IMG/VR virus record: IMGVR_UViG_3300044974_000308
Span: 1 to 59,540 of that record
Source of the DNA: a virus
Lineage: Duplodnaviria; Caudoviricetes
Reading direction: 5' to 3' (one strand)
Length of the DNA stretch: 59,540 bases
Shown: piece by piece, positions 1 to 59,540 of the stretch
Layout: the number at the start of each line of letters is the position of its first letter
How positions within the stretch are numbered: position 1 is the stretch's first letter
Notes under the pieces: model-generated
The model's database searches: none
Seen by the model: the letters and a program-made list of their open reading frames with translations, nothing else
Told to the model about the DNA's origin: nothing
Translations under genes and position numbers: made by a program

Positions 1-127
1 CCGCTGCTGTCGATGCGGGCTGCCGGAGTTCCACCGTTAATTTCAAATGAAAGATACGCTCTTGCTCTAATTACTGACTCGGCATCGGCAAACGCAATAA
101 ACCCGTTCTGCGTATTGTTGGCATTAT
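1..127. repeat. Terminal direct repeat, identical to 59414-59540 (circular assembly overlap)
   Basis: Exact 127-nt identity; an ORF reads in frame across the junction; 127 is a common assembler k-mer size. Confidence 0.95.
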
Positions 128-776
128 TGTAGAAATTAAGCCCGCTATACCCATCAGACGATCTGCCGATGAGACGCATAGAGTTGCCGCCTGAATTAGC
201 CTGCAACGTAATTGGTGCATTGGCGGCTGTTGTTCCTATAGATAGCTGGCCCGAAGCATCCAGCGTCATCGCTTTTGTAACGCTGCCGTTAACAAGAAAT
301 GAAATGCCCAGCCCTGTTTCTGAAAACAAACACGGTGTATAATCTACGCCCGACCCAGAAATATTATTGAAGGTTCCAAGTATACCGTTCTGCGTTGTCC
401 CTGTTGACAATACAAATCCAGCATCGCGTGAACGGACGATTCCACTTACATCAAGTCTTGTTCCGGGAGACGCAGTGCCAACACCAAGCCGACTATTCGT
501 CGCATCCCAGAACAGGTTCGCGCTATTCCCAAACGGGTCCGTCCCGCTAACACCAGCGCCATACGGTATCCGGCCAGCGGTAAGCGAGGTGAGGCCGGTG
601 CCGCCGTTCGCAACCGGGAGTGTGCCGGTAAGACCAGACCCGCTCAGGACATAATTGCCAATCTGCGCCGCAGTGACTTTAACCGGGCCAACTCCAGCCG
701 TCTGAACGTCAGGGAACAGATCGGTCGAGGAGACCGCTGCGCCAGCCGTAAGTTGCGAAATGGATTTATTGGTCAT
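1..776 (-). CDS. Tail fibre, 5' part (ATG 776; continues across the junction to 58933; about 418 aa)
   Basis: Manual translation MTNKSISQLTAGAAVSSTDLFP...LPVANGGTG...NLFWDATNSRLGVGTASP...RIDSSG|NLLVGKT; absent from the ORF track because it spans the junction. Confidence 0.85.
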   Translation of the reverse strand, partial: MTNKSISQLTAGAAVSSTDLFPDVQTAGVGPVKVTAAQIGNYVLSGSGLTGTLPVANGGTGLTSLTAGRIPYGAGVSGTDPFGNSANLFWDATNSRLGVGTASPGTRLDVSGIVRSRDAGFVLSTGTTQNGILGTFNNISGSGVDYTPCLFSETGLGISFLVNGSVTKAMTLDASGQLSIGTTAANAPITLQANSGGNSMRLIGRSSDGYSGLNFYNNANNTQNGFIAFADAESVIRARAYLSFEINGGTPAARIDSS

Positions 777-779
777 CGG

Positions 780-2537
780 TTATTCCTGCGTCAAGAAGTT
801 GTCTGCGAAGGAGACGCGCTTCCACGCGCCATTATACACATAGAGGTAATTATTGGTAGCGTCGTAATACATCGGCGAATAGCCGCTCACCGATGTCGGG
901 ACGCCTGTCGGGACGCCTGCCACAGACGGAATGTAGAAGAAGCCATCCGTCATCGTCGTGGAAGACGCGCCAGACGGGTAGATATTGCCGGTCGAAGATA
1001 TTGTCAGACGCGAGACAGCCGCCGTTCCCAGCGTCATCGTCTGCGTATTCTGATTATATCTTACATAGCCATCATACTCGCCCGTGCCGGTCGTCGAATC
1101 GGAGAAATACAAGTTTCCGTAATTCGCCGATCCAGACCGGATCGTCATGCCGCAGTCGCCGGCGGCCGCCACGGTGATGCTGTTGGCGCCAGAGACGCCG
1201 TCATCCGCCGTGCCGATAAGGAGATGGCTGCTGGCGTCGAACTGAGCGGCATAGACGCCATTAATGGCAAAGCCGATGGCGTTGGCGCCATAGCTATAAA
1301 CGCCCGTGCCGGTGTAATTGCTGAACGCCAAGCTGGGCGACGCCGCCGTGCCGTCCTTGAGCAGAACCTGAGCCGAAAATGACTGATTAGCCGTCCAAGT
1401 ATTGGCCGTGCCAAACAGATTGAACCACGACGAAATGCCCGTTCCGTCCGTCTGCAGGACATAACCAGACGCGCCGCCGCTCGCCGGGAGCGTCAGAGAC
1501 CACGTCCCTGCGACAGAAGCCGTCTGCAGGGTCACAACGCCGCTTGTGGCGCCAGAGAGCCCCAGCGTGCCCGCGGTCGTGCCGGCGACGCCCAGCGTCG
1601 GGGTAGCAGTTGCGGTGATTGCATTGGCAGAACCAGAAGCCAAAATGGTGCCAGCTGACGATGTTGTAGGATACGTCGATGTCGTTGCAGACCAGTTTGT
1701 GCCGTCAGCGCGCAGGATAGTTCCAGTGGAAGTCGCTGTAGACGGGAAGGTAGCCGTTGTCCAAGTAGGATCCGCAGAAGCGCCGCCAGAAGTCAGAACC
1801 TGTCCAGCGGAACCAGCCGCGGTGACATTTATATTATTTGCAGCATTGCCGATCAAAACGCCATGCTGCGTCAAAGCCGTTAATCCGGTGCCGCCATTTG
1901 GGACGCCGACAATGCCGACAATTCCGCCGCCAGAAACCTGCGACCATGTCGTGACGCCAGAGCCGTTCGTGGTTAAAACGTAATCGGCAGTTCCAGCTGT
2001 GGACGGCAATGTCATCGTCCAAGCATTGGATCCAGTTGGGGCCTGTATCGTAACTATGTTGGCGCTGCCAGAATTGGCTAACTGCAACTGACCGCTCAAA
2101 GCATTAGCGCGGCCTAAGATAAGATATCCGTCTTTGGTGAAATTAGATAAAACATTGTTTGATTCATCTTGCAGCTGCAGGATGCTAACCGTGCCAGCCG
2201 GCCCGCGGCGGAACGTGCCCGCGGTGACGTCTGTAAGCGGGCTGAAAGTATTGGCCGTCGTAAAGAGATTGGCTGCATTTAGCAGAGCGACAGTGCCGCC
2301 GACTGAAGGGAATGTATAGGTCTGTCCTGCGGCGCTCGCCGTCAGAGACAGTGTCTCGTTGACGGTGAAAGTCTTGCCGGAAGAAATGGCAGCCGATCCG
2401 CCACCCAGAAGGAGATTCCGCAGCGTTGATACAGGGTAGACAGCCGGAGATGCCGAAGCGTAGCTGGGCGCTCCAAAAAGCAAATTGCTGTCGCTTATAG
2501 CCGCCTCTGGAGCGGCAGTCTTAAAATCAAAGGCCAT
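780..2537 (-). CDS. Tail fibre protein (585 aa)
   Basis: G/T/S/A-rich; repeated 'TLPS..G...YVL.T.G.G..SW' and VPNGGTG fibre motifs; located in fibre cluster. Confidence 0.8.
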   Translation of the reverse strand: MAFDFKTAAPEAAISDSNLLFGAPSYASASPAVYPVSTLRNLLLGGGSAAISSGKTFTVNETLSLTASAAGQTYTFPSVGGTVALLNAANLFTTANTFSPLTDVTAGTFRRGPAGTVSILQLQDESNNVLSNFTKDGYLILGRANALSGQLQLANSGSANIVTIQAPTGSNAWTMTLPSTAGTADYVLTTNGSGVTTWSQVSGGGIVGIVGVPNGGTGLTALTQHGVLIGNAANNINVTAAGSAGQVLTSGGASADPTWTTATFPSTATSTGTILRADGTNWSATTSTYPTTSSAGTILASGSANAITATATPTLGVAGTTAGTLGLSGATSGVVTLQTASVAGTWSLTLPASGGASGYVLQTDGTGISSWFNLFGTANTWTANQSFSAQVLLKDGTAASPSLAFSNYTGTGVYSYGANAIGFAINGVYAAQFDASSHLLIGTADDGVSGANSITVAAAGDCGMTIRSGSANYGNLYFSDSTTGTGEYDGYVRYNQNTQTMTLGTAAVSRLTISSTGNIYPSGASSTTMTDGFFYIPSVAGVPTGVPTSVSGYSPMYYDATNNYLYVYNGAWKRVSFADNFLTQE

Positions 2538-2543
2538 CGCCAG

Positions 2544-2747
2544 TTACCACTCTAGAGCCAAAGTTCCCCATAATAGCAAATTATCATTTCCCCACCACAG
2601 TTCTTCTGGTGGAAATGGGCCGTTAAAACCCGGAAGAGATAACCTATTATTTGCCGAATATCCTTCGGTCACGGTTACGCCATGCTCAACCGTAAGGTCA
2701 AAGCCAATAGACAGATTTCCTTGTTCGGATGGATCCGGGCCGGGCAT
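2544..2747 (-). CDS. Small virion-associated protein (paralogous to 3770-3958)
   Basis: Tightly packed ORF; shares SIG..L...NRL and LLL.G motifs with 3770-3958. Confidence 0.55.
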   Translation of the reverse strand: MPGPDPSEQGNLSIGFDLTVEHGVTVTEGYSANNRLSLPGFNGPFPPEELWWGNDNLLLWGTLALEW

Positions 2748-3250
2748 TATCCAATTTGCCCGATTGCAACAATGATCGACGGCGAGGCCGGCTGATTAGG
2801 TGGAAACGTCGCCGAACCAGAAACGGCCGGGACGGCGTCAAGCTTTACACCTGTTGATTCTCCAGACCACCAAAGTTCGTAATAATCTCCGACAGTGGTG
2901 CAAGGGAGATAAAGGGTCAAGGCGATAACGGTTGGAACGTCTTTGCCGACCGAAAGATAAGTATTCGAGTTAGCAACGTCAGAACCGTTCTTGCGGAACC
3001 ATATTGAGACCTGTTTAGCGCTTGCGGCGCCGGTCGCGGCCGCGACAGCCGAAATAGAAAACGAGTAATTTCCCGGCTGCGGGAGCGTCATCTTAGTTCC
3101 GCCGACAAGCGTGACGCCGTTGGCGTTTATTGTCGTATCGAAAGTCACGACCTGAGCAAGGGCAGGATCCGCAATCGTCTGATCAATCGAAGACGAAAAT
3201 GTTGCATGAGGGTTAGGGGCAATATGATAAGACATCAGATCACCTTCCAA
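2747..3250 (-). CDS. Fibre-tip/receptor-binding domain protein (C1q/TNF-like beta sandwich, similar to C-terminus of 55698-56288)
   Basis: VTFDT...G.Y...W.RKNG...GDY.EL.WS...PS.I pattern shared with 55698-56288. Confidence 0.6.
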   Translation of the reverse strand: MEGDLMSYHIAPNPHATFSSSIDQTIADPALAQVVTFDTTINANGVTLVGGTKMTLPQPGNYSFSISAVAAATGAASAKQVSIWFRKNGSDVANSNTYLSVGKDVPTVIALTLYLPCTTVGDYYELWWSGESTGVKLDAVPAVSGSATFPPNQPASPSIIVAIGQIG

Positions 3251-3768
3251 TTTGCGCCGTCGGAAATGATCCAGATCGACTCATATTGAGTAGAAAGAAA
3301 GAAGTTTAAGGCGCCATCAATCGTCTGCAGACCGTTGGCGTCAATAGTGATGACGCCGGTTCCGCTGTTCTTGATGCAATACTGCTTGCCGGCGATGCCA
3401 ACAGCCGTCGGGAGCGTGACAGTGAAGCTGTTCGCGACGCAATCGATCATAAAATCGCCGGCCCCGACAACATATGCGCCAGACTTTGCGACATAGTCGG
3501 AAGAATACAGAACGCCGCCGATCTTTGATATCGTCATGTCGCCCGTAGACGTATCCAATGTGGCGTCGCCGCCAACATCAAATCCACCAAATGATCCGTT
3601 TGAGTTCCACTGAACTTGACCGGGGCTGCCGCCGGGCGTGGTAACTGAAAACGTCTTGATCTGATTTGCGCTGATTTTGACCGATGCGTCCGACTGAACG
3701 CCATACAGGACTTCAGTGCCGCCTAGAGCACTTGCAAGCGGTAGAGCAGGTAATTTAGCGTCGGCCAT
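3235..3768 (-). CDS. Short tail/fibre protein
   Basis: PGG..GQVQ.N..G.FGG; TVTLPTA..G..Y.IKN...TIDG...SDG.NW fibre shoulder motif. Confidence 0.7.
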   Translation of the reverse strand: MADAKLPALPLASALGGTEVLYGVQSDASVKISANQIKTFSVTTPGGSPGQVQWNSNGSFGGFDVGGDATLDTSTGDMTISKIGGVLYSSDYVAKSGAYVVGAGDFMIDCVANSFTVTLPTAVGIAGKQYCIKNSGTGVITIDANGLQTIDGALNFFLSTQYESIWIISDGANWKVI

Positions 3769-3769
3769 T

Positions 3770-3958
3770 TCATGCCTCTAAAAGCAGGTGCCCATCATTT
3801 TGCAGCAACAGATAGTCGCCGCTTTGCAGTAATAGAGCGTCTGTAGAGACAGGATCTAGGAACTGCGTGAATGTCAGACGATTACTCAGGGTCAGCTGAT
3901 TAAGCGTCGACAGTTCATTGCCGATACTATACCCGCCCTCACCTGAGTCATTTCCCAT
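3770..3958 (-). CDS. Small virion-associated protein with LLLQ.G.YLLLQ repeats
   Basis: Packed ORF; repeat motif typical of small fibre-adaptor proteins. Confidence 0.55.
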   Translation of the reverse strand: MGNDSGEGGYSIGNELSTLNQLTLSNRLTFTQFLDPVSTDALLLQSGDYLLLQNDGHLLLEA

Positions 3959-4614
3959 TAGATCGGCCCGTTGCTGGACTGCAGGAACGTCGAAGTCACC
4001 GTGCCCGTTCCGCTATTTATCAGAACGCGAGCATACTTCGGTGTGAACAAGAAGTTGCTCTGCTGCGAGGAGTTCGCCGCCACAACCGCAAGATCCGAAG
4101 AACTAATCCACGTCATGTCAGCAGGTAGAACAGGGACAAACGGGTCGTTTGGGTCGTCCAGCGTCGACTGAACAGTGTAGTTAGCAGTGCCAGAGACATT
4201 GCACTGGATCGAAATATTCGAGGGCGCAAAGTCATCAAAACGAACCCACGGCGAGCCGCCAACGCCATTCGTGCCGACAATCAAATTGCCGACCGCATTC
4301 CCGGAAATGGTGATGCTCGTGACCGTCAGATAATCCAGAACGGTGTAAACGCCCGTGGTGTTCGGGCCAGTAATCGTCTCAGAGATAATGTCGCCGGCCC
4401 AATTGGTGCCCGTGACAGTGAAGGTTCTAACGCTATCATTCGCGTCTGAGGTAATGAGGACGCGACGCTGCGAACCAAGATAGGCAATGCCATCAGTGAC
4501 AAGCGCGCCATTAAGCGTCAAAGACTGGACGCCGCCGGCAGCGGGCTTCTGCGTCGTGCAAATGCCGTTGTCGTCGGCGGTCGCAAGCGCGATAGAAACT
4601 GTAACAGCCTGCAT
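3958..4614 (-). CDS. Virion structural protein (beta-rich)
   Basis: TFTVTGT...G..ISETITG motif; within structural operon. Confidence 0.6.
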   Translation of the reverse strand: MQAVTVSIALATADDNGICTTQKPAAGGVQSLTLNGALVTDGIAYLGSQRRVLITSDANDSVRTFTVTGTNWAGDIISETITGPNTTGVYTVLDYLTVTSITISGNAVGNLIVGTNGVGGSPWVRFDDFAPSNISIQCNVSGTANYTVQSTLDDPNDPFVPVLPADMTWISSSDLAVVAANSSQQSNFLFTPKYARVLINSGTGTVTSTFLQSSNGPI

Positions 4615-5015
4615 TAGCTTTTTCCCTTTTTAGCGCCGGAAGGCGAAACGGGCCAAGATTGTCTTGCAGGGCCGGTCTTCTTCACAGCAATAGATTTTTT
4701 CTGTTCCTTTGTCATCGAAGCGGCGGCCGCTGCGGGACGGCAGGCAGGATAAGGACGCTTGCCCTTCTCGCCTTCTATTCTACCACATTCTTTGCCAGTT
4801 TTGACATCTCGCCAGTCTTCAGCGAACCATTTTCCAAGGCCGCCGCCAGACGCTTTATTTACGCGATTATCCTCACCAGACCATCTACCGCCATGCTGTT
4901 TATACCATTTAGAAGCCCATGCATTGGCATAGGCAGAAGGATAAACATCAAACTTGGCGCGGGCCGCGGCTTTTGCACGGCCCCAAAGACCGGAATTTTG
5001 AGGTTTAGCCGCCAT
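4614..5015 (-). CDS. Conserved basic phage head-associated protein
   Basis: YPSAYANAW..K.YK..GG.W and GL.KWF.E.W.D...CGR...YP.CRP motifs; KASGG linker. Confidence 0.65.
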   Translation of the reverse strand: MAAKPQNSGLWGRAKAAARAKFDVYPSAYANAWASKWYKQHGGRWSGEDNRVNKASGGGLGKWFAEDWRDVKTGKECGRIEGEKGKRPYPACRPAAAAASMTKEQKKSIAVKKTGPARQSWPVSPSGAKKGKS

Positions 5016-5016
5016 G

Positions 5017-5286
5017 CTAACAATCCCACTTGCGCAGTGATTTGTTGATACGGCTATTTGGATCTGCAGCGGCGGCGGCGCCTGTCAGCTTCTTCTTCAT
5101 GCCGGTCATCCGGGCGCAAAATGAAGAGCGACGAGAGGCGGCTTTATCACTTTTAGCTGCCTGTTCTTTCGATACAGGTGGCTTTAAGTTCATACCTTCG
5201 CGCTTGGCCGAAGCCCGGCCCTTCGCATTGAGACCACCTTCTGGATTTTTACCAGAAGATCTTTGCCAAGCCGGCGTCTTCGCCAT
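5017..5286 (-). CDS. DUF6321-like basic phage protein
   Basis: KNP.GGLNAKGRAS...RR.SFCARM.GM...DPNSRINKSLRKW.C. Confidence 0.7.
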   Translation of the reverse strand: MAKTPAWQRSSGKNPEGGLNAKGRASAKREGMNLKPPVSKEQAAKSDKAASRRSSFCARMTGMKKKLTGAAAAADPNSRINKSLRKWDC

Positions 5287-5303
5287 AACGAATCTCCTGA
5301 AGA

Positions 5304-5331
5304 GAGCGGGGGCCGTTAAGCCCCCGCGTCT
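5304..5331 (-). terminator. Hairpin/possible intrinsic terminator
   Basis: gcggggg-N8-cccccgc stem followed by a short pyrimidine run on the minus strand. Confidence 0.4.
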
Positions 5332-5334
5332 TTA

Positions 5335-5550
5335 TTAGTAAGGCTTCGGCGTAGCGCCACGCGGCGAACCGCTGTGGGCCGAAGAGAAGACGCCGCCGCC
5401 CGTAGCGCGAGCAGGCTTCTTGCCTTTCGCAGCTTCAGAGAAGACCTTGCCGCCTTTTTTCATGCAGCTGCCGCCCTTTTTGAAACCGTTGGTGCCGGAT
5501 TTCGCCGACTTGACGACCGCCGGGCCGTCCTGACCTTCATAAAAACCCAT
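5335..5550 (-). CDS. Small basic GG-motif protein (putative internal head peptide precursor)
   Basis: FKKGG, MKKGGKV, RATGGGV; RBS AGGAGG upstream. Confidence 0.65.
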   Translation of the reverse strand: MGFYEGQDGPAVVKSAKSGTNGFKKGGSCMKKGGKVFSEAAKGKKPARATGGGVFSSAHSGSPRGATPKPY

Positions 5551-5562
5551 GAGTGCCTCCTA

Positions 5563-6597
5563 TTAAGACGGGTTGACCGCGAGACCAGAAGTCGCGGCGG
5601 TCGGGGGAGCGTTGTCAACGTAAGAGTTGGCAAGAGCGCCCGCGTCACCCCACTTGGTCGCGCCAGCAGCCGTGCAGTTGTTGAACACAAGGCTACCGCC
5701 AGCAGCAGCGTTAAGAGACGCAACCGTGCTGATCGTCGTGCCAGTCGAGTCGACGGCATTGTAGAACAAGCAATTCTGGAACTTGTTCCAGCGGTCGATG
5801 GCGCCAGCGCCCGTTCCGACAATACCAAGCGTCGTTGCCGAGCTTGTGAAAATCGGGAAGTCACAGCTGATGAACTTGTTGCGCGGGGTCGCGCTGGCAA
5901 ATTCAAGGTTCGCGTTAGCAGCCGAACGCTGGACAGTATCCTGACCAATCGTGCAGCCAACAAACGTGTTCTCGCCAGTGCCCATGACTCTCAGCGCGCG
6001 AGCGCCGGCGCCACCGGCCGAAGCGGAATCTTCGAAACCACCGAACTGGATGTTCTCGTAGTAGTTGCGGCCACCATTTTCGATCCAAGCAACCTGCGAG
6101 GCATTACCCGTCGAGAAGCCAGCAAAAACGGAGAAGTTTGCAAAGATACAGCCAGAGGCCGTAACATTGAACATATTGCCGCTATTGCCGAACGTCGCAG
6201 CCGTATAGGTGCCCGTTGGAGGCGCGAAACGAGCGCGATTCGAAACGCCGGTCGGCGCCGTCACGCCAATCAGATGCGTTGCGTTTTTCGCCCAAGTGAT
6301 CGTGCCAGTCGTCGCAGACGACGTGACAGACTGAGCAAGAGCCGTCGACATGCGGGCAGTGCCGCTCGTCGAGCCATTGCCAATCAGAACGATGACATCG
6401 TTGTTGCCAGCGGTCGCAGCAGCATAAGCCGCATAGATCGTCTGGAAAGGCGTTTCCGGCGAGAGGCCGTCATACGCATCCGAACCAGCGGCCGGATCAA
6501 CGAAGAAATAGGTGCCAGTCAGCGGCAGACCGCCGATGGTGCCGAGAACCGGAACACCAAAAGACGTAATGCCATTCGGGAAGTTAGTAAGGGCCAT
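5563..6597 (-). CDS. Capsid fibre/decoration protein with probable parallel beta-helix domain
   Basis: Follows the capsid gene; YFFVD...GSD..DGLSPE.PF.TI..A motif typical of the start of pectin-lyase-like folds; repeated N.F..C strands. Confidence 0.6.
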   Translation of the reverse strand: MALTNFPNGITSFGVPVLGTIGGLPLTGTYFFVDPAAGSDAYDGLSPETPFQTIYAAYAAATAGNNDVIVLIGNGSTSGTARMSTALAQSVTSSATTGTITWAKNATHLIGVTAPTGVSNRARFAPPTGTYTAATFGNSGNMFNVTASGCIFANFSVFAGFSTGNASQVAWIENGGRNYYENIQFGGFEDSASAGGAGARALRVMGTGENTFVGCTIGQDTVQRSAANANLEFASATPRNKFISCDFPIFTSSATTLGIVGTGAGAIDRWNKFQNCLFYNAVDSTGTTISTVASLNAAAGGSLVFNNCTAAGATKWGDAGALANSYVDNAPPTAATSGLAVNPS

Positions 6598-6609
6598 GTT
6601 GGCGCCTCC

Positions 6610-6756
6610 TTAGTTTAGAGAACGAACCGAAGGATGTCCCTGCGGGTCGGAGTGGTTATCAAGATAATCGGCAGCTTTTCGGAGGATCTTTTGATCATCT
6701 TTAAGCTTACCAATACCTGTATTGCAGTCTGAGCACAGCAATCCGCGTCCCTTCAT
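6610..6756 (-). pseudogene. Remnant of an endonuclease VII-family homing endonuclease (48 aa)
   Basis: MKGRGLLCSDCNTGIGKLKDDQKILRKAADYL matches the EndoVII C-terminal RGLLC..CN..G...D....A..YL motif; upstream CxxC and DH motifs are absent. Confidence 0.7.
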
Positions 6757-6836
6757 AGTGCCCTCCGGTGTTCTTTTGAGAGATACACCGGAGGACTATT
6801 GCTGCCAATCTATTGTAGCTTAACGTAACCTATTGA

Positions 6837-7748
6837 TTACGTTGGAGTGCTACCATAGATACTTCTCCAGTTATAATAGCCGAAGCTATAACGCTCGTAA
6901 CCTTTAACCAGAAGGTTATCGGTCACAAAGTCGACCTGCATATCGGTCTCGAACTTAACGCGCTCCATGTAGGAGAGACCGTCAATGTTCGTGAGCAGGA
7001 ACCAGCCACGCGAATTGGTCAAGAAGTCGTTGACCATGTAGCCTTCCGGCAGACCGCCGGCAGTCATCATGATCGCGTTGACGTCGTTGTTCGCGGTGCC
7101 GGGACGCAGTTCCGTCTTCGTCAGACGGATTGCAGTCGGCTCCAGAGCCGGCGGCACAACGAGACGACGACCACGCGCGAACACCTTCAGACCAGCCTGA
7201 TCTTTGAAGTTCGTGCGGATGGCAATCATGCCGTTAAGCAGCGACGACTCGTTCAGGTCGACCTGAACCAGCGGCGTATTCGCAACCGTGCCACCGTCAA
7301 TCGGATGGCTGTAGTTGAGAAGCGAAACGCCGTCGCCGCCGACAGACGCATTATACGTCGTCGCCGTGTTCAGGACGTTCGCGCCATAGATTTCCTTCGT
7401 CTGCTGGAAAGATTCCATCAGGCCAAGGTTCGACGGCATAAACTGTGTCTTATACAGGTTATCGTCGATGGCCTTACGAGTGATCGCATAACCAAGAGCA
7501 ATTTCGACGTGCTCCTGATTATAGACGTAACGCTCTCCGGCGCTGTTATCGAACGCCGTCTGGCCGCCTTCAGTCTTCAGCTGGGCAAGACCCAAGAAGC
7601 GCATTTCCGCAGTGCGCTCAAGCGCCATTTTGGAATCATGCTTCGTAAAGATCTTGTCATACTGAGACGGGATCATCTCGTATTTGCCTTCGATCCCGCG
7701 GAGGCCGGGGAGCAGAAGGTCTTTAATGGCAGAGAGATTAACAGCCAT
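6837..7748 (-). CDS. Major capsid protein
   Basis: 303 aa; L.PGL..., K.EG....D, ALGYAIT..AI.DNLY, GGDGVSL...HP, LVVPP.L, ERYSFG...WR..YG motifs. Confidence 0.9.
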   Translation of the reverse strand: MAVNLSAIKDLLLPGLRGIEGKYEMIPSQYDKIFTKHDSKMALERTAEMRFLGLAQLKTEGGQTAFDNSAGERYVYNQEHVEIALGYAITRKAIDDNLYKTQFMPSNLGLMESFQQTKEIYGANVLNTATTYNASVGGDGVSLLNYSHPIDGGTVANTPLVQVDLNESSLLNGMIAIRTNFKDQAGLKVFARGRRLVVPPALEPTAIRLTKTELRPGTANNDVNAIMMTAGGLPEGYMVNDFLTNSRGWFLLTNIDGLSYMERVKFETDMQVDFVTDNLLVKGYERYSFGYYNWRSIYGSTPT

Positions 7749-7763
7749 AGTTGCCTACTCCCC

Positions 7764-8363
7764 TTAGCTGATGCCCGTCTGAGCGCCGTTAGCACGGGCC
7801 AGCGAGTCGTTGAACTGCACAATCACAAGATTGTAAGCAGCCGTAATGTCGGTGCCATTGGCGCCGGGCGGGTTAGCGACAACGTCGACAACGCGGAACG
7901 GGAGCGTAGCAGCCGTGCCGGGCGATTCGACATAGGCGCCAGAAATGCCGGAAGCGGCATTGCCCGAACCCATGTTGACGTCGATGTTCTGGCCGATCTT
8001 GTCGAAGCCGACATTCGTGCCGCCAGCCTGAACGAGGAACTTCGCGTTCGGGTCGTTGATGACATAAGCCTCAACGTCCTGCGAGGCGTCGCTGCCCGGC
8101 CAGTAGTTCGACCAAACGATGCGCTTCTGCGACGTCGAAAGGTATTTAACGCCAGCAAGAATGCCGGCCGTCGAGACCGTATTCGCGGGGTTATAAACCT
8201 GAATGTAGCCAGTCGCAGCGCCGGTGACGGGCTGAACGGGATCGCCGAAGTAAATCGGGGTAGTGTAGTCTTTATCAATGGTCATCGTGACCTGCTCATA
8301 CGTCGGAGCGGATCCGGTGCCCTGATATTGACGGAATCCAAAGGGGCTGTTAGTGTTCGCCAC
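7764..8363 (-). CDS. Capsid cement/decoration protein (GTG start)
   Basis: MAN...PFGF...IYFGD.V...AYV.DP...F.VQ; immediately upstream of the capsid gene; RBS AAGGAG. Confidence 0.7.
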   Translation of the reverse strand: MANTNSPFGFRQYQGTGSAPTYEQVTMTIDKDYTTPIYFGDPVQPVTGAATGYIQVYNPANTVSTAGILAGVKYLSTSQKRIVWSNYWPGSDASQDVEAYVINDPNAKFLVQAGGTNVGFDKIGQNIDVNMGSGNAASGISGAYVESPGTAATLPFRVVDVVANPPGANGTDITAAYNLVIVQFNDSLARANGAQTGIS

Positions 8364-8499
8364 GATGGTTCTCCTTCAAGGGGAGGCTCATCATCGCGCA
8401 CCGGGGCGATATGGTAGCCGGGAAGTGTTTGCGCTCCACGCCGGGGGAGCAGTGCCTATTAGGCTGGTCGGATTATATACTTAATAAAGAGAAAATCAA

Positions 8500-9012
8500 A
8501 TGCCTGTAAAAACTTCCGCTATTTCGTCTATTGAATGGATGAAAGATCAGCTTGATTATTGCCCCGTCACAGGGATTTTTAAGTGGAAGGTCAATAAAAA
8601 AGGCCATGTAAAAGCAGGCATGGAAGCCGGCGCAACTCACTCGAAAGGCTATAAAACAATTCGAGTGAATGGCGTTGATTACTTGGCGCATAGATTGGCA
8701 TGGGCATTTTTTTACGGAAGCATATCTGAAAAAGAACAGATAGATCACATAAATTTAGATAGAAAAGACAATAGAATTTTAAATTTAAGAAAAGCTACTC
8801 ATGAAGAAAATTGCAGAAATACAAGGTGCCGGGCTCATAATGTAAGCGGTCTAAAAGGTGCTCATTTAGATAAAAGAAACGGGAAATATAGAGCCCGCAT
8901 ATCAATTAAAGGCAAGCAATATTGGCTTGGATACTTTAAGACCCCAGAACTAGCCCATGCAGTATATTGCGATGTATCGCAAAAACTACATGGACTGTTC
9001 CATAGATCTTGA
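8500..9012 (+). CDS. HNH homing endonuclease with AP2 DNA-binding domain
   Basis: AHRLAW...IDHIN..RKDNR..NLR...N; Y.ARI...GK..WLG.F..ELA...Y; AT-rich and antisense to the operon. Confidence 0.9.
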   Translation: MPVKTSAISSIEWMKDQLDYCPVTGIFKWKVNKKGHVKAGMEAGATHSKGYKTIRVNGVDYLAHRLAWAFFYGSISEKEQIDHINLDRKDNRILNLRKATHEENCRNTRCRAHNVSGLKGAHLDKRNGKYRARISIKGKQYWLGYFKTPELAHAVYCDVSQKLHGLFHRS

Positions 9013-9015
9013 CGA

Positions 9016-9612
9016 CTATTCTTCCGGTATAGCCATCGCCTCGAACGATTTTTTGATAGACGGCTTAACGCGCGCATGGTCTCGCGTCATCGTGCCATCA
9101 GGCGTTCCGGCAATCTGCTGCTCCTTGTGGCGAACCTGATCACGCGCCTTTTTCAGTTCAATAAGCTTGCGCTCCTGAACGATTTCAGTCGGGCATTCCA
9201 TCAGCATGAGACCCTTACGAAGGATCGTCTGTTCCGTCGTATTGTAGGGCATCATCTCAGGATGACGCGACGCCGGCACAGCAGACCAGCCATCGCGCGC
9301 AAGCTGAACCTGATAGGCAGGATCTTCTTGGCCGTAGATCGAATGGCGCTTCCATTCATACGTCCAGCCATCCGGGATGGAGTCGGGATCGACATAGAAG
9401 TCATCCGTCCCATCATCCAGTTCGCCAAGATGCGCACGAAGTTCTTCGGCGCGCTTTTTGGCTCGTGCGCGAGGATCATCGTCCCGCAGGGAAGGCCGCA
9501 GAGGGCGCTCTTCAGCGACTTCCGCGGGCTCTTCAGCAGCAACAGACGCAGCAGCAGAAGCCGCCCGTGAGAACATGCCGGCCTTCGGCCGACCGCGAGT
9601 AGGGGTATTCAT
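9016..9612 (-). CDS. Conserved head-module protein
   Basis: P.GW.YEWKR...G.ED...GW..V...HPE...GL.LM..P; between scaffold and capsid genes. Confidence 0.65.
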   Translation of the reverse strand: MNTPTRGRPKAGMFSRAASAAASVAAEEPAEVAEERPLRPSLRDDDPRARAKKRAEELRAHLGELDDGTDDFYVDPDSIPDGWTYEWKRHSIYGQEDPAYQVQLARDGWSAVPASRHPEMMPYNTTEQTILRKGLMLMECPTEIVQERKLIELKKARDQVRHKEQQIAGTPDGTMTRDHARVKPSIKKSFEAMAIPEE

Positions 9613-9623
9613 CTATATATCTC

Positions 9624-10535
9624 CTAATTTCCGTAGCGCTTTTCTTTAATAAGCAAAGACTTGTTCTTCGCGTATTCTTCAGGCGTCATACCAAGATCCC
9701 GCGCCGTGTCGATCTCAGACCGCGTCAGGCGCATCACATTTGATGGCGTCGACTGTCTGGATACGGGCGCCGCAGGAGGAGGCGAAGACCGGCGAGGCGT
9801 CGGCGCTGCTGCAGATGACATTGGGCTTTCGACTTCCTGCTGTTGCTGGCGATTGATGCCAAGACGACCTTCAATGAAGGCGAAATACTCGTCCGTATCA
9901 GGCGTAATGCCATCCTCGACCGCGTCTTCATGCGCCCGGAACATCTTGCGGACTGCGCGCTCATCTTTGAGGTGATCTTTCGCCTCGCGGATCCACGCCG
10001 CAGACCGCGGCGATACGGATTGAGCAATTTGCTCCACCATATCGACCTGCGGAGGCGGCACAGGATTAACCGGCTGGCGTTCGGCCGTTTCAATCTGCCG
10101 CTTCAGTTCCTTGCGGCCCTTCTTCAGGTCTTTCTTCTGCTCTTCATTGACCGTCATTGCCTGAACAATTTCGGCAACGCGGTCAGAATCGCCAGAAGCA
10201 TGCGCTTCGGCATAAGCACGCTTCAAAGACTCGTCGCGAGACTTGATAATCTCAAGAGCGCTCTCGACAGACTGCAAATCGGCACGCTTGGCGTCAAAGT
10301 TAGACTGATGCGCCTGCTTTTGAGCATCATAAGCGCGTCGTTCCGCCTCCTCGCGCGCTCTTTTCTCAGCATCAAGCTTCCTTTTCAGTTCGCTTATGCC
10401 TTCATCAACAGAAGAGTCTGAAGAATCTTCCTTTTTTGCAGAAGTTTCTTCAACAACTTCAATTTTTGGCTCATCTTTCGATGTTTTTTCTGCTTCTTTG
10501 ATCTCGACATCAACGTGATCGTCGTCATCAGACAT
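9624..10535 (-). CDS. Capsid scaffolding protein (likely start MSDDDDH)
   Basis: Acidic coiled coil; C-terminal LT..E...A..LGMTPEEYAK; RBS AAGGAG before ATG 10535. Confidence 0.75.
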   Translation of the reverse strand: MSDDDDHVDVEIKEAEKTSKDEPKIEVVEETSAKKEDSSDSSVDEGISELKRKLDAEKRAREEAERRAYDAQKQAHQSNFDAKRADLQSVESALEIIKSRDESLKRAYAEAHASGDSDRVAEIVQAMTVNEEQKKDLKKGRKELKRQIETAERQPVNPVPPPQVDMVEQIAQSVSPRSAAWIREAKDHLKDERAVRKMFRAHEDAVEDGITPDTDEYFAFIEGRLGINRQQQQEVESPMSSAAAPTPRRSSPPPAAPVSRQSTPSNVMRLTRSEIDTARDLGMTPEEYAKNKSLLIKEKRYGN

Positions 10536-10555
10536 AGATTTTCTCCTTATTCCAA

Positions 10556-10948
10556 TTACCAAACAACATCAGGCGCAGGAATGCGCATTTTGACTTGCGT
10601 ATCCGACAACATGCGACATAAAACGCCGTTAATCGTGACATTCCATCCATCAGAAGGCCGGAAAACAAGCCAATCATGCAGCTTAAAAGACGAATCGGCG
10701 AACCATTGGCCGCTTTCATCCTGAAAAGCTGACGGCCCCATGCCAATAAGCAGCCCGACCTTACCCTGAAAACGGTCTTCCGCGGTCGTTTGATCCGCCA
10801 GATAGAGACCGCTTTTGGTTTTTGTCGGCCGCACATAGACAGCGCAGAGAATTTGGTTGTTCAGGATCTCAATGTCTGAGAGATCACCGATTTCTTCCAA
10901 AATTTTCTGCTTTGGGTCGGTTTCGTGATCCATAAGCATAGCTACCAT
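10556..10948 (-). CDS. groES: GroES/Cpn10-like co-chaperonin
   Basis: KTKSGLYL mobile loop, G.L..MGP.AF, DW.VF pattern; in head operon. Confidence 0.75.
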   Translation of the reverse strand: MVAMLMDHETDPKQKILEEIGDLSDIEILNNQILCAVYVRPTKTKSGLYLADQTTAEDRFQGKVGLLIGMGPSAFQDESGQWFADSSFKLHDWLVFRPSDGWNVTINGVLCRMLSDTQVKMRIPAPDVVW

Positions 10949-10965
10949 CTTCTCTTACCCTTCCG

Positions 10966-11175
10966 TTAGAGAACACGCTCTTTGTATATCCGCTCTGCTT
11001 CAAGCAGATAGTCTTGCGCCAGACGCAGCCCGGCGACTTTCCCTGCAGAAAATTTATATTCTGCAAAGTTCTCAAGATGACCAAACGAGATTGATTCCAT
11101 CAACCGCTCAATTTCCTCATTCAATAGCTTCTCTAATTCGGCGCGATAGACGTGTAGCGGCGTTATCGAAGACAT
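10966..11175 (-). CDS. Conserved small head-module protein
   Basis: ...F.EYK..AG...GL..A helical motif; upstream of GroES-like gene. Confidence 0.6.
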   Translation of the reverse strand: MSSITPLHVYRAELEKLLNEEIERLMESISFGHLENFAEYKFSAGKVAGLRLAQDYLLEAERIYKERVL

Positions 11176-11262
11176 ATACCAGTCCCTTCCTACTGGCCTT
11201 CCTAATGTAATGGTGCCGACGGGAGCAAGGAAGGGGCGCCCCCGCCGGCGGTCGCAGCAATT

Positions 11263-12444
11263 TTACTTGCTGCGAGCCTTTTTCGCTTTCGCGATATCCA
11301 TTTTCTGGAGACGACCTTCGCCGCTTTCAGCGCCAGCCATCATGTCCTTATAGGACTTGGCGACTTTGCTGATGCGACCGCCGCTCTTGCGCGCAGGCGC
11401 GTCAGTATGACGCGATTCGATGTCAGTCTTCTGCAGACGACCTTCACCGCTCGCGGCGCCGGCTTCCATGTCCTTATAGGACTTGGCGACCTTCGTGATG
11501 CGACCGCCAGCCTTACGGCCAATCGGCCCAGCGCCCATGCCCGGAATCGGCGGCATAGGCCCCGGCCCCATCGGAGCGCCAGCAGCCGGCGGAACCGGCG
11601 GCATCGGCGGGACAGGCGGAATCGGAGGAACAGCGCCAACGCCGCCCATAGCCGGAGCCTGCTTGCCGGTCTCAATCTTTACGACAATCGACGGCTTGCT
11701 CTTGGCGCGACCGCCGGCCTTGCGCGCAGTGCGGCCGCCCTTCTTGCGACCCTGCACGCGGCTCGTCGACTCAAAGATCTCTTCCGTCTCCGGCAGACCA
11801 GAGCCACTGCGTCCCTTGACGATCTCTTCCATCGACGATTTGTCTTCGGGAGAATAGGACGACGTGCGACCCTTGCCGACGTCTCTCAAGCCCTCTTCCA
11901 GCTTTTGCGCCGGCGACTTGTAGCCAACCAGCTTGTCCAGCTTGCCGACGACGCCATCGGCGCCACCGACCTGTTTCTTGGTGCGGCCGCCCTTCTTGTA
12001 GTTCTCAGCTTTGCCGCGAACCGGCTTCACCTGAACGTCGCCAACGGCTTTCTTATCCAGAATGCCAGCGTCCTTGAAAGCAGCGCCGCCCTTCTTGAAG
12101 GCGCCAACATGCTTCTTGCCGTCACGCTCTTCGTTCGCAGCGCGCACGTCCTTATTAGCGATGCCGTTGCTAATTTCTTTTTCCATAGCGCGGCCGCCGG
12201 TGGCGCGGCGCTTACGGTCGGCGCGAGCCGCCGATTTGCCAGCAGCGACCTTGCCGCCCTTGTTATAGAGGCGAGCGCCTTTGCCAACAGGGCGAGCGCC
12301 GGTCTTTACATCAGCGTTCAGCGGCTCTGCCGGCGACCACGTCGCGGAAGTCGTATCCTGATCCTTATCTAAGGTGCCCGGATTGGCGAGACGACGGGCT
12401 TTCGCCTTGCGCTCGTCACGGGCTTTTTTAGCCAATTCATACAT
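11263..12444 (-). CDS. Basic, repetitive GG-motif polyprotein (putative internal head protein precursor)
   Basis: Nine xxxGG motifs; duplicated RKxGGRIxKVAKSYKDMxAGAxSGEGRLQK unit; K/R-rich. Confidence 0.7.
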   Translation of the reverse strand: MYELAKKARDERKAKARRLANPGTLDKDQDTTSATWSPAEPLNADVKTGARPVGKGARLYNKGGKVAAGKSAARADRKRRATGGRAMEKEISNGIANKDVRAANEERDGKKHVGAFKKGGAAFKDAGILDKKAVGDVQVKPVRGKAENYKKGGRTKKQVGGADGVVGKLDKLVGYKSPAQKLEEGLRDVGKGRTSSYSPEDKSSMEEIVKGRSGSGLPETEEIFESTSRVQGRKKGGRTARKAGGRAKSKPSIVVKIETGKQAPAMGGVGAVPPIPPVPPMPPVPPAAGAPMGPGPMPPIPGMGAGPIGRKAGGRITKVAKSYKDMEAGAASGEGRLQKTDIESRHTDAPARKSGGRISKVAKSYKDMMAGAESGEGRLQKMDIAKAKKARSK

Positions 12445-12489
12445 TCTTTCTCTCCAGCTGGGGAAAGCAGGCGTCCCTGCACTCGCGGG

Positions 12490-15400
12490 TCATCGCGAAT
12501 ATTTTGATACTACACCAAGCGCGTCTTTAATGACAGAGCCGCCATCGGCATATGCCTTTGGTTCTTCACCGCCAGCGGCCAAGGATTCTTCCATCATTTC
12601 CTTCGGGACATTGATGGAGACCGGGACGCCTCTCACGCCAGACGGCAATGCGCGACGACCAAGCCAAGTGCTCGCCGAATAGAAATCAGTCGGCCATTTC
12701 TTTGATCCATACTTTTCGTAATTGTTAAAGTCATAGACGTCGTTCACAACAGCGTTGCCGGCTTTGTCCAACTTGTAATTGGCGCGGCCAATGACGACCG
12801 GGAACGGGCCGCCTTTGTAGTCTTCATATTGAAGATTGTTTCTTCCTTCAGCCTGACTTTGCACAATAGCGCGGGCCAAGCTTTGCAGATCTTCTTTGCT
12901 AAAGTCTTTTTCTGTGAACGGCTCTTGGCGTCGGTCAAGCACGGCTTCTTTGTAGATCCTTGCCGGCGTGCCTTCATCAAAATAAGACGCAGCGCGAGCG
13001 GCTTTATCAAGCGCCCATGTGACAGCCTTTTCCATATTAGGGCTGTCCATCTTTGGATTTACGCTCGAATATTCCTTGCCGCCGACCGTAAAGGACGGGA
13101 AGACATCGCCCTCATCGCTTACCTTCCCGCCCTGCTCGAATGCCGGCAATCCCTTGAGGATAGCCGCGCGCAGCTTTGGCGTCATCTCAAGAGAATGAAG
13201 ATGGTGAATTCGATCCTCTCCATCGTCAGTTTCTGTCCCAAGATTAATCATGTGATCAAACAACTTCATTTTTATTGATGGGTCTAATTGCGCGACAAGT
13301 TTATTCATGCGCTCTGGCAGCTTCCTATCGTAATAATTGCGCATGCCTTTATTCTCTATTTTTAGATCGCCGCCACGCAATAAATGAACCTGCTTATTCC
13401 CCACGGTTTTTATCGGCTGAGAAAGCAATTTATCCGCAAGATCCTTGCCTATAAAACCGGGCAGAGCCTCTGCATGAACCTTTTCTTCAATATCTTCCAG
13501 CCCCTCAAGACCTTCAGCTAAAAGTTCTTTTGTATCTGGAGACCAGCGAATTGATTCAAATTTTTTATCCAACCCGTAACGATCTGACTGATCTTTCCCG
13601 GCCGTAAAAAGGATTTTTTTATAATCGCCTTTCGCCGCCTCTTGAAGAATGCGTTTCAACGCAAGATCAGTCCATCCTTCTGTGCTTCCGATATGCGGGC
13701 CTTCAGGGACTTCTTCTCCATCACGCTTGTTTTGGCCCCAATCGCTCTGAACTTCTTCGACATGAAGATACGGCTTTTGGAAAGCGAACCCTCTGTCAGA
13801 CATGCGAATATGGGCGAGGACATTTGGCGTTCCCTCCCAATGGCTTGACTGATAATTATTGGCGCGAAAATCAGATTTTACTTTTTTTAGCTGTTCTTCG
13901 GCATCATTTTTTTCTCGCCTGATATCTGAAACACGGCGATATGCCGCCAACGTATCTGGATGACCCGGCTCATTTTCCTCACTAATTCTCTTCCAATCAG
14001 CCATTGCATCTGCGCTTTGGCGAGAAAGCGTATTAAACCGTTCTTTAATCTTATCAAGATCATCAGAACTCTTACTTGGCAAATGCAAAAGCAATTCGCG
14101 ATAATTACCTACTGTGAAATCATCGCGAGGATCACTTAATTGATACTCTCCATACTTTGCATCATTAGAGCCTTTTGAACGGTATTGCGCCATATAAGGG
14201 CGAGCCTGCGCATTTAGAGCGTCAGACTCCTCAAGTTTGCCCTGCATTTTTAGCGCATAGGCTTTGTCCATAAGTTCTTTGCCAACAGCATACGGATCTC
14301 TGAGAACTTTCTCCTGAACCTGTGGCAGGTTCGTCTGTAGGTGCCGCGCAACTTCCTGCGGATCCACGCTCTTCTGCCCAGCAAAAGCGTCTCTAACGCC
14401 TGACCAATCAAGTTCCTCCGCTTTGACATTCGGAGATCCTCTCAGCTTGTTCAGGATCTGATCAATCGGCGCCTTCTGAGGTATTTTAGCTGCCGCCTCA
14501 GAAGCGGCGCTGTAAAAACCCATTGGCGTCGTTTCGCGGTCGTCGTCGACGGCGCCGCCTTCAGCATAGCCCATGCCGCCGAAGCCGCCGCCGAAGCCGC
14601 CAAGACCGCCAAAGAACGACCCAAGGCCCATGCCGAACATCGGCCCCCAGACGTCATAGAAGCCGCCGGTCGGATAGTTCGAAGGCTGGCCCATCGGCAT
14701 TGGCTGCTGCGGCGAAGGCGATGGATAGCCGCCGCCAAAGCCTTGCACATAATTCGGCAAGCGCGGGATAGACCCTTGCTGTGCAGCCGGCAGAACCGGC
14801 GGCCGCAGAAGACCAGTCGGCGTCTGCTGGGCTCGGGGATAGGGAGAGGCGTCTGGATAGCCCGGCACGCTTATCTCATCAGGCTGGCCCTGAACATTTA
14901 TTTCATTCTGGCCCTGCGGAACGTTGCTGGTCGTAAAGCGCGACCGCGAGCCTTTGAAGCCCGGCGTGAAGCCCTTGAAGTTTCCGCCCATGCCACCGCC
15001 GTAATACTTGCCGGGGCGATGATCGATTACCGGAACCGACGAGACGCCAAGTTCTTCAGCAGCCGTTGCACGATGACGACCATCTTCTGTTCCATTACGA
15101 TAAAGTTTAAGCGGGCCAAGAGGATCGCCAGATACAATATCACGTTTGAAATTATCAATAACCTGACGATCACCTTTTCCGATCTTGAGAGGCCGCGCTT
15201 CGTCAAGAAACTTCTCCGGCTTCATTTTCTTAATCTTGGCGGCTTTCGCGTCTTCTGTCATCGCAAGCGGATAATCGACGCGGCCGCCTTCCTTGCGCAT
15301 ATGGATGTTTGGATACTTCCACTGCCCGGCAAAGCTAGGCGTATTGCTGCGCGACACAATCGGCGCGGCGGCGAACGCCCATTCAATCAGACGGCGCCCG

Positions 15401-16431
15401 AATTGCTCAGGCTCTTCCTTGTCAAGCGCTGGGCCGGGGATTGAGCCGCCGTAAGCGCGCTGCATGCGGCCCTCAACCTCATGCGGAGCATGCATGAAAA
15501 AAGCTTTGATTCCGACTTCATTTTTGACGTCACCGCCATCAGCATATCGCCGCACTGTCTTTATGTGCTTAGGATCGAACACGACATAATTATGCGTCCC
15601 GTATTTATTCCCGCGAGTTCCTGAATCATTATATTTTATTCCGCGAATACCTGCAGACGCTAAAACATTACTTGCTTTTGCTTGAGCCTCACCTTTAGGA
15701 ACACCGCGCTTGAACATATCAGCTGAAAATTCGCTTTCTGAGAGACGCCGATAAAATTTATCCGCCATCATCCTTGATGCTTTTTCAGTCCACCCTAATG
15801 GCCTAAATAACCCAACGGCAGACGGCCCAAAATTGTTTTCAAAGTTCACAAGCCCGGCTTTGTGAAGGGCGTCGATAACTTCTGGATGCTGATCCTCAAG
15901 CGGCGCATCCCAATCCAATAAATGTTCTGCCCCGGCATTTATGCGAACTTCATACATATGGCCCGGGTTTTTTTGTATAACCCCGCCTTCTGGGAACAAA
16001 AGTTTTTTCAAGTCTTCGGCAACGCCGTCATATCTTGGATCTTTTGGGCTATAAGAATCCAATAACTTCTTTGCCGTCTCGATCCCTTCTTTCAAGCCGC
16101 CAGATTGGATTGCTTTTGAAATATTTACATTGCTAATATCGCGATATGGATCAAATGATTTTCCATCTATGGCATATGTTCCTTGAGATAAATTATCACG
16201 ATACTGTTTTGCCACATCTTCATTTTCAGCAAAATACAACCCGTGGCCGAACGCCTGCGCGCCTTCTCCTGTGCCGATAAATGCAGGATCAAATTCATCA
16301 AACTTATGAGGTGAGCCGTGATAGGCAGTCACGCCCATCGCCGGCCGGATATCTTCGTGCGTTTCAACGCCAGTTGCCGGCTCGACGCCCGTCGCGGGCA
16401 CTATGTCGTCATGCGTATCGACGGGCATCAT
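12490..16431 (-). CDS. Large polyvalent virion protein (ART-like + ParB-like + two uncharacterised domains)
   Basis: AYHGSPH.FD.F...GTGEG.Q.FG.GLYFAE...NYVVFD (ART-like); DGRHR..AA..LG...VPV (ParB/Srx-like); FYS...VEEVQSDW domain; separated by xxxGG motifs. Confidence 0.75.
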   Translation of the reverse strand: MMPVDTHDDIVPATGVEPATGVETHEDIRPAMGVTAYHGSPHKFDEFDPAFIGTGEGAQAFGHGLYFAENEDVAKQYRDNLSQGTYAIDGKSFDPYRDISNVNISKAIQSGGLKEGIETAKKLLDSYSPKDPRYDGVAEDLKKLLFPEGGVIQKNPGHMYEVRINAGAEHLLDWDAPLEDQHPEVIDALHKAGLVNFENNFGPSAVGLFRPLGWTEKASRMMADKFYRRLSESEFSADMFKRGVPKGEAQAKASNVLASAGIRGIKYNDSGTRGNKYGTHNYVVFDPKHIKTVRRYADGGDVKNEVGIKAFFMHAPHEVEGRMQRAYGGSIPGPALDKEEPEQFGRRLIEWAFAAAPIVSRSNTPSFAGQWKYPNIHMRKEGGRVDYPLAMTEDAKAAKIKKMKPEKFLDEARPLKIGKGDRQVIDNFKRDIVSGDPLGPLKLYRNGTEDGRHRATAAEELGVSSVPVIDHRPGKYYGGGMGGNFKGFTPGFKGSRSRFTTSNVPQGQNEINVQGQPDEISVPGYPDASPYPRAQQTPTGLLRPPVLPAAQQGSIPRLPNYVQGFGGGYPSPSPQQPMPMGQPSNYPTGGFYDVWGPMFGMGLGSFFGGLGGFGGGFGGMGYAEGGAVDDDRETTPMGFYSAASEAAAKIPQKAPIDQILNKLRGSPNVKAEELDWSGVRDAFAGQKSVDPQEVARHLQTNLPQVQEKVLRDPYAVGKELMDKAYALKMQGKLEESDALNAQARPYMAQYRSKGSNDAKYGEYQLSDPRDDFTVGNYRELLLHLPSKSSDDLDKIKERFNTLSRQSADAMADWKRISEENEPGHPDTLAAYRRVSDIRREKNDAEEQLKKVKSDFRANNYQSSHWEGTPNVLAHIRMSDRGFAFQKPYLHVEEVQSDWGQNKRDGEEVPEGPHIGSTEGWTDLALKRILQEAAKGDYKKILFTAGKDQSDRYGLDKKFESIRWSPDTKELLAEGLEGLEDIEEKVHAEALPGFIGKDLADKLLSQPIKTVGNKQVHLLRGGDLKIENKGMRNYYDRKLPERMNKLVAQLDPSIKMKLFDHMINLGTETDDGEDRIHHLHSLEMTPKLRAAILKGLPAFEQGGKVSDEGDVFPSFTVGGKEYSSVNPKMDSPNMEKAVTWALDKAARAASYFDEGTPARIYKEAVLDRRQEPFTEKDFSKEDLQSLARAIVQSQAEGRNNLQYEDYKGGPFPVVIGRANYKLDKAGNAVVNDVYDFNNYEKYGSKKWPTDFYSASTWLGRRALPSGVRGVPVSINVPKEMMEESLAAGGEEPKAYADGGSVIKDALGVVSKYSR

Positions 16432-16438
16432 AAACCTC

Positions 16439-16642
16439 TTACTTGAAATGGTCGGACAGCTTTACCTTTTCAGGCTCTTGCTCATGATCAACAGAGCCGC
16501 CAGTGGCGAACGCAGGCTCGCCCGGCAGTTCATCCCATTCATACCATTCTTTGCGCGTATAATTCGACGAGTCGTGATGCTTGTCGAGATTTGGGAACTG
16601 CGCATGAAAGTAGGGCGCATCTAATTTGCGAGTATCAGCCAT
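16439..16642 (-). CDS. Small protein with FATGGSV motif
   Basis: Packed ORF between GP88-like and polyvalent genes. Confidence 0.55.
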   Translation of the reverse strand: MADTRKLDAPYFHAQFPNLDKHHDSSNYTRKEWYEWDELPGEPAFATGGSVDHEQEPEKVKLSDHFK

Positions 16643-16643
16643 A

Positions 16644-18095
16644 TCATTTCCCCTTCTTGCCTTGTGGCTTGATATTTACGCGGAAGTTAGTCGGGATTTG
16701 ATTCCCTTCTTCGTCGCGCTCAAAAGTGCCTTTTTCAGTCTTTTTGAATTGCGGGTCATACTTCACAAAAAAGCCCTTAGACTCTTTATGCGCCGTGTCG
16801 TTCTTGCTTGAGACGTTCTTGTTCTTCAAGCCGACAATAACGCCTTCGTCGGGATTTTCGATGCTGTCCAACGGGCGGAAGTCATGTGTGTCGCCGGGGA
16901 TGACGCGATAGGTCTTACCTGTCTCTTCATCATGAACCTCTTTTGGAACGACGCTTTTGTGGCTAAACGCCATAGCGACGTTGTTGCCTTGATCAAGGCG
17001 CCGGCGCATTTCTTCCCAATTGCTATGCGGGTTATCAACGTCTTCCTGCGACACGCCAGTCGATGAATAAGTGTAATGATGATTTGGCGCGACTGGATCA
17101 TATTTCATCTTCGTATAGTCGTAGAAATCCACTTCAGGATGATTCTTGATGATCGGCTCAAGGATCTGCGGGCTGAGATCCGACAGGACGTTTAGGCGGA
17201 TACCAAGCTTATTGCCATTGTATTCGGCTTCGCGTTTGGCGCTCTGGATCTCGTCAAACAAGCGCACAGCAAAAGCTTCCGGCTCCTGCAGCATCGCAAT
17301 CGTTTTGTTCAGAGAGTTAAGCCTCGGGCCTTTAAAGGCGTCGAGATCTTTGCCGCCGCCAATCTTAAAGTAATTGCCAGACGTCTTACCAAGGCACTCG
17401 TCCTTGCAAGATGCATGATTTGGGCAGGTCTGAAAGTTGCCCATCTTGAACGCTGGCGCCAATGCAAGGCCAGTCGTTTCAACGCCCATGCCATCGACTT
17501 CAAGCGGTTTGCCGCCCTTGTAGCCGGATTCAGCCTTCATCATCTTCTCGTTCTTGCCAAGAAGAGGAACGGGGCCATCTTTGCGCACGCCAATATATGG
17601 CGCCAACTTTTGGATAGCAGCCTTCGTATTGGCTACACGTTCCTTATAAGGAAGATTAACGTGTTCATCGATTGCCTTATTAAAAGCATCGACTAGCGTC
17701 TGAACGCGCGGCATCTTTGCTTCTTCCTCAGACTTATCAGCCCAAGGAGCGCCTTCCGGCACGTTATACATTGATCCAAGCGTGCGCTTCGGTTGCAGAC
17801 CAACGCTACCCTCTGCGCCCGGCGCAGGGATGCGCGGCGTCGGCGCCGGGATAGGCGCATCGCCTTGCACTTCGCTTGCTGTCGATAGTGCTTGGCTTAC
17901 AGGATCCGGATCTCCGCCATCAGCCATCACTTGCCGACCGACATGCGGCATATAGTGCGTCGGATAATCGTCTTCCAAAAGACGGCCGCCCTTCGCCATG
18001 CCGGGCTTCACTTCCAGCGTCGGCGGAAGTTCGGAGGTCTGCGTCTTGAGATGATCGCCAATGATGTCGAGAGCGCGGTCAATGATCCTAGACAT
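16644..18095 (-). CDS. GP88-domain protein with N-terminal GG-motif extension
   Basis: CP..SC...CL, RLNVLSD, FYDYTK, TYS, NVA.AF, GD.HD.R.LD, VGLK.K motifs; MAKGG and MADGG in the N-terminus. Confidence 0.75.
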   Translation of the reverse strand: MSRIIDRALDIIGDHLKTQTSELPPTLEVKPGMAKGGRLLEDDYPTHYMPHVGRQVMADGGDPDPVSQALSTASEVQGDAPIPAPTPRIPAPGAEGSVGLQPKRTLGSMYNVPEGAPWADKSEEEAKMPRVQTLVDAFNKAIDEHVNLPYKERVANTKAAIQKLAPYIGVRKDGPVPLLGKNEKMMKAESGYKGGKPLEVDGMGVETTGLALAPAFKMGNFQTCPNHASCKDECLGKTSGNYFKIGGGKDLDAFKGPRLNSLNKTIAMLQEPEAFAVRLFDEIQSAKREAEYNGNKLGIRLNVLSDLSPQILEPIIKNHPEVDFYDYTKMKYDPVAPNHHYTYSSTGVSQEDVDNPHSNWEEMRRRLDQGNNVAMAFSHKSVVPKEVHDEETGKTYRVIPGDTHDFRPLDSIENPDEGVIVGLKNKNVSSKNDTAHKESKGFFVKYDPQFKKTEKGTFERDEEGNQIPTNFRVNIKPQGKKGK

Positions 18096-20424
18096 TCGGG
18101 GCGCCCTTATTCATGTCGCGCAAGAGATTGGCGAGGAACTGATCTTCGCGGCTGCGACGATCTTCGTTCCGATGATGCGAATCAATCAGGCGGTCGGCTT
18201 CTTTGTGATCCGACTCGACGCCCAACTGCTGCGCTTCAAGATTTAGTTTATCACGACGGTTTTGCGCGTCCATCATTTTGGCTTGCGCCTCTATTTCTTT
18301 CGCAGGATCCTGCTGGCCCTTCGCTTTCAGCTGCGTCTCTTCGACCTTGGCTTCCGCCAGCATGCGGCGCGTCTGCGCATCAATCATGCGGGCCTGCGCT
18401 TCAGACTGCGAGTCGGCGATAGACGCCTGCGCAACAGCTTCCTTGGCGTCGGCTTCCTTCTGCAGGATCTTCAGTTCTTCCATCGCCTTGATCATCTCAG
18501 GCGGCATTTGGTTCTGCTGCTCAGGCGGCGCCAAGAACTGCTCAGGGTTGCTCCAGCCCATCGCCTTCATGGCGGCGAGATCAATCGCCTGCGCATTATA
18601 CATCGACGGGTTGCCCTGCTGCAGCTGCTTCAGCGCCATCACCTTCATGATGCGCTGCGTATGGCTGGCCGTATTGGGATCCGCCTGCGGGATCAATTCG
18701 CAATCATCAAGCGCCGCAATGAACGTCGCCTCATCCCATGCAAGCGACGGGCGCCGGCACTTCATGTAGAAGCTTTCAGGATGCTCGCGGAAACAGCGCA
18801 CCAGAAGCTGGAACTCTTCGGCCTGTGCGGCATGAAGGCGCTTATGCACGCTGTTCATGATCTTCGTGGCCTGATCGATCAGCGCCAATGTCGTGCCGAC
18901 AGGCGCATCAGCGCGGCCTTCGCCAACAGCAAGTTCAGCTGTTCCGCCAACGCGCTGTCCCGTCTCTACGACGTTCTGCACAAGCTGCATCATCGGAGCG
19001 CCGGGCTCTTTATACGGCAGCGGCATAATCGCCTGATTGATCGGGACGCCGCCCGTCTTCACAAGCGCGCCGCCGCCCGGAGGCACGCGGAAGATGTTTG
19101 TGTTCTGGCGGGCGCCTGTGTCGGCCATGAGGAAGCCGGGGAAGTTCGCATACATGCCGGCGTCTAGCATCTCGCGCCAAGCAGCCGTCACCGCATTCGT
19201 GGTATTACCCAGAATATGAAGTAGACCGATATCGTAAAAACCCATACCGGGAACAAAAGTAAATTTGACAAAATTCGTTCGAGTTTCTGGCAACTCGTTT
19301 CCTTCGTCTCCAGTGGGTTCATCGTAGTTCCTCACGATTGACAGGACTTCTCGTGACGAAACATCAATCGTAACCCGATACGGGATTTCTAGGCCCGTAA
19401 TCTTTCCTTTGTGACGATGTTCGAATCCGGGGATATCAAGTTCACAATAACATTCGTAGATCTCACGATCACGATCTTCGGCATTGCGCGATTCCATCGC
19501 GATGCCTTGCTGCGACATCTTCTCACGTTGCACAGCATCAAGGCTTTCTTGATCCGGCGTCGTCAGGCTGATGTCGCGATAGACGCCAAGGATCTGCAGG
19601 CGCTTCACCGTCGAAGGTCGCATATAAACGCGATGCGTGACGCGCTTGGCGTCGTTTAACGTCGTGGCGGCGTTATTGACGATGAGGTCGTCCGCATCCA
19701 CCGTTTCGCTGACCGGGCGACCGCGTAAGGGACAGAAATAGACCTTTTTGAACGCTGTCCCGCCGAAACCCAGCATAAACAGCATCCGGTCAGTATCAGG
19801 ATAATATTCCTTGGCGGTGGCGGTGAGATAATGGTTCAGATCCTTTTCAAGAGCGTCGGCTAGAAGATCCTGCTGCTCGCTGGAGTCGACCGAATCGATG
19901 CGAACCTTCACCGGCCCATCGGTCGGCAACAACTCTGAACGGGCGTTCGCCTGAAAGCGAAGAACCGCCTCCAGCATGAGCGGATGGCGAACCTTCGACA
20001 TGCCTTCGACGGGAGCGCCGTCCGTGGCGCCCTGCAGCTGCGGGATCTCGACCTTGAGGCCCAGAAGCTTGATGCCCTGCGCCCGGTCTTCGATCCATTC
20101 CTGCCGGCTATCAAGATCGTCCTGAATGCCTTTCAGCAGATCGCTGGAGATGGCTGAAAGTTCCGCGGTGTCGATCTCATCGACGAGATTGCGAAACCAA
20201 TCGGCGGCCTTCTCTGCGTCGCTGACGCGCTCGACCGGCTCACCGTTCAAGGAGACGACGACAGATCCGTCGTCGTTCACCATGCGGAGGATGTTGCCCT
20301 TATCGTCGTATTCGTTCTTGTCTTCGCCATCCTCAAGGATCTCGACGACAAGGTCTTCCGCTTCACCAAGCCCGGCAGGCTCCTGCTGGCGAATAGAAGG
20401 AGACAAGCCCGGCGTAAGCGGCAT
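18088..20424 (-). CDS. Portal protein (likely start MPLTPG)
   Basis: SR.EW, V.HP...EAV..FQA.A..EL.P..GPV, G.AFKKVY, PG.GFY..GL.H, APVGTTLA; downstream of TerL. Confidence 0.9.
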   Translation of the reverse strand: MPLTPGLSPSIRQQEPAGLGEAEDLVVEILEDGEDKNEYDDKGNILRMVNDDGSVVVSLNGEPVERVSDAEKAADWFRNLVDEIDTAELSAISSDLLKGIQDDLDSRQEWIEDRAQGIKLLGLKVEIPQLQGATDGAPVEGMSKVRHPLMLEAVLRFQANARSELLPTDGPVKVRIDSVDSSEQQDLLADALEKDLNHYLTATAKEYYPDTDRMLFMLGFGGTAFKKVYFCPLRGRPVSETVDADDLIVNNAATTLNDAKRVTHRVYMRPSTVKRLQILGVYRDISLTTPDQESLDAVQREKMSQQGIAMESRNAEDRDREIYECYCELDIPGFEHRHKGKITGLEIPYRVTIDVSSREVLSIVRNYDEPTGDEGNELPETRTNFVKFTFVPGMGFYDIGLLHILGNTTNAVTAAWREMLDAGMYANFPGFLMADTGARQNTNIFRVPPGGGALVKTGGVPINQAIMPLPYKEPGAPMMQLVQNVVETGQRVGGTAELAVGEGRADAPVGTTLALIDQATKIMNSVHKRLHAAQAEEFQLLVRCFREHPESFYMKCRRPSLAWDEATFIAALDDCELIPQADPNTASHTQRIMKVMALKQLQQGNPSMYNAQAIDLAAMKAMGWSNPEQFLAPPEQQNQMPPEMIKAMEELKILQKEADAKEAVAQASIADSQSEAQARMIDAQTRRMLAEAKVEETQLKAKGQQDPAKEIEAQAKMMDAQNRRDKLNLEAQQLGVESDHKEADRLIDSHHRNEDRRSREDQFLANLLRDMNKGAPNV

Positions 20425-20425
20425 A

Positions 20426-20638
20426 TCAGGAATCCTTGTTCTCAATCAGCGCAGTGATTTCATCAGAAAAGCGTTGGAGCCCTTCCACTGCGGCCATATT
20501 AGCATCGACGGCGCTTATTTCATAGACGCGGGCATAGTCGTAAGGCTCCTTGCCCCAGACCTCGACCCGGTAGCGGCCCAGACCTCCCGGCACCGGCGGC
20601 GGATCTAAAACGTCGACGACGGCGTTCGCGGGTATCAT
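20426..20638 (-). CDS. Hypothetical protein (likely start MIPANA)
   Basis: RBS AAGGAAG; fills the TerL-portal gap. Confidence 0.55.
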   Translation of the reverse strand: MIPANAVVDVLDPPPVPGGLGRYRVEVWGKEPYDYARVYEISAVDANMAAVEGLQRFSDEITALIENKDS

Positions 20639-20651
20639 CAGGTCTTCCTTG

Positions 20652-22277
20652 CTATACTGGATAGAGCGGCTCCGACGCAGAGCCTGTATGCATTCTACTT
20701 TCGTCGAGGGCCGAAGTCCATTCTTCGTTACGGATAAGCACCCCGATTTGTCGCAGATGCCGCAGCGCCATGCTAATCGTATCGACAAGATCGTCATGCT
20801 TCGCTCGCGGAAATTGAGCGGCTTGTGTAATCACCATATCCGCCCATGATCTATCTGGCGCATAGATCAGCCCTTCCGAAAACAGATGCTGCACGCTGTA
20901 AAGCCGTGCCAGTTTATCCTGAGATTTGGGATCCACAAGTTCAACGTAGAAATCATCGTGCCCATAGACGCGGCGCAACTCCTGCGCCACGCTATGCCCC
21001 GCGGCCTTATTCTCAATCAAAATCTTCTCGCAGCCATAGCGCTGCATTGTATCGCGAACCTTCTCGACGAGATCATGCAATTCTAGTCGATCCTGCCATG
21101 CGTGCATCAGCATGCATCGCGGATGCTCCTGCGTATAGGTTCGCTCCAGCGACGCCATCATGTCGCCTTCGCGATTAGGAACGCGCGTGACCTGCGCGAC
21201 TTGATCGCCGCCAGACCAGACGCCCCATACCGTCATGGCGCTGGGGTCGTTTTCGGTTTTGGTTGTATAGGCGCAGTCCAGCGAAGCTATGACGTAGTCG
21301 AAGGGCGGGAAGGATGGGCCGTCCCATGTCTTCCACCATTCGCGCTTGATGACGCCGCCGCCTCTTGGCTCTGGCGCCTGCTGGAATTGACCCGCCGTAG
21401 CATACGGCCCCATGACGCGCTCGTCGCGGTCAACCACTTCTTCAGGGAAGCGCTTGGGGAATAGAAGTTCTCCGTCCTTGCTGCGGGGGTCTTCATTACC
21501 CAACAGCGTCGGCATGGCGCGCATCGGGTCGTAGCGCATTGGAAGCATAATATGGTCATAGCCCAGCCCCTTATCCAAAATGACGCCGGAAACATCTTCC
21601 TCATGCAGGCGCTGCATGATGACGACGATGGCCGATTTCGAAGGATTGTTCAGACGAGACGGCACGGCCTCAAGGAATGTCTCAATCGTGCTCTGGCGCA
21701 TCGCGTCAGACTGTGCGCTGTCGACGCTGTGCGGATCGTCGATGATGACCCTGTCGCCGCGAACGCCCGTCATTGATTCAAACGCGACAGCTTCGCGAAA
21801 GCCGGTCGCTGTGTTTTCGAACTTCGTCTTCGCGTTCTGGTCGCCCGTCAGCTTGACCCGCTTGCCCCAGCGCGCCTGATACCAGTCGCTCTGGATTAGG
21901 CGCCGCATCTTCGTCGAATCGCGGATGGCAAGATTCTGGGAATGCGACGTGCAGACATACCGCAAGTGCGGCATGTTCTGCGGCCCCCATTCCCAGCTGG
22001 GCCAGAAGACGTTCGTAAGAAGCGACTTCATCGTGCCGGGCGGCACGTTAATGAGGAGGCGGTTATAAAAACCGCCGTCCTCAAGTTCGGTCTCAAAAGT
22101 TATCGCCTCAAGATGCTCACAGATGAAGTCAATGTGCCAGCCGTGGATGTATTCAGACCCGGGCTCAATCACATGCCACGCCATCCTTACGAACGCGGCG
22201 AGACTTTCCTCGCAGTCTGCCTGATCAAGATCGATCAGCTGCGCGTCAACGTCTATGCCTTCAAGTGTAAGCGTCAT
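20652..22277 (-). CDS. terL: Terminase large subunit
   Basis: INVPPG.MKS Walker A, IIDDPH Walker B, MQRLHE.D, D.AY, IENKA.G, FP.AKHDD.VD nuclease motifs. Confidence 0.95.
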   Translation of the reverse strand: MTLTLEGIDVDAQLIDLDQADCEESLAAFVRMAWHVIEPGSEYIHGWHIDFICEHLEAITFETELEDGGFYNRLLINVPPGTMKSLLTNVFWPSWEWGPQNMPHLRYVCTSHSQNLAIRDSTKMRRLIQSDWYQARWGKRVKLTGDQNAKTKFENTATGFREAVAFESMTGVRGDRVIIDDPHSVDSAQSDAMRQSTIETFLEAVPSRLNNPSKSAIVVIMQRLHEEDVSGVILDKGLGYDHIMLPMRYDPMRAMPTLLGNEDPRSKDGELLFPKRFPEEVVDRDERVMGPYATAGQFQQAPEPRGGGVIKREWWKTWDGPSFPPFDYVIASLDCAYTTKTENDPSAMTVWGVWSGGDQVAQVTRVPNREGDMMASLERTYTQEHPRCMLMHAWQDRLELHDLVEKVRDTMQRYGCEKILIENKAAGHSVAQELRRVYGHDDFYVELVDPKSQDKLARLYSVQHLFSEGLIYAPDRSWADMVITQAAQFPRAKHDDLVDTISMALRHLRQIGVLIRNEEWTSALDESRMHTGSASEPLYPV

Positions 22278-22471
22278 TGGCCGACTTCTATTTCCTTCTC
22301 TTCGAAGTGCCGCAGCAGCTTCTTGTCGAGGCGCTGAGACAGTCGCTCGTCGAGCACAATCGTCATTGCCGTCAGGATCTGAGCGAACTCGCCCATCGTC
22401 ATGTCGGCGCGCGGCTTGAACTCCAGAACCTTGCGCTTGTTCGGTTCGACCTTGTCGGGCTCAATCTCCAT
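22274..22471 (-). CDS. Hypothetical protein (paralogue of 23196-23372)
   Basis: EF.P.....E.AQIL...L.K...RHF.E. Confidence 0.6.
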   Translation of the reverse strand: MEIEPDKVEPNKRKVLEFKPRADMTMGEFAQILTAMTIVLDERLSQRLDKKLLRHFEEKEIEVGQ

Positions 22472-22586
22472 AACTTTCTTCCTTCCTTCTATCTGCAATA
22501 TCGTCGATCCATGAAGCGATGACGGCTGTCATAACGCCGCCAATGTAGAACGCCAGATACAGCGCGCTGTCGAATAAAGCTTCCAT
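22461..22586 (-). CDS. Small membrane protein (41 aa)
   Basis: Manual ORF MEALFDSALYLAFYIGGVMTAVIASW...; one hydrophobic segment. Confidence 0.4.
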   Translation of the reverse strand: MEALFDSALYLAFYIGGVMTAVIASWIDDIADRRKEESYGD

Positions 22587-22591
22587 TACCG

Positions 22592-23218
22592 TCATGATAT
22601 CAATTCTCCAACTGTCGATACTACCGCATCCATGCGGGCTGTTTCAATGATCGGTCGCGTATATGGGTCTGTCGGGCTCTGCGCCAGCCATTGCACGGCA
22701 ATCGGCCCGACGCCTTTCGCCATCCAATATCGGGCGCCTCCGCCCGGCTTGCCATCCCATGACTGCAGATAGGTGAAGACCAAAACGTCGTTATAGACGA
22801 CGCCGGTCTGAACGCGGAACCGCTCCAGCAGCGCTTCGTAATGACAGATCTGGACGCCCTTCGCCATTGCCGGCGGCCACGATTGAAACGGGCTCATCTT
22901 TGGATAATTGATATAGTCGCCGCCGATCTCGACATATTCGCCCCAGCCGATTGGCGGATTCATGACGACCTTCTTGCCGCCGGGATAGTCGTCGCGCCAT
23001 TCGGCGATGCCGAAGCCGGGGCGATACTGATAGAACCAAGTATCCTTCCACGTCAGATGCGCGTCGTAATCAATGTAGAGCATGCTGTCGCTGCCCTTGT
23101 CATATGCGAAGACGGCAGTGATCGGCGGCATGCTGTCGTCGACCGCGGTGTAGTCGAACCGGCGCAGCATCGGCCCTAAGAACATGGGCCAGTAATCAGG
23201 AACGAAGATCTTGGTCAT
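22592..23218 (-). CDS. Hypothetical protein (Trp/Tyr-rich)
   Basis: 208-aa ORF with RBS; C-terminal YWMAKGVGP motif. Confidence 0.65.
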   Translation of the reverse strand: MTKIFVPDYWPMFLGPMLRRFDYTAVDDSMPPITAVFAYDKGSDSMLYIDYDAHLTWKDTWFYQYRPGFGIAEWRDDYPGGKKVVMNPPIGWGEYVEIGGDYINYPKMSPFQSWPPAMAKGVQICHYEALLERFRVQTGVVYNDVLVFTYLQSWDGKPGGGARYWMAKGVGPIAVQWLAQSPTDPYTRPIIETARMDAVVSTVGELIS

Positions 23219-23372
23219 CTCTCACCTCTTGGAAATGCCGGTCGGCATATTTCGGCAGCTTGGACTTCAGATCGTCATTGATGCGAATCATCATGAGCGT
23301 CTGAAGGATCTGCGCCAGTTCATATACGTTGATATTGCTCTGCGGGTTAAACTCATACCACTTCTCATCCAT
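23196..23372 (-). CDS. Hypothetical protein (58 aa; paralogue of 22274-22471)
   Basis: Manual ORF MDEKWYEFNPQSNINVYELAQILQTL...RHFQEV; RBS GGAGG. Confidence 0.6.
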   Translation of the reverse strand: MDEKWYEFNPQSNINVYELAQILQTLMMIRINDDLKSKLPKYADRHFQEVRDDQDLRS

Positions 23373-23562
23373 TGGCGACCTCCAGCTTCTCTCTGATAAC
23401 CATCATGCGGGACGAGATCGTGCTCGCATGCTTCGTTCCAATTTCCTTGGCGATAGTCGCCGGATCCTTGCCTTGCTGATGCAATTCCCAGATCTTCTGC
23501 TCATAAGGCGTAAGCGCAGCTGGGTTGCTATAACGTCGATTCCAATTTGGTATTTTAGCCAT
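23365..23562 (-). CDS. LuxR-type HTH DNA-binding protein
   Basis: LTPYEQKIWEL..QG.....IA.E.G....T.......IREKL. Confidence 0.65.
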   Translation of the reverse strand: MAKIPNWNRRYSNPAALTPYEQKIWELHQQGKDPATIAKEIGTKHASTISSRMMVIREKLEVANG

Positions 23563-23881
23563 CCTTTTCTCCATAGTAAGCGGCGCGGGCGGCGCGGAAC
23601 GCAGACATCGGGTAGCAGTCTGAATACATATAATTGTCAGCAAGTTTTGCTGTGCTTTCGTCCGCTATGGCGGCAAACGGGAGCAGCGCCGCAGTAAGTT
23701 CCGCGATGCGCTTTTCCGCTCTCGCAACATAATTGTTTGTGCTCCAGTCTTTATTCTCGCAAACAACATTGGCGCGTTGGATTTCAAACTCCATATCAAT
23801 AATTCGCGCCGTCAGTTTATCAATGATTTCCTTGGACGCTTGCTTGGCGGCTTCATAGCCTTTGTCAAATTCGTCACTCAT
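23555..23881 (-). CDS. Accessory protein, 'RIAEL..ALxPFA / RAARAAY' family
   Basis: Motifs shared with neighbouring ORFs; overlapping start/stop. Confidence 0.6.
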   Translation of the reverse strand: MSDEFDKGYEAAKQASKEIIDKLTARIIDMEFEIQRANVVCENKDWSTNNYVARAEKRIAELTAALLPFAAIADESTAKLADNYMYSDCYPMSAFRAARAAYYGEKDG

Positions 23882-24045
23882 TTCTTCTCTCCCATATAAG
23901 CGGCGCGGGCGGCTTCAACGAACAACGCCCTTGCGTCTTTTTCCAAAAGCATCTTGCGGTAAGAGGTGTGATTGTCTCCGATGATTTTGTCATCAATCAT
24001 CGCGTCAATAAGCGCCATAAGCGCGTTGAATTGTTCGTCAGTCAT
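23878..24045 (-). CDS. Accessory protein (55 aa) ending AARAAYMGEKK
   Basis: Manual ORF MTDEQFNALMALIDAMIDD...; ATGA-coupled. Confidence 0.55.
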   Translation of the reverse strand: MTDEQFNALMALIDAMIDDKIIGDNHTSYRKMLLEKDARALFVEAARAAYMGEKK

Positions 24046-24680
24046 CTTTCTTCTCCAAAGAAGCGTTTGGCGTAGTTTCTGCTAACTCTTGGACCGTGTG
24101 GCCTTCCATGACGCAAGTAACCTAACTTAAAACTTTCACCATCATCCATACGAACGTATTTGTCATGGTCGTAAGATATTGGATTAACTTTGCGCCATCT
24201 TCCGCTATATGGCTGATCTGGTAAGGGGTAATCCGTGTAAAAGCGTTTTTTCTTATGCATCAAAACGGCGTCAGTCATCCTTCTCTCCCCTATAAGCGGC
24301 GCGGCCGACGCGACAGGCTCGTCGCCGGCGGCGTCGAGCCGAGCGATCTCGGCCTGCAGGTCGGCGAGCCGCGCCTCAAGGCCGAACCGTGCCATAACGT
24401 CTTCGTCGCCGAGCTGCGCGAGCAAGCCGTTGACGGCAGCGGCGTCGGCATGAGCGAAATCGCGTTCGAGCTTGCGCCCTAAGCCGGAGGCGACAAACAC
24501 ATTGCTATTGCTATCCGGTAAGAAATACTCAGCCGCGTCAGCAAACGGTTTCAGCGCCGCTTCAAGTTCCGCGATGCGGGTGTTCAATTTAATTCTTGCG
24601 CTCTTTCCATGCTCAAGTCCATCATTTAAGCCGCGATTGTAATCATCAAGTTTGATAGGATTAGGGTTTTCTTTTTGCAT
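24042..24680 (-). CDS. Chimeric accessory ORF (probably two genes fused by an insertion)
   Basis: Internal RBS+ATG (MTDAVL) near 24278; GC-rich segment 24301-24480. Confidence 0.5.
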   Translation of the reverse strand: MQKENPNPIKLDDYNRGLNDGLEHGKSARIKLNTRIAELEAALKPFADAAEYFLPDSNSNVFVASGLGRKLERDFAHADAAAVNGLLAQLGDEDVMARFGLEARLADLQAEIARLDAAGDEPVASAAPLIGERRMTDAVLMHKKKRFYTDYPLPDQPYSGRWRKVNPISYDHDKYVRMDDGESFKLGYLRHGRPHGPRVSRNYAKRFFGEER

Positions 24681-24791
24681 TTTCGATTATCCTGTTAAGA
24701 CCAGAAACCTGACTTGCAAACCATTCTTCTCCTAATAAGACCCCACCAATTGCCAAAGTAAGTCCGCAAACAAACATGCCAAATTTAACTT

Positions 24792-25061
24792 TCATTTTTT
24801 CTCTCCCCTATAAGCGGCGCGGGCGGCGCGGACTTCGGCGGCGCTAACCTTTCCGGCGTTCTCGCCAAATCCCCAGAAATAGCAAACGCGTCCATCAGCG
24901 CAGTTAGAAACGTCTACGTCAGCAAACGGTTTCAGCGCCGCCTCAAGTTCCGCGATGCGGGCGGCTTTCGCCTCTAATGCGTCGGCGGCTTCGTAGTGAA
25001 TGCCTCCGGTTTGTGATAAGCGCAGCCGTGCGATTAGGTGGGTGTAGTCAGTCATCGCCAA
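24792..25061 (-). CDS. Accessory protein, 'RIAELEAALKPFAD / RAARAAY' family
   Basis: Shared DNA and protein repeats. Confidence 0.6.
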   Translation of the reverse strand: MAMTDYTHLIARLRLSQTGGIHYEAADALEAKAARIAELEAALKPFADVDVSNCADGRVCYFWGFGENAGKVSAAEVRAARAAYRGEKK

Positions 25062-25348
25062 TACCTCCGCACTCTATGACGCCGATGACGGCGAGGCTTG
25101 CTATCGTCCGCTTTAGCTACTTCCGGCTCACTAACAGATTCGACCTTTTCCGTTACTTGCGGGCAGGCTTTGTAAATAACCTCCGCAGGCGGCGGCTTGA
25201 GAACATATGACGTGACGGCTCGCGAATCGACGCGATAGACGCTGCAGTCGTTCTTCGGCGGCACAATTGGAGCCGTGAGCACAGCGATAAACGCGCCGAT
25301 AAATATGCCGGCCATAAGCGCAGAAAATAATTTCACCATCCCCTCCAT
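25052..25348 (-). CDS. Membrane-anchored hypothetical protein
   Basis: N-terminal hydrophobic helix, basic tail. Confidence 0.55.
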   Translation of the reverse strand: MEGMVKLFSALMAGIFIGAFIAVLTAPIVPPKNDCSVYRVDSRAVTSYVLKPPPAEVIYKACPQVTEKVESVSEPEVAKADDSKPRRHRRHRVRRYWR

Positions 25349-25893
25349 CCCATAAGCGACAGCAGTCTACCCGGTTTTCTGACAAGCTGAACTACCTTTG
25401 GCTTTTCTTGCTTAACGCGCACGACCGGCGGCTTCTTCTCCCGCGGCGCTTCCTGCTCGCGCTTCAGGCGCTCAAGGCGCGCACGCTCGCGATTGGCTTT
25501 GACGATCTTCTCGCGCCAGCGCACCCAATGGCGTTGACGCTCTTCTTCCGTAATCGACGCGCGCTTGATGTCGCGCTTGAGTTTAGCCTTCTTCCGGCAT
25601 TTTTCGAGATACGCCGCATATTGCTCAGGCGACATATATTGCTTTGGCGTCTTCGGCTTTTTAGGAACGAGCGTCTTTCTGCGCTCTGCCCAATTCTCTT
25701 TAAGCTTGCGCCGGCGCTCTTGCTCGCGCTGCGCTTTGGCTTCGATGTAGGCTGGATCTTGCGCCATGACAGCGTATTTATCGCGGCGAGCCTTGTTCCA
25801 ATTCTCGCGCTGCTTCTTCAGCTTATCTGGATTGTTTTCTCTCCAGCGCTTTTCACGTGCCCGTCTCCGGCGCAGCGCTTCATCCTTGTCCAT
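25333..25893 (-). CDS. Highly basic helical protein
   Basis: R/K/E-rich; GAGATTGAT-ATG initiation motif. Confidence 0.6.
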   Translation of the reverse strand: MDKDEALRRRRAREKRWRENNPDKLKKQRENWNKARRDKYAVMAQDPAYIEAKAQREQERRRKLKENWAERRKTLVPKKPKTPKQYMSPEQYAAYLEKCRKKAKLKRDIKRASITEEERQRHWVRWREKIVKANRERARLERLKREQEAPREKKPPVVRVKQEKPKVVQLVRKPGRLLSLMGWRGW

Positions 25894-25900
25894 ATCAATC

Positions 25901-26185
25901 TCAATGTTTTATCTTCTGATTCCAATTGACGTTACCATCTTGCTCTGCGTCGTTCAATGTAAATATTATCGCGTTGACCAAGATCTGCAGAGATGTAATT
26001 GCGCTTTCTTTCGACACCATGTTTTCCGACAGAACGCACGACGTAACGGCGGCGAGCGCCTGCAGCATTTCGACTGGCGTTTCTGCCGTATCGTAAAAGA
26101 CGTCGAGCGTCTCTTCAGCCATTTCGGCTACACGGGCTTTTTGCTCTTCAGGTATCTCATTGTCTGGATCATGGATTTCGATCAT
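25901..26185 (-). CDS. Hypothetical protein
   Basis: ATGA overlap with terS stop. Confidence 0.55.
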   Translation of the reverse strand: MIEIHDPDNEIPEEQKARVAEMAEETLDVFYDTAETPVEMLQALAAVTSCVLSENMVSKESAITSLQILVNAIIFTLNDAEQDGNVNWNQKIKH

Positions 26186-26640
26186 TGCGCGCTTTCTTTG
26201 GCGGCCATCAGGACGCTGCGTAACGCTTGGCGTTGCTCAGGCGTCAGGGCGCGCGAATCAATCGTCTTCGTCTCGACCTTGACGGCGCCCCCATCCTTGC
26301 CGGTGATCTCAGTCTGCGTGCGTTCGGTGTAATCGTCGCGGAAGCGCGACGCCACGCTTTTCAGCCACAGCTGCGCGTTAAAGTCGCGCGAAGCAAGGTT
26401 TTGCTGCGCTTTATCTTCCCACCAATTCTGCGAATGAACGCGGGCGCGTGCGAGAGCAGTGCGAAAATCGTCATATTCTTCCGCCCACCGGAAGATCGAC
26501 GCTTTATCGACATCGAAGAACGAAGCCATTTGCGCGATGCTTTTGCCCTCTTTGCCCAGCTGGATTATTTGCTCACAATATTCCGGCTTATATTTTGTCG
26601 GGCGCCCAACAGGCCGCTTCGCGGGCTTTTCTTCACTCAT
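26182..26640 (-). CDS. terS: Terminase small subunit
   Basis: GRPTKY..EYCE.I..LG.EG.S....A HTH; WWE; EITGKDGG. Confidence 0.8.
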   Translation of the reverse strand: MSEEKPAKRPVGRPTKYKPEYCEQIIQLGKEGKSIAQMASFFDVDKASIFRWAEEYDDFRTALARARVHSQNWWEDKAQQNLASRDFNAQLWLKSVASRFRDDYTERTQTEITGKDGGAVKVETKTIDSRALTPEQRQALRSVLMAAKESAQ

Positions 26641-26695
26641 GTCAATCTCCTATGGTCGGGACATGGTATCACATCCCGACCACGATATGTAGGTA

Positions 26696-26989
26696 TTAGA
26701 ACTCTTCGTCGGCAGTGGCCCCTGACGCTTTCAGGGCGGCTTTTCCAAGCGGCAGGTCTGCGAGCATTCCCAGCGCTTCCATGTAGGTCGCAAGGAGCGC
26801 CTTCTCTTCGGCGACCTTGGCGGCGTCCTTTTTACGCATGGCGATGATCTGCTTCAAGATCTTGGTGTCGTAACCATCTGATTTTGCTTCAGAATATACG
26901 CTTTTGATATCTTCAGCGAGGGCGGCTTTCTCTTCTTCAAGCTTCTCTATGCGCTGGACAATAGTTTCCAAGTGATTGTTTTTTGCCAT
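26696..26989 (-). CDS. gapR: GapR-like (DUF2312) nucleoid-associated protein
   Basis: L..IVQRIE.LEEEK..LA.DIK.VY.EAKS.GYD.K.L.Q.I..RK. Confidence 0.9.
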   Translation of the reverse strand: MAKNNHLETIVQRIEKLEEEKAALAEDIKSVYSEAKSDGYDTKILKQIIAMRKKDAAKVAEEKALLATYMEALGMLADLPLGKAALKASGATADEEF

Positions 26990-27164
26990 TTTTCTGCTCC
27001 TCTATCTGTGTGACGATGTATTCCGCTTGCAAGCGGCAATAGTCGCAAGTTGCGTCGCACTTCCTGTCGGAGATTGAAGCTGCCATTTCATTTCTATCAA
27101 TCTCAACATTGAATCTGCATACCGCAGCGGCGACAATGTCTCTTAACTCGTCGTTCACTGTCAA
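26937..27164 (-). CDS. Hypothetical protein with CxxxCxxC motif (TTG start)
   Basis: Purine-rich RBS; CDATCDYC. Confidence 0.45.
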   Translation of the reverse strand: MTVNDELRDIVAAAVCRFNVEIDRNEMAASISDRKCDATCDYCRLQAEYIVTQIEEQKNGKKQSLGNYCPAHREA

Positions 27165-27188
27165 TCCCCTTCCCTATGAAATATCCGC

Positions 27189-27218
27189 TTGACAGGCGGA
27201 AGAAACTTCCGGTATAAG
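27189..27218 (+). promoter_or_regulatory. Sigma70-like early promoter P1 with palindromic spacer operator
   Basis: TTGACA-N18-TATAAG; spacer contains CGGAAGAAACTTCCG. Confidence 0.75.
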
Positions 27219-27252
27219 AATTTCATCGTAACCGATGTTGATGGATATTGAA

Positions 27253-27408
27253 ATGAACGAGCAGCCCTACTTCGAAAAGATCGTTTCTGGCACGGTCGGC
27301 TACTGCAACAAGATTGTCGCTGAATACCGCGCTCGCGGATATGTCGTCGCCAGCCAGAAGCAATGGTCTGACGGCAAATACACCTTCGTCCTTCGCAAAG
27401 ACAAGTAA
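27253..27408 (+). CDS. Early hypothetical protein (51 aa)
   Basis: Manual ORF MNEQPYFEKIVSGTVGYC...; after P1; ATGGATATTGAAATG leader. Confidence 0.6.
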   Translation: MNEQPYFEKIVSGTVGYCNKIVAEYRARGYVVASQKQWSDGKYTFVLRKDK

Positions 27409-27419
27409 TGGAGATTGAT

Positions 27420-27758
27420 ATGTCTAACGTGAAAAATGCTCCCACCGCTCGCTACTTCACTGAATTTGGCTATTCGCAATGCTACCCGTGGGTGCTCATT
27501 GATATGAGCCCCAGCGGCAAGACAGCGACGCTGGCGCGCGTGGCGACAAAGTCGGATCCTGACTGGACGCCAAAGATGCTTGTCGGCGGCTTCTGCGGCC
27601 ATTGCATCAATCAGTCTGAGCAGACTTGGCTCTATGATGGCGTCGAGTCGCGCACGCAAAAGATCCGCTTAAACAAGTATGGCGAGTGGAAGCACAAAGG
27701 CGTCCGTTTCGAAGAAGAGAAAAAAGGGCCGTATTACTTCTACGATTACAACTTCTAG
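27420..27758 (+). CDS. Early hypothetical protein
   Basis: GGAGATTGAT-ATG leader; ends YYFYDYNF. Confidence 0.7.
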   Translation: MSNVKNAPTARYFTEFGYSQCYPWVLIDMSPSGKTATLARVATKSDPDWTPKMLVGGFCGHCINQSEQTWLYDGVESRTQKIRLNKYGEWKHKGVRFEEEKKGPYYFYDYNF

Positions 27759-27782
27759 CAAGAGGGGGCGAAAGCCCCCGAC

Positions 27783-27811
27783 TTGACATCGGAAGAAACT
27801 TCCGCTATAAT
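27783..27811 (+). promoter_or_regulatory. Sigma70 consensus early promoter P2 with the same operator
   Basis: TTGACA-N17-TATAAT; spacer tcggaagaaacttccgc; preceded by GGGGGC-GAAA-GCCCCC hairpin. Confidence 0.85.
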
Positions 27812-27836
27812 GATTGTGTTAAGTATGGAGATCGAT

Positions 27837-28115
27837 ATGAAAAAATACACCGGGTTTGTTCATGCTGGCGGCGTCTGCTCTTGGTATTGCGCAGAAACGC
27901 AGCTGGAGGCGGCGACGAAAGCTGTGCAACAGTTTAAGCGCGACTTCAAGCATATCTTCAAAATCAAGAAGGGCGTCGAATACAAAGTATCTGTGTTTGA
28001 TACAACCGACATAGAAAGTTGGGTTCTTGATGATTATGGATATCTTCATGAACTTGGAGATCAGAACGACAAGAAAATTGTCAAGGATTTCGAGATCGTG
28101 AAGGTTTATTCCTAA
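27837..28115 (+). CDS. Early hypothetical protein
   Basis: GGAGATCGAT-ATG leader. Confidence 0.65.
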   Translation: MKKYTGFVHAGGVCSWYCAETQLEAATKAVQQFKRDFKHIFKIKKGVEYKVSVFDTTDIESWVLDDYGYLHELGDQNDKKIVKDFEIVKVYS

Positions 28116-28156
28116 CGGATGGGGCTTCGGCCCCATCTAATCTTACGGAGATCGAT

Positions 28157-28438
28157 ATGACCATCTACTCAGTGAAAGTTAGATACGAAACCATCAGCCC
28201 GATGTATCAGGAAGAGATCTTCCACTTTGACAATGAAGTCGAAGCAAGCACGTTTTTCCACAAGGCTATGGCGCAAGGTTGGAATGTCGGCTCTCCTCGC
28301 GTCGTCATCCATGAAGTTTTTAACTGTGATTCGGCGATGGGCTGGGTTCTGGATGAAATAGAAGCAACCAGAAATTCTGTTCTGCAAGATCCTAGCCGCT
28401 ATCCTCAACAAGTTCGTGCGAAAGCACGACAGGCATAG
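28157..28438 (+). CDS. Early hypothetical protein
   Basis: GGAGATCGAT-ATG leader; stop codon overlaps hammerhead 1. Confidence 0.65.
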   Translation: MTIYSVKVRYETISPMYQEEIFHFDNEVEASTFFHKAMAQGWNVGSPRVVIHEVFNCDSAMGWVLDEIEATRNSVLQDPSRYPQQVRAKARQA

Positions 28439-28491
28439 ATCGAAACGGGGCTACGGCCCCGTCTGTCCGTAACGCGGGCACTGATGAGATC
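28438..28491 (+). ncRNA. Type II hammerhead ribozyme 1 (predicted cleavage after C28463)
   Basis: GAUC-GAAA-CGGGGC(UACG)GCCCCG-UC^-UGUCCG(UAACG)CGGGCA-CUGAUGA-GAUC: full conserved core and three stems. Confidence 0.9.
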
Positions 28492-28505
28492 CGATGGAGA
28501 TTGAT

Positions 28506-28658
28506 ATGATCAAGGTTCGCAAAAATTCGAAGACCAAAATCTGGAACATCTATGCGTTCGACGGTGAGAACTTAGGCGCATACAGCTTCCACTTGCAGGA
28601 GGTGAAGGCATACTTCCCCGGCTGCACGATCAAGGGCCAGAACGTCTATCTGCCTTGA
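28506..28658 (+). CDS. 50-aa ORF bracketed by two hammerheads
   Basis: Manual ORF MIKVRKNSKTKIWNIYAFDGENLGAYSFHLQEVKAYFPGCTIKGQNVYLP; GGAGATTGAT-ATG leader. Confidence 0.7.
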   Translation: MIKVRKNSKTKIWNIYAFDGENLGAYSFHLQEVKAYFPGCTIKGQNVYLP

Positions 28659-28710
28659 AGTCGAAACGGGCTTCGGCCCGTCTGTCGGTTATGCCGGCAC
28701 TGATGAGACT
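28659..28710 (+). ncRNA. Type II hammerhead ribozyme 2 (predicted cleavage after C28682)
   Basis: AGUC-GAAA-CGGGC(UUCG)GCCCG-UC^-UGUCGG(UUAUG)CCGGCA-CUGAUGA-GACU; stems covary relative to copy 1. Confidence 0.9.
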
Positions 28711-28724
28711 ATATGGAGATTGAC

Positions 28725-28949
28725 ATGTCGCGCATGAAAGACTTCGCGTTTGAACTGGAAGCTTATACGACGAGCGCCATACAGCATACGGCTCTGATCT
28801 TGGCCGGGACGCATCCCGACAACCAAGAGGCGACGAAGATGCTGGACGAGGCTTTGAAGCTTCTGCAGCAGCGCATGACAGACGTCGAGTATAAGGACTT
28901 CATGTTCGACGTCGACCGCATCATGGATAAATACCAGCATCGATGGTAA
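28725..28949 (+). CDS. Early hypothetical protein
   Basis: GGAGATTGAC-ATG leader directly after hammerhead 2. Confidence 0.65.
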   Translation: MSRMKDFAFELEAYTTSAIQHTALILAGTHPDNQEATKMLDEALKLLQQRMTDVEYKDFMFDVDRIMDKYQHRW

Positions 28950-28956
28950 ACTTTCC

Positions 28957-28982
28957 AGACCCGCTTCGGCGGGTCTCTTTTT
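28957..28982 (+). terminator. Intrinsic terminator
   Basis: agacccgc-ttcg-gcgggtct followed by cttttt. Confidence 0.7.
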
Positions 28983-28993
28983 AGGAGGAAGCG

Positions 28994-29242
28994 ATGCGAG
29001 TGATTGAAACCCATATGAGCGACGGCGATGTGATTCGCCTCATTGAGCATGACCTGACGCAGGCCGAACTGGAAGCCAAGCAGGCAGAGACGCGGGACGA
29101 TGGCGTCATCGTCAGTTTTATGGTTCTGGACTATACTGCGAAGCCCAAGGCGCCAGCTGCCGCCAAGGAGACGAAGACGACGGCGTCGACGGTCATTGAG
29201 GCTGTCGCCAAGAAGATCCGCAAGACCTCTACCAAAAAGTAA
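28994..29242 (+). CDS. Hypothetical protein with K/A/T-rich tail
   Basis: RBS AGGAGG. Confidence 0.6.
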   Translation: MRVIETHMSDGDVIRLIEHDLTQAELEAKQAETRDDGVIVSFMVLDYTAKPKAPAAAKETKTTASTVIEAVAKKIRKTSTKK

Positions 29243-29290
29243 CCATAAAACGACCTCTGAAAATATTTTCGGAATTTTCTTCCAAAGCGC

Positions 29291-29319
29291 TTGACTGAGG
29301 AAGAAAGTTCCGATACCTT
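29291..29319 (+). promoter_or_regulatory. Early promoter P3 with variant operator
   Basis: TTGACT-N17-TACCTT; spacer gaggaagaaagttccga. Confidence 0.65.
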
Positions 29320-29354
29320 ATCTTTATTGAAATTGATAACCGATGGAGACTGAT

Positions 29355-29636
29355 ATGACCGACCTCGCTTCCCTCGCCGATCTCTATGCTTACGCCAAGG
29401 CGGAAGCCGACGCTGCCAAGAAGCGCGTTGACGACCTGCGTGAGCAGATTCTGGCGGCTGGCGTTGACCAGATCAACGGCGACCGCTTTCTGGTTTCGGT
29501 GAACACCACGGTTCGCGCCAGCATCGACACGACGCTTGTTCGCGAACTGTTGTCCAAGGAAGATCTGGCGCTCGTGACCAAAGAGACGCCGGTCGCCACC
29601 ATCCGCGTAAAGGCTGCGGTTCGTGTCGCGGCCTAA
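29355..29636 (+). CDS. Conserved early phage protein
   Basis: GGAGACTGAT-ATG leader; strongly biased codon usage; own promoter and terminator. Confidence 0.7.
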   Translation: MTDLASLADLYAYAKAEADAAKKRVDDLREQILAAGVDQINGDRFLVSVNTTVRASIDTTLVRELLSKEDLALVTKETPVATIRVKAAVRVAA

Positions 29637-29640
29637 TAAC

Positions 29641-29673
29641 AAGAGGGGCCGCGCAAGCGGCCCTTTTCTTTTT
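29641..29673 (+). terminator. Intrinsic terminator
   Basis: gggccgc-gcaa-gcggccc followed by ttttctttt. Confidence 0.8.
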
Positions 29674-29682
29674 GGAGGCGTA

Positions 29683-29784
29683 ATGACGTTCATGCGTTTT
29701 CTTGTGTCGCTCGTGTCGTTCCTTGGATCCATCGTGATCTTTGGATTGACCGTGTTCTTCGCTGTCTTGATGTTTATGAGGTGA
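29683..29784 (+). CDS. 33-aa hydrophobic membrane peptide
   Basis: Manual ORF MTFMRFLVSLVSFLGSIVIFGLTVFFAVLMFMR; RBS GGAGG. Confidence 0.5.
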   Translation: MTFMRFLVSLVSFLGSIVIFGLTVFFAVLMFMR

Positions 29785-29787
29785 ACT

Positions 29788-30015
29788 ATGTCGCTTGATA
29801 TCTATGACCACAATGTCGAAGGCCATCCCTACATCCTTGCTTCTAACGAGCCGTGCTACGAAGTGAACCCTGTTCTCTGGCGCCTGTTCTGCGTCTTCAC
29901 AGGGCGCGACTTCATGAACGCCAGCACGCTTTGGAGCGAGCAGCATGTGATCAATTCTCTTGTCTCTAAAGGAGTCGAATACCGTGACGCCAAATCAGCT
30001 TCGCATCGTTCTTGA
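29788..30015 (+). CDS. Hypothetical protein
   Basis: RBS GAGG. Confidence 0.5.
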   Translation: MSLDIYDHNVEGHPYILASNEPCYEVNPVLWRLFCVFTGRDFMNASTLWSEQHVINSLVSKGVEYRDAKSASHRS

Positions 30016-30220
30016 TAAACTAGGGATAACGAACACAGATGTCGCGACCATTGCAGGAGTCACACCGCGTCAGGTTAATTCTTGGCTACGAGGCGTTAAT
30101 GGCATACCTCGCTCTGTTGTTCTTATTCTTGCTGCCCTTGATAATAAACAGCTGTCAATTGATTGGCTGGTTCAAGCAGTCGAGATGGAAGTAATACAAG
30201 AAGCCAGACAAGGAGAGTAG
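29984..30220 (+). CDS. XRE/Cro-like HTH regulator (GTG start)
   Basis: TPNQLR..L..LG.T..DVA...GVT.RQV..W..G...IP; RBS AAGGAG. Confidence 0.75.
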   Translation: MTPNQLRIVLDKLGITNTDVATIAGVTPRQVNSWLRGVNGIPRSVVLILAALDNKQLSIDWLVQAVEMEVIQEARQGE

Positions 30221-30222
30221 AG

Positions 30223-30471
30223 ATGGCAACATCAGAGAAGATAGGATGGACTGTTGTAGATCGAAAAGGAAGATTCCTTGGATCAGACTCAGTAACAGAT
30301 TCTGGAAGAATTTTGTTTCTCTATTCCCCTGCAATTTTTCGGACAAAAAAAGACGCTGTAGAATACGCCCGCGCTAGAATGAACATATGGATAGAAAACG
30401 GACGCGATGAAGAAGATTGCAAAAAAGACGCCTTAATTGTTAAGGCTTTTGCAATTGTAGAAACAATATAA
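30223..30471 (+). CDS. Hypothetical protein
   Basis: RBS AAGGAG; last gene of the early unit. Confidence 0.5.
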   Translation: MATSEKIGWTVVDRKGRFLGSDSVTDSGRILFLYSPAIFRTKKDAVEYARARMNIWIENGRDEEDCKKDALIVKAFAIVETI

Positions 30472-30478
30472 AACAAAC

Positions 30479-30507
30479 GGCCCAAGGCATGGCGTCCTTG
30501 GGCCTTT
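30479..30507. terminator. Terminator between convergent units
   Basis: ggcccaagg-N8-ccttgggcc followed by tttt; A-rich on the left flank. Confidence 0.65.
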
Positions 30508-30650
30508 TGTTACACGATGTCAGCTTGTGTGCTCTCGATTCCGTTCTCCGTTTTTGTTTCATATCTACCCGCTAATACATAGATTGCAGGAGCGGGCGCC
30601 TGCTTGCGAAGCACTCAGTGTGCCTCGCAAGAGGCCGCTGCAATTCGCAT

Positions 30651-30851
30651 TCACCAAAGAACGTCATGCGTTTGGCCAAGCGCCTTTTGTCTTTCTAGGC
30701 GGTCGATCTCATTACGCAATGACTTGATCGTTTCTTCATCTTCCTGCCATTCAGCATCGACAAGAAGACGCTTTGCGCGATTGATCGCAACATCAATTTC
30801 GATTGTGCTATTGACCAATGATTGAAGATCAGAATGGGATTGCGTCACCAT
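30651..30851 (-). CDS. Hypothetical protein
   Basis: Coiled-coil ORF overlapping upstream gene. Confidence 0.5.
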   Translation of the reverse strand: MVTQSHSDLQSLVNSTIEIDVAINRAKRLLVDAEWQEDEETIKSLRNEIDRLERQKALGQTHDVLW

Positions 30852-31506
30852 TTTTCTCCCATCCTTCTACGCCGTCAATCGGTAAGCCGGGATCAAATAT
30901 ACCCTCTTCTTGAGTAGATCCAAGAGGAGATTGCAACGGATCCGTCACGCGCGTTTTTGTTTGCGTGACTTCGGCGCCGGGGAATGCAAGCTTCACTGCG
31001 AGCACATCCTTATAGTGCGACAGCAGCATGGCAATTTCTTCTAGCGTGTAGACGTTAATGCGACGACCTTCCGCAAGGATGCGATTCGCCATATGAGGCT
31101 CTTTGACAATCGTAGCGACCGTCCCATCATCAAGGCATACCTCCCATATCGCCGGGTCGAGTATTTCCGCGCCGCTTTCTTCCGCCGCTTTGTCGAGCGC
31201 TTTCCAAGCTTTGACCATACGCTGTGATTCTCGCTTAACATCTTCAAGGTCTCCCTTCCAACGGGCTTGGCTCGTCAGGAACCGCTGCCGGTCGAACTTC
31301 TCCCGCAGTTCTGTCGACACCAATAGCCGCAGCCTGTCTCGCCCCCATTTCAATTCCAGTTCGACTTCCAGCGCGTCGGCCTCATCCAGCGCCGCTCTGC
31401 CGGCGATATACATGCCGGGCGTCGCCATCCACGGGATGGGCTTGTAATGCGATACCGCGGCGCCCCTATCGGACGGCGGCGGCGGTCTTGACGGTCTCTT
31501 CGCCAT
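30829..31506 (-). CDS. Conserved replication-region protein (likely start MAKRPS)
   Basis: E.KWG.DRL..LV..EL..KF..Q motif; ends D.IPF. Confidence 0.65.
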   Translation of the reverse strand: MAKRPSRPPPPSDRGAAVSHYKPIPWMATPGMYIAGRAALDEADALEVELELKWGRDRLRLLVSTELREKFDRQRFLTSQARWKGDLEDVKRESQRMVKAWKALDKAAEESGAEILDPAIWEVCLDDGTVATIVKEPHMANRILAEGRRINVYTLEEIAMLLSHYKDVLAVKLAFPGAEVTQTKTRVTDPLQSPLGSTQEEGIFDPGLPIDGVEGWEKNGDAIPF

Positions 31507-31730
31507 TACTCGCCTCCCTTGTCCCATGAGAACTTCGGGAGCGACACCTTGGCCTTCGCCGCCTTGGCTGCGTCGCCGTATAATTCATCCTTGAGCCGCG
31601 CATCGTAACGGATGCTGTGTAGCGACCGCAGCTTTGGCGGCGGGGCGTCCAGACTGGCCGATCCAATCGAATCGCCGGTGCGCTTGCTGGGATGCTTATT
31701 CGAAGGGAACGGCCCTTTTGCCTTGATCAT
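31506..31730 (-). CDS. Hypothetical protein
   Basis: GGAGATTGAG-ATG leader; ends VSLPKFSW. Confidence 0.55.
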   Translation of the reverse strand: MIKAKGPFPSNKHPSKRTGDSIGSASLDAPPPKLRSLHSIRYDARLKDELYGDAAKAAKAKVSLPKFSWDKGGE

Positions 31731-31731
31731 C

Positions 31732-32004
31732 TCAATCTCCTCTCAATCGATATCTCTTCCGAACGGCCTCTATGGCCCAATCCGCCATATCGGGATATCC
31801 GGTGTTCAGCTTCTTCCACGCCGGGCAGTCGCTGAAACTGCCCGTCCTGACATTAAAACTGATCAGGAAGTCTTTCCTAAGAACATCCGAACTACGCGCC
31901 GACAGCCAAATGTTCATCCAGCCGTTCTCGCCTTCGCCCGGTCGTTCGATTAGCACCCACTGACGAGTTCTGGCGATAACGCCATCCTTACGATTACCAG
32001 TCAT
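31732..32004 (-). CDS. Hypothetical protein
   Basis: Packed ORF. Confidence 0.5.
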   Translation of the reverse strand: MTGNRKDGVIARTRQWVLIERPGEGENGWMNIWLSARSSDVLRKDFLISFNVRTGSFSDCPAWKKLNTGYPDMADWAIEAVRKRYRLRGD

Positions 32005-32104
32005 AACCTAATCTCAATATCAACGCCGTCGAGGCTAACGCACGCCGGCGGCGTCTGTCAAGCGCCGCGCAGCGAGCCCGGAGCGCAAGCGCAGGGCGAA
32101 GCGA

Positions 32105-32252
32105 GCAGGAAGGGGGGAGCCCCCGTAGGGGGCGGGGGGAAACCTCAGACCCCCGCGACCCTGTAGAATCAATGACTTAACCCCCGCAAATAAAAACGCA
32201 GACCCCCGCAGACCCCCGCGCACAAATAAAAACAATGACTTAACCCCCGCGT
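32105..32252. repeat. Iteron-like repeat region; candidate replication origin
   Basis: CAATGACTTAACCCCCGC x2, CAGACCCCCGC x3, AAATAAAAAC x2 and G-runs just downstream of the primase-helicase. Confidence 0.6.
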
Positions 32253-32277
32253 ATACGTTCATTTCGGATCTCCAAAA

Positions 32278-34545
32278 TCACACGTTAAAAGACGGTCTGT
32301 TTCTAACTTCCAGACCCTTCTTGAGCATCTTGTTGTGCATGTATTCGACGGTGACGAGGTAAAGTTTTCCGGTCAGCTTTCGAACAATCGCATCAGCGTC
32401 CGATTCGTTCATTGTGTCGATCCCGTGAGAATAAATAATCTCCATAATCCTCGTTCCGGCGTATCTGCTTCCTGACTGCTTGAACTCGCTCCAAGGAATA
32501 CCTTCCTGTTTGGCTTGGTCGACCTCATCGAATATCGCCTTCCAAACGGCATCAGGAAGCTTCCTGCCGATGGTCGTAAAGCCGGTTTCCTGCTGGCCGC
32601 CAAAATCGGCCGCTGATGCGCCTACGGGCGTTCCGACTGTGTTAGTAGCTACGACCGGCTTATCGACGATCAGGGACGATCCTGCGAAGCCTACGACGAC
32701 CTTTTTCAGTTCGAAGTCCTCAGACCAACCGTCGATTGAATCCTTGATCTTGCGGGCATGGATCTGGCCGATCATGACGCCGTTCTCTCTCTCGACCTGA
32801 ATATTGGCGTCGCCGGCGCCGGCGAGGGTCGTCGAGCCGCGCATTTGCGTGCCGCCGTCCTTGTTCTGGTGGTGGACGCCGGTCGCCATGCAATTGAACG
32901 TCTGCTTCAGGATGCCGATGGCGTTGATGAAGACGGTCATATCCTTCTGCAGGTTCTCGTCGGCGCCGGGTATGGCCCTTGAGACCGTGTCGATGAAGAT
33001 TGCCACCGGGTTTACGCCAAGCTTGTTGACCACCTCATATTTGACCGCCTTGATGACGTTGATGATGTCTTTGGGGTCGAGGAAGTTCAGGTTGCGGCGA
33101 ATCAGGTAGAAGGGCGCCTCGCCGTGCGGGATGCCGTATTTGTCCTCTAGGGCCATTAATCTGAACTTCAGACTGGCTGTGCCCTCGCTGGAGATATAGA
33201 TCACCGGGCCATGCCGATTGACCTTCCTGCCCCACCAATGCGTGATTGACGGGCAGGCAAGCGCAAAGGCCATGTCGAGCGCGATAAACGACTTTCCGCA
33301 GCCGGGCGGCCCATACAGGAAGGCCGTCGCGTCTTCGATGAAAAGATCGTCGATGAGCCATGTCGGATCCGGCAGCGCCATGATCGCCTTGAGATCTAGG
33401 ATCTCCAGCAGACCTTTTACTTCCGAAAAATCATCTTCCGGCTGCTTCTTTTCTTCTTCTTTGGGCTCTTCTGCGGAAGGTTCTTCCGCTGGTCGAGGCT
33501 CTTCTTCCTCGTCTGGCAGAACATTCTTCTCCATTTCAGCGCGGATCTGTTCCTCGAAAGACTGATATGGAACTTTCCTCTCGCGCTTCGGCTCTTTCGC
33601 GTGCTCACTTACCTTGTCATCCCATTGCCGGATGGCGGCCGACCATTTGTGGTTGAAGGCTGTGCGGCCGCGCCCCTCGCGCTCAAGCGCATCTTCTTTG
33701 GATAGGGATGACGGCGGAAGGCGCGTATCGACCTTTGATACATAGGTGATGAAAAGCGCGTCCCGCTCCTTGTTTCCAACTTCATCACTGATAAACGGCG
33801 CATCGCGATACAGGTCGACGACGCGCGCCCATATCATTTTCGCCATGTAGTCTTCGCGACCGTCGATCAGATGCCCATAGCCATCAGACATATGATCCGG
33901 GCTTGCGGTTTTGACGCCGCCGGCGCTGGGCGCATGACCGCCATGCTCCTGCGCAAGGAGATCGATCTGCTCGCACAGCCATTGCGGCGCGTCTGCGATT
34001 TCGATTGACCACGGCTCCTTGCCTTCTTCCCAGCGGTAGCGCTTGCCGCTTTCGTGCATCGACGGCGCGATGACGGCAAAGCCGCCAATGCCGCGGATAT
34101 CGACGCCGATGTTGGTTTTGATCGTCGGCGGATTCCAGTTCTCTGGCGCCCGGAAGAGCAGCTGCAGACCGCCCCCGCCCGTGATCTGCGTCGGCGTATC
34201 AAGTTCTCCGGCGCTGTCTTGCATGTCGAGACAGCAACTCCACCAGACGGCGCAATCGCCGCCCTTGTGCAGATCAAGATCGACGACGAAGACGCGCGTC
34301 GAGCAATTGCCCGTCAGGATTCCGATGTTTGTTTTATTGAGATTGACGCCATGAAAGAACTTCTCGAATGTCGCCTCATCGACAAGTTCGTTCTGATATT
34401 CGCGCCAGTTCGGGAGCGCCGGGCGCTTCCAGTTTAAGGCATTACGGCCGGGATAGACGGCAGGAACGACCTGCAATCCAAGCAAGCGATACATTGATGC
34501 GTAGTCGGACAGGCTTGCAAATTCTTCATCAAAGTCGGGCAGCAT
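32278..34545 (-). CDS. Bifunctional primase-polymerase (Prim-Pol) fused to AAA/RecA-family helicase
   Basis: NIGILTG..VVDLD, T.GGG, VDIRG.GG....PS.H.SG..Y.W; GPPGCGKS, IDT.SR, HH, RGS..L. Confidence 0.9.
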   Translation of the reverse strand: MLPDFDEEFASLSDYASMYRLLGLQVVPAVYPGRNALNWKRPALPNWREYQNELVDEATFEKFFHGVNLNKTNIGILTGNCSTRVFVVDLDLHKGGDCAVWWSCCLDMQDSAGELDTPTQITGGGGLQLLFRAPENWNPPTIKTNIGVDIRGIGGFAVIAPSMHESGKRYRWEEGKEPWSIEIADAPQWLCEQIDLLAQEHGGHAPSAGGVKTASPDHMSDGYGHLIDGREDYMAKMIWARVVDLYRDAPFISDEVGNKERDALFITYVSKVDTRLPPSSLSKEDALEREGRGRTAFNHKWSAAIRQWDDKVSEHAKEPKRERKVPYQSFEEQIRAEMEKNVLPDEEEEPRPAEEPSAEEPKEEEKKQPEDDFSEVKGLLEILDLKAIMALPDPTWLIDDLFIEDATAFLYGPPGCGKSFIALDMAFALACPSITHWWGRKVNRHGPVIYISSEGTASLKFRLMALEDKYGIPHGEAPFYLIRRNLNFLDPKDIINVIKAVKYEVVNKLGVNPVAIFIDTVSRAIPGADENLQKDMTVFINAIGILKQTFNCMATGVHHQNKDGGTQMRGSTTLAGAGDANIQVERENGVMIGQIHARKIKDSIDGWSEDFELKKVVVGFAGSSLIVDKPVVATNTVGTPVGASAADFGGQQETGFTTIGRKLPDAVWKAIFDEVDQAKQEGIPWSEFKQSGSRYAGTRIMEIIYSHGIDTMNESDADAIVRKLTGKLYLVTVEYMHNKMLKKGLEVRNRPSFNV

Positions 34546-34666
34546 TTTATATTCCTATTTCGATTTGATTTATAATGAGACCAATGATACAAATATCTTG
34601 CTCAATGGTTTCTTCATTGTGCGTTTCCTATCTTTGACTAAGCCCCGTTCGCGCGGGGCTTCTTTT

Positions 34667-35011
34667 TTATCTGAACCAAGATTCGTATTCTTCTTGCTTC
34701 CTATCATAACGCTTGCGCGCCAGTCTCTCCCGAAGTTCGAAAAACCCGCCCAGTTCAGGGACAGTATTCATGATAAGTCTGGCGTATAAGGCATGGTAGT
34801 TATTGTTTAACTTAAAACACGGATCTGTCGTCTGCATAGCGCGGTGAAAGCGCACAATTTCGAATAAAGCCTTTATGCCATAACGATTGCGCCCGACGCG
34901 AAGCAATTGCTTTGCGAGCCGAACAAGTTCATCGAATACTTCAGGGTTTTCTTGATGGAAGCGCCAGAATGCTTTCGCAATTGCGTCTTCATCGTCTAAT
35001 CTAGTTGGCAT
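34667..35011 (-). CDS. Conserved phage hypothetical protein
   Basis: F..FH..NP.V...F...R...FKLNNN..A.YAR...FFE.R. Confidence 0.65.
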   Translation of the reverse strand: MPTRLDDEDAIAKAFWRFHQENPEVFDELVRLAKQLLRVGRNRYGIKALFEIVRFHRAMQTTDPCFKLNNNYHALYARLIMNTVPELGGFFELRERLARKRYDRKQEEYESWFR

Positions 35012-35026
35012 AGATTCCTCTCATTT

Positions 35027-35839
35027 TTATACGCCGCACATTCCGTCGCATTCCTGCTGGAAGCCAAAGTCTAACTGATTTTTGCTTTTTTCTTCTAAAT
35101 TAACTTCGTCCAGAGGAACAAGAGATCTGTGCAGATAAGGCGTGCCGACAAACTTGCTGTGCGCACTTACTGTTCGTATTGCTTTGTCTGCTCTAATTGC
35201 ATCCTGCCATGATTCTGGGTCTGTGTCGCGCATATGCCGCCATCCTGCATTATCGCGATATGGGCAGAAAGTGCAGGCGCTTTTTGGAGGCGTCGCGAAA
35301 TCTTTCTTTGCAATCCATTCAAGACAGTTGGTTCGGCTCATATTTTGCTCAATCAACGGCCAACGGTTCTTCTGCCATAAATCTCTTGCGTCTTTCATGC
35401 GCTGTATTTCGTCTGTCGAAATACCTACCCATACTTCTGCGGATCCGGCGGGAATGCGCTGTCGCGGACGATATCCAAGCAAGTCGCGTATCTTTCTGGC
35501 TATTGGGCGCAGCTTATATTGATAAGTGCATTGGCGTCGGGCCATAGCCTGCTCGCCATTTGTCTTTCTAATAAAGAAGGGGATAGAAGCATATTTCGTA
35601 TGTTCTGCTTCACCCATTACTTCGGCGCGCAAGTCGCCTTGACTTACCATATGAATCGGAAATGGCAGACGATCTGCTAAATAAGCAAGATGCTCATAGA
35701 CAGCTTTCGGTTCTGCGCCTGTATCGGCAAAAATAGCGCAATCCGGCATCGGCCCAATAAGACCTTCCGCAGCCATTAAAGCCATAGTGGACGACTGAAC
35801 GCCGGCGCCAAGAGAGATAATTCTAATTTTAGGCTCCAT
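35027..35839 (-). CDS. PAPS reductase/adenine nucleotide alpha-hydrolase family protein
   Basis: SLGAGVQS, FADTG.EP, RQCT..YK..PI, GIS.DE..R, KSAC.FCP, ECDGMC. Confidence 0.8.
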   Translation of the reverse strand: MEPKIRIISLGAGVQSSTMALMAAEGLIGPMPDCAIFADTGAEPKAVYEHLAYLADRLPFPIHMVSQGDLRAEVMGEAEHTKYASIPFFIRKTNGEQAMARRQCTYQYKLRPIARKIRDLLGYRPRQRIPAGSAEVWVGISTDEIQRMKDARDLWQKNRWPLIEQNMSRTNCLEWIAKKDFATPPKSACTFCPYRDNAGWRHMRDTDPESWQDAIRADKAIRTVSAHSKFVGTPYLHRSLVPLDEVNLEEKSKNQLDFGFQQECDGMCGV

Positions 35840-35842
35840 AAT

Positions 35843-36304
35843 TTACCCCTGCGTTTTTGCCCCATAGACAGCTAACAATGCCGCTTCCGCCCGGCCGTCA
35901 TCTTTCTTTCTGTTAAAGTGCTCGCTGCTGGGCCAAGTCAGTATCGCCAGCCGGCGAGACGTATCCTTGTCGGCAGTGAGGGCGAAGAACTTCTTCCACT
36001 TCGTTGGCGCCACCAGCTGCTGCGGAACGCCACATGCTGCAATAACGCCACGCGCCATGCCGTATGACATGCCAAAGTTAAAGCTGCTGCTGACGCCTTG
36101 CTTCGGCATAGCATGAACAGATTCGACCACTGCATAGTCTGGACGATATTGCCTTATGAGCGCCGTCAATTCTGCGCAGTTCACTTCCTTACCGATGGAC
36201 GGCATGTCATAGACCGCGACGTTGTCGGGATGTTCCGGGTAATAGAAAGCAATTGCTCCCGATATGCCGGGATCGACGCCCATAAAGCAAATGGCGTTAC
36301 TCAT
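35843..36304 (-). CDS. ruvC: RuvC-like Holliday junction resolvase
   Basis: GVDPG..GA, VE.V..MP.QGV.S.F.FG, P..WK, DGRAEA.L. Confidence 0.85.
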   Translation of the reverse strand: MSNAICFMGVDPGISGAIAFYYPEHPDNVAVYDMPSIGKEVNCAELTALIRQYRPDYAVVESVHAMPKQGVSSSFNFGMSYGMARGVIAACGVPQQLVAPTKWKKFFALTADKDTSRRLAILTWPSSEHFNRKKDDGRAEAALLAVYGAKTQG

Positions 36305-36929
36305 AGTCTGTTTCTTTCTCTAGTCTCTTGCGGCATGGGGGGATCCATAGCATTTCTGTGCCCTCGCCTATTCTATCGTGCATCCATACAAGCCAGCAAT
36401 AGCTGGTTGCCGTGCTTGCCTTGGGGTCATATCGACCTTTGACCATAGGAACGCGCTCTGAGAATTGAGCGACAAATGTTGGTGCGTTTTCATTAAACAA
36501 GCGATTGAAGCGTCCGACGCCTTCAAGAAAAGAAGTTCTTGTAAGCATCGCAACACCAAAACGACTTGTCTCTAGCGCCCGACAAATAAATTCTTCTGCT
36601 TTCTTAAACGGTGGGTTTGTTATTATCCAATCATGCGTAGGGAAAAGTATAGTTTCATCTAAGAAGTTAGAGACGCCATATCCGCATCCATAATCATTCA
36701 CATCAGAAGATGATACTTGAAGAAAATATTCTAAAAGAACTTTAGACATATATCCGCGATTACATGCTGGCTCAAGGCAAGTTTGCTGGCGAAATTTGTC
36801 CTTCCAGTAATTTGAAAAAACTTCTTCTATCAACGCGCGTGTCGCCCACGGCGGCGTCGGGAAGTCATCCAAACTATCTAATGGTTCTTTGCGCTGCGCC
36901 ATGACAGCGTGCGAAGTGTTCTGCGCCAT
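36297..36929 (-). CDS. Amino (N6-adenine-type) DNA methyltransferase
   Basis: DFPTP.W, LEPAC..G motif I, IITNPPF motif IV. Confidence 0.85.
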   Translation of the reverse strand: MAQNTSHAVMAQRKEPLDSLDDFPTPPWATRALIEEVFSNYWKDKFRQQTCLEPACNRGYMSKVLLEYFLQVSSSDVNDYGCGYGVSNFLDETILFPTHDWIITNPPFKKAEEFICRALETSRFGVAMLTRTSFLEGVGRFNRLFNENAPTFVAQFSERVPMVKGRYDPKASTATSYCWLVWMHDRIGEGTEMLWIPPCRKRLEKETDYE

Positions 36930-36930
36930 A

Positions 36931-37278
36931 TCAATTCCCTTCCATTAAACTAAAAATCTTATCGGCGTTTTCTGGATAATAATATCTGACATAATAGACA
37001 ACTAATCTGTGAACAGAACGTAGTCGGCTATGTATCATTGACGCAGATACTCCCGCCTCATCCGCGGCTTCTTTTATCGTCATTCCGGCAAATAGCTTTT
37101 TGAATAAAAGTTCATAATGGCATAGATGCCAATATAAGCCAGCAGACCTTATTTTATTGATTTGCGTGTTTCTTTTCCTATCAATGTTTATCTTTTTATC
37201 AAAAGCGGCCTCAGTTTGCTTGCGTTCTAAAAGTTTTTGCAAAAGCCTTTCGGCTGACATTTTTCCTTTGTTATCCAT
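36931..37278 (-). CDS. HTH-containing protein
   Basis: GMTIKEAADEAGVS; GGAGATAGAT-ATG leader. Confidence 0.55.
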   Translation of the reverse strand: MDNKGKMSAERLLQKLLERKQTEAAFDKKINIDRKRNTQINKIRSAGLYWHLCHYELLFKKLFAGMTIKEAADEAGVSASMIHSRLRSVHRLVVYYVRYYYPENADKIFSLMEGN

Positions 37279-37366
37279 ATCTATCTCCATATCAATAAGT
37301 CTCAGCCGACCCGCTTCTTACGGCAAAGGAGCCATCGACCGGGAGGCGCGGGCCGACTGAGAATTA

Positions 37367-37445
37367 GACCGTAAGCGCGAGTCGCATTTTTTGTCAATGT
37401 GGATATCCGGGAGGCTTGACGGCTGTTTTCGGCTCCGCTACGGTC
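37367..37445. promoter_or_regulatory. Back-to-back promoters of the replication module
   Basis: Plus: TTGACG-N17-TACGGT (37416-37444); minus: TTGACA-N18-TACGGT (37397-37368). Confidence 0.55.
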
Positions 37446-37472
37446 GGCCATCGAATCGACATTGAGGCTACA

Positions 37473-38225
37473 TTGACGAACTGTTTTGAGCGCCACGGGA
37501 TCGCGCATTTATCCCCGTCATCCATAAATACCTACGCCGCCAGCCCGGCTGCTTTTGTTATCGATAAGATACTGAAGCGTAAAGGCGAAGTTGGCCCGGC
37601 AGCGCACCGTGGAACCGCGACAGAATCAGGCGTCGTTTTAGGGTTAACGACAGATGCGACCACAGAAGAATGCATCAAGCATGCAGACCAAGAGTTCTGG
37701 CGCCTTACGGCCATGTCCAGCGACCCGCGTCGAGAAAAAGAGCGTGCGGCTGTTGGTGAAATGGTTAAGGTGGGCCTCGCGGAACTTAAACCGTATGGCA
37801 GACCAACTTCAACGCAGGGAAAGATCGAATATAGAGTCGAGGGCTTGCTCGTCCCGCTCATCGGTTTCTATGACGTTGAATGGGCAAACCACAAAATTCT
37901 AATCGATCTGAAAACGACACATGCGCTTCCATCTCAAATCAAGATTACTCATGCACGTCAAGTCGCGCTTTATGTTGCAGCTAAAGGCGGAGATGTTGAC
38001 GCCCGGCTTACATATGTCACGCCAAAGAAGTGCGCGACATATCGGCTTGAGAACGTGCAAGAGCATGTGAGAGCGCTAGAGAACATCGCCATGACGATCC
38101 AGCGCTTTCTGTCTATCAGTGAAGACCCGCAGGAACTTGCGTCGATTGTTGTGCCGGATCTCGAAAGCTTCTATTTCAATGACCCGGCGATGCGTCAGGC
38201 TGCTTATGAGGTTTGGAAAATATGA
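37473..38225 (+). CDS. PD-(D/E)XK exonuclease (Cas4/RecB-like; likely TTG start)
   Basis: HLSPSS, RGT..E, IG.YD, IDLKT, RQ.A.Y motifs. Confidence 0.8.
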   Translation: MTNCFERHGIAHLSPSSINTYAASPAAFVIDKILKRKGEVGPAAHRGTATESGVVLGLTTDATTEECIKHADQEFWRLTAMSSDPRREKERAAVGEMVKVGLAELKPYGRPTSTQGKIEYRVEGLLVPLIGFYDVEWANHKILIDLKTTHALPSQIKITHARQVALYVAAKGGDVDARLTYVTPKKCATYRLENVQEHVRALENIAMTIQRFLSISEDPQELASIVVPDLESFYFNDPAMRQAAYEVWKI

Positions 38226-38446
38226 CACAAGATGAAATGCACGATATCGGCTTTATCACGCTGACGCTGCATCACAGTCAAGCGCCAGCGCATATACGCT
38301 GCAAGAATATTGCGTCGTTCTATCGCAAGGACGATCTGAAATATACGTCAGTGTATATGATGGGAAATCACGATTACTTCATGGTGTCTGAGACGCCAGA
38401 AGAAGTCGCGCAGCAGATCCGGGAGATATATCCAGATCTGCGTTAA
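38222..38446 (+). CDS. Hypothetical protein
   Basis: ATGA overlap; V.ETPEEV motif. Confidence 0.55.
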   Translation: MTQDEMHDIGFITLTLHHSQAPAHIRCKNIASFYRKDDLKYTSVYMMGNHDYFMVSETPEEVAQQIREIYPDLR

Positions 38447-38514
38447 GCTTCGCCCAATAGCGGGCAAGAGCAAGCAGCGGGCTAGATCGTTGCATTTTGT
38501 GAAAGGCTAAAACA

Positions 38515-39177
38515 ATGGCTGGTTTTGATGGCATGTTCGACAATGTCGGCGCTGGTGGCGGCGGGGACTTCCTGCCAATCGTGAAATACGACGCTCGTGC
38601 AGGACGTATTTCACGCGTTGACCGTGAGAACGGCGAAAGCATCCCGACCGACATCACGAATAACTTTAAGGCCGTTTTTGATTTCGAGAACGTCGAGGTC
38701 GGCTTTATTAAGTTTGCCGCTGGTATGGCGCCGGACTTCCGCATGTCGCGTTTCTATGACCGCAAGCCGGTTCCAGATCCGAAGGGCGATTACAAGCCCG
38801 GCGTGCGTTTCGTAATCAAGCTTGCGAAAGAATGCGGCGGAGACATCCGCGAGATCGCTTCTAACGCCGGCGCGTTTCTTGATGCGGCGAAGAAGCTGCA
38901 TGTTGAGTATGAGGCTGGCGTCAAGGAGAACGCGGGCAAGCTGCCTGTGATCGCTCTTGATGGCGTCAACGCCAAGACTTCTGGGGAAGGGCAGAAGAAG
39001 TCGACGAACTACGTTCCCGTCTTCAAGATCGTCTCGTGGGTCAAGCGTCCTGATGATCTTGTTTATGTGGCGCGTGGTTCGTCGGTTGCTTCCTCTCAAG
39101 AAGAGACGTCCTCCCCGCCGTCGACTGGATCGACCAAGGTCGCCGCTCCTGCAGGCGGTGACGATGATTTTGGTTAA
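38515..39177 (+). CDS. ssb: Single-stranded DNA-binding protein
   Basis: KYDARAG, D.EN...G, NY.P.F.I..WV.RP; acidic-aromatic tail DDDFG; next to the exonuclease. Confidence 0.7.
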   Translation: MAGFDGMFDNVGAGGGGDFLPIVKYDARAGRISRVDRENGESIPTDITNNFKAVFDFENVEVGFIKFAAGMAPDFRMSRFYDRKPVPDPKGDYKPGVRFVIKLAKECGGDIREIASNAGAFLDAAKKLHVEYEAGVKENAGKLPVIALDGVNAKTSGEGQKKSTNYVPVFKIVSWVKRPDDLVYVARGSSVASSQEETSSPPSTGSTKVAAPAGGDDDFG

Positions 39178-39311
39178 TCTGTGAGATAGGGGATGGGCGA
39201 GCGCGTCTTGCCTGTCCCCGACAAGCTGAAGAGACGACGGTATCATTAACTATGGTATTGTCTTGGTCGACCGACAACGTCGTCTCTTCTCTTTAATTAT
39301 AAGGAATAGAC

Positions 39312-39572
39312 ATGCGTTTTCTCATCACGATGAACATGCCAAGCTACTCAAACAATCTTGTTCATCAGATGACTGTTGAGCACGACTCGAAAAGTCTGGA
39401 AGCATTTCTGGAGGCGCTGTCGTCTAATGAGTTTATTATTGTTGAAGAGTTCTACAAAGATCCTCGCGCTAATGCTGACTATTATAGCCGCGGCCATGTT
39501 GCGCTGAACTATAGATACATCGGCAAGGTGAAGGTTCTGACGAATAGGAACGCCTATGAGCAACACAGCTAA
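39312..39572 (+). CDS. Conserved hypothetical protein
   Basis: MRF.ITMNMPS...IGKVK; RBS AAGGA. Confidence 0.6.
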   Translation: MRFLITMNMPSYSNNLVHQMTVEHDSKSLEAFLEALSSNEFIIVEEFYKDPRANADYYSRGHVALNYRYIGKVKVLTNRNAYEQHS

Positions 39573-39828
39573 AGAGACGCTGCAGAAGGCGCAGGAACTT
39601 CTGGATAGCCGCGGCAAAATATATGGGCCGCCGGAGTTGAACTTTGAGCGAATCGCCCGTATTGCTGAAGTTATTCTGGCTCGCCCGGTGACAAGATACG
39701 AAGTAGCCGTTTTCCTCTTTGCGACCAAGATCGGCCGCATCCCAGAGGATCCCTGCTATTCGGATAGCTATGACGACGCCATAAACTACGCTGCTTTCAT
39801 GAAGCAGTTCAGGGAGGAAGTAGGATGA
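39556..39828 (+). CDS. DUF6378-like protein
   Basis: R...YG....NFERIA...K..R.....DS..D..NY. Confidence 0.7.
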   Translation: MSNTAKETLQKAQELLDSRGKIYGPPELNFERIARIAEVILARPVTRYEVAVFLFATKIGRIPEDPCYSDSYDDAINYAAFMKQFREEVG

Positions 39829-40022
39829 TTGAAATCGCGACGATTGTGTTTCTCCTCACAATCGCAAGCGTGGCGTCAATTATAGCGTTATTGGTCTATA
39901 TCGACATGCGAAAGGAGCGCATCGTAAGAAACGGAAATCGAAATTTTGGATTTGGCGATACGCCTAAATTGAAATCAGAAAGGAACATCGAAGATGACAA
40001 ACATCATGGCAGCAACAATTAA
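39825..40022 (+). CDS. Small membrane protein
   Basis: N-terminal hydrophobic helix; ATGA overlap. Confidence 0.5.
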   Translation: MIEIATIVFLLTIASVASIIALLVYIDMRKERIVRNGNRNFGFGDTPKLKSERNIEDDKHHGSNN

Positions 40023-40380
40023 CGAGCATTCTATCATGTCTTCCGACGCGCTGGATCATCGCGCGCGTTCAATCTCCACCAATGCCATTCGGGAAATGCG
40101 TGTCGCGCACAGCCGCGATGCGGGCCAGTGGACGGACGCCGATAGTCGGCTGCAGAACGCCATCTATCTCGTCCTGAAGCGCATGGATCATATTGAGGCG
40201 ATGGAGACTGGCGCCGAAGCTTACCCGCTTGTCTCGTCAAAGCAGTCGATTCCCAGCGCGGCTATTTCGGCTGTCGAAAAGGCTCTGACGCAGATCGGCG
40301 AGATGGAAGACGAAGAAGTATCGAACGTCTCGCCCATCAAGGCGAAGATGCCGACGCAATCTCCAAAAACAGAAAAATAA
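39994..40380 (+). CDS. Hypothetical protein
   Basis: RBS AAGGA. Confidence 0.55.
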   Translation: MTNIMAATINEHSIMSSDALDHRARSISTNAIREMRVAHSRDAGQWTDADSRLQNAIYLVLKRMDHIEAMETGAEAYPLVSSKQSIPSAAISAVEKALTQIGEMEDEEVSNVSPIKAKMPTQSPKTEK

Positions 40381-40435
40381 GATATAATTTGCGCCCTGTC
40401 CCTCAAGACGGGGCGCAGATCTTTCGGGGCGGGAA

Positions 40436-40642
40436 ATGGCTGATCAGGTATTCTGCTATGTGCCACACAGCCGGCAAAAGCAGTTCGAAGAACTAGGCTG
40501 GGAGTTCGAGACAGACCTTGGATATCCACATGCTTGCTACGCCAGCATGTATAAATGGAAGGGCGCAGGGGAGCCCATATATCCAAAGGAAGAAATTACC
40601 GTTTATAGAAATATAGAAAATCAGGAAGGCGACCGTGACTGA
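40436..40642 (+). CDS. Hypothetical protein
   Basis: YVPH......LGW motif; overlaps next gene. Confidence 0.55.
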   Translation: MADQVFCYVPHSRQKQFEELGWEFETDLGYPHACYASMYKWKGAGEPIYPKEEITVYRNIENQEGDRD

Positions 40643-41255
40643 ACGCATTATTAGGCCGCAGCAGCGCAATCCTTCGTGGGGTCTTTATCACGACCATGTA
40701 GAAGATTTTGCCTATTGGGATGGCGCATTTACGCCTGAAGAATGCGAGCAGGTGACGCAACTTGCTAAGGAATATACGCCAAATTTAGGCACGATATTGT
40801 CGGATAAGGATGGCTTTACGGGAGACAAATCGATTCGCGACTGCGGCGTCGCGTTTTTGTCGCCAGATCACATGGAATGGTTTTATCAAAAACTCTCCTA
40901 CTATATCCATGAATTAAACAACAGATATTTCAGGTTTGACCTATTTGGTCTGTCAGAAAATCTTCAGTTTACGCAATATGTCGCGCCAACTGGCAAGTAT
41001 GATTCGCATATTGATAAGGCTTTTGGCGCCCAGATACGCAAACTTTCTATCGTCGTTCAAATGTCGAAGTCAGAAGACTACGAAGGCGGCGACCTGCAGA
41101 TCCTGACGTCAGGCGAAGAGAAGCCAAGAAACGTAAAGCGCGATTTGGGAACGCTCGTCGCTTTTCCAAGTTATACTCTGCATAGGGTAACGCCAGTGAC
41201 GAAGGGTGTCAGAAACAGCCTCGTCGGCTGGGTGACAGGGGCGCCATTTAAGTAG
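40635..41255 (+). CDS. 2OG-Fe(II) oxygenase (prolyl-4-hydroxylase/PKHD-like)
   Basis: Y..H.D, RKLS, YEGG.L, FPS...H.V.PV..G.R.SLV.W. Confidence 0.9.
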   Translation: MTERIIRPQQRNPSWGLYHDHVEDFAYWDGAFTPEECEQVTQLAKEYTPNLGTILSDKDGFTGDKSIRDCGVAFLSPDHMEWFYQKLSYYIHELNNRYFRFDLFGLSENLQFTQYVAPTGKYDSHIDKAFGAQIRKLSIVVQMSKSEDYEGGDLQILTSGEEKPRNVKRDLGTLVAFPSYTLHRVTPVTKGVRNSLVGWVTGAPFK

Positions 41256-41264
41256 GAGGCGCGT

Positions 41265-41513
41265 ATGAAATATTTGTCTGATAAAGCCGTCACAGCGGCT
41301 CAAGAAGAATATGATGACGCGCTCAAGCATGGCGTCGCAGAATGGTTCGCCATGAAACTGGCGCTTGAGCGGGCTTTGGAAATTGATGCGCCGAAGGCGA
41401 AGAAAAAAGAACCGATGTCTCAGGAAGAAGTCGGCGAAATGATCGTATGGTTTTCTATTGCCGCCGGCCTGATTGCTGTATTTGGCATGATCATGAAGAG
41501 GATGAGCGTATGA
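41265..41513 (+). CDS. Hypothetical membrane protein
   Basis: RBS AGGAGG; C-terminal hydrophobic helix. Confidence 0.55.
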   Translation: MKYLSDKAVTAAQEEYDDALKHGVAEWFAMKLALERALEIDAPKAKKKEPMSQEEVGEMIVWFSIAAGLIAVFGMIMKRMSV

Positions 41514-41671
41514 AGAAAATATTGATTATAGCCGCGCCCCTCATGCTTATTGGCTGCAGCGCAGACAAATGGGAAGGCGGCGGGTTTTATAATAGCGGAA
41601 AGAAGGCCAAGCCTGCGACCTGCGAGCAGATCGACCCGCTTCATATCAAATGCTACACGATTAGAAAATAA
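41510..41671 (+). CDS. Small lipoprotein
   Basis: MKKILIIAAPLMLIG-C signal peptide with lipobox. Confidence 0.6.
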   Translation: MKKILIIAAPLMLIGCSADKWEGGGFYNSGKKAKPATCEQIDPLHIKCYTIRK

Positions 41672-41694
41672 TTATATATCCGGGAAAGATTGAT

Positions 41695-41901
41695 ATGTAT
41701 AAGCCAAAGCTGCCAGAACGCGAGAAAGGCATTTCGATCATGCGTCTTGGCCTATTTACCTGCCGATTCATAATATCTGAAGAAGATAAGCCCGTCAGAT
41801 ATTGCGGAGAAAGAACGTCTCAGGGATCATATTGCAAAGACCATTACGCGCTTTGCTATATCCGGCCAAAGAAGACTTGGTCGGATAATCAAGACCACTG
41901 A
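41695..41901 (+). CDS. gcrA: GcrA C-terminal-domain-like protein
   Basis: I..L...TCRF.I.......YCG......SYC..H...Y; no N-terminal HTH. Confidence 0.7.
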   Translation: MYKPKLPEREKGISIMRLGLFTCRFIISEEDKPVRYCGERTSQGSYCKDHYALCYIRPKKTWSDNQDH

Positions 41902-42683
41902 ATAAAGACACTTCCGTTGCCGCCAGAACCGCCGCCGCCGGGAGAGTTAATAATGAACCCCGGAAACCAAGGCCAAGGCGAAATACCTTCAGCGCCAGCG
42001 CCGCCGGGGCCGCCGCCGCCAGCCGTAACCGTCACAGTCGACCCAACCGGAGGGCCATAAGGAGGCGGATTTCCGGGAACAGGATTGTAAAGGGTCAAGA
42101 CAGACCTGCCGCCAGCGCCGCCCGGCTGGCCGGCATTATATCCGGTGAACGCAGAAGGGCCGCCAGTTCCTCCGGGCGGGTTGCCGTCAGATCCGGCGCC
42201 TGATGCCGCAGGGCCGCTAGGTGCGCCGTTATAAGCGCCTCCAGACCCTCCAAAAGCAGGAGAACCATAAGAGCCTCCTGCAAAAGAACTTGTGTTCCCC
42301 GGAGTTCCGTTGGTTCCTGATTTATTATTTCCGTCCCCTCCACCGCCGCCGCCGCCGCCAGCGCGAAGCGTAATTGTCATGATGCTATATAGGGGAACGG
42401 TGAAAGGAGCCGAAGAAGAACCTCCAGTAGGAGCCGAAAGGCTATAGCTGCCGCCCGTCACAGGACTGATTGGCCCCTTGCCATAGAAGTCGCCGGGCAT
42501 GGTCACAGGCGCAGAGAACGTCCCCGTCGATGCATCGGCTTTATACCAACGCACGCCGACATAGGCCAAAAGATTATTGCCTGTTGCAGGAACGCCGTTA
42601 GCAGGCCCAAAGATGTTATTGATAGCGCGCGAATCGCCGCCATTAATGTTGATAGAACCGCTGGCCGGAAGATATGTCGGCAT
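41889..42683 (-). CDS. Glycine-rich fibre-tip adhesin
   Basis: LP.SG.I N-terminus; polyglycine runs; ends G.V.I.W; follows S74 fibre. Confidence 0.65.
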   Translation of the reverse strand: MPTYLPASGSININGGDSRAINNIFGPANGVPATGNNLLAYVGVRWYKADASTGTFSAPVTMPGDFYGKGPISPVTGGSYSLSAPTGGSSSAPFTVPLYSIMTITLRAGGGGGGGGDGNNKSGTNGTPGNTSSFAGGSYGSPAFGGSGGAYNGAPSGPAASGAGSDGNPPGGTGGPSAFTGYNAGQPGGAGGRSVLTLYNPVPGNPPPYGPPVGSTVTVTAGGGGPGGAGAEGISPWPWFPGFIINSPGGGGSGGNGSVFIQWS

Positions 42684-42684
42684 A

Positions 42685-43479
42685 TTAGCCCTCTAGCTTA
42701 CGAACACGATCTTCAAGTTCCTTGATGGCGTTAATCAGAACGCCGACAAGATTGCCATAGGCGACATGCAGCATGCCATCGTCGCTTTCAATCACAGCTT
42801 CAGGAACGACTTTCTGCACTTCCTGAGAGATAACGCCGACCTGAGTCTCGCCAATATCTGTTCTGCGGTAGCGCACGCCGCGCATGGCGAGAACCTTATC
42901 AAGCGCGCCTTCAATCGTCTCAATATCTTCCTTGACGCGCTCGTCGGAAAGAGCCGTGACGTTGGCGTTTGCCTGAAAAGATCCAGTCGAAAAGACGCTG
43001 CCACCTGAAACTTGCAACTGCCCGGATCCGACGTTCAGACCATTTGACGGAAGCGCCAAGCTGCCGGTCATCGTGTCGCCGGTGCGCAAAACATAGTTGT
43101 TCGGCGCTTCATATACGTTCGATCCGTCAGGGCTAAACACAAGACCTGTCTTACCGGCAAGAATTGACGCAACAGCGCCAGAGTAAAGAGCGGCATAAAC
43201 ATTAAGGGTATAGGAACTGTTGTTATAGATTACCCAAGTTCCGACAGTGCCTGTGCCAATCGCCAGATTCCTAGCCGCTGTAAGGCCGGTGACGACGACC
43301 ATCGCATTTTGGGCCTGCGACGCGCTTAATGTCGTATCGCCAGCCGCCATATTCAGGTTTACGTTGCCGCCAAGAGCATTGTCCAAAATGCCAAAGTTAT
43401 TGTTTAGCGTCGTGCCCCAGCCGCCGGCGCCGCCAGCAGCGCCAATCGCGGGTTGAGAAAGTCCTGTCTTGGCGGTCAT
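42685..43479 (-). CDS. Tail fibre with C-terminal S74 autocleaving chaperone
   Basis: WG..LN.N; SDERVKEDI...GVISQEV..V.PEAV...V.YGNLVG.LI.AIKEL. Confidence 0.85.
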   Translation of the reverse strand: MTAKTGLSQPAIGAAGGAGGWGTTLNNNFGILDNALGGNVNLNMAAGDTTLSASQAQNAMVVVTGLTAARNLAIGTGTVGTWVIYNNSSYTLNVYAALYSGAVASILAGKTGLVFSPDGSNVYEAPNNYVLRTGDTMTGSLALPSNGLNVGSGQLQVSGGSVFSTGSFQANANVTALSDERVKEDIETIEGALDKVLAMRGVRYRRTDIGETQVGVISQEVQKVVPEAVIESDDGMLHVAYGNLVGVLINAIKELEDRVRKLEG

Positions 43480-43487
43480 CGATTACC

Positions 43488-45308
43488 TCAAATGTTTTCG
43501 TTGGCGACTGCAAGCGCCTTTGCGACTGCTTCGTCAGGCTGTTCAAGAAGCGGCTTTGTTTCTTCCTGAGATATCTTATGCGCACGCATTAGCTGCGCAA
43601 GAAGCTTCTGCGCTGTCATGCCGACGCGGCCGCCGCTGGCTCGCTGCGTGCGGTCTTCTTCAGGCATAAAGGAAACATTGCCTTCGATTGGCTGCTGAAG
43701 CTTCGTCTGTCCTGCGACAGCGCCCGGAGTAGATAGTTCCGGCATAGACGGCATTGGCTCACGCAATGAAGTAGGAGCCATGCTTTCAAGCCACTGCCCC
43801 GGAAGCTTGAATGGCCGTTCAAGACGACCCATGCCATATGCAGTCTTGGCCGCGATTGACGGAACAGTCATCGCCAGCGCCGGAAGCGCCTTGACGCCAA
43901 CGCCGGCCATCAGGCCGCCGGCGAGCGTCTGGGTCAACCGCGGCGAATGCGCCTGCGCCAGTTCCTGCCCGGCGATATGGGCGCCAATATCAGGGTTGCG
44001 TGCCTCTAACTCATCAAGAAGTTCTTTCTTGTATGGATTTTTCTGAGCGCGAAGCAAAGCACGAAGATCGCGACCTGTCGTCTGTCCCTGACTGCGCGCA
44101 ATCAGTTCTTTTTCAAATTCGCGAATGTCTTTGCTGGCGTTCGCGTATTCGTCCATGATGTCTGCGTAACGCGGATCTTTCGACGCAATAGTCTGCTTGG
44201 CCGCATTTCTCGCGTTCGAAATGATGTCTTTTGACGCCGGATCGACGTATTTGTCGCCGATCCGATCAAGCGCCTTCTTCAGATCATCAAATCCTTCCAT
44301 CGTCTGATAGTAGGGATTTTCGGCTGCAGCGCGCTTAAACTCATTGACCTTCTGAGTCGCTTCCAAAATCGCTGCAGCAGCGTTCGGGTCGACTTCAATG
44401 CCTTCCGGGCCAGAATAGGCACGACGGCGCGCGTCAAGAAGCGCGTTCTCTACCGCATTGAACGGCAGAATATCGTTTCTGGCGTTGATGTCGGCCATGC
44501 CGGAAAGATAGTTTTCGCTTCTTTCCTTGACGACGTCGTTGATCGTATTGCGGACGTTCTTGACGACCTGCTCAGGCGTTACGGCGCCAGAAGCCGATTC
44601 CCAGAAAGCCGGATTGAGCGTATGGCCGGATTGACGAGCCGCCTGCAGGGTCTCTGAAGAAAGACCGGAAGCGGTATGAAGGCCGCCCATAATCGTCGCC
44701 GGCACAACGCCAGCGACAGTCTTCGCCGCTTTGAGCGGGGCGGTGAAAGGCGCAAGTGTCGCAGACTGAACAGCGCGGCCAGCTGCTCCGGCCATGCCCG
44801 GCAAGCGGCCGGCGCCAGTCGCCACGCCGCCGATGTCGGCAAGCACGCCAACAGGGTCTTCAGCAAAAGCCTTTTTGAAGCCTTCGGTCGAGCCGTATTT
44901 GTCTTTGTAGTGCGAGATCACGGCATTGATGACGGCTTCGTCGCTTGCCTTCTTGGCTGGCTCTTCTTCATAGCCCAAAGCGCCAAGCGCTTTAGACGCT
45001 GCGCCATACCCAAGCTGCCCAAGATTGACGGCCGTCTGGGGGATATTCTCAGGATAAAACGGCTCAATCATCGACTTTGCAGTCGTGACTGCGCTCTCCG
45101 GGAAAGCCTTGAGCGCACGGCCGGCTACTTCGCCATAGCCCATCGTCTTGTATTGGTCTTTCGGATATCCCGATTCTTCAAACTTGTAATCGAAAAGCGG
45201 ATTGCTCGACGCCGGAGCACGCTCAGGCTCTCGCCTTGCAGGCTCACGGCGCGCGGGCTTTTCCTCTGCCGTCTCTTCGAATGAATAGTCGAGAAGAGGA
45301 TTAGCCAT
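43488..45308 (-). CDS. Ejection (DNA transfer) protein
   Basis: Helical and A/G-rich; DPVG.LAD, FD.LK motifs; C-terminal RASGGRV; position after the large ejection gene. Confidence 0.65.
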   Translation of the reverse strand: MANPLLDYSFEETAEEKPARREPARREPERAPASSNPLFDYKFEESGYPKDQYKTMGYGEVAGRALKAFPESAVTTAKSMIEPFYPENIPQTAVNLGQLGYGAASKALGALGYEEEPAKKASDEAVINAVISHYKDKYGSTEGFKKAFAEDPVGVLADIGGVATGAGRLPGMAGAAGRAVQSATLAPFTAPLKAAKTVAGVVPATIMGGLHTASGLSSETLQAARQSGHTLNPAFWESASGAVTPEQVVKNVRNTINDVVKERSENYLSGMADINARNDILPFNAVENALLDARRRAYSGPEGIEVDPNAAAAILEATQKVNEFKRAAAENPYYQTMEGFDDLKKALDRIGDKYVDPASKDIISNARNAAKQTIASKDPRYADIMDEYANASKDIREFEKELIARSQGQTTGRDLRALLRAQKNPYKKELLDELEARNPDIGAHIAGQELAQAHSPRLTQTLAGGLMAGVGVKALPALAMTVPSIAAKTAYGMGRLERPFKLPGQWLESMAPTSLREPMPSMPELSTPGAVAGQTKLQQPIEGNVSFMPEEDRTQRASGGRVGMTAQKLLAQLMRAHKISQEETKPLLEQPDEAVAKALAVANENI

Positions 45309-48300
45309 TATCGGGCTCCCAAGAAGTAACGGCTCATGTGCCGCTCTTTCGGGATATTATACCTTTGCTCAAAGTATTCGTCGATCTGTTCAGGGCTAAC
45401 CTTGCGCTGTTTCATCATCTCAAAGACGACGGATCCGGGCGCAACGCGCTTTTCTTTGTCGCCTCTATCAAGCAGCATGCTCTTAATCGCATTCTGCTCT
45501 TCGGCATATTTCGCAGAGTCGTTTTTGCCCTCAAAGTCTGACATTGCGCCAGAATAAATACCGCGGCTGATTTTGCCCCATTCATCAGCATGACGTTTGC
45601 GGTCAATCGCCTTCTGATTGGTAATCATGTTTGAGGCCGCCACTTGAGCGGCTGCCCCCGGCTCTTTAGACAGATTGGGGAGCGCTTCCATGTTGGCGAT
45701 AAGCGCGCCGACGGCTTTCTGATCGGCGCCCTTCGCTGCGGCCTGCGCCTGCAGCGTGGTCAATTTGGTCATGACGTCATTATATTCTTTGGCGTTGCCA
45801 AAGAAGTTCTCGCCAGCGTCGAGACCGGGGATAGCGCGAACAGCGCGATTTAGAGCGCCAATCACGTCAGACGTAAATTCATAACCGGGGCCGGGAGCCG
45901 CGAGCAGTTTGCCGCTTGAAGCCTTTGCTACGATATCCGCCATCTCATTGTAGAAGATCTTCTGCTGATTGGCGGACATGGCGTCACGATTGGCGCCTTC
46001 GATATATTCGCGAGACGCCGTGCGGATGACGGGCTGGTCGGCGCTTCTCTGAAGATTGCGCGTTTCTGCCGCAGCAGCCTTCGCGGAGCCTTCGTCGAAA
46101 TTAACGCCGGGGATAGCCGCAGCCTTCGGCGCCGGAGCCGGCGCAGGAGGAACTGCGGTCGTCTTTACAGGCGGCAATTTCGGAACGTCTGCGGCGCCGG
46201 GAGCGCCTGCAGGGGCTGCGGGGCCGCCTCCTACAGGCGTCCCTGCCGGGCCGGGGGCTTGACGCGCTGCGGGAGTAACAGCGGAGCCCGTGGTCGACAA
46301 GCCGCGGTGAATCTGGCGCGCAAGTTCCGCGGCCGCGCTGCCGCCGGCGAGCGGCTCGCCGCTCTCCATCCATTCGTAAAGCGGCTTCATGCTGCCATCC
46401 GACAGCTGGACGAACCAGTTCGGATTTTCGGCGCTGCCAAAGTTCTTGAAGCCAAGATCGCGGGCTTCCTGCAGGACGCGGAACGTCTCTGCCGGCACCT
46501 TCTCCGCTTCTTCGCGGGTAAGCATACCCTGCGAGCGCAGCAGTTCCTGTTCGGCGCGCAGCTTCTCCTGTTCTTCCAGCGTCGTGCCCATATCCAGATA
46601 GCCCTTGGCGCCAGCGCCAACGCCTTGCAGGATAGCGGAGCCAAGGAAGCGGCTGGGGGATGACGCCATAGCGCCAAGGCCCATCAGCGCCGGGATAACC
46701 AGACGCTCAGGACGCTCGGAGATCTCTTCCGTAAAGCTGCGGTCTTTGGGCGCAACAGACGAGCGGCTTAGAACTTCGCGCGCCGGGCCGACGCCTTCAG
46801 ACGAAGCGCGGAAAGACCGCGCGCCGGCCGGAAGCTTGGACAGGTCGAAGTCGCCGCCGCCCATGACGCCAGCAACATATTTCTGCGTCTCTTGCGGCAG
46901 GTAGTTCAGATAGTCGCGGCCGGTCGCTTCGGAACGCGCAAGCGCACGACGGACAGCGCCGGGGCCGGCATTATACGCAGCTGCGGCGAGATCGGTTCTG
47001 CCAAAGTCGGAAAGCTGCTTATTGTAATAGGCTTTGCCAAGCGCTTCGTTGTAATCAGGATCGCGACGATATTTCACCGGGTCATATTCAACGCCAGCAA
47101 GCTTGGCGGCTTCGGGAGCCGTGCCGGGCATAACCTGCGCAATGCCTGCGGCGCCCTTCGGCGATGTTAGCGTCTCACCGCTTTTATCAAATTGATGACC
47201 GCCGGATTCGCGATGGATCATGCGGCGCCAAGTCTTGTCGGCGTCACTCTCTTCCTCCGGCTTAACTCCGCCATCGGCGTAGCCCAGACCCTGCTTCAGG
47301 CGACGGTCGGAGAACATCGCCATGACAGCCGGAATAGCAGTTGCCGCGCTGGAAGCCATCGACGCGATGTCTTTGCCCATGCCGACGATCTCAGACAGCT
47401 TGCTGCGACCGGAGCCGCCGCCAGAGGCGTCGTCATCGTCTTTGGGCTTTTCAAGTTCAGCCGGCTTCTGCGCCTTCAGGACGTCAGAAGGGAAGTATTC
47501 AGGAGCGCCGCCATCGGCATATCCAAGAAGGCCCTTCAGGCTCGAAAGCGCGCCGGGCTTGTCCTTCGTGCCAGACAGCCAGTCTTTGGCCGCGCCGATA
47601 TCTTTGCCGTAACCAACAAGTTCCTTGCCGGTCGACATGATCTGGCCTAAGCCAGTCTGCTCAGGCGGCCGCGCCACGGGAGGCGGAGAGCTAGGCGTCA
47701 TCAGACGGCCCGGCTGGATAGCGGTCGACGGGACATAGCCTTTCGCGCCGCCGCCGGGCATAGCGCCGGCTTCCTGCCCATAGAGGCCCGGCATAGCGCC
47801 GCCAAGGCCGCCATACATCTTCCTGTGCGCTTCGGCCAAGGCGGACATTTCGCCGCTTGTCAGGCCGCCATCGGCATAGCCGCCGGCAGAATAGCCGCCG
47901 CGCCAATAATCCTTGCCCGGCTCCATATCAATGACTGCGCCGCCCATGCGGGCGTTTTCAGTCGCGCGGTCATAATCGACGACGTCATAGCCGGTCTGCG
48001 GGTCGCGAGCGACAGCGTCAGGCCGCACTTCGTCAGACATAAGGCCAATCTGCGCAGGGCCAGTCTGGCCTGTGCGAGGATCCGTAAGGCGGTAGCTGTA
48101 GACGCCCTCGCCGCTATCCAGATGGCCTACCCGCTCAGGCTCGCCGCCGCGTGCATATGCCTGCCCCAGACCCTGCTTGAGACGCGGATCGGAGAAGAAG
48201 GGCTGATATTGCGGCTGCTGCCAATTGTATTGGGTCGATCCAAAAAGTGGCCCGGCGCCAGTGACGGCGCCAGTATAGAACTGCGACGTCTGGAACGGAT

Positions 48301-49018
48301 ATGCGCGCTCTTGCAGGAACTGGTTATAGAGCGCCTGAAGGCCGGCTTGCTGCGTCTGCTGCTCGACAGTGCCAGCGCCCATAAGCGCCTGCGCCGCCTG
48401 CAGGCCAGCCTGCTGGGCGCCAGCGCCCAACGTGCCGAATTGGCCGCCGGCCTGAAGCTGGCGCGCGAGATCCGTCTGGGCCGCCTGCATCGCCGGCGCA
48501 TAGCCGGCCTGCATGATGTCGCCCATCGTCTTGCCGGTAGCGAGATCCTGCTGGCCGCGAAGAAGCTGGCGTTGAAGACCGGCGCGCTCACCGCCGAAGG
48601 CGCCGCCCTTGATGGCCTCCGCCTGCTGCTGGGCGCGCTGCTGGCCCTGCTGCTGGCCCAGAAGAGCCATCGTAGGGAGAGCGACCGAACTGGTGTAAGG
48701 CGAAATATATTTGCCGACGATCTCAGGCGCCGACGTCGTGCCGGCCAGTCCCGTCAGGCCCGCTGCGGCGCCATAGAAAGGCTGCGCCGCCTGCTGTTGC
48801 TGCATGATGTTCTGGGTAGCAAGCCGCTGCGTTCCCGTGAGGGGCGCGACAAAAGCTTCCGGGCTTTCTGAATAGCGCTGGAAGGGCGTCTGCGAGACCT
48901 GCTCTGCGCGACCTATCGCCTTTTGATAAGCGGCGCGAACTTCCGGCGGAATCTGGGTCGATTGCACCGACTGCGGCATGAAGGGATTAATAGGAGCGGT
49001 TGAAGTTTTGCTACCCAT
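45308..49018 (-). CDS. Large ejection protein with S74-like domain and lytic transglycosylase
   Basis: Q/A/G-rich pilot-like N-terminus (Y.SPY, GAFGG.R); SD.RLK...IGLM..EV.P.AV...VDY; ES.G...S.KGA.G.AQ.MP.TA...AAYNAGPG...ET..YV. Confidence 0.8.
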   Translation of the reverse strand: MGSKTSTAPINPFMPQSVQSTQIPPEVRAAYQKAIGRAEQVSQTPFQRYSESPEAFVAPLTGTQRLATQNIMQQQQAAQPFYGAAAGLTGLAGTTSAPEIVGKYISPYTSSVALPTMALLGQQQGQQRAQQQAEAIKGGAFGGERAGLQRQLLRGQQDLATGKTMGDIMQAGYAPAMQAAQTDLARQLQAGGQFGTLGAGAQQAGLQAAQALMGAGTVEQQTQQAGLQALYNQFLQERAYPFQTSQFYTGAVTGAGPLFGSTQYNWQQPQYQPFFSDPRLKQGLGQAYARGGEPERVGHLDSGEGVYSYRLTDPRTGQTGPAQIGLMSDEVRPDAVARDPQTGYDVVDYDRATENARMGGAVIDMEPGKDYWRGGYSAGGYADGGLTSGEMSALAEAHRKMYGGLGGAMPGLYGQEAGAMPGGGAKGYVPSTAIQPGRLMTPSSPPPVARPPEQTGLGQIMSTGKELVGYGKDIGAAKDWLSGTKDKPGALSSLKGLLGYADGGAPEYFPSDVLKAQKPAELEKPKDDDDASGGGSGRSKLSEIVGMGKDIASMASSAATAIPAVMAMFSDRRLKQGLGYADGGVKPEEESDADKTWRRMIHRESGGHQFDKSGETLTSPKGAAGIAQVMPGTAPEAAKLAGVEYDPVKYRRDPDYNEALGKAYYNKQLSDFGRTDLAAAAYNAGPGAVRRALARSEATGRDYLNYLPQETQKYVAGVMGGGDFDLSKLPAGARSFRASSEGVGPAREVLSRSSVAPKDRSFTEEISERPERLVIPALMGLGAMASSPSRFLGSAILQGVGAGAKGYLDMGTTLEEQEKLRAEQELLRSQGMLTREEAEKVPAETFRVLQEARDLGFKNFGSAENPNWFVQLSDGSMKPLYEWMESGEPLAGGSAAAELARQIHRGLSTTGSAVTPAARQAPGPAGTPVGGGPAAPAGAPGAADVPKLPPVKTTAVPPAPAPAPKAAAIPGVNFDEGSAKAAAAETRNLQRSADQPVIRTASREYIEGANRDAMSANQQKIFYNEMADIVAKASSGKLLAAPGPGYEFTSDVIGALNRAVRAIPGLDAGENFFGNAKEYNDVMTKLTTLQAQAAAKGADQKAVGALIANMEALPNLSKEPGAAAQVAASNMITNQKAIDRKRHADEWGKISRGIYSGAMSDFEGKNDSAKYAEEQNAIKSMLLDRGDKEKRVAPGSVVFEMMKQRKVSPEQIDEYFEQRYNIPKERHMSRYFLGAR

Positions 49019-49053
49019 TTACAGGCTCCAAATCGCAGTCGGTGTGCAGATCA

Positions 49054-49548
49054 TTATTCTGCCGCCTCTTGATGCCACTCGCCGGTCTTGCCGCCGTAGA
49101 GGAAATACGCCCCGGCCGGTTGACCAAAGAGCCGCTCATACATCTTTACCTTACTTCTCGTTCGGGTGTTAGAGACAACGCCGATGACAAGAGGTATTCC
49201 AAGTTCATCCGAAACTTTTTTTCCAAATTCGCAAAGCTTACGAGCCCTTCCTCCCTTGGCGCTGCGAAATTCCGGGTGAACAAAGACGCATTTTTCTTCT
49301 ATTATTGGATCATCACTATACCACAAGGTTCCGATTCTGAGCAAAACCAAGCCTTCTAGTTGCTGACCCGGCTCGCCGATCAGGCCCATGACGCCAAAGT
49401 CCTGCGTCAATCCAGCCCAAACGTCGGCCAAAAGCTTTTCTGTGTTGGGGACAGATATCCCGTTTTCGCGGCATGCCAGAACGGCAAGTTCCATTACGGC
49501 GTGGATATCATCTTTTGTCCCTATCCTAACTTTTACCTCTTCACTCAT
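49054..49548 (-). CDS. GNAT-family acetyltransferase-like virion-module protein
   Basis: FVHPEFRS..GGRA.KL motif A; K...YER.FG. Confidence 0.7.
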   Translation of the reverse strand: MSEEVKVRIGTKDDIHAVMELAVLACRENGISVPNTEKLLADVWAGLTQDFGVMGLIGEPGQQLEGLVLLRIGTLWYSDDPIIEEKCVFVHPEFRSAKGGRARKLCEFGKKVSDELGIPLVIGVVSNTRTRSKVKMYERLFGQPAGAYFLYGGKTGEWHQEAAE

Positions 49549-49561
49549 CGCAAGTCCCTTC

Positions 49562-50080
49562 CTAATCCTTGCGTGGCCCCGGTAACGCTTTCAGTGTATT
49601 GATCAGCTGCGCTCTCGCCAGCTTCACAAACTTGTCCATCTCGTTATGCGCGAGATCCATATCCCCAAATATATCCTGCAGAGATTCAGGCGTGACAATA
49701 TATTCGCCGCCAGCCGCGACGATTTCAGTCGCTTCCCCGCCGCCATAGACCTGCCGGCCAAAGACTTTGTTTAGCGCCCGGAAGCCAGCCATCGTGTTGC
49801 CCTCTCCAAGAGAGGAAACAATATCAGCCGGAATAACATAGCAGCCAGAAGGAACGTGGATAGGTAAATGATCAGTCCTGCCAGACACATTGCTATGGAT
49901 TGGGCCAACGTGAGCTTTGTCCTTCTCAGGCGCGTCAGGAAGATCGCCGCCTTCTGCGCGCGAACGTCGAGCTGTTGATAGAGCAGCCGCTACGGCCTGA
50001 TCCTGCGGACGGCCAGCGTGGATCATCTCAGAAATATTCGATGAGATCGTTTTCTGTGATTTTCCCATTTTGAGCGGCAT
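49562..50080 (-). CDS. Small GG-motif protein with 'D.LP....G.YV.PA..V..LG' domain (candidate maturation peptidase)
   Basis: MPL..GKS..IS.NI.E...QAVA.ALS.AR leader; RAEGG; two GxY(V/I) units. Confidence 0.6.
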   Translation of the reverse strand: MPLKMGKSQKTISSNISEMIHAGRPQDQAVAAALSTARRSRAEGGDLPDAPEKDKAHVGPIHSNVSGRTDHLPIHVPSGCYVIPADIVSSLGEGNTMAGFRALNKVFGRQVYGGGEATEIVAAGGEYIVTPESLQDIFGDMDLAHNEMDKFVKLARAQLINTLKALPGPRKD

Positions 50081-50084
50081 GTTC

Positions 50085-50678
50085 TTAATCCAAAGAGTAG
50101 ATGACGTTGAGCGATTGGCCGGCGCCCGGCTCGACGACAAGGCCAGTCGTAAAAGGAGCGCCTATTTGAACAGTGGCGACAGAAGCCGCAGTCGCCGTAA
50201 TGCGATTAGCGGCTTTCTGATTAAACACTGTTCCAGCTTGCGTCTGGTTGCCAGTCTGGGCGCTGGCGAAAGTCACAGTATTAGCAGTTGCAGCTGTCAC
50301 GACATATGTGCCGTTATATCCCAAAGGAGCGCCGCCGTTATCGCAGATCGTGTTTGCAACGATAACTGTGTCGCCAACAGCAAAAGAATAATCCGGCCGA
50401 TAATTCACTGTTACGCTGCCCGGAGCGGGAACGCCACCTTGCAAAAGCGTCGTGATCGGCAGAATAGAATCGTAGATCCAGCCTGCGGCGCCGGCGACAG
50501 TCACAGTATAGGCAATCAATATGCCCGGCCCACGCGCTATTTCCGTTCGCGAAGAAACCGTCAGAGAACGATATTGGCCCGTGATGCGCTTGCGAAATAT
50601 ATTAACGCTATCGGTCAACGCATTGATTGCGACGACGCCGTTCTTTTGTGTTGTGAGGATGTCGTCCAGAGTAGCGAT
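50085..50678 (-). CDS. Virion structural protein (probable ATC start at 50678)
   Basis: AGGAGG-N5-ATC in frame, giving (M)ATLDDILTTQKNGVVAIN; C-terminal GLVV.PG.GQ...V.YS. Confidence 0.65.
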   Translation of the reverse strand: MATLDDILTTQKNGVVAINALTDSVNIFRKRITGQYRSLTVSSRTEIARGPGILIAYTVTVAGAAGWIYDSILPITTLLQGGVPAPGSVTVNYRPDYSFAVGDTVIVANTICDNGGAPLGYNGTYVVTAATANTVTFASAQTGNQTQAGTVFNQKAANRITATAASVATVQIGAPFTTGLVVEPGAGQSLNVIYSLD

Positions 50679-50687
50679 GGAAGCCTC

Positions 50688-51188
50688 CTATGAAAATCTA
50701 GCATGGTCGCCAAAATATTGGCGAGCAGCAATCACATATGCATTATGAGCATCAGACGGGCTACTAAATTTAGTCCCGAGCGATTTACTCTTTCCATTTA
50801 TCTTTATATAGGCTCCCCACTTACCTGTGGATTTTACAAACGAAACACCCTTTAACCCAGAGGTATTGGTTGATGGAGTTTTTTTATTTGCGGCATTCAA
50901 TGATGTATTGGATATTCGTAAATTAGATATCCTATTATTTAATGGATCTCCATCAATATGATCGATGATGCCATCAGGCCAATTATTGTGATGCAATAGC
51001 CACGCGATACGATGCGCGCCATAATAACGACGCTCCATCATTATTTTCCGATATCCATTTGTATCTATCGTCCCAGCGATGGTGCCCGCAGAAATGCCTT
51101 GGCGTGAAATAGACCAGCGGATTTCACCAGTATCTGGGTCATATTGCAGCCGTTCAACGGCAATTTTTGCGATATGATGGTCTTCCAT
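50688..51188 (-). CDS. HNH homing endonuclease with AP2-like domain
   Basis: AHRIAW...IDHIDG..LNNR.SNLR; NTSG.KGV...W.A.I; AT-rich. Confidence 0.9.
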   Translation of the reverse strand: MEDHHIAKIAVERLQYDPDTGEIRWSISRQGISAGTIAGTIDTNGYRKIMMERRYYGAHRIAWLLHHNNWPDGIIDHIDGDPLNNRISNLRISNTSLNAANKKTPSTNTSGLKGVSFVKSTGKWGAYIKINGKSKSLGTKFSSPSDAHNAYVIAARQYFGDHARFS

Positions 51189-53488
51189 CAGAATTTACCG
51201 TCTCTTTGAATGCGATATCGTGTGGCGCCAATACGCCAGAACGACCCGATGTCGCTGCTTTGCATCTTTATCGACATCAGCCTACCACGGAATCGCGGCG
51301 TGACATATTGCGTCTGATAATTGATATTGAACGGCCCATACGCAATTGGCGTATCAGTCGGATAATCGGCGACATAGAATGTAAGCTGTAAATCGGCGTC
51401 CTGTGTTCCGCCGAAATAACCCCACTTCATGTCAGGCCATACCTGATCGACGAATACTTTGTATTCGCCGTCATCCATAGAGAAATAGCCAGTTTGGAAG
51501 CTGGAAACCATTGCTTGCCCATCGGCATCTGTCGACGTTTCATGCTGATAGATGAAATTCTCGACGTCTGCCGGGATCATCGGGCCGGCGCCAATTGGCG
51601 GCCCAAGAACTGACTGATTTATCCAAGCCGTGCGCGTTAAGGTGCCAAAGTCCCACTGGTTAAGCGCAACATTGTATTTCACATACATTGTCGGCTCGCC
51701 GTTGCCGCTTAGGGTAGGGAAATACCACGCAATTTCACCAAATCGCGAGTTCGCTGCAATGCGAATATTGTCGAGATTAGATTCGTCTAATTCCTGAAAG
51801 ATAACATCCCATATTGGGCATGTAATCATTTCAACGCCGGATCCAGAAAGGCGGTAAAATTGGCTCTGGCCCATCCAATAAACAACGCCGTTCATTGAAG
51901 TTGCGGCTTTTCTGGAGATTAATCCGCAACCATTGCCGATTTCGTTGAACTGATAGACATAGGGAGGGCCGACATATTGCATGGCCCAAATGCCAAGATC
52001 CGTCCAAACCAGACCCTGCTGCGGCCCCTGAATGCAGCCGACAATGCGGGAGCCTTTTGGCAGGCGATAAGAGCCGGCCTGATTGGTGATTGATGCCGCC
52101 CATTGATCGTAATCATTGACGTCGCACCAGCGAATCAAAAGCTGATCCTGAATGCCGTTGAAGGTCGACCCCCATGCGATAATCTGACGCTGCGGCATGG
52201 CGACAAACATGCCATCGTTGACTTCAGGGCCATTAGAGATAATGCCCGACTGAACGGCGCCCGTCGTCGGATCCCAAGTAAATATCGGGCCTCCGACGGG
52301 ACAGGAAACGAGAACCTGACCCCAATTGTCCAGCGTCCAATCTGTGCATTGAATTGGATTGCCTTCGTTCAAGGTCGAAGGAACAACGCCTGTGCCGTAG
52401 CCGCCATCGCCATATGGGTTGATGGCGTAACCAATAGCGGCCGGAAGGTTGCCGGGCAGCTTGTAGAAAAGATATCTGGCATTACCGCTGTTCATAAAAG
52501 CAGCAGTAGTTGAAGTCGCTTCGTTGGCCGCGTTGATCTTGAACTGATTATTCGAGACAAGATCCGTTACGGTGTAATTGCCATAGATTGTCACACCGCC
52601 AAGAGACGTCGATACGACAGCGGTATAGGTATCGCCAATGACGTAGCCGTGGTCGTTAAGCGTGACCGTAACAACAGACTGATTGATCGTGACTGAATAA
52701 TAAGGAACGGCGCCGCCATTCGTGACCGTAGACGTCGCGAGAATATCGTTGCCGCTAACATCTCTGGCGATAACCTGAAAGTTATCGGTTCCATCGACGA
52801 AGATACATTCATACAGCCCAAATAGAACAAGGCCGCCGACGCTAATCGGGGTCTCAATATACACGGTGTCGTAGCTATCAATGTTTGAGCCAATAGCCGT
52901 TAGGGTTACAAACGGGCTACCCAGCTGCGTATCTGCAAGAACGCCAACATTGGAAAGCTGCGACCGCGGCGTGATAATTGCGCGAGAAGCGCCTTCAATG
53001 ACCGAAAGGCCATCGCCGGCGTAAATCGTTCCGGGGGCGCTATTTCCAATGACGCCCGAACTAGAGGTCGTAAAGGTTATTTGCCCCGGAGAAGATGTAG
53101 TAACAGTAAATGTTCCATTGAGCGCGCTATTGCTCAGACCAGTCGTAACAATCGTATCGCCGACAGCATAGCTATTTGAGCCGCTATAAACGATTGTGAC
53201 CGTAGACCCAGATCTCGTCGCAGACGTTATCGACGATGAACGCGACTGCGCTCCAAGCGCAAGATAGTCGACGTTATTCGTATCCTGCCATGCCCAAAGA
53301 GCGCGGACAATTGAACCGACATTGGACGAGAAATACCGCGTCCAGCCGCCCAGCTTCTGAACCAGACCTAGACCCTGCTTGTCAGGGACAAATCGCACAA
53401 GTTGAGAGTAAGAAATCGCCGCTTCGTTAAGAGCGATTGTCCTATTTTCATCAACGCCGGGAAGGAGTTTAAGCGTCGAATGCGGCAT
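51188..53488 (-). CDS. Tail nozzle/tubular protein B-like (DNA stabilisation) protein
   Basis: QKLGGW, W.LDNWG, IRW.D..D...W, N.AG..RL, VYWMG, E..W.FP, R.RGR beta-propeller motifs. Confidence 0.8.
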   Translation of the reverse strand: MPHSTLKLLPGVDENRTIALNEAAISYSQLVRFVPDKQGLGLVQKLGGWTRYFSSNVGSIVRALWAWQDTNNVDYLALGAQSRSSSITSATRSGSTVTIVYSGSNSYAVGDTIVTTGLSNSALNGTFTVTTSSPGQITFTTSSSGVIGNSAPGTIYAGDGLSVIEGASRAIITPRSQLSNVGVLADTQLGSPFVTLTAIGSNIDSYDTVYIETPISVGGLVLFGLYECIFVDGTDNFQVIARDVSGNDILATSTVTNGGAVPYYSVTINQSVVTVTLNDHGYVIGDTYTAVVSTSLGGVTIYGNYTVTDLVSNNQFKINAANEATSTTAAFMNSGNARYLFYKLPGNLPAAIGYAINPYGDGGYGTGVVPSTLNEGNPIQCTDWTLDNWGQVLVSCPVGGPIFTWDPTTGAVQSGIISNGPEVNDGMFVAMPQRQIIAWGSTFNGIQDQLLIRWCDVNDYDQWAASITNQAGSYRLPKGSRIVGCIQGPQQGLVWTDLGIWAMQYVGPPYVYQFNEIGNGCGLISRKAATSMNGVVYWMGQSQFYRLSGSGVEMITCPIWDVIFQELDESNLDNIRIAANSRFGEIAWYFPTLSGNGEPTMYVKYNVALNQWDFGTLTRTAWINQSVLGPPIGAGPMIPADVENFIYQHETSTDADGQAMVSSFQTGYFSMDDGEYKVFVDQVWPDMKWGYFGGTQDADLQLTFYVADYPTDTPIAYGPFNINYQTQYVTPRFRGRLMSIKMQSSDIGSFWRIGATRYRIQRDGKF

Positions 53489-53491
53489 TTA

Positions 53492-54268
53492 TTACCCTCT
53501 CGACGGCGTCGCTGTGGCGGAAGCAGACTGTGATGTCCAGCCTGCAGCTTCGAACTTCTTGCGATTTTCTTCGGACATAGCGCCGCGCAGAAGCGTCTGA
53601 TACTGCGTTTCATATGTGACGGGCATTTGCGGGTCATTACCAGCAGCGCTGGAGAAGTTGCGCTGATAGGCGGCGATATAGATCATGCTCGCCATAATAA
53701 AGAGATCTGGCAAATACAAGCTAATAAACGTCGTCTTATTGCTCAACGACATGCTAACCGGACGGAACGTGCCGACGATCTCGACCGTATAAGTCGCGTC
53801 AGAATAGGGGCCGACAAGGAAGGTATAGTCGTCGAAGACGGCAAAATATTTTGGCTGGCTTACGCTGGAAGAGGCGCCAAATACCGCATCCAGAAATTCC
53901 TTTGTGACGGGCATCAAAGGGACGCGAATGGCGTTATCCGGGTTTGTGGATCCGGCCGGCGTAAGCAAATTGATCTGCTCAGGAACGACAAGAACGCCGC
54001 CGCCGTATGGGGCGCCGGCGGCAAAATTCGTCCCCGCAGGGACGGTTATTGATCTTGTCCCTACAGGAAGGGAGAAACTGGTGTTTGATACGGATGTGAA
54101 GACAAAGTCGAGATCGCGATAGATCCGATTTTCGGCATAGGTGATCATCTGAGGAAGAATGTTCAGAAAATCACTATTTGTCGGCTCGACAACGGCCATT
54201 GTGGAGATCTGGGTGATATAGCTGGTCGTCCCAGAAATAGATCCGTCGTAGCTTAGGCCCGTAGTCAT
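53492..54268 (-). CDS. Head-tail adaptor/tubular protein A-like
   Basis: I..AE.RI.RDL...P.Y.A...GP..D..Y.VE...PDL...AS. Confidence 0.7.
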   Translation of the reverse strand: MTTGLSYDGSISGTTSYITQISTMAVVEPTNSDFLNILPQMITYAENRIYRDLDFVFTSVSNTSFSLPVGTRSITVPAGTNFAAGAPYGGGVLVVPEQINLLTPAGSTNPDNAIRVPLMPVTKEFLDAVFGASSSVSQPKYFAVFDDYTFLVGPYSDATYTVEIVGTFRPVSMSLSNKTTFISLYLPDLFIMASMIYIAAYQRNFSSAAGNDPQMPVTYETQYQTLLRGAMSEENRKKFEAAGWTSQSASATATPSRG

Positions 54269-54318
54269 CGAAAACCCCGTATTTCAGCGGTATATTACCA
54301 TACTTTTCGGGGCGGTTA

Positions 54319-54531
54319 CTACCTTCCGACCCGACAGGCCGCCCTAAGCTTCCCGTAGTCTGTGATCATCTTGGCGACTTGAGCCTCGCTGTGCATTTTG
54401 CGAAGTTCATTAGCGGCCTGTTTTTGTTGCGCAGCGCTGTAATTGATAAGCGGAGGACAACCGCCTCCGCTCGTCGATTGGCATGCCGAAACGCTAAAAG
54501 CGATTATTGTCGAGATCAGCAATCGTCTCAT
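54319..54531 (-). CDS. o-spanin (Rz1-like lipoprotein)
   Basis: Lipobox VSAC; CPPL..YS...Q; overlaps the i-spanin 3' end. Confidence 0.75.
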   Translation of the reverse strand: MRRLLISTIIAFSVSACQSTSGGGCPPLINYSAAQQKQAANELRKMHSEAQVAKMITDYGKLRAACRVGR

Positions 54532-54706
54532 CGGTCGTCTTCGGCTGGGCGATTATTTCCGCCTGATCCTTAGAAATAGAGGCGGCTTTACCCGCCTCTT
54601 TTGCCTTTTCTTCCGCCGCGCCGCCTTCCTTGATCATCTTGAGCGCCAAAGCGCCCAAAGAATACAGGACTGCGCCGATAATTCCGGCGATAACATAGGC
54701 TATCAC
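54494..54706 (-). CDS. i-spanin (Rz-like)
   Basis: N-terminal TM then helical domain; lysis cassette order. Confidence 0.65.
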   Translation of the reverse strand: MIAYVIAGIIGAVLYSLGALALKMIKEGGAAEEKAKEAGKAASISKDQAEIIAQPKTTDETIADLDNNRF

Positions 54707-54906
54707 TGGTGAGTCGTCCCGCCGGTGACGTTGCTATCTTTAGCCGTGCCGCCAATGCCGACGATGGCAAGGACAAATGGCCAAACCTGATCAAACGGCG
54801 GCAGCGGGATCACAGAGGGCCAGAGGCCGGCATAATTTAGGGCATAAGCCACCAGCGGGATGAGGCCGGAGACGGTGGTTTTCCAATTTACGAAAAGATT
54901 TTTCAT
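54703..54906 (-). CDS. Holin
   Basis: NWKTT..G, two hydrophobic segments, AKD.NVTGG; next to endolysin. Confidence 0.7.
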   Translation of the reverse strand: MKNLFVNWKTTVSGLIPLVAYALNYAGLWPSVIPLPPFDQVWPFVLAIVGIGGTAKDSNVTGGTTHQ

Positions 54907-55445
54907 GCTTTTTGCCCCTGCTTTGATTGTTTCAATGCGTCTTGGTAGGAAAGAGCATAGCCAGCAATCAGCTTCGCCCGATCCGTTCCGTTGATGATGC
55001 GGCGAGCGCCGACATAGTCAGGCGTCTTGCCCGGCTTGATGTAATCAGCCAGCTTCTTGCCCGTGAACATCCCAAAAATCATGCCGCGATACGCAATATC
55101 AAGCGCCACAGGCCACGTTAGAGCCGCTGCAGGATTGTTTTGGATGCCGAATTTTACGTAGTTGTATTTCCAAGTTATCTGAATCAATCCGCGGCCGATC
55201 CAGTCAGGGGCATAGCGCTTCGTAGCAAAATAAGCCGGACTTCCCATTTCTTTAATGGGCTGCATGGTGAAGGCCGTTTCATGCGTAACCGTCGCCAGCA
55301 GATACGCCAGTTCGTCATCCGACATCTTCGGCCAATTGCTATCGCGATATGCGATGATTTTGTTGATGCCGTCGACCTGCTTTTGCGTCAGCTTGCCGCC
55401 AAATACGGCCCGACGAATACGGTCAAAGAAATAATCCATATTCAT
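54903..55445 (-). CDS. Endolysin, glycoside hydrolase family 19-like
   Basis: AY.LAT..HET..TM.P..E, GRG.IQ.TW..NY, ARRIING. Confidence 0.85.
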   Translation of the reverse strand: MNMDYFFDRIRRAVFGGKLTQKQVDGINKIIAYRDSNWPKMSDDELAYLLATVTHETAFTMQPIKEMGSPAYFATKRYAPDWIGRGLIQITWKYNYVKFGIQNNPAAALTWPVALDIAYRGMIFGMFTGKKLADYIKPGKTPDYVGARRIINGTDRAKLIAGYALSYQDALKQSKQGQKA

Positions 55446-55696
55446 CGGTCGGCCTTCTTGCTAACGGCGTCCATGATCCTGTCCAACTTGCTAAATACTT
55501 GGCTCATGACGTTGTTAAACTCGTCTCTGGTCACATACTCTCCAGCAACGAGAACCTCAATAGACGCGACCTTATCGGCCAGTTCTTTGTCTATACGGCG
55601 AAGTTCGTTGATCGACATCCAGACGTTGTTTAGCCACCAGCCAAGCATCGCGCTGATAAGGCCAATCAGGACGTTATAAATCGTCTGGTGATCCAT
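55442..55696 (-). CDS. TM + coiled-coil protein (holin/antiholin-like)
   Basis: N-terminal TM; YV.RDEF...KLDRI; upstream of endolysin. Confidence 0.55.
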   Translation of the reverse strand: MDHQTIYNVLIGLISAMLGWWLNNVWMSINELRRIDKELADKVASIEVLVAGEYVTRDEFNNVMSQVFSKLDRIMDAVSKKADR

Positions 55697-55697
55697 T

Positions 55698-56288
55698 TTA
55701 CAGTTCCCTTACAAGCTGGATATTCATCAGGATTGAAGGCGTAGCCGGCAGGGAACCAGCAGCGGCTTCCGCATAAAGCAGCAGATCGATATCTGCTGAA
55801 GACCACGCGATTTCGAGGTAATCGCCAGCGTTCAGAGACTGTATATAACTCACCGAAACAGGCGTTTTTTCTCCTGCAGCAGAAAGCGTCGCGCGACGAT
55901 TTGTTGCCGTCAGGTTCGAGTTATTTTTCATCAACCAGAAATTGACCTGATCGGCGCCGCCGTCATTCTTGTCGACTTCCGCGGTAAAATCGATGCTGTA
56001 GACGCCAGCGTTCGACACGGTGATTTGCGTGTTTGACGCGACAGATATGCCGTAATTGCCAGTCGAATTATTGAACGTCACCTTATTGACCGCGCCGCCA
56101 ACAGGATTGGTCTGGCTCACAGTGCTATAATATGAAGCCCAATAGCCCGGAAACGTCATATCCGGCGCCAGATTGGCGATAGCCTGAGACGTTGTGCGCT
56201 TGCTTTGGCCAGCCTGAACAATTTCCAGTTCTTCGGCGCCTGTAAGTGCTGTCGCCACAGGTAAGTTAGGTATCTGAACGACGGCCAT
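55698..56288 (-). CDS. Short fibre with C1q/TNF-like tip
   Basis: I.NLP.AT.L.G.E...VQ N-terminus; tip domain similar to 2747-3250. Confidence 0.65.
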   Translation of the reverse strand: MAVVQIPNLPVATALTGAEELEIVQAGQSKRTTSQAIANLAPDMTFPGYWASYYSTVSQTNPVGGAVNKVTFNNSTGNYGISVASNTQITVSNAGVYSIDFTAEVDKNDGGADQVNFWLMKNNSNLTATNRRATLSAAGEKTPVSVSYIQSLNAGDYLEIAWSSADIDLLLYAEAAAGSLPATPSILMNIQLVREL

Positions 56289-56911
56289 TATGTATCATCC
56301 TCGCCGGTTACAGGGACAACGACGTTCTCATACGGTAGACCCGGATCGTCATTGCCCGGAGCATTGAAATCAGTGCCGGGAGCAGGATTGAGCCCATTTT
56401 CCGGCTCGCCAGTCTGTTGCGTAACGCGCAGATAGGTTGCAAGAGGAAGTCTTCCAGACGCTTCTTCAAGCAGAATACCAAAAGAACTCATTGCACCTTC
56501 TTGCGCAATAAAGCCGACCTGAAGTTCAAGCATCAGGAAGCCATATTGGAAGATTGGCAGCTGCGTCGGATTTGTCTGGCGGGTATCTCCGCCGATGACC
56601 GGGATGCCGGTCTGAGCGTTTACCGTATTGCCCTGCGTTGTGCGATAGTCGGTCGAGGCCGACACATAATCCTGCACGCGAGGGTTGAGGATAGGCGTCG
56701 GATCTGCCGGCAAGATAATCGCGCGCAGCTGCTGCTGTGGGGTATCTGTGCAGGTATCGCAAACCAGAATGCGCTTGTTGATCAAGCCGGCGCCGGCGTA
56801 GTCAAATTGCCAAGTCAGTCTGTTGTGGTTGTAAAGAAACCCACACCTATCGCATATACCGAAGGCGTTAGGATTTCTCGAACTTACTGTAGCGCGGCCA
56901 TGCGGTCTCAT
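56288..56911 (-). CDS. Conserved neck-module protein with CxxC...CxxC
   Basis: A.G.CDRCGF.Y...L...VC..C.D.PQ.QL...DP....PR. Confidence 0.7.
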   Translation of the reverse strand: MRPHGRATVSSRNPNAFGICDRCGFLYNHNRLTWQFDYAGAGLINKRILVCDTCTDTPQQQLRAIILPADPTPILNPRVQDYVSASTDYRTTQGNTVNAQTGIPVIGGDTRQTNPTQLPIFQYGFLMLELQVGFIAQEGAMSSFGILLEEASGRLPLATYLRVTQQTGEPENGLNPAPGTDFNAPGNDDPGLPYENVVVPVTGEDDT

Positions 56912-57594
56912 CGGAAATAGCCAGACAACTGCGGTGACAAATAAGTATTGGCCGTTTCGATATTCTGAGCCGCGGCAATATCGTAAGACTCATCCGCCAT
57001 TGGCTTCATGATCGCCGCTTTCTCCGGCGCCCAGATCTGCGAAAGCCGGAAGGCCAAGCCATAGACCATCGCCTCAAGCCATATCGGCGGCATGTCCATT
57101 TCCTGCGCGCCGCTTAGATTGGCGTCCTGAATGCGGGAGACATAGGCATACGTCAGGGAGACCTGCGAGCCATCCGGGACAGGCCAAAGCGTAAAGGTCG
57201 GCGTCAGAGTGCGGTCGAACCAGAACGTCGTCGGGAAGCCCTGCTGGGCTTTGTTCGGGTAAGACATATATTCTGTGCGGCTGATCGGAAGAATAATCCG
57301 GTCAATTGCGTTGGGCGCAGTGCCGGTCGTTACAAAGGCGTCCAACATAACGACGGCATTTGCCGGGACAGTGTAAGACGGCGTGCCCTGAACAAGCGGG
57401 ATCGTGACGAACTTAACTTCCCAAAGATTGACGCCCTGATTGCTCCATCGGGTGAACATCATGTTCGTCGCCATGCGGGCGGCGTCAAAATGCTCTTGAA
57501 CGAGACTGGTCGGGCGCAGACCTATCAACTGATAGGCGTAGAGGGTGACTTCACCTAAAGAGGGATTAAAATTATAAGTATTGCTAGTGCTCAT
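56908..57594 (-). CDS. Head-tail adaptor/tail tubular protein
   Basis: W.NQG.NLW, ISR.EY..PNK..G.P..W.DR, LWPVPD, GLA..L. Confidence 0.75.
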   Translation of the reverse strand: MSTSNTYNFNPSLGEVTLYAYQLIGLRPTSLVQEHFDAARMATNMMFTRWSNQGVNLWEVKFVTIPLVQGTPSYTVPANAVVMLDAFVTTGTAPNAIDRIILPISRTEYMSYPNKAQQGFPTTFWFDRTLTPTFTLWPVPDGSQVSLTYAYVSRIQDANLSGAQEMDMPPIWLEAMVYGLAFRLSQIWAPEKAAIMKPMADESYDIAAAQNIETANTYLSPQLSGYFR

Positions 57595-58249
57595 TTTGAA
57601 GATCCTTAAATTTGAACACTAGGCCAAATATTGAGTTTCTTTCTTTTCTACAAACCTTTGAAATGCTTGACTTATGAATCCTATACGCATCGGCTGCATG
57701 AGAAATAGAATTATATTCGATTCCATCATTAATGCATATAACCGATTTTCTATTTGAAAATGCAGACTTTCTCATGTTTTTCGCACGAGTTTCTTGCATT
57801 TTTTCGGTGGGTGGAGGAGCAAGGCACCCTTTCTTCTTTTTACTCATTTCATTTTTTTGGGCATCCGACCAATTACGTCCTAAATTATATTTATTTCCAA
57901 TATGGATTCGACCCATCTTTAACCGACCTTCTGGAGTTACTTTATGACCAGAAGTCCCATCACCACCCATTGTTGAATTATAAGCAGGCGACAAATCCAG
58001 TATTAAAAGTATTTCGGATTCAATAGCCGCCTCTTTTGACTGCTCGTTGAATAATGTTTCTAAAACAAAACTATCTGCACCATATTTATTTATGGCCCTA
58101 TAAAAATGACCATTATTTACCTTTCGGCGCGCATGACGGACATGCTCATTAAATCTTTTGTCAACATTTTTTGAGGTCAAGCCAATATAAAAATCACCAT
58201 TTTGTTTATTGGTGATTTTATAAAGGCTATATTCCCCGCTGGTAGCCAT
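57584..58249 (-). CDS. GIY-YIG homing endonuclease with NUMOD-type C-terminal repeats
   Basis: SLYKITN..NG.FYIG.T...RF..H...YN.T.GG.G; Y.SI..AA......ISKVC; AT-rich. Confidence 0.9.
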   Translation of the reverse strand: MATSGEYSLYKITNKQNGDFYIGLTSKNVDKRFNEHVRHARRKVNNGHFYRAINKYGADSFVLETLFNEQSKEAAIESEILLILDLSPAYNSTMGGDGTSGHKVTPEGRLKMGRIHIGNKYNLGRNWSDAQKNEMSKKKKGCLAPPPTEKMQETRAKNMRKSAFSNRKSVICINDGIEYNSISHAADAYRIHKSSISKVCRKERNSIFGLVFKFKDLQNEH

Positions 58250-58311
58250 GCTTCCCTCATAAGATCAAACGCCGTGAGATTATAACTCACGGCGCTGATA
58301 AAGTCATATGG

Positions 58312-58482
58312 TTACTCTTCGGGGACTTCTTGGGCCGGCGTCGATAAAGCCGCTGCCGCTGCGTCACCCTGCTTTTTAATCTCTGCAATTAAATCTGCGG
58401 ATTCTTCGTAGGGACGTTTTGCAAGAGACTGAAGAACGTAGCCCCATGCCTGAATAGGCAATTCAATTGAGATCTTTTCCAT
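58312..58482 (-). CDS. Small fibre-associated protein (56 aa)
   Basis: Manual ORF MEKISIELPIQAWGYVLQSLAKRPYEESADLIAEIKKQ; RBS GGAG. Confidence 0.6.
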   Translation of the reverse strand: MEKISIELPIQAWGYVLQSLAKRPYEESADLIAEIKKQGDAAAAALSTPAQEVPEE

Positions 58483-58559
58483 TTACCTTCTCCAAGGTGA
58501 GTGTCTGCCCGGTGGAGACAGGCGCGGGCCGGACAGACGAACCTCCCGCGCCAAGCTGG

Positions 58560-58940
58560 TTAATTAGATGGCGCGCTCATGTCGGGAGCCGGCGGCTCAA
58601 CAACCGGCGGCGCACTCCACGGAAGAGGCGGCGAAACCGTAGGCGGATTGATCTGATTAGCGATCTGCTGGTCGAGCGCCGCGACCTGCGCCGCAAGCGT
58701 TTCAGGGCCGAATGCTTCCTCAAGCCAGCCGATGACCTGCGCTTCTGTCAGATCAGCATAGGGCGTGAACGGCGCGTCAGGCGCGAGGGTGACAGCCTGT
58801 GAGCCGTAGATACGGGCGGTATGCCCTTCGCCGTCCGACGCAAGCCGGTCCCAATGGATCACAAAGACAACATCAGTCTTGTCGTCCTGCTGCGGATAAC
58901 AATCCAACTGGTTAATTTTCCATTCGTAAACATTAGCCAT
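58560..58940 (-). CDS. Conserved fibre-associated protein
   Basis: W.I..L...VV..IHW...F.PY.DLTE.QV.GW...P...PLPW; follows the S74 fibre. Confidence 0.7.
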   Translation of the reverse strand: MANVYEWKINQLDCYPQQDDKTDVVFVIHWDRLASDGEGHTARIYGSQAVTLAPDAPFTPYADLTEAQVIGWLEEAFGPETLAAQVAALDQQIANQINPPTVSPPLPWSAPPVVEPPAPDMSAPSN

Positions 58941-59540
58941 TGAGTTGTTCCTCTAGGGCGGTGACTTTTGCGGCGAGTTCTTGGAAAGCCTTAATCAATC
59001 GCGGCGTGATACGTCCGTAATATACTTGCCATATTTCGCCTTTCGTCACTATTTCAGGCGCGCACTCATATGTTTCTTGGGCAACTAGGCCGTAATCAAT
59101 GTGCGAACCATCTAACTTCCAATCAAACTGTCGGATTGGGAGCGTAAGAATTGAGGCAAGCGCGCTGCTTGCTGGCTGAATGTTTTGTTTCAACCTTATA
59201 TCAGATGATTCATTATAAGCTGTTGCTGTAGTTGTAACAGAGATTGATCCAACAGATGTATTTGAACGACGGAAGTTGACTATAATATCATCGGTGTCTC
59301 TATTCCAAACAAAGTATTGTCCAGACGCAATCTTACAGTTGCCCGCACCATTTCCTGATAGGTTCCATCCGACTGTAGTTTCACCTGTTACTGTTTTCCC
59401 AACCAGCAGGTTCCCGCTGCTGTCGATGCGGGCTGCCGGAGTTCCACCGTTAATTTCAAATGAAAGATACGCTCTTGCTCTAATTACTGACTCGGCATCG
59501 GCAAACGCAATAAACCCGTTCTGCGTATTGTTGGCATTAT
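58933..59540 (-). CDS. Tail fibre, 3' part with S74 chaperone domain (continues from 776 across the junction)
   Basis: YNESSDIRLKQNI...FDWK...GLVAQE...V.Y....P.LIKAFQEL. Confidence 0.85.
   Translation of the reverse strand, partial: NANNTQNGFIAFADAESVIRARAYLSFEINGGTPAARIDSSGNLLVGKTVTGETTVGWNLSGNGAGNCKIASGQYFVWNRDTDDIIVNFRRSNTSVGSISVTTTATAYNESSDIRLKQNIQPASSALASILTLPIRQFDWKLDGSHIDYGLVAQETYECAPEIVTKGEIWQVYYGRITPRLIKAFQELAAKVTALEEQLNG

What the first reader, a model, noticed from the sequence alone, without database searches (positions are those of the whole stretch)
4614..50080. Genome-wide xxxGG tag punctuates head/ejection proteins: candidate virion polyprotein processing or packaging system
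Seen: about 30 copies (manual count) of [FYMRK]-x-x-G-G, often followed by x-V/I, in about nine morphogenesis-arm proteins. Examples: 5335 (FKKGG, MKKGG, RATGG); 11263 (nine copies); 12490 (YADGG, RAYGG, RKEGG, YAEGG, FEQGG, YADGG); 16439 (FATGG); 16644 (MAKGG, MADGG); 43488 (RASGG); 45308 (YARGG, YWRGG, YSAGG, YADGG x3); 49562 (RAEGG). In the multidomain proteins the tags sit at domain boundaries, and I saw no comparable enrichment in early or replication genes. No conventional prohead protease was recognised. Inference: the tag is a protease site and/or capsid-targeting signal that lets unrelated domains be loaded into the head and released separately.
Basis: partly seen in the sequence, partly recalled or inferred. 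Interest (0 to 1): 0.85.

Follow-up and report, generated by a model that had tools for sequence, protein, structure and literature searches.

The report
Portable Gly-Gly tag on phage cargo
A short Gly-Gly sequence tag really does mark the proteins this phage carries inside its head and injects into the host, and it most likely acts as a loading or docking signal, although cutting at the tag is not excluded.

Summary
The window is a complete 59.5-kb podophage genome. It occurs 4 times against 5.8 elsewhere, so about half the loose matches are chance.

The real motif is sharper: [Y/F/M/R]-[A/K]-x-G-G-[R/K/S/D]-[V/I]. A matrix built from relatives finds 19 sites in six window proteins against 0.14 expected.

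In relatives the sites occur only in head cargo and ejection proteins. They are absent or nearly so from the portal, capsid-module, nozzle and fibre ORFs, and they lie at homology break points.

The tag is usually paired with an amphipathic "xxALxx" helix. Together they form a portable N-terminal leader or C-terminal tail on unrelated cargo domains.

No protease was found. In two relatives the tag sits 2-3 residues from the C-terminus.

- **Best reading:** an encapsidation or docking tag, confidence 0.4.
- **Rival:** GG-directed cleavage, confidence 0.27.

The receptor is unknown, and the complex prediction never returned a result.

The parts
17871..18095 (-). N-terminal leader (residues 1-75) of the first post-portal cargo protein (GP88 fusion, ORF 16644-18095). 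It holds an amphipathic helix at residues 4-13, tag copies MAKGG (nt 17985-17999) and MADGG (nt 17913-17927) flanking a conserved 19-residue element, then a second AL-type helix.
   Evidence: The leader is found fused to GP88, ART-PolyVal, methyltransferase and LPD23 domains in 27 database proteins.
16496..16510 (-). Tag FATGG near the C-terminus of the 67-aa ORF 16439-16642.
   Evidence: PSSM 9.3.
15283..15546 (-). Three tags in the polyvalent protein (ORF 12490-16431) after the ART domain: YADGG (15532-15546), RAYGG (15445-15459) and RKEGG (15283-15297).
   Evidence: (ART-PolyVal at residues 36-84).
14554..14568 (-). Tag YAEGG directly before the large conserved domain (residues 627-1100) of the polyvalent protein.
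   Evidence: The same junction is seen in L009, L014 and L016.
13126..13140 (-). Tag FEQGG at the end of the conserved 'GLPAF' domain. In relatives this site is followed directly by the C-terminal tail. In the window a further stretch of about 190 aa follows it.
12493..12552 (-). C-terminal tail of the polyvalent protein: tag YADGG followed by the amphipathic AL helix to the stop codon.
   Evidence: Of 36 distinct C-termini in relatives' cargo blocks, 34 carry [FYMRKHLW]xxGG in the last 45 aa.
11263..12444 (-). Basic 393-aa internal protein with nine loose tag copies, seven of them at 6 bits or more. The last two copies head a duplicated conserved unit of about 35 aa.
   Evidence: The family is conserved upstream of the GroES-like gene in relatives. 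Tags are conserved islands between indel-rich linkers.
5335..5550 (-). 71-aa Gly/Lys-rich ORF with three loose copies (FKKGG, MKKGG, RATGG). All are below the PSSM threshold, so membership is uncertain.
43491..43643 (-). C-terminal module of the 606-aa ejection protein (ORF 43488-45308): tag RASGG (43629-43643) plus about 46 aa ending in an AL-type helix.
   Evidence: The tag lies about 45-55 aa from the C-terminus in most of 33 distinct homologues of roughly 30% identity.
47267..48157 (-). Linker region of the SLT-bearing internal virion protein (ORF 45308-49018). It holds tags YARGG (48143-48157), the run YWRGG/YSAGG/YADGG (47864-47908), YADGG (47507-47521) and YADGG (47267-47281). They lie between an S74-like segment and the SLT domain.
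49946..50080 (-). N-terminal 45-aa module of the 172-aa protein (ORF 49562-50080). It ends in an AL-type helix and the tag RAEGG (49946-49960).
   Evidence: (phrog_2423). GG at residues 44-45 is at least 90% conserved in 30 homologues.

Best explanation
The tag is a genuine short linear motif under selection at the protein level: [Y/F/M/R]-[A/K]-x-G-G-[R/K/S/D]-[V/I]. It is usually paired, within about 20 residues, with an amphipathic helix of the type hydrophobic-hydrophobic-x-x-A-L-x-hydrophobic-hydrophobic.

Tag plus helix form a portable module. The module sits at the N-terminus, at the C-terminus and in the inter-domain linkers of proteins that travel inside the capsid. These are the polyvalent anti-host cargo encoded after the portal gene, a polybasic internal protein, and the T7-core-like ejection proteins.

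I propose that the module is an encapsidation or docking signal. It would bind a repeated site inside the procapsid (scaffold, inner capsid wall or portal/core). Any domain that carries it would then be loaded, and new cargo domains could be swapped in as tag-flanked cassettes.

Shown: the motif, its restriction to cargo, its position at domain borders and termini, its portability, and its conservation across relatives.
Inferred: that it binds anything, and what it binds.
Cleavage at GG after loading may occur in addition but is not required by the data.
For: 1. Specificity (sites of at least 6 bits per 1000 aa in relatives):
- Cargo block 5.88 (this is the training set), SLT-protein family 0.80, 606-aa family 1.03.
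- Portal ORFs: 1 site in 48,881 aa.
- ORFs upstream of the portal: 0 in 72,004 aa.
- GroES-like to capsid genes: 0 in 21,276 aa.
- Nozzle side: 0 in 40,490 aa.
- Fibre side: 1 in 12,546 aa.
- Reversed-sequence controls: 0-1.

2. Portability:
- The N-terminal leader is fused to GP88, ART-PolyVal, methyltransferase or LPD23 domains (alignment).
- The C-terminal tail (tag plus AL helix) follows unrelated domains. 34 of 36 distinct C-termini in delimited cargo blocks carry the loose tag.

3. The same helix type appears at the N-terminus of the first cargo protein, the C-terminus of the polyvalent protein, the C-terminus of the 606-aa protein and the N-module of the 172-aa protein. 8 of 17 distinct internal sites in relatives are followed by a clear helix of this kind.

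4. Conservation extends past GG to +1 and +2 and to the helix. That is more than a scissile site needs.

5. In two relatives the tag lies 2 residues (Caulobacter phage RW) or 3 residues (MW202675.1) from the C-terminus.

6. Codons differ between copies, so selection acts on the peptide and not on the DNA.

7. No protease was found.

8. Precedents:
- The T4 capsid targeting sequence is shared by diverse internal anti-restriction proteins (PMC3012670, passages read).
- Encapsulin targeting peptides bind the interior of an HK97-fold shell (PMC10960027, passages read).
Against: - One tag per polypeptide would suffice for loading. Yet the polyvalent protein has a tag at nearly every domain border, and the basic protein has 7-9, some only 8 residues apart. 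That layout looks like a polyprotein.
- N-terminal leaders that end in the tag resemble cleaved propeptides.
- No receptor was identified.
- The PSSM was trained on the cargo block, so its density there is circular. Only the arm-2 families and the negative controls are independent.
- Sinorhizobium phage phiM5, whose putative internal virion protein matches the window's 606-aa protein at 25% identity over 75% of the query, shows no site scoring 3 bits or more in the five virion proteins I scanned. The tag is therefore not needed by all such cores.
Confidence: 0.4

Rival explanations
1. The tags are cleavage sites. Cargo is made as polyproteins or pro-proteins and is cut at or after Gly-Gly by a protease of unrecognised type (phage or host). 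The cut would release individual effector domains, remove terminal targeting helices, and chop the polybasic protein into small DNA-binding peptides, as adenovirus does with its core precursors.
For: - Sites lie at homology break points and at almost every domain border of the polyvalent protein.
- Leaders end in the tag and are followed by variable linkers.
- The residues after an internal GG (S/x-V-I-D-x-A-L...) resemble the natural N-terminus of the first cargo protein. A cut would therefore give each fragment a similar N-terminal helix.
- The basic protein has closely spaced sites.
- GG-directed viral proteases exist. The adenovirus protease recognises (M/I/L)XGG-X and (M/I/L)XGX-G (PMC7998265, passage read).
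- One untested candidate exists. The C-domain of the 172-aa protein has invariant His, Ser, Asp and Glu residues in 30 homologues and no family assignment.
Against: - No protease family was found by Pfam or PHROGs in the ORFs scanned, which included all large structural ORFs.
- There is no HExxH anywhere in the proteome.
- Only 1 of 48 cargo proteins of relatives hits a putative metallopeptidase family.
- The conserved 198-aa head-module protein has no invariant Ser or Cys and no PDB fold match at E<=0.001.
- The capsid protein is 303 aa with a separate coiled-coil scaffold gene. This layout usually goes without a maturation protease (my own knowledge, not a tool result).
- Tags 2-3 residues from the C-terminus make no sense as domain-releasing cuts.
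- The register differs from adenain. The hydrophobic residue sits five positions before the putative cut, not four.
Confidence: 0.27
2. Tag and helix are two halves of a self-association device. The extended tag of one cargo protein or domain would pack against the amphipathic helix of the next. Cargo would then form a non-covalent chain or condensed body in the head and leave through the tail in a set order.
For: - The two elements alternate along leaders, linkers and tails.
- Separately encoded cargo proteins keep both elements at their termini.
- The basic protein is multivalent.
Against: This is pure inference from the layout.
Confidence: 0.12
3. The motif has no recognition function. It would be a hinge and helix-cap inherited with each domain cassette, or a recombination junction. 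In that case it persists because domains are exchanged at these linkers.
For: - Domain gain occurs exactly at a tag. Relatives have '...GLPAF-x-x-GG' followed by the tail, whereas the window has about 190 extra residues and a second tag there.
- Break points cluster at tags.
Against: - Flanking residues at -3, -2, +1 and +2 are conserved across relatives of roughly 30% identity. A mere hinge would not need this.
- Codons differ between copies, and the shared DNA is at most about 15 nt. That is too short for homologous exchange.
- The motif is absent from linkers of non-cargo proteins.
Confidence: 0.12
4. The pattern is chance in glycine-rich proteins.
For: Several listed or loose matches score below zero on the PSSM, for example KQVGG, YWRGG and FPEGG.
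Against: - 0 of 300 shuffles reach the observed count.
- 19 sites against 0.14 expected with the PSSM.
- The motif is present in relatives with the same protein specificity.
Confidence: 0.01

Closest known systems
T4 capsid targeting sequence (CTS) of internal proteins
   Same: A short shared peptide on otherwise unrelated, fast-evolving anti-host proteins directs them into the prohead (PMC3012670, passages read). Here a shared leader or tail sits on ART, GP88, methyltransferase and other domains.
   Different: - From my own knowledge, the T4 CTS is N-terminal only, about 10 residues long, and is removed by the prohead protease gp21 at L/I-x-E.
- Here the tag is Gly-Gly based. It occurs at either terminus and inside linkers, is paired with a helix, and no protease was found.
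Encapsulin targeting peptides / cargo-loading peptides
   Same: These are short, usually terminal peptides on cargo, often after a flexible linker. They bind a site on the inner face of an HK97-fold shell protein (PMC10960027, passages read). The terminal position and portability match.
   Different: - The sequence differs.
- Here there are many copies per protein, and the cargo must later be ejected.
- Binding to the capsid protein is untested.
Adenovirus protease (AVP) sites in core and capsid precursors
   Same: These are Gly-Gly-containing sites in proteins packed with the DNA, including basic core precursors (PMC7998265 passage read; PMC4246237 abstract only).
   Different: - The consensus (M/I/L)XGG-X has a different register.
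- A dedicated cysteine protease is encoded by adenovirus, and none was found here.
- This is a tailed phage with an HK97-type capsid.
Polyvalent proteins of phages and conjugative elements (Iyer et al. 2017, PMC5512222)
   Same: The 1313-aa protein and its relatives are such proteins. They contain ART-PolyVal, InPase, LPD23 and PBECR5 domains and are encoded next to the portal gene.
   Different: - That paper proposes processing by zincin-like metallopeptidase domains (passages read).
- Here there is no HExxH, and only 1 of 48 relatives hits a putative metallopeptidase family.
- The words 'glycine' and 'linker' do not occur in that paper's main text, so the tag is not described there.
Double-glycine leader peptides of bacteriocins (C39 peptidase substrates)
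   Same: An N-terminal amphipathic helix is followed by Gly-Gly (recalled knowledge). The layout resembles the short leaders.
   Different: - No C39 peptidase or ABC exporter is present.
- The spacing of the hydrophobic residues differs.
- The tag also occurs internally and at the C-terminus.

Membership tests
Polyvalent protein (Iyer et al. 2017) | A large multidomain protein built from effector domains typical of the class. | tested here: met
   ART-PolyVal E=4e-08 in the window protein. Among 48 cargo proteins of relatives: ART-PolyVal in 16, and InPase, LPD23, PBECR5, GNAT and methyltransferase in 1-2 each.
Polyvalent protein (Iyer et al. 2017) | A zincin-like metallopeptidase domain for self-processing (common in the class, not universal). 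| tested here: not met
   No HExxH or HxxEH in any of 87 ORFs. 1 of 48 relatives has a weak DUF6782 hit.
T4-type capsid targeting sequence | A short conserved terminal peptide shared by unrelated internal proteins. | tested here: met
   Leader shared by proteins with different domains. Tail shared by different polyvalent proteins.
T4-type capsid targeting sequence | Removal by a prohead protease encoded in the head module. | tested here: not met
   No protease family hit in the head-module ORFs. The 198-aa protein has no protease-like fold match.
T4-type capsid targeting sequence | Binding to the scaffolding core. | not testable with these tools
   The complex prediction of the tail with scaffold, capsid protein and the 198-aa protein never returned a result.
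Encapsulin targeting peptide | A terminal cargo peptide that binds the inner face of an HK97-fold shell protein. | tested here: inconclusive
   The terminal peptide is present. The capsid protein matches major head protein families (phrog_371 E=2.4e-12). Binding was not tested.
Adenain-type polyprotein processing | The consensus (M/I/L)XGG-X or (M/I/L)XGX-G. | tested here: not met
   Here the preferred hydrophobic or basic residue is three positions before the first Gly and A/K is two before it. The register therefore differs by one.
Adenain-type polyprotein processing | A virus-encoded cysteine protease. | tested here: not met
   No such family in the ORFs scanned. Small ORFs and the 172-aa C-domain remain unassigned.
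RHS / YD repeat (the relative's 382-aa protein is annotated 'yenB') | Regular YD repeats of about 20 residues detectable by Pfam. | tested here: not met
   0 Pfam families for the 393-aa protein at E<=0.01. Spacing of copies is irregular, from 8 to 76 residues.
Peptidase S74 (intramolecular chaperone, self-cleaving): considered as the source of cleavage | An S-D-x-R-L-K start followed by the conserved domain of about 60 aa. | tested here: inconclusive
   The orthologous segment of MW202675.1 hits PF13884 at E=1.4e-12. The window segment gives no hit but aligns to it with an insertion that carries a tag. This domain cuts only its own N-terminal bond (recalled knowledge), not Gly-Gly sites.

The most novel reading that the evidence does not exclude
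This lineage of tailed phages matures its head contents the way adenovirus does. A Gly-Gly-specific protease of an unrecognised fold would cut tag-delimited polyvalent cargo into separate effectors and a polybasic precursor into small DNA-condensing peptides. The candidate is the invariant His/Ser/Asp/Glu-rich C-domain of the tagged 172-aa internal protein. The helix next to each tag would act as the loading signal.
Probability: 0.12. Interest if true: 0.9.

Novelty: new variant of a known kind. Interest (0 to 1): 0.62.

Why it matters
Polyvalent proteins and ejection proteins are the payload phages inject to disarm the host. How they get into the head is known for very few phages, such as T4, P1 and the portal-bound MuF/gp7 type.

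Here a simple, portable tag is shared by all internal proteins of a large, mostly uncultured group of podophages. The portal query matched at least 599 stretches in viral contigs. Distant cultured kin that carry the motif include Pelagibacter phage HTVC027P and Planktothrix phage Pag-Yong1.

If it is a loading signal, three things follow:
- It explains how these phages swap cargo domains freely.
- It gives a sequence rule for predicting injected proteins in metagenomes.
- It offers a handle for loading foreign proteins into capsids.

If it is a cleavage site, it implies a new phage protease.

Tried and rejected
- **Chance or Gly-rich background:** rejected.
- **DNA-level signal or recombination linker:** codons differ between copies. 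GGC at the first Gly is 24 of 24 in tags against 95 of 116 in other GG pairs, only a mild excess over a strong genome-wide GGC preference. Rejected as the main cause.
- **RHS/YD repeats:** rejected.
- **Zincin processing protease:** no HExxH.
- **'SprT-like' label:** the relative's positional counterpart of ORF 24042-24680 carries this label. The window protein has no HExxH and no family hit apart from a sub-threshold DUF1192 match.
- **198-aa head-module protein as protease:** the AF2 model has mean pLDDT 72.3, and no PDB match reaches E<=0.001. This is not evidence of any function.
- **172-aa protein:** no PDB sequence match, no Pfam family, an Atlas lead only at chance level, and no likeness to the relative's 'peptidase M15' protein.
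- **Complex prediction (C-terminal tail against scaffold, capsid protein and 198-aa protein):** the queue was full or the tool gave no usable answer at 11 attempts. The cap was then reported as used. There is no verdict.
- **Megablast to GenBank phages:** no match.
- **Literature:**
  - 'YADGG' gave 1 unrelated paper.
  - 'Gly-Gly' + 'prohead protease' + 'cleavage' gave 0 papers.
  - 'internal virion protein' with diglycine terms: none of the 8 listed papers contains the term 'internal virion protein'.
  - Supplements could not be seen.

Full report
**What the window is.** The window is a complete virus record of 59,540 bases with direct terminal repeats.
- It encodes a portal of the SU10 type, a large terminase, a GP88-domain protein, a 1313-aa protein with an ART-PolyVal domain, and a 1236-aa protein with an SLT lytic transglycosylase domain.
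- There is no close DNA match among GenBank phages.
- By portal protein, the nearest record is the uncultured MW202675.1 at 61% identity. Pelagibacter phages HTVC027P and HTVC023P, Roseobacter phages CRP-901 and CRP-902, Caulobacter phage RW and Planktothrix phage Pag-Yong1 follow at 27-36%.
- The head module reads, on the minus strand: terminase (20652-22277), portal (18088-20445), cargo genes (16644-18095, 16439-16642, 12490-16431), a basic 393-aa protein (11263-12444), a GroES-like protein (10556-10948), an acidic coiled-coil protein that I take to be the scaffold (9624-10562), a 198-aa protein, a 199-aa protein with weak C1q likeness, and the capsid protein (6837-7748).
- The second arm (41889-54268) holds a 766-aa ORF that I take to be the nozzle. 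This rests on position and on the relative's 'phage stabilization protein' label. Pfam gave only a sub-threshold beta-barrel match.
- That arm also holds a 172-aa protein, a GNAT-like protein, the SLT protein, a 606-aa protein and fibres. The layout resembles the internal core genes of T7-like phages (my own knowledge).

None of the 300 shuffles reaches 49.
- In the other 50 ORFs it occurs 4 times against 5.8±2.5.
- So there is a real excess of about 25 copies, and about half of the loose matches are background.
- A narrower pattern that I derived after seeing the data, [FYMRKH][AKS]xGG, gives 28 against 5.7±2.4 in the arms and 0 against 1.4 elsewhere.
- The exact pentapeptide YADGG occurs five times in two proteins.

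**Independent support from relatives.** The portal query matched at least 599 stretches in viral contigs, and I kept 80 loci.
- The genes between the portal and the GroES-like gene vary greatly in size and content.
- In 893 distinct GG contexts from those genes, position -3 is enriched for Y (x3.9), R (x2.8), M (x2.6) and F (x2.5). Position -2 is enriched for K (x3.1) and A (x2.5). Position +1 is enriched for R (x2.6) and K (x1.9). Position +2 is enriched for V (x4.2) and I (x2.4).
- A position matrix built from them finds 19 sites of at least 6 bits in the window. All lie in six proteins: basic protein 7, polyvalent 5, SLT protein 3, GP88 fusion 2, 67-aa ORF 1 and 606-aa protein 1.
- The controls give 1 site in reversed sequences and 0.14±0.37 in 200 shuffles.
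- Three training loci are nearly identical to the window, so this test is not fully independent.

The cleaner test is the density table. A second set of 78 loci was found through the SLT protein and had no part in training. In that set:

| ORF class | Sites per 1000 aa or count |
|---|---|
| SLT-protein family | 0.80 per 1000 aa |
| 606-aa family | 1.03 per 1000 aa |
| Portal ORFs | 1 in 48,881 aa |
| ORFs upstream of the portal | 0 in 72,004 aa |
| GroES-like to capsid genes | 0 in 21,276 aa |
| Nozzle-side ORFs | 0 in 40,490 aa |
| Fibre-side ORFs | 1 in 12,546 aa |

Reversed-sequence controls give 0-1. The motif also appears in distant cultured kin:
- Two sites in a 112-aa ORF of HTVC027P.
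- Three sites in two ORFs of Pag-Yong1.
- In Caulobacter phage RW the scans found none, but the printed C-terminus of its 580-aa protein reads RYMDGGRV.
- Sinorhizobium phage phiM5 has none at 3 bits or more in the five virion proteins scanned.

**Protein-level or DNA-level?** Flanking codons differ between copies. The first Gly is GGC in 24 of 24 tags, but GGC is also 95 of 116 in other isolated GG pairs and 1000 of 1571 Gly codons overall. The shared DNA is at most about 15 nt. Selection therefore acts on the peptide.

**Anatomy beyond the pentapeptide.** Four features emerged.
1. The tag marks homology break points. Among 62 large cargo proteins, 32.1% of 2240 internal BLAST HSP ends (pairs of at most 85% identity) lie within 10 residues of a site, against 4.7% for random positions. 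HSP ends are not independent counts.
2. The first gene after the portal starts with a conserved leader: an amphipathic helix, a tag, a conserved 19-residue element, a second tag, Pro and a second helix. In the protein database this leader is joined to GP88, ART-PolyVal, methyltransferase or LPD23 domains (27 hits). Many relatives have a shorter version, a helix followed by [Y/F]-A-x-G-G-x-P.
3. Polyvalent proteins end in a tail made of the tag followed by a helix of the same kind, as in the window's YADGGSVIKDALGVVSKYSR. In loci where the cargo block is delimited, 34 of 36 distinct C-termini carry [FYMRKHLW]xxGG within the last 45 residues.
4. The same helix type closes the 606-aa protein and precedes the tag in the 172-aa protein. 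8 of 17 distinct internal sites of relatives are followed by a clear helix of this kind within 20 residues. Two more are followed by the leader's 19-residue element.

The 606-aa family keeps the tag about 45-55 residues from its C-terminus in most of 33 distinct homologues of roughly 30% identity. In the basic-protein family the tags are conserved islands between indel-rich linkers (17 sequences).

A domain gain can be seen exactly at a tag. Relatives read '...GLPAF-x-x-GG' followed by the tail. The window has about 190 further residues and a second tag before the same tail.

**Search for a protease.**
- Pfam and PHROGs on all large structural ORFs and ten others gave no peptidase family.
- No ORF contains HExxH or HxxEH.
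- Of 48 cargo proteins from relatives, 16 carry ART-PolyVal and only one gives a weak hit to a putative metallopeptidase family.
- The conserved 198-aa head protein has no invariant Ser or Cys. Its AF2 model (mean pLDDT 72.3) has no PDB match at E<=0.001.
- The SLT protein contains a segment homologous to the self-cleaving Peptidase_S74 chaperone domain. The ortholog in MW202675.1 hits it at E=1.4e-12, the window copy is undetected by Pfam, and the two align. That domain cuts only its own start (recalled knowledge).
- One open candidate remains. The C-domain of the 172-aa protein has invariant His62, Ser63, Asp70, His71, Asp86, Glu93, His145 and Asp149 in 30 homologues. It has no family or structural assignment. 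Its structure prediction failed.

**Weighing the mechanisms.**

For a loading or docking signal:
- The module is terminal, portable and shared by otherwise unrelated proteins that must all end up inside the head. This parallels the T4 capsid targeting sequence (PMC3012670, passages) and encapsulin targeting peptides (PMC10960027, passages).
- Conservation runs beyond GG into +1, +2 and the helix.
- Tags sit 2 and 3 residues from the C-terminus in Caulobacter phage RW and MW202675.1.
- No protease is evident.

For cleavage:
- A tag lies at almost every domain border.
- The basic protein has closely spaced copies.
- Leaders end in the tag.
- The sequence after an internal GG resembles the natural N-terminus of the first cargo protein.
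- GG-directed viral proteases exist (PMC7998265, passage), though with another register.

I put docking at 0.40, cleavage at 0.27, tag-helix self-association at 0.12, a function-less hinge or junction at 0.12, and chance at 0.01. The remainder is left for readings I have not thought of. The one computation that could have shifted these odds was a complex prediction of the tail with scaffold, capsid protein and the 198-aa protein. It never ran to a result.

**Comparison with the known, and novelty.**
- The carrier proteins are polyvalent proteins in the sense of Iyer et al. (PMC5512222). That paper proposes zincin peptidases for processing, and its main text does not contain the words 'glycine' or 'linker'.
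- Searches for 'YADGG', for Gly-Gly with prohead protease and cleavage, and for diglycine terms with 'internal virion protein' found nothing on such a tag. Supplements were closed.
- I therefore rate it a new variant of a known kind: a cargo signal of tailed-phage heads, with a new sequence, a new two-part layout and use at every domain border.

**Side result.** The N-terminal 45-residue module of the 172-aa protein occurs in at least 1658 representative clusters at E<=0.001. In most of the best 150 it starts at residue 1, on proteins of 44 to 992 residues. 100 of these 150 have a GG between residues 37 and 62, which is a loose criterion.

Noticed in passing
window 47924-48226 (-) and 47267-47314 (-): The SLT-bearing internal virion protein has a segment homologous to the self-cleaving Peptidase_S74 intramolecular chaperone domain, starting FFSDPRLK. 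The ortholog in MW202675.1 hits PF13884 at E=1.4e-12, while the window copy carries an insertion and is missed by Pfam. A second short copy of the start motif (FSDRRLK) lies just before the SLT domain. An S74 domain inside an ejection protein is unusual.
   Followed up: partly
window 49562-49915 (-): The C-domain of the 172-aa internal protein has invariant His, Ser, Asp and Glu residues in 30 homologues, which looks enzyme-like. It has no Pfam, PDB or Atlas assignment. Its structure prediction failed.
   Followed up: partly
window 10556-10948 (-): A GroES-like gene (Cpn10 E=1.3e-3, below the Pfam cut-off; phrog_3188 E=1.7e-7) lies just upstream of the putative scaffold gene in the head module. 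It is conserved in HTVC027P, Caulobacter phage RW and Pag-Yong1, where it is annotated as a co-chaperonin.
   Followed up: partly
window 4614-5286 (-): Adjacent DUF5872 (E=1.9e-11) and DUF6321 (E=8e-20) proteins sit next to the 71-aa Gly/Lys-rich ORF. In PHROG families the DUF6321 unit appears as the C-terminal end of much longer proteins.
   Followed up: no
window 50688-51188 (-): By eye, this 166-aa ORF inside the structural arm looks like an HNH/AP2-type homing endonuclease. It was not scanned. The relative MW202675.1 has an 'intron associated endonuclease' elsewhere in its structural region.
   Followed up: no
window 29229-29732 (-): A 167-aa ORF in the early region contains an exact YADGG. 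It loses to overlapping plus-strand ORFs in coding score and is probably not a gene.
   Followed up: partly
window 26182-26640 (-) and 22592-23218 (-): The 152-aa ORF at 26182-26640 matches terminase small subunit PHROGs (E=3.3e-22). The ORF at the usual small-terminase position (22592-23218) gave no Pfam hit.
   Followed up: no
window 7764-8363 (-): The 199-aa protein just upstream of the capsid gene shows weak likeness to the C1q-like NC1 domain of collagen VIII (E=0.005). It may be a head decoration protein.
   Followed up: no
window 15000-15100 (-), residues about 445-475 of the polyvalent protein: By eye, there is a ParB/sulfiredoxin-like 'DGRHR' signature between two tags. No Pfam hit was found for residues 291-490.
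   Followed up: partly
window 35027-36929 (-): A PAPS-reductase-like protein, a RuvC-like resolvase and a DNA methyltransferase lie in a row, with a primase-helicase at 32278-34545. This looks like an ordinary replication module.
   Followed up: no

What the first reader, a model, noticed from the sequence alone, without database searches (positions are those of the whole stretch)
28438..28710. Two tandem type II hammerhead ribozymes bracket a 50-codon ORF in the early operon
Seen: two intergenic elements each carry the full hammerhead core (GAAA, GUC cleavage triplet, CUGAUGA), a UNCG-capped stem III, a 6-bp stem I and an open 4-bp stem II. The stems differ between copies by compensatory changes (GAUC/GAUC vs AGUC/GACU; UGUCCG/CGGGCA vs UGUCGG/CCGGCA). 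Each begins at a stop codon and ends just before the next RBS. Established: hammerhead cleavage leaves 5'-OH and 2',3'-cyclic phosphate ends, which RtcB can ligate. Inference: the transcript cuts itself after 28463 and 28682, releasing a 219-nt monocistron with RBS and ORF. Circularisation would rebuild a hybrid hammerhead with a 3-bp stem II. This could be ribozyme-based operon processing or a protein-coding circular RNA from a DNA phage.
Basis: partly seen in the sequence, partly recalled or inferred. Interest (0 to 1): 0.92.

Follow-up and report, generated by a model that had tools for sequence, protein, structure and literature searches.

The report
Two hammerhead ribozymes flanking a phage gene
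Two genuine self-cleaving hammerhead RNA motifs sit at the gene junctions on either side of a small phage gene, most likely to cut a multi-gene transcript into single-gene messages, an arrangement already described for prophages in 2011.

Summary
Window 28438-28491 and 28659-28710 (+) each carry a complete type II hammerhead. Each has a canonical core, capped stems I and III, and an open 4-bp stem II. Predicted cuts after 28463 and 28682 would release 219 nt. They are the only two such motifs in this 59.5-kb phage genome; 300 shuffles gave a mean of 0.007. Both score below Rfam's cut-off (31.6 and 29.4 against 37 bits).

Selection on the fold is clear. In 17 hammerheads flanking homologues of the cargo gene (61-100% protein identity), the core is invariant. 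In those 17, 99.6% of stem cells pair and 9 of 16 pairs show double compensatory changes.

Across 13 contexts of the cargo gene, the hammerhead is absent where the scan calls a promoter-like site or terminator (3 of 4 upstream cases, both downstream). That fits intercistronic processing and not an obligate circle. Nothing supports circular RNA: no rod-like fold, no phage ligase, no directional stem II compatibility. No RNA data were available.

Clustered hammerheads flanking single prophage genes, with both the processing and circle ideas, were published by Perreault et al. 2011. This is a new member of a known kind, of moderate interest.

The parts
27783..27811 (+). Promoter-like site (TTGACA, 17 nt, TATAAT) with the inverted repeat GGAAGAAACTTCC in its spacer. 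Probable start of the transcription unit that holds both hammerheads.
   Evidence: 12 of 12 consensus matches; sequence.
27837..28115 (+). First gene of the unit (92 aa, no known family), preceded by the ribosome-binding box ATGGAGATCGATATG.
28118..28137 (+). UUCG-capped G+C-rich hairpin at the junction between the 92-aa and 93-aa genes. It has no hammerhead core, so this junction has no ribozyme.
   Evidence: Sequence. Not found by R1 or by the descriptor script.
28157..28438 (+). Upstream gene (93 aa, no known family). Its TAG stop overlaps the first base of hammerhead 1.
28438..28491 (+). Hammerhead 1, type II. Stem II 28438-41 with 28488-91; GAAA 28442-45; stem III 28445-62 (UACG loop); cut after C 28463; stem I 28464-80; CUGAUGA 28481-87.
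   Evidence: 31.6 bits; R1 65.7 bits.
28494..28508 (+). Ribosome-binding box ATGGAGATTGATATG. GGAG is at 28496-99 and the start codon of the cargo gene at 28506.
   Evidence: 8 matches in the window against 0.04 expected by chance.
28506..28658 (+). Cargo gene, 50 codons plus stop, no known family. It is really coding: 48 of 50 third positions vary across 11 homologues, against 22 of 50 second positions.
28659..28710 (+). Hammerhead 2, type II. Stem II 28659-62 with 28707-10; GAAA 28663-66; stem III 28666-81 (UUCG loop); cut after C 28682; stem I 28683-99; CUGAUGA 28700-06.
   Evidence: 29.4 bits; R1 73.7 bits.
28464..28682 (+). Predicted 219-nt product of double cleavage. It begins with hairpin I at nucleotide 1 (5'-OH) and ends with hairpin III plus one nucleotide (2',3'-cyclic phosphate).
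   Evidence: fold. The end chemistry is established hammerhead chemistry, not tested here.
28725..28949 (+). Downstream gene (74 aa, no known family) behind the ribosome-binding box at 28713-28727.
28957..28976 (+). Intrinsic-terminator-like hairpin followed by CTTTTT. Probable end of the transcription unit.

Best explanation
The two elements are functional type II hammerhead ribozymes that act as intercistronic processing sites.

Proposed mechanism:
1. A transcript starts at the consensus promoter at 27783 and ends at the terminator at 28957-28976.
2. It carries four small genes.
3. As each hammerhead is transcribed it folds locally (about 54 nt) and cuts itself, after C28463 and after C28682.
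4. This separates the 93-aa, 50-aa and 74-aa cistrons.

In the type II topology stems I and III are both capped. So every 5' product ends in hairpin III with a one-nucleotide overhang and a 2',3'-cyclic phosphate. Every 3' product begins at its first nucleotide with hairpin I and a 5'-OH, followed about 32 nt later by the GGAG ribosome-binding site.

I infer that this gives each cistron defined ends that are poor substrates for nucleases. It would also insulate each cistron's translation and decay from its neighbours.

Shown here: the motif, its selection, and its junction-specific distribution. Inferred: cleavage in vivo. Inferred from general knowledge of bacterial mRNA decay: the stabilising or insulating consequence.
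For: Motif:
- Complete canonical core and three helices in both copies.
- Far beyond chance (mean 0.0067 hits in 300 shuffles, none with two hits).

Selection. Loci were chosen by homology to the cargo protein, not by RNA motif.
- In 17 hammerheads flanking the homologues, all core positions are invariant.
- 99.6% of 272 stem cells pair.
- 9 of 16 pairs carry changes on both sides; 0 of 500 shuffles reach that.
- With the 3' partners slid by 1-3 columns, 26-48% of cells pair.
- Over the same loci the coding DNA differs from the window at 23-55 of 150 nt.

Junction layout. Of 191 type II hammerheads in other phage contigs:
- 155 begin within -15 to +8 nt of the end of an ORF of at least 35 codons. 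The commonest case is that the stop's last base is the first base of stem II.
- 163 are followed within 70 nt (median 23) by a Shine-Dalgarno sequence and a start codon.
- The window's two elements fit this layout.

Natural experiment over 13 distinct contexts of the cargo gene:
- The downstream hammerhead is present in 11. The 2 exceptions have an intrinsic terminator right after the stop.
- The upstream hammerhead is present in 7.
- In 4 of the 6 exceptions the gene is not preceded by a neighbouring gene. The scan calls a promoter-like site in 3 of them (L135 weakly, 9 of 12). It calls none in L144, where I read the window's 27189-type element by eye.
- In the other 2 exceptions the gene is fused to a neighbour through the shared ribosome-binding box.
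- One context with its own promoter-like site and terminator has no hammerhead at all.

Precedent:
- Perreault et al. [quoted passage not shown] The Agrobacterium set also cleaves in E. coli.
- Three type II hammerheads near phage-like genes of Desulfovibrio vulgaris were shown to self-cleave in total RNA (PMC8782182, abstract and passages).

Fold: the product has terminal hairpins at both ends.
Against: - No RNA evidence for this phage. None of the three listed RNA runs is shown to hold the stretch.
- Neither element reaches Rfam's gathering score.
- Both lack the loop I / 3'-tail pseudoknot of at least 4 bp that most type II hammerheads use for fast cleavage at low Mg2+. The best complementarity is 2 and 3 pairs, against at least 4 pairs in 63 of 66 long-loop hammerheads. 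Cleavage could therefore be slow or conditional.
- Other junctions of the same region have no ribozyme: a plain hairpin at 28118-28137, and a direct overlap at 27405-27422. Processing is therefore not a general requirement.
- Whether cleavage stabilises or destabilises the products was not tested.
- The rows of the 17-sequence alignment were located with a covariance model fitted to this structure, so decayed copies would not appear as rows. They would be counted as absences in the 13-context tally.
Confidence: 0.72

Rival explanations
1. Circular mRNA. After both cuts, the 219-nt fragment's 5'-OH and 2',3'-cyclic-phosphate ends are joined. The join is made either by a host RtcB-type ligase or by the reverse hammerhead reaction on a hybrid ribozyme. 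The product would be a covalently closed, translatable RNA encoding the 50-aa protein.
For: - The end chemistry is right for RtcB (established knowledge).
- The hybrid would regain a full core, with stem I from HH1 and stem III from HH2, and a 3-pair stem II.
- Small hammerhead-gene-hammerhead units are common: 22 of 82 adjacent spacings are 300 nt or less.
- Perreault et al. 2011 raised the same possibility.
Against: - Cargo homologues occur with one hammerhead (7 of 13 contexts) or none (1 of 13), so the gene does not need a circle.
- The fragment's fold is unremarkable (z -1.04) and does not bring the ends together.
- The hybrid stem II (3 pairs including G.U) is weaker than either cognate stem (4 pairs).
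- Across 82 adjacent pairs the circle-forming hybrid is as compatible (66) as the reverse hybrid that no circle needs (65), so there is no directional selection.
- No RtcB (PF01139) or RNA_ligase (PF09414) gene in the phage.
- Perreault et al. state that they could not detect circular or spliced products ('data not shown').
Confidence: 0.07
2. Conditional or destabilising cleavage. The hammerheads are slow, regulated switches whose cutting lowers expression of a flanking cistron. Regulation could come from Mg2+, or from ribosomes terminating on the overlapping stop codon and unfolding stem II. This would set the relative dosage of the small proteins, not stabilise monocistrons.
For: - No pseudoknot stabiliser.
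- The stop codon overlaps or abuts stem II in the window. In other phages, 86 of the 155 hammerheads with an upstream ORF have the stop ending 0 or +1 nt relative to stem II. A terminating ribosome must therefore melt the ribozyme (inference).
- Perreault et al. suggest that slower phage variants may be regulated.
Against: - Both products keep tight terminal hairpins. That is the opposite of what a decay-triggering cut would be expected to leave.
- The tight stop-to-ribozyme spacing may simply reflect phage genome compaction.
Confidence: 0.16
3. Catalytically inert structured spacers. The elements would be hairpin-rich intergenic sequences that serve as nuclease barriers, RNase III sites or recombination linkers, with the hammerhead core a relic.
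For: - Another junction of the same unit uses a plain UUCG hairpin (28118-28137).
- Mosaic breakpoints lie at or near these junctions. In L143 the cargo protein is 67% identical, yet the first bases of the next gene are identical to the window's.
- The unit carrying the hammerheads encodes 99-100% identical proteins in L003-L005, while the neighbouring 112-aa gene is 52-54% identical.
Against: - The single-stranded core (CUGAUGA, GAAA, U-C at the cleavage site) has no pairing role, yet it is invariant in 17 of 17 relatives while stems and loops change freely.
- The same holds in the 34-row set, although those rows had been picked with a pattern that fixes the core.
Confidence: 0.05

Closest known systems
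Clustered hammerhead ribozymes flanking single genes or short gene blocks in prophages (Perreault et al. 2011, PLoS Comput Biol, PMC3088659; passages read)
   Same: - Type II hammerheads in phage DNA, several per transcript, bracketing individual genes of varying identity.
- The authors proposed processing of long phage transcripts into single-gene mRNAs, and also named circular or spliced products as an alternative.
- Three such arrays cleaved in vitro, and one also in E. coli.
   Different: - This is an uncultured 59.5-kb phage with direct terminal repeats, and a two-ribozyme unit with the smallest spacing I saw (219 nt).
- These copies lack the loop I / 3'-tail pseudoknot that the paper describes for the majority of type II hammerheads.
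- I could not see the paper's supplementary figures and dataset, so I cannot say whether this short-loop form or larger arrays are already catalogued there.
Rfam RF02276 Hammerhead_II
   Same: Full-length alignment to the 66-position model, with the same core and helices.
   Different: - Scores of 31.6 and 29.4 bits are below the gathering score of 37.
- Loop I is 3-5 nt where the consensus has about 10, and the 3' tail does not match.
- In nine related loci, only 3 of 29 RF02276 matches at E<=1 reach 37 bits.
Type II hammerheads of Desulfovibrio vulgaris shown active by cyPhyRNA-seq (PMC8782182; abstract and passages)
   Same: Type II hammerheads next to hypothetical and phage-like genes. Both cleavage fragments were captured from total RNA.
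   Different: Those are three separate loci, not a pair bracketing one gene. No such experiment exists for this phage.
Retrozymes and viroid-like circular RNAs with tandem hammerheads (PMC4918200 and PMC7229834 seen as search listing and abstract only; PMC7761336 passages)
   Same: Two hammerheads a few hundred nucleotides apart would release a unit-length RNA with ligatable ends.
   Different: - Those use type III or type I ribozymes, non-coding or rod-like RNAs, and eukaryotic hosts with tRNA ligase, and their circles have been demonstrated.
- Here the ribozymes are type II, the cargo is a coding gene with its own ribosome-binding site, there is no rod-like fold, and there is no evidence of a circle.
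RNase III processing of phage T7 early polycistronic mRNA at intercistronic hairpins, and synthetic ribozyme insulators such as RiboJ (both recalled from general knowledge; no paper read here)
   Same: A polycistronic phage or engineered transcript is cut between cistrons. This leaves hairpin-ended, independently translated messages.
   Different: T7 relies on a host protein enzyme, and RiboJ is man-made. Here the RNA would cut itself and leave 5'-OH and cyclic-phosphate ends.

Membership tests
Hammerhead ribozyme, type II (RF02276) | Conserved core: C3 U4 G5 A6 N7 G8 A9, G12 A13 A14, the A15.1-U16.1 pair, H17 (not G) at the cleavage site, and the G10.1-C11.1 pair. | tested here: met
   All positions are canonical in both copies (sequence; alignment to the model; descriptor script).
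Hammerhead ribozyme, type II (RF02276) | Three helices around the core, with stems I and III closed by loops and stem II open. | tested here: met
   The minimum-free-energy folds give exactly this junction. Stem lengths I/II/III are 7/4/7 and 7/4/6 pairs.
Hammerhead ribozyme, type II (RF02276) | Score at or above the family's curated gathering threshold (37 bits). | tested here: not met
   31.6 and 29.4 bits. The shortfall comes from the short loop I and the unmatched 3' tail. Close relatives mostly fall short too: 3 of 29 reach the threshold.
Hammerhead ribozyme, type II (RF02276) | Helices supported by covariation in homologous sequences, with an invariant core. | tested here: met
   17 hammerheads flanking cargo homologues: 99.6% of cells paired, 9 of 16 pairs with double changes, 0 of 500 shuffles as high, and an invariant core. 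Caveat: the rows were located with model R1.
Hammerhead ribozyme, type II (RF02276) | Tertiary contact holding stems I and II parallel. In most type II examples this is a pseudoknot of at least 4 bp between loop I and the 3' tail (Perreault 2011). | tested here: not met
   The best loop-tail complementarity is 2 pairs (HH1) and 3 pairs (HH2), against at least 4 in 63 of 66 long-loop hammerheads. A different contact is possible but untested: the U.G-closed triloop has a central A in 17 of 17 cargo-linked copies.
Hammerhead ribozyme, type II (RF02276) | Site-specific Mg2+-dependent self-cleavage giving 5'-OH and 2',3'-cyclic phosphate ends. | not testable with these tools
   None of the three listed RNA runs is shown to hold the stretch, and nothing was laid on it.
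Ribozyme-derived circular RNA (retrozyme or viroid-like) | Covalently closed RNA, shown by back-junction reads and exonuclease resistance. | not testable with these tools
   No RNA data.
Ribozyme-derived circular RNA (retrozyme or viroid-like) | Extensive self-complementarity (a rod or branched fold) that brings the two ends together. | tested here: not met
   The 219-nt fragment folds at -67.6 kcal/mol, z -1.04. 36 of 200 shuffles fold at least as well, and the ends lie in separate hairpins.
Ribozyme-derived circular RNA (retrozyme or viroid-like) | The unit is always bounded by two ribozymes. | tested here: not met
   Of 13 contexts of the cargo gene, 5 have both hammerheads, 7 have one and 1 has none.

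The most novel reading that the evidence does not exclude
The doubly cleaved 219-nt message is ligated in the host cell, by RtcB or by hammerhead reversal, into a covalently closed, ribosome-translatable circular mRNA for the 50-aa protein. That would make phage hammerhead-gene-hammerhead units a natural source of protein-coding circular RNAs in bacteria.
Probability: 0.06. Interest if true: 0.85.

Novelty: new member of a known kind. Interest (0 to 1): 0.36.

Why it matters
It adds a clean, well-controlled example to an old open question: what the thousands of phage hammerheads are for.

- **Function.** The same small gene is seen with a hammerhead at most junctions with a neighbouring gene. 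It lacks one where the scan calls a promoter-like site or a terminator. I did not find this natural experiment in print. It argues for intercistronic processing over circle formation.
- **Topology.** It suggests a reason why type II dominates in phage operons. Type II is the only topology in which both cleavage products keep a closed hairpin at the new end.
- **Annotation.** This short-loop form scores below Rfam's threshold, so routine annotation will miss it.
- **Scale.** Arrays of up to 11 such ribozymes in one operon exist in public viral contigs.

None of this changes the known picture in kind.

Tried and rejected
- **Default Rfam scan** of the window at gathering thresholds: 0 matches. 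The elements appear only with E-value reporting.
- **Cultured-phage collection**, blastn with 27400-29700: no match.
- **tRNA scan**: none.
- **Relatives through the 93-aa gene**: only three near-identical contigs. Their alignment is 99% identical, and the few differences in HH1 lie in the tip of stem III. That is too little divergence to test anything.
- **Relative through the 112-aa gene** (L126, 67% identity): it shares only that gene at E<=1e-3 and has no R1 hit, so it was uninformative.
- **Expression.** No RNA holder was listed. The three metatranscriptome runs offered held next to none of the words, and nothing was laid on 27700-29100. This says nothing either way.
- **Cargo protein.** No Pfam or PHROG family. 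The Atlas gave only hits at 0.80-0.81, which is chance level.
- **Host.** Genome contigs carrying the short-loop form span many phyla (49 stretches). None is related to this phage beyond one weak protein match. The GapR-like protein at 26696-26989 (E 9e-30) suggests an alphaproteobacterial host, from my recall of where that family occurs.
- **Rejected: the plain hairpin at 28118-28137 as a decayed hammerhead.** It has no GAAA or CUGAUGA, and neither model finds it.
- **Rejected: endless translation of a circle.** 219 is divisible by three, but the ORF ends in TGA.
- **Covariation in the 34-row alignment** is not independent evidence. I had selected its rows for pairing, and the scan pattern fixed the core.
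Full report
**What the window is.** The window is a complete viral record of 59,540 bp with direct terminal repeats. It encodes a tailed-phage set: an SU10-like portal, a primase-polymerase/helicase and an SLT-domain protein. Most genes lie on the minus strand. The finding lies in a plus-strand block of small genes at about 27190-30470. Each gene there is headed by the box ATGGAGAYYGAYATG, which has 8 matches in the window against 0.04 expected, 6 of them in this block. A 12-of-12 consensus sigma-70 promoter at 27783-27811 and a terminator-like hairpin at 28957-28976 bracket a unit of four genes of 92, 93, 50 and 74 aa. None of these genes has a Pfam or PHROG family.

**The observation.** Both elements are exactly as described.
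- HH1 spans 28438-28491 and HH2 spans 28659-28710.
- Each has the full hammerhead core, a UNCG-capped stem III, a stem I of six pairs plus a terminal U.G, and an open four-pair stem II.
- The copies differ by compensatory changes in stems I and II.
- The stop codon of the upstream gene overlaps (HH1) or abuts (HH2) stem II. GGAG follows five nucleotides after each element.
- The predicted cuts after 28463 and 28682 release 219 nt.
- The minimum-free-energy fold of each element alone is the three-way junction.
- Rfam's Hammerhead_II model aligns end to end with both, at 31.6 and 29.4 bits. These are the two best hits of the whole window against all 4227 families (E 0.017 and 0.062), but both are below the gathering score of 37. 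So the default scan returns nothing.
- A descriptor script requiring core plus three stems finds these two and nothing else on either strand.
- In 300 dinucleotide-preserving shuffles it found 2 hits in all, and never two in one shuffle.

**Is the fold under selection?** Near-identical contigs were uninformative. The 50-aa cargo protein has homologues at 65-92% identity in the protein collection. An alignment of them retrieved 18 loci from viral and metagenome contigs, with 61-100% identity. These loci were chosen by protein homology only.

I then searched them with covariance model R1. R1 was built from 34 short-loop hammerheads, and it gave 32 hits. Seventeen distinct hammerheads flanking the cargo homologues were aligned.
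- Every single-stranded core position is invariant.
- 99.6% of 272 stem cells form standard pairs.
- 9 of 16 pairs have changes on both sides; 0 of 500 shuffles reach that.
- Sliding the 3' partners by 1-3 columns drops pairing to 26-48%.
- Caveat: the rows were found with a model fitted to this structure.

Over the same loci the coding DNA between the ribozymes differs from the window at 23 to 55 of 150 positions. It shows a strong third-position bias: 48 of 50 third positions vary, against 22 of 50 second positions. So the ORF is a real gene and the comparison spans real divergence.

**What the ribozymes follow.** Collapsing duplicates, the window and the 18 loci give 13 distinct contexts of the cargo gene.
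- A downstream hammerhead is present in 11 of 13. The two exceptions (L136, L142) have a terminator hairpin and U-run directly after the stop codon.
- An upstream hammerhead is present in 7 of 13.
- In two of the six exceptions (L129, L143), the cargo gene's ribosome-binding box directly follows the stop of a homologue of the window's 57-aa gene.
- In the other four (L135, L141, L142, L144) no neighbouring gene precedes it. The scan finds promoter-like sites in three: L141 11 of 12, L142 10 of 12, L135 9 of 12.
- It finds none in L144. There I read the same TTGAC...GGAAGAAACTTCC...TATAAG element as at window 27189.
- L142, with its own promoter-like site and terminator, has no hammerhead at all.

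So the hammerheads are found at junctions with a neighbouring gene, although two such junctions lack one. They do not follow the cargo gene.

- Of the 138 matches outside the window's own contigs, 118 had all three stems, although the pattern did not ask for pairing.
- R1 found 190 hits in the first 100 sources, two of them the window's, and 34 in the next 22.
- Arrays are common. By the descriptor, 26 of 109 loci have two or more on one strand. By R1, L028 has 11 in 8.5 kb, L053 has 9, L052 has 8, and L096 and L047 have 7 each.
- Of 191 descriptor hammerheads outside the window, 155 begin within -15 to +8 nt of the end of an ORF of at least 35 codons. 86 of those 155 have the stop ending 0 or +1 nt relative to stem II.
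- 163 of the 191 are followed within 70 nt (median 23) by a Shine-Dalgarno sequence and a start codon, and 135 show both features.
- Among 82 adjacent spacings the median is 415 nt and 22 are 300 nt or less. The window's 219 nt is shorter than all but one outlier of 68 nt.

**Two forms of the ribozyme.** One form has a long loop I that pairs with the 3' tail: at least 4 pairs in 63 of 66 cases. The other is a short form with a 7-pair stem I and a small loop. The window's copies are of the short form, with 2 and 3 possible pairs.
- In the 17 cargo-linked copies the loop is a U.G-closed triloop with an invariant central A.
- Across all 54 triloops the central base is A in 32.
- The short form also occurs in bacterial genomes of many phyla (49 stretches).
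- It mostly scores under Rfam's threshold: 3 of 29 matches in nine loci reach 37 bits.

**Mechanism.** I conclude that these are self-cleaving intercistronic processing sites. One point follows from hammerhead topology (established knowledge) and is borne out by the fold. Type II is the only permutation in which both cleavage products keep a closed hairpin at the new end.
- The upstream message ends in hairpin III with a one-nucleotide overhang and a cyclic phosphate.
- The downstream message begins at its first nucleotide with hairpin I and a 5'-OH.
- The stop codon stays on the upstream product, about 25 nt before its new end, so termination is normal.

That such ends protect against 3' exonucleases, polyadenylation and 5'-end-dependent endonucleases is my inference from general knowledge of bacterial mRNA decay. 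It was not tested here. Cleavage itself is also inferred. Precedent comes from other loci (PMC3088659; PMC8782182).

**The circular RNA idea.** It is chemically possible, but nothing I could compute favours it.
- The cargo gene works with two, one or no hammerheads.
- The fragment is not rod-like.
- The hybrid stem II is weaker than the cognate stems.
- Hybrid compatibility across 82 neighbouring pairs is the same in the direction a circle needs (66) as in the direction it does not (65).
- The phage has no RtcB or RNA ligase gene.
- Perreault et al. looked for circular or spliced products and report finding none.
- I could not test it directly. No RNA run is shown to hold the phage.

**Comparison with what is known.** Perreault et al. 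2011 state that multiple hammerheads often flank individual genes or short gene blocks in prophages. [quoted passage not shown] A 2019 review repeats the processing idea and calls the purpose undefined (PMC6765202, passages). My six literature searches found nothing newer on phage hammerhead arrays. The library lacks most subscription journals, and I could not open supplements. The finding is therefore a new member of a known kind. The junction-following pattern, the topology rationale and the sub-threshold short form are modest additions.

**Verdict.** Interest is moderate to low.

Noticed in passing
window 27189-27225, 27783-27811, 29293-29325 (+): Three promoter-like elements share TTGAC(A/T), the inverted repeat GGAAGAAA(C/G)TTCC in the spacer, and a TATAAG / TATAAT / GATACC -10 region. 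This looks like one operator-controlled promoter family heading successive small-gene units. The same element precedes the cargo homologue in L144.
   Followed up: partly
window 27408, 27825, 28145, 28494, 28713, 29343 (+); also 25891 and 37276 (-): A 15-nt translation-initiation box, ATGGAGAYYGAYATG, heads almost every small gene of the block (8 matches against 0.04 expected by chance). In L129 and L143 the cargo gene is joined to a different upstream gene exactly at this box. The box may therefore double as a recombination joint.
   Followed up: partly
L003-L005 against window 27235-30471: Mosaicism. The proteins of the hammerhead-bearing unit and of the genes after it are 99-100% identical in three other contigs. 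The adjacent 112-aa gene is only 52-54% identical, and the small-terminase-like gene 42-92%.
   Followed up: partly
L028 (11 hits in 8.5 kb), L053 (9), L052 (8), L096 and L047 (7 each): Some phage contigs have a type II hammerhead at nearly every junction of a long run of small genes. I did not see arrays of this size mentioned in the passages I read.
   Followed up: partly
Loop I of the short-form hammerheads, e.g. window 28470-28474 and 28689-28693: The stem I tip is a U.G 'pair' that almost never becomes Watson-Crick: U.G in 28 of 34 rows and in 16 of 17 rows. It closes a triloop whose central base is A in all 17 cargo-linked copies. This may be a tertiary contact that replaces the usual pseudoknot.
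   Followed up: partly
window 26696-26989 (-): A GapR-like DNA-binding protein (PF10073, E 9e-30) lies next to a small-terminase-like HTH protein at 26182-26640 (-). From recall, GapR is typical of Alphaproteobacteria and their phages, which hints at the host.
   Followed up: no
window 12490-16431 (-): A 1313-aa protein carries an N-terminal ART-PolyVal ADP-ribosyltransferase domain (E 4e-8), as found in polyvalent proteins of phages and conjugative elements.
   Followed up: no
window 27762-27777 and 28118-28137 (+): GNRA- and UUCG-capped G+C-rich hairpins without a U-run sit at two other junctions of the same gene block. Their stems resemble hammerhead stem III, but they have no catalytic core.
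   Followed up: partly

What the first reader, a model, noticed from the sequence alone, without database searches (positions are those of the whole stretch)
49562..50080. Standalone GG-domain protein as candidate enzyme or reader of the tag
Seen: after its own RAEGG the protein reads GPIH...GRTDHLPIHVPSGCYVIPADIVSSLGEG, then a second unit EIVAAGGEYIVTPE. From recollection (to verify), this resembles the 'FAxGG...D...GE(F/Y)V...A...G' module near the C-terminus of many tape measure proteins, such as lambda gpH, which is C-terminally processed. Here the module stands alone, in a phage with no tape measure but many bare GG tags. Inference: a trans-acting maturation peptidase or GG-binding factor.
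Basis: inference. Interest (0 to 1): 0.7.

Follow-up and report, generated by a model that had tools for sequence, protein, structure and literature searches.

The report
Empty effector carrier of a podophage
This small phage gene encodes only the constant end pieces that related phages place around enzymes they probably inject into the host, and its repeated C-terminal unit resembles a conserved piece of tail tape measure proteins, with no sign that it is a protease.

Summary
It has three modules. There is an N-terminal helical hairpin (phrog_2423), a glycine junction (RAEGG), and a C-terminal domain made of two homologous beta-hairpin/two-helix units (hhalign 96%, E 1.4e-9).

The family is very large (2694 clusters at 50% identity) and has no Pfam or NCBIfam model. 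Its confident model (pLDDT 94.5) has no structural neighbour in the PDB (best Z 3.4).

In longer relatives the hairpin stays at the N end and the units at the C end. Cargo sits between them: ART-PolyVal, GNAT, GP88, NUDIX or InPase domains. These carriers occupy the same locus, between the nozzle gene and the GNAT/transglycosylase genes. The window's protein is therefore the cargo-less carrier, most likely an internal, ejected virion protein.

Unit 2 resembles the conserved C-terminal module of siphophage tape measure proteins, lambda gpH included. Profile-profile support is moderate; HMMER finds nothing.

[FY]A[DE]GG tags are strongly enriched (7 observed, 0.08 expected) and mark module junctions. 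Nothing supports a peptidase. Tag binding in trans could not be tested.

The parts
49562..50080 (-). Whole ORF (172 aa plus stop): cargo-less carrier protein
   Evidence: Translation. 1988 homologues of similar length and 2694 representative clusters. The start is confirmed by the conserved MPL N-terminus.
49946..50080 (-). N-terminal basic helical hairpin, residues 1-45 (helices 9-21 and 26-39)
   Evidence: phrog_2423, E 1.5e-15, residues 1-43. AlphaFold pLDDT is 91-97 over residues 1-40. Proteins of 43-70 aa consisting mainly of this hairpin occur in other phages (BFVD rows). 7 K+R against 3 D+E.
49946..49960 (-). Junction tag RAEGG (residues 41-45)
   Evidence: G44 and G45 are at least 90% conserved. 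Residues 44-47 have pLDDT below 50. In longer relatives this is where cargo begins.
49754..49885 (-). Unit 1 (residues 66-109): GRTDHLPIHVPSGCYVIPADIVSSLGEGNTMAG...
   Evidence: Unit-1 HMM domain E 1.5e-28. Beta-hairpin plus two helices. G67, R68, D70 and N95 are invariant in 65 sequences.
49613..49741 (-). Unit 2 (residues 114-156): EATEIVAAGGEYIVTPESLQDIFGDMDLAHNEMDKFV...
   Evidence: Unit-2 HMM domain E 3.8e-17. Homologous to unit 1 (hhalign 96.4%). This is the part that resembles the tape-measure module.
49565..49585 (-). Conserved C-terminal tail LPGPRKD (residues 166-172)
   Evidence: L166, P167 and P169 are at least 90% conserved. 133 of 150 representatives end in L[PK]xP plus 1-4 residues.
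49054..49548 (-). GNAT-like acetyltransferase gene, always the next gene downstream
   Evidence: phrog_1249 acetyltransferase, E 3.5e-6. The Pfam GNAT hit is below cutoff. It follows the target in 43 of 43 related loci of at least 12 kb. GNAT domains are cargo inside carriers P0395, P0466 and P0473.
45308..49018 (-). 1236-aa internal-virion-type protein with an SLT transglycosylase domain, three GYADGG tags and one AYARGG tag
   Evidence: SLT E 7.5e-14. Tags at residues 288, 381, 500 and 580. Its counterpart in MW202675.1 is annotated 'internal virion protein D'.
51188..54268 (-). Nozzle-like virion protein (51188-53488) and SU10-type adaptor (53492-54268), upstream context
   Evidence: phrog_3287 virion structural protein, E 3.9e-58. 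SU10_adaptor E 1.6e-14. Conserved order in related loci.
12490..16431 (-). 1313-aa polyvalent protein with an N-terminal ART-PolyVal domain and three bare Y-A-[DE]-G-G tags
   Evidence: PF18760, E 4e-8, 34.6 bits against a cutoff of 31.2. Tags at residues 296, 622 and 1294. A segment homologous to its residues 633-903 is cargo in the carrier of L098.
16644..18095 (-). 483-aa GP88-family protein next to the portal gene, with MAKGG and MADGG tags
   Evidence: PF17338 GP88, E 5.2e-18. Tags at residues 33 and 57. GP88 is cargo in carriers P0429 and P0442 and in L094.

Best explanation
The ORF encodes the minimal, cargo-less member of a very large, unannotated family of phage 'carrier' proteins.

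The constant parts are three. There is a basic N-terminal helical hairpin. There is a flexible x-A-x-G-G junction. There is a compact C-terminal domain made of two tandem homologous beta-hairpin/two-helix units, ending in LPGPxKD. In relatives, effector domains (ADP-ribosyltransferase, acetyltransferase, GP88, NUDIX, pyrophosphatase, methyltransferase) are inserted between the hairpin and the units, or between the two units.

The gene always lies in the tail/ejection-protein block of a SU10-like podophage. The order is adaptor, nozzle, small gene, this gene, GNAT, large transglycosylase protein. I infer that the protein is packaged in the virion with the internal (ejection) proteins and leaves through the nozzle at infection.

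I further infer that the two end modules are non-enzymatic address or docking pieces that place the protein in the internal core or tail channel. The glycine tags would be hinges at module boundaries. The C-terminal unit is probably an old element shared with the C-terminal region of siphophage tape measure proteins, which are likewise expelled ahead of the DNA.

Shown: the anatomy, the duplication, the family size, the insertion architecture, the synteny and the tag enrichment.

Inferred: virion location, ejection, the docking role, and homology (rather than convergence) with tape measure proteins.
For: Anatomy:
- Hairpin = phrog_2423.
- AlphaFold of the full length: pLDDT 88.8, with a disordered 44-47.
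- C-domain alone: pLDDT 94.5, pTM 0.86, with twice strand-strand-helix-helix.
- Unit 1 against unit 2: hhalign 96.4%, E 1.4e-9.

Family size:
- 1988 proteins of 94-301 aa.
- 2694 clusters at 50% identity.
- 427 proteins of 453-2000 aa.

Architecture:
- Of 150 representatives, unit 1 is in 150, unit 2 in 145 and the hairpin in 121.
- The hairpin starts within 5 residues of the N end in 116. Unit 2 ends within 25 residues of the C end in 144.
- Of the 106 long proteins scanned (106 of the 120 listed), all 106 have all three modules. 95 have more than 60 aa inserted between hairpin and unit 1, and 13 between the units.

Cargo:
- ART-PolyVal, InPase and NUDIX.
- GNAT, GP88, Methyltransf_23 and DUF7178, lying between the modules.
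- These are the domain types of virion-packaged 'polyvalent proteins' (PMC5512222, passages read).

Same locus:
- In 43 of 43 related loci of at least 12 kb the target is followed by GNAT. A nozzle-like gene lies upstream in 42 of 43.
- Cargo-bearing carriers sit in the same slot. L098 reads adaptor, nozzle, 1261-aa carrier, GNAT, SLT protein. L094 reads adaptor, nozzle, hairpin + GP88.

Tape-measure link:
- Unit 2 against the TMP module: score 26.3, with 0 of 150 column shuffles reaching it.
- Both have [FY]AxGG a few residues upstream of the unit.
- A single-unit intermediate exists in Planktothrix phage Pag-Yong1: a hydrophobic Gly-rich N part, then NYAEGG, then VHVADGEYVIPADVVSGIGNGS, with unit-1 HMM E 2.4e-15.
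Against: - There is no proteomic or structural evidence that any member is in a virion. Only 1 full-length homologue exists among 50,697 phage records, and it is from an uncultured phage.
- The docking partner is unknown.
- The domain keeps many conserved polar residues (R68, T69, D70, D86, S89, N95, E126, H145, D149, R156). That is more than a simple docking module would seem to need.
- The tape-measure link rests on about 23 aligned columns. HMMER does not see it. Unit 1 alone is not significant.
- The cargo-less form has no obvious job of its own under this reading.
Confidence: 0.55

Rival explanations
1. Trans-acting tag reader or adaptor. The empty carrier binds the bare [FY]A[DE]GG junctions of the 1313-aa ART-PolyVal protein, the 483-aa GP88 protein and the 1236-aa transglycosylase protein. 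It thereby recruits them into the particle or the ejection complex. It would do in trans what fused carriers do in cis.
For: - Rosetta-stone pattern: GP88, ART-PolyVal and a segment like residues 633-903 of the 1313-aa protein are covalently inside carriers in other phages, but are separate tag-bearing proteins here.
- The units occur only in this ORF in the genome, while 6 of the 7 strict tags lie in two large virion-type proteins.
- In carriers and tape measure proteins each unit is preceded by its own tag.
Against: - No binding test could be run.
- AlphaFold does not dock the cis tag: residues 44-47 have pLDDT below 50.
- 18 of 42 related loci carry the gene but have no strict tag within the DNA held. 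These loci cover only part of each genome, and the pattern is strict.
- Lambda and Shelby have the tags but not the gene.
Confidence: 0.2
2. Processing enzyme or self-processing module. The duplicated unit cuts at or near x-A-x-G-G junctions, freeing cargo domains. The related tape-measure unit would then account for the unexplained cleavage of lambda gpH into gpH* and gpHC.
For: - Conserved polar residues that could form an active site: S89, H145, D149, plus R68, D70, D86, N95 and E126.
- Tags sit at module boundaries of polyvalent proteins that lack a recognisable peptidase.
[quoted passage not shown] That places the cut close to the FATGG tag and the unit. The paper states that neither the site nor the catalyst is known (PMC12617516, passages read).
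Against: - No sequence or fold similarity to any peptidase or to any solved structure.
- The polar residues are not shared between unit 1, unit 2 and the tape-measure unit. Only Gly, an aromatic residue, Val, one acidic residue and Gly-x-Gly-[ND] are common.
Confidence: 0.1
3. Not a virion component. It would be an assembly chaperone or an intracellular factor made late, for example a helper for folding or assembly of the large internal proteins. It would be comparable in role to tail assembly chaperones that bind tape measure proteins.
For: - Small size and position among tail genes.
- The start codon lies 4 nt after the stop of the upstream gene, suggesting coupled late expression.
- No direct evidence of packaging exists.
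Against: The family's longer members carry host-directed enzymes (ART-PolyVal, NUDIX, InPase) between the same end modules. That fits delivery into the host better than a chaperone that stays behind.
Confidence: 0.1

Closest known systems
Polyvalent proteins of phages and conjugative elements (Iyer et al. 2017, PMC5512222)
   Same: Relatives of this ORF combine ART-PolyVal, InPase, NUDIX and GNAT domains in one polypeptide encoded among virion genes. The paper predicts that such proteins are packaged and injected (passages read).
   Different: This ORF has no effector domain at all. The constant N hairpin and the duplicated C-terminal unit match no Pfam family, so none of the LPD families that Pfam holds. 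No MuF, portal or metallopeptidase domain is present.
C-terminal region of siphophage tape measure proteins (lambda gpH residues about 733-790)
   Same: There is an [FY]AxGG tag, then a short linker, then a beta-hairpin-type motif: h-V-x-x-G-E-[FY]-V...G-x-G-[ND]. Unit 2 scores above all 150 column shuffles. Both sit at the C end of proteins expected to leave the particle ahead of the DNA. For gpH that comes from PMC12617516; for this ORF it is my inference.
   Different: Tape measure proteins have one unit, not two, at the end of a protein of about 850 aa or more. There is no N hairpin. HMMER cannot link the two. The gpH stretch is not resolved in the lambda structures, where only 818-849 is modelled (PMC10721106, passages). 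Its function is therefore unknown too.
Internal core / ejection proteins of podophages (T7 gp13-gp16 type; named from my own knowledge)
   Same: Gene position directly after the adaptor and nozzle genes and before a large transglycosylase-bearing protein.
   Different: No sequence or fold match to any solved core protein was found. Membership is by position only.
phrog_2423 small phage proteins
   Same: Residues 1-43 match the 52-position profile at E 1.5e-15. BFVD lists 43-70 aa proteins of Ralstonia and Burkholderia phages that match only the hairpin.
   Different: Those proteins lack the C-terminal units. PHROGs lists the family's function as unknown.
Double-glycine leader peptidase systems
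   Same: A Gly-Gly motif at boundaries that could be cleavage sites.
   Different: No peptidase domain or fold was detected in this ORF. The tags are internal junctions, not leaders.

Membership tests
phrog_2423 (N-terminal hairpin) | Match to the family profile | tested here: met
   E 1.5e-15, residues 1-43 against profile positions 1-43 of 52.
Hairpin + two-unit carrier family (unnamed, defined here) | Hairpin at the N end, unit 1 and unit 2 at the C end, ending L-P-x-P | tested here: met
   All three HMMs hit the ORF: hairpin 1.8e-27, unit 1 6.1e-30, unit 2 1.6e-18. The same order is found in 116 of 150 representatives and in 106 of the 106 long relatives scanned.
Polyvalent proteins (Iyer et al. 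2017) | Two or more effector or enzymatic domains in one polypeptide | tested here: not met
   No Pfam domain in the 172-aa protein. Relatives do meet this feature.
Polyvalent proteins (Iyer et al. 2017) | Encoded among virion structural genes of a phage | tested here: met
   Adaptor, nozzle and SLT-protein genes flank it.
Tape measure protein C-terminal module | Sequence similarity of the unit to the conserved h-V-H-x-G-E-[FV]-V...G-x-x-N-L stretch | tested here: inconclusive
   hhalign for unit 2: probability 52.8%, E 1.4e-4, 0 of 150 shuffles reach it. Unit 1: probability 3%, 9 of 150 shuffles reach it. HMMER is negative in both directions.
Tape measure protein C-terminal module | [FY]AxGG tag shortly upstream of the unit | tested here: met
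   Most family members have F/Y-A-x-G-G before unit 2 (alignment). The window's own copy is degenerate (VYGGG). RAEGG precedes unit 1.
Tape measure protein | Long helical protein encoded between tail tube/chaperone genes and tail tip genes | tested here: not met
   The protein is 172 aa, in a podophage gene order with no tail tube genes.
Peptidases (any known clan) | Recognisable catalytic domain or fold | tested here: inconclusive
   No Pfam or NCBIfam hit. No Foldseek match at E <= 0.001. Best VIA-align Z is 3.4 (rmsd 3.2, 68 aligned), and 0 of 48,161 chains reach Z >= 5.
Podophage internal/ejection proteins | Presence in the virion and release at infection | not testable with these tools
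   No proteomics or structure for any member. Gene position is the only support.

The most novel reading that the evidence does not exclude
The roughly 42-residue beta-hairpin/helix unit, together with the x-A-x-G-G tag that precedes it, is an ancient self-contained processing or recognition element. It would be shared by siphophage tape measure proteins and podophage effector carriers. It would recognise, and possibly cut at, the glycine junctions. That would explain how lambda gpH is cleaved to gpH* and gpHC, whose site and catalyst are stated to be unknown. It would also explain how multi-enzyme phage proteins are released into single units. In this phage the element has become a free-standing, trans-acting factor for the bare tags on three large virion proteins.
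Probability: 0.1. Interest if true: 0.85.

Novelty: new variant of a known kind. Interest (0 to 1): 0.55.

Why it matters
Phage proteins injected with the DNA are the first weapons a phage uses against host defences. How they are addressed to the particle is known for only a few systems.

This finding shows a very common, unannotated pair of end modules (at least 2694 sequence clusters) bracketing exchangeable enzymes at one fixed locus of a widespread group of uncultured podophages. The window holds the empty form. That gives a clean starting point for testing what the end modules do, and possibly a natural chassis for loading proteins into phage particles.

The resemblance to the conserved but unresolved C-terminal stretch of tape measure proteins lies next to the unexplained gpH cleavage region. 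It links short-tailed and long-tailed phages and makes an old lambda question testable by mutating one short motif.

Tried and rejected
- Sequence libraries. Pfam and NCBIfam gave nothing for the whole protein. Pfam at E <= 10 on the C-domain and on each unit gave nothing. PHROGs at E <= 10 gave only unknown families at E 0.2-0.43.
- PDB by sequence. The single sequence gave a best E of 0.47, to FtsZ. The profile gave 40S protein S3 at E 0.84 and the Tk-subtilisin propeptide at E 1.1-1.4. Both were judged chance. The propeptide match does not fit the predicted strand-strand-helix-helix order.
- Fold searches. Foldseek PDB and BFVD on the full model, and Foldseek PDB on the C-domain, gave no PDB match at E <= 0.001. 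KH-domain rows have TM 0.2-0.3. VIA-align wide on the full model matched only the N hairpin, to generic helical hairpins, with Z up to 5.7. On the C-domain the best Z was 3.4.
- A LAS-type metallopeptidase reading of H62-x7-D70-H71. Rejected because H62, H71 and H75 are not conserved.
- An S74-type self-cleaving element in the 1236-aa protein (FSD[PR]RLKQGLG, recalled resemblance). Pfam at E <= 10 on residues 260-380 and 555-640 gave no Peptidase_S74.
- Lambda gpH region search for diverse relatives. It returned only near-identical E. coli prophage proteins and was useless for a profile. I replaced it with eight phage records, seven of which were used.
- gpH as a single sequence against the units. 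Scores were 17.1 and 21.2, against shuffle maxima of 24.3 and 20.8, so this was not decisive.
- Complex prediction of the protein with the tag-bearing C-terminus of the 1313-aa protein.
- The search for related loci with the GNAT-bearing carrier P0466. It found no relatives in viral contigs.
- Atlas look-up. It gave only unnamed viral clusters. The nearest named cluster (crAss cargo protein, 0.85) is below the level the tool calls a lead.
- Literature by motif strings. Searches for YADGG, FADGG, YAEGG, FAEGG, FAKGG, FAGGG, GEFVF, HRGEF, GEYVI, GGEYV and GEFVFT listed nothing on phages among the rows shown (25 of 56 and 15 of 58). I therefore found no printed description of the tag or the unit in that library.
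- Earlier findings of this scan. Look-ups by place and by sequence returned nothing.
Full report
**What is there.** The window is a complete 59,540-bp virus record with direct terminal repeats. The start codon lies 4 nt after the stop of the upstream 177-aa ORF. The N-terminus MPLK.GKS is shared with homologues, and M1 and P2 are at least 90% conserved.

**Surroundings.** All genes here are on the minus strand. In order of transcription they are:
- a SU10-type adaptor (53492-54268, PF24175, E 1.6e-14);
- a 766-aa nozzle-like virion protein (phrog_3287, E 3.9e-58);
- an HNH endonuclease;
- a 177-aa ORF;
- the target;
- a GNAT-like acetyltransferase (phrog_1249, E 3.5e-6);
- a 1236-aa protein with an SLT transglycosylase domain (E 7.5e-14);
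- a 606-aa ORF and fibre genes.

Elsewhere the genome has a terminase, a SU10-type portal, a GP88-family protein, a 1313-aa ART-PolyVal protein and a major head protein. This is a short-tailed phage, and no tape measure gene was seen. The same order is annotated in the one comparable public record, MW202675.1. There the large protein is called internal virion protein D.

**Anatomy.** Residues 1-43 match phrog_2423, a family of unknown function (E 1.5e-15). Nothing else matches Pfam, NCBIfam or PDB sequences.

AlphaFold with 65 homologues gives pLDDT 88.8. It shows a helical hairpin (helices 9-21 and 26-39), a disordered 44-47 (the RAEGG junction) and a folded C-terminal part. Residues 55-172 folded alone with 138 sequences give pLDDT 94.5 and pTM 0.86. 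The secondary structure repeats: strand, strand, helix, helix, twice.

Profiles of the two halves align over 42 columns at hhalign probability 96.4%, E 1.4e-9. The unit-2 HMM also hits unit 1 at 1.1e-4. The C-domain is therefore a tandem duplication.

Invariant residues in 65 sequences are G59, G67, R68, D70, N95, G99, G125 and E126. Those at least 90% conserved include T69, D86, S89, H145, D149 and R156 (and similarly).

**Fold.** Neither Foldseek against the PDB nor the Foldseek-independent VIA-align search of 48,161 chains found a neighbour for the C-domain. The best was Z 3.4, rmsd 3.2 Å over 68 residues, and no chain reached Z 5. The full-length search only picked up generic helical hairpins for the N module, with Z up to 5.7. 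BFVD returned uncharacterised proteins of uncultured phages, plus many 43-70 aa phage proteins that consist mainly of the hairpin. A missing match does not prove a new fold. It does mean that no peptidase or other known fold supports the enzyme reading.

**The family.** The word-indexed search found 1988 proteins of 94-301 aa. All 120 listed are either unnamed or called 'hypothetical protein'. The exhaustive search of 50%-identity representatives found 2694 at E <= 0.001. Many of the best 150 are long, with the match at their C end.

I built HMMs for the hairpin, unit 1 and unit 2 and scanned them:
- Of the 150 representatives, unit 1 is in 150, unit 2 in 145 and the hairpin in 121.
- The hairpin starts within five residues of the N terminus in 116. 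Unit 2 ends within 25 residues of the C terminus in 144.
- A search restricted to 453-2000 aa found 427 more relatives. Of its 120 listed proteins I scanned 106, and all 106 have all three modules.
- Of those 106, 95 have more than 60 residues inserted between hairpin and unit 1, and 13 between the units.

Where Pfam recognises the inserted material it is:
- ART-PolyVal, InPase, or NUDIX with DUF6098 (5 of 30 long representatives);
- ART-PolyVal, GNAT, GP88, NUDIX, InPase, Methyltransf_23 or DUF7178 (19 of the 120 listed carry a precomputed Pfam family; coordinates for 17 are).

These are the domain types that Iyer et al. described in 'polyvalent proteins' and predicted to be packaged and injected (PMC5512222, passages read). 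The end modules themselves hit no Pfam family.

**Same gene, same slot.** Of 600 pattern matches in IMG/VR, 558 encode relatives and 80 loci were kept. In the 43 loci of at least 12 kb (L001 included), the target is followed by the GNAT gene in 43 of 43. It is preceded by the nozzle-like gene in 42 of 43; the exception has under 2 kb of upstream DNA.

Cargo-bearing carriers occupy the same slot:
- L098 reads adaptor, nozzle, a 1261-aa carrier, GNAT, SLT protein. The carrier's middle resembles residues 633-903 of this phage's 1313-aa protein.
- L094 reads adaptor, nozzle, then hairpin followed by a GP88 domain 50% identical to this phage's 483-aa protein. The contig ends inside that gene.

So the window's protein is the positional equivalent of the loaded carriers, with nothing loaded. 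The loads elsewhere are relatives of proteins that this phage encodes separately: the 1313-aa ART-PolyVal protein, the 483-aa GP88 protein and the adjacent GNAT.

**The tags.** Strict [FY]A[DE]GG occurs 7 times in the 46 ORFs examined (14,626 aa). Shuffling gives 0.077 expected, with a maximum of 1 in 1000 shuffles. A broader pattern gives 10 observed against 0.71.
- Three strict tags lie in the 1313-aa protein, one of them 15 residues from its end.
- Three lie in the 1236-aa SLT protein.
- One lies in a 167-aa ORF at 29229-29732.
- The GP88 protein has MAKGG and MADGG, which match only the broader pattern.

In 42 related loci I counted 36 strict tags against 1.3 expected. 24 of 42 loci have at least one and 18 have none, but only part of each genome is held. 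In carriers the tags fall at module boundaries: the end of the hairpin, before cargo domains and before each unit. They look like junction motifs of this group's multi-domain virion proteins. The unit HMMs hit no other ORF in the window, so the tags on the large proteins are indeed 'bare'.

**The tape-measure link.** Lambda gpH, fetched from NC_001416, reads FHFATGG, 12 residues, IVHRGEFVFTKEATSRIGVGNLYRLMR, GYATGGYVG.
- tblastn of the gpH C-terminus finds 1047 phage records. For many of them only this stretch (query 46-86) is kept, at 75-90% identity, in Klebsiella, Escherichia and Pseudomonas phages.
- I fetched eight tape measure proteins. One, Ayreon (L090), lacks the unit and was left out. 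The other seven, together with gpH, share F-[AS]-x-G-G-Y-T-G-x-G-x-K-x-x-P-x-G-h-V-H-x-G-E-[FV]-V...G-Y-A-x-G-G.
- hhalign of unit 2 against this alignment gives probability 52.8%, E 1.4e-4, score 26.3 over 23 columns. With the tape-measure columns shuffled the mean is 9.9, sd 2.4, maximum 19.1, and 0 of 150 reach the real score.
- A stacked profile of both units scores 18.7 (0 of 150). Unit 1 alone scores 14.3 (9 of 150).

Against this, a generic unit HMM does not recover any tape measure protein at E <= 10 in a 9656-ORF test set. The tape-measure HMM does not recover the target. The PDB profile search, which includes full-length gpH chains, is also negative.

One intermediate helps. Planktothrix phage Pag-Yong1 protein UMO76003.1 has a hydrophobic glycine-rich N part, then NYAEGG, then one unit reading VHVADGEYVIPADVVSGIGNGS. 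It hits unit 1 at 2.4e-15 and unit 2 at 2.6e-12. That layout is tape-measure-like. I rate common origin as probable but not shown.

The gpH stretch is not modelled in the lambda structures, where only residues 818-849 are built (PMC10721106, passages). [quoted passage not shown] It also says the site is unknown and that it is unknown how cleavage is catalysed (PMC12617516, passages).

**What it most likely does.** I commit to the carrier reading (0.55). The protein is one of the internal, ejected proteins of the particle. The hairpin and the duplicated C-domain are constant address or docking pieces. The glycine tags are flexible junctions. This phage carries the empty form, while its enzymes are encoded separately.

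The steps not shown are virion location, ejection and the docking partner.

The main rival (0.2) keeps all of this and adds that the empty carrier binds the bare tags in trans. The fusion pattern makes that attractive, but I could not test it.

The peptidase or self-processing reading (0.1) has only the conserved polar residues and the gpH coincidence in its favour. No known catalytic fold was found, and no set of polar residues is shared by all three kinds of unit. In those phages, however, the unit is present in cis.

A non-virion chaperone role (0.1) fits poorly with the host-directed enzymes carried by relatives.

**Novelty.** The concept of packaged multi-enzyme phage proteins is known. 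The bracketing hairpin-plus-two-unit handle, its empty form, the junction tags and the tape-measure resemblance are not in Pfam or NCBIfam, and in PHROGs only the hairpin has a family, of unknown function. I found no description of them in the papers searched by motif strings or in the passages I read of the polyvalent-protein paper. I did not read that paper's supplementary files, which list its 40 'LPD' domains and could bear on this claim. That fits the picture, but I did not test it.

Noticed in passing
window 11263-12444 (-): A 393-aa, very basic protein with ten GG sites in basic contexts (for example LYNKGG, AFKKGG, NYKKGG, GRKKGGR). Near the C end it has two repeats of R-K-[AS]-G-G-R-I-[TS]-K-V-A-K-S-Y-K-D-M. 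No Pfam or PHROGs family. It has none of the strict [FY]A[DE]GG tags, so its 'GG tags' are of a different, basic kind.
   Followed up: partly
window 45308-49018 (-), residues about 275-295 and 570-590: The 1236-aa SLT protein has the motif FSD[PR]RLKQGLG twice, each directly followed by a tag (AYARGG, GYADGG). From memory it resembles the start of S74 self-cleaving chaperone domains. Pfam at E <= 10 gave no Peptidase_S74 on these pieces. In Pag-Yong1 the gene after the single-unit protein is annotated as S74-domain protein, but Pfam gave nothing there either.
   Followed up: partly
window 50688-51188 (-): An HNH endonuclease (HNH_3 E 1.3e-14; phrog_99 E 7.5e-64) sits between the nozzle gene and the 177-aa ORF. 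Among the 43 related loci of at least 12 kb, only L066 has an HNH match at that position. It looks like a mobile homing-endonuclease insertion. A second homing endonuclease (phrog_314, GIY-YIG-type families also hit) is at 57584-58249.
   Followed up: partly
window 49054-49548 (-): The GNAT-like gene is the invariable downstream neighbour of the target (43 of 43 loci). GNAT domains also occur as cargo inside carriers (P0395, P0466, P0473). An acetyltransferase in the ejection-protein block has no assigned role.
   Followed up: partly
window 12490-16431 (-): The 1313-aa protein after the portal and GP88 genes begins with an ART-PolyVal ADP-ribosyltransferase domain (residues 36-84 matched, 34.6 bits against a cutoff of 31.2). 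The rest has no Pfam match. The stretch before its first tag (VVFDPKHIKTVRRYADGG) aligns with the N end of the fragmentary representative P0256...NYVTFHHEPIEVEEKYARGG.
   Followed up: partly
window 29229-29732 (-): A 167-aa ORF outside the structural block carries one strict tag (LYADGGD at residue 42). It has no family match, so whether this is chance or a further tagged protein is open.
   Followed up: no
L092:6302-7186 (Planktothrix phage Pag-Yong1, UMO76003.1): It is annotated 'extracellular solute-binding protein'. The matching proteins in Synechococcus phage MinM2 and Planktothrix phage Pra-JY27 are annotated 'calcium-binding protein' and 'hypothetical'. It is in fact a single-unit relative: a hydrophobic Gly-rich N part, then NYAEGG, then one unit. 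The annotations look wrong.
   Followed up: yes
L002:3101-3601 (lambda gpH residues 687-853): The conserved C-terminal stretch of lambda gpH, including the tag-unit-tag region, matches no Pfam family at E <= 10. It is unmodelled in the solved tails apart from residues 818-849.
   Followed up: partly
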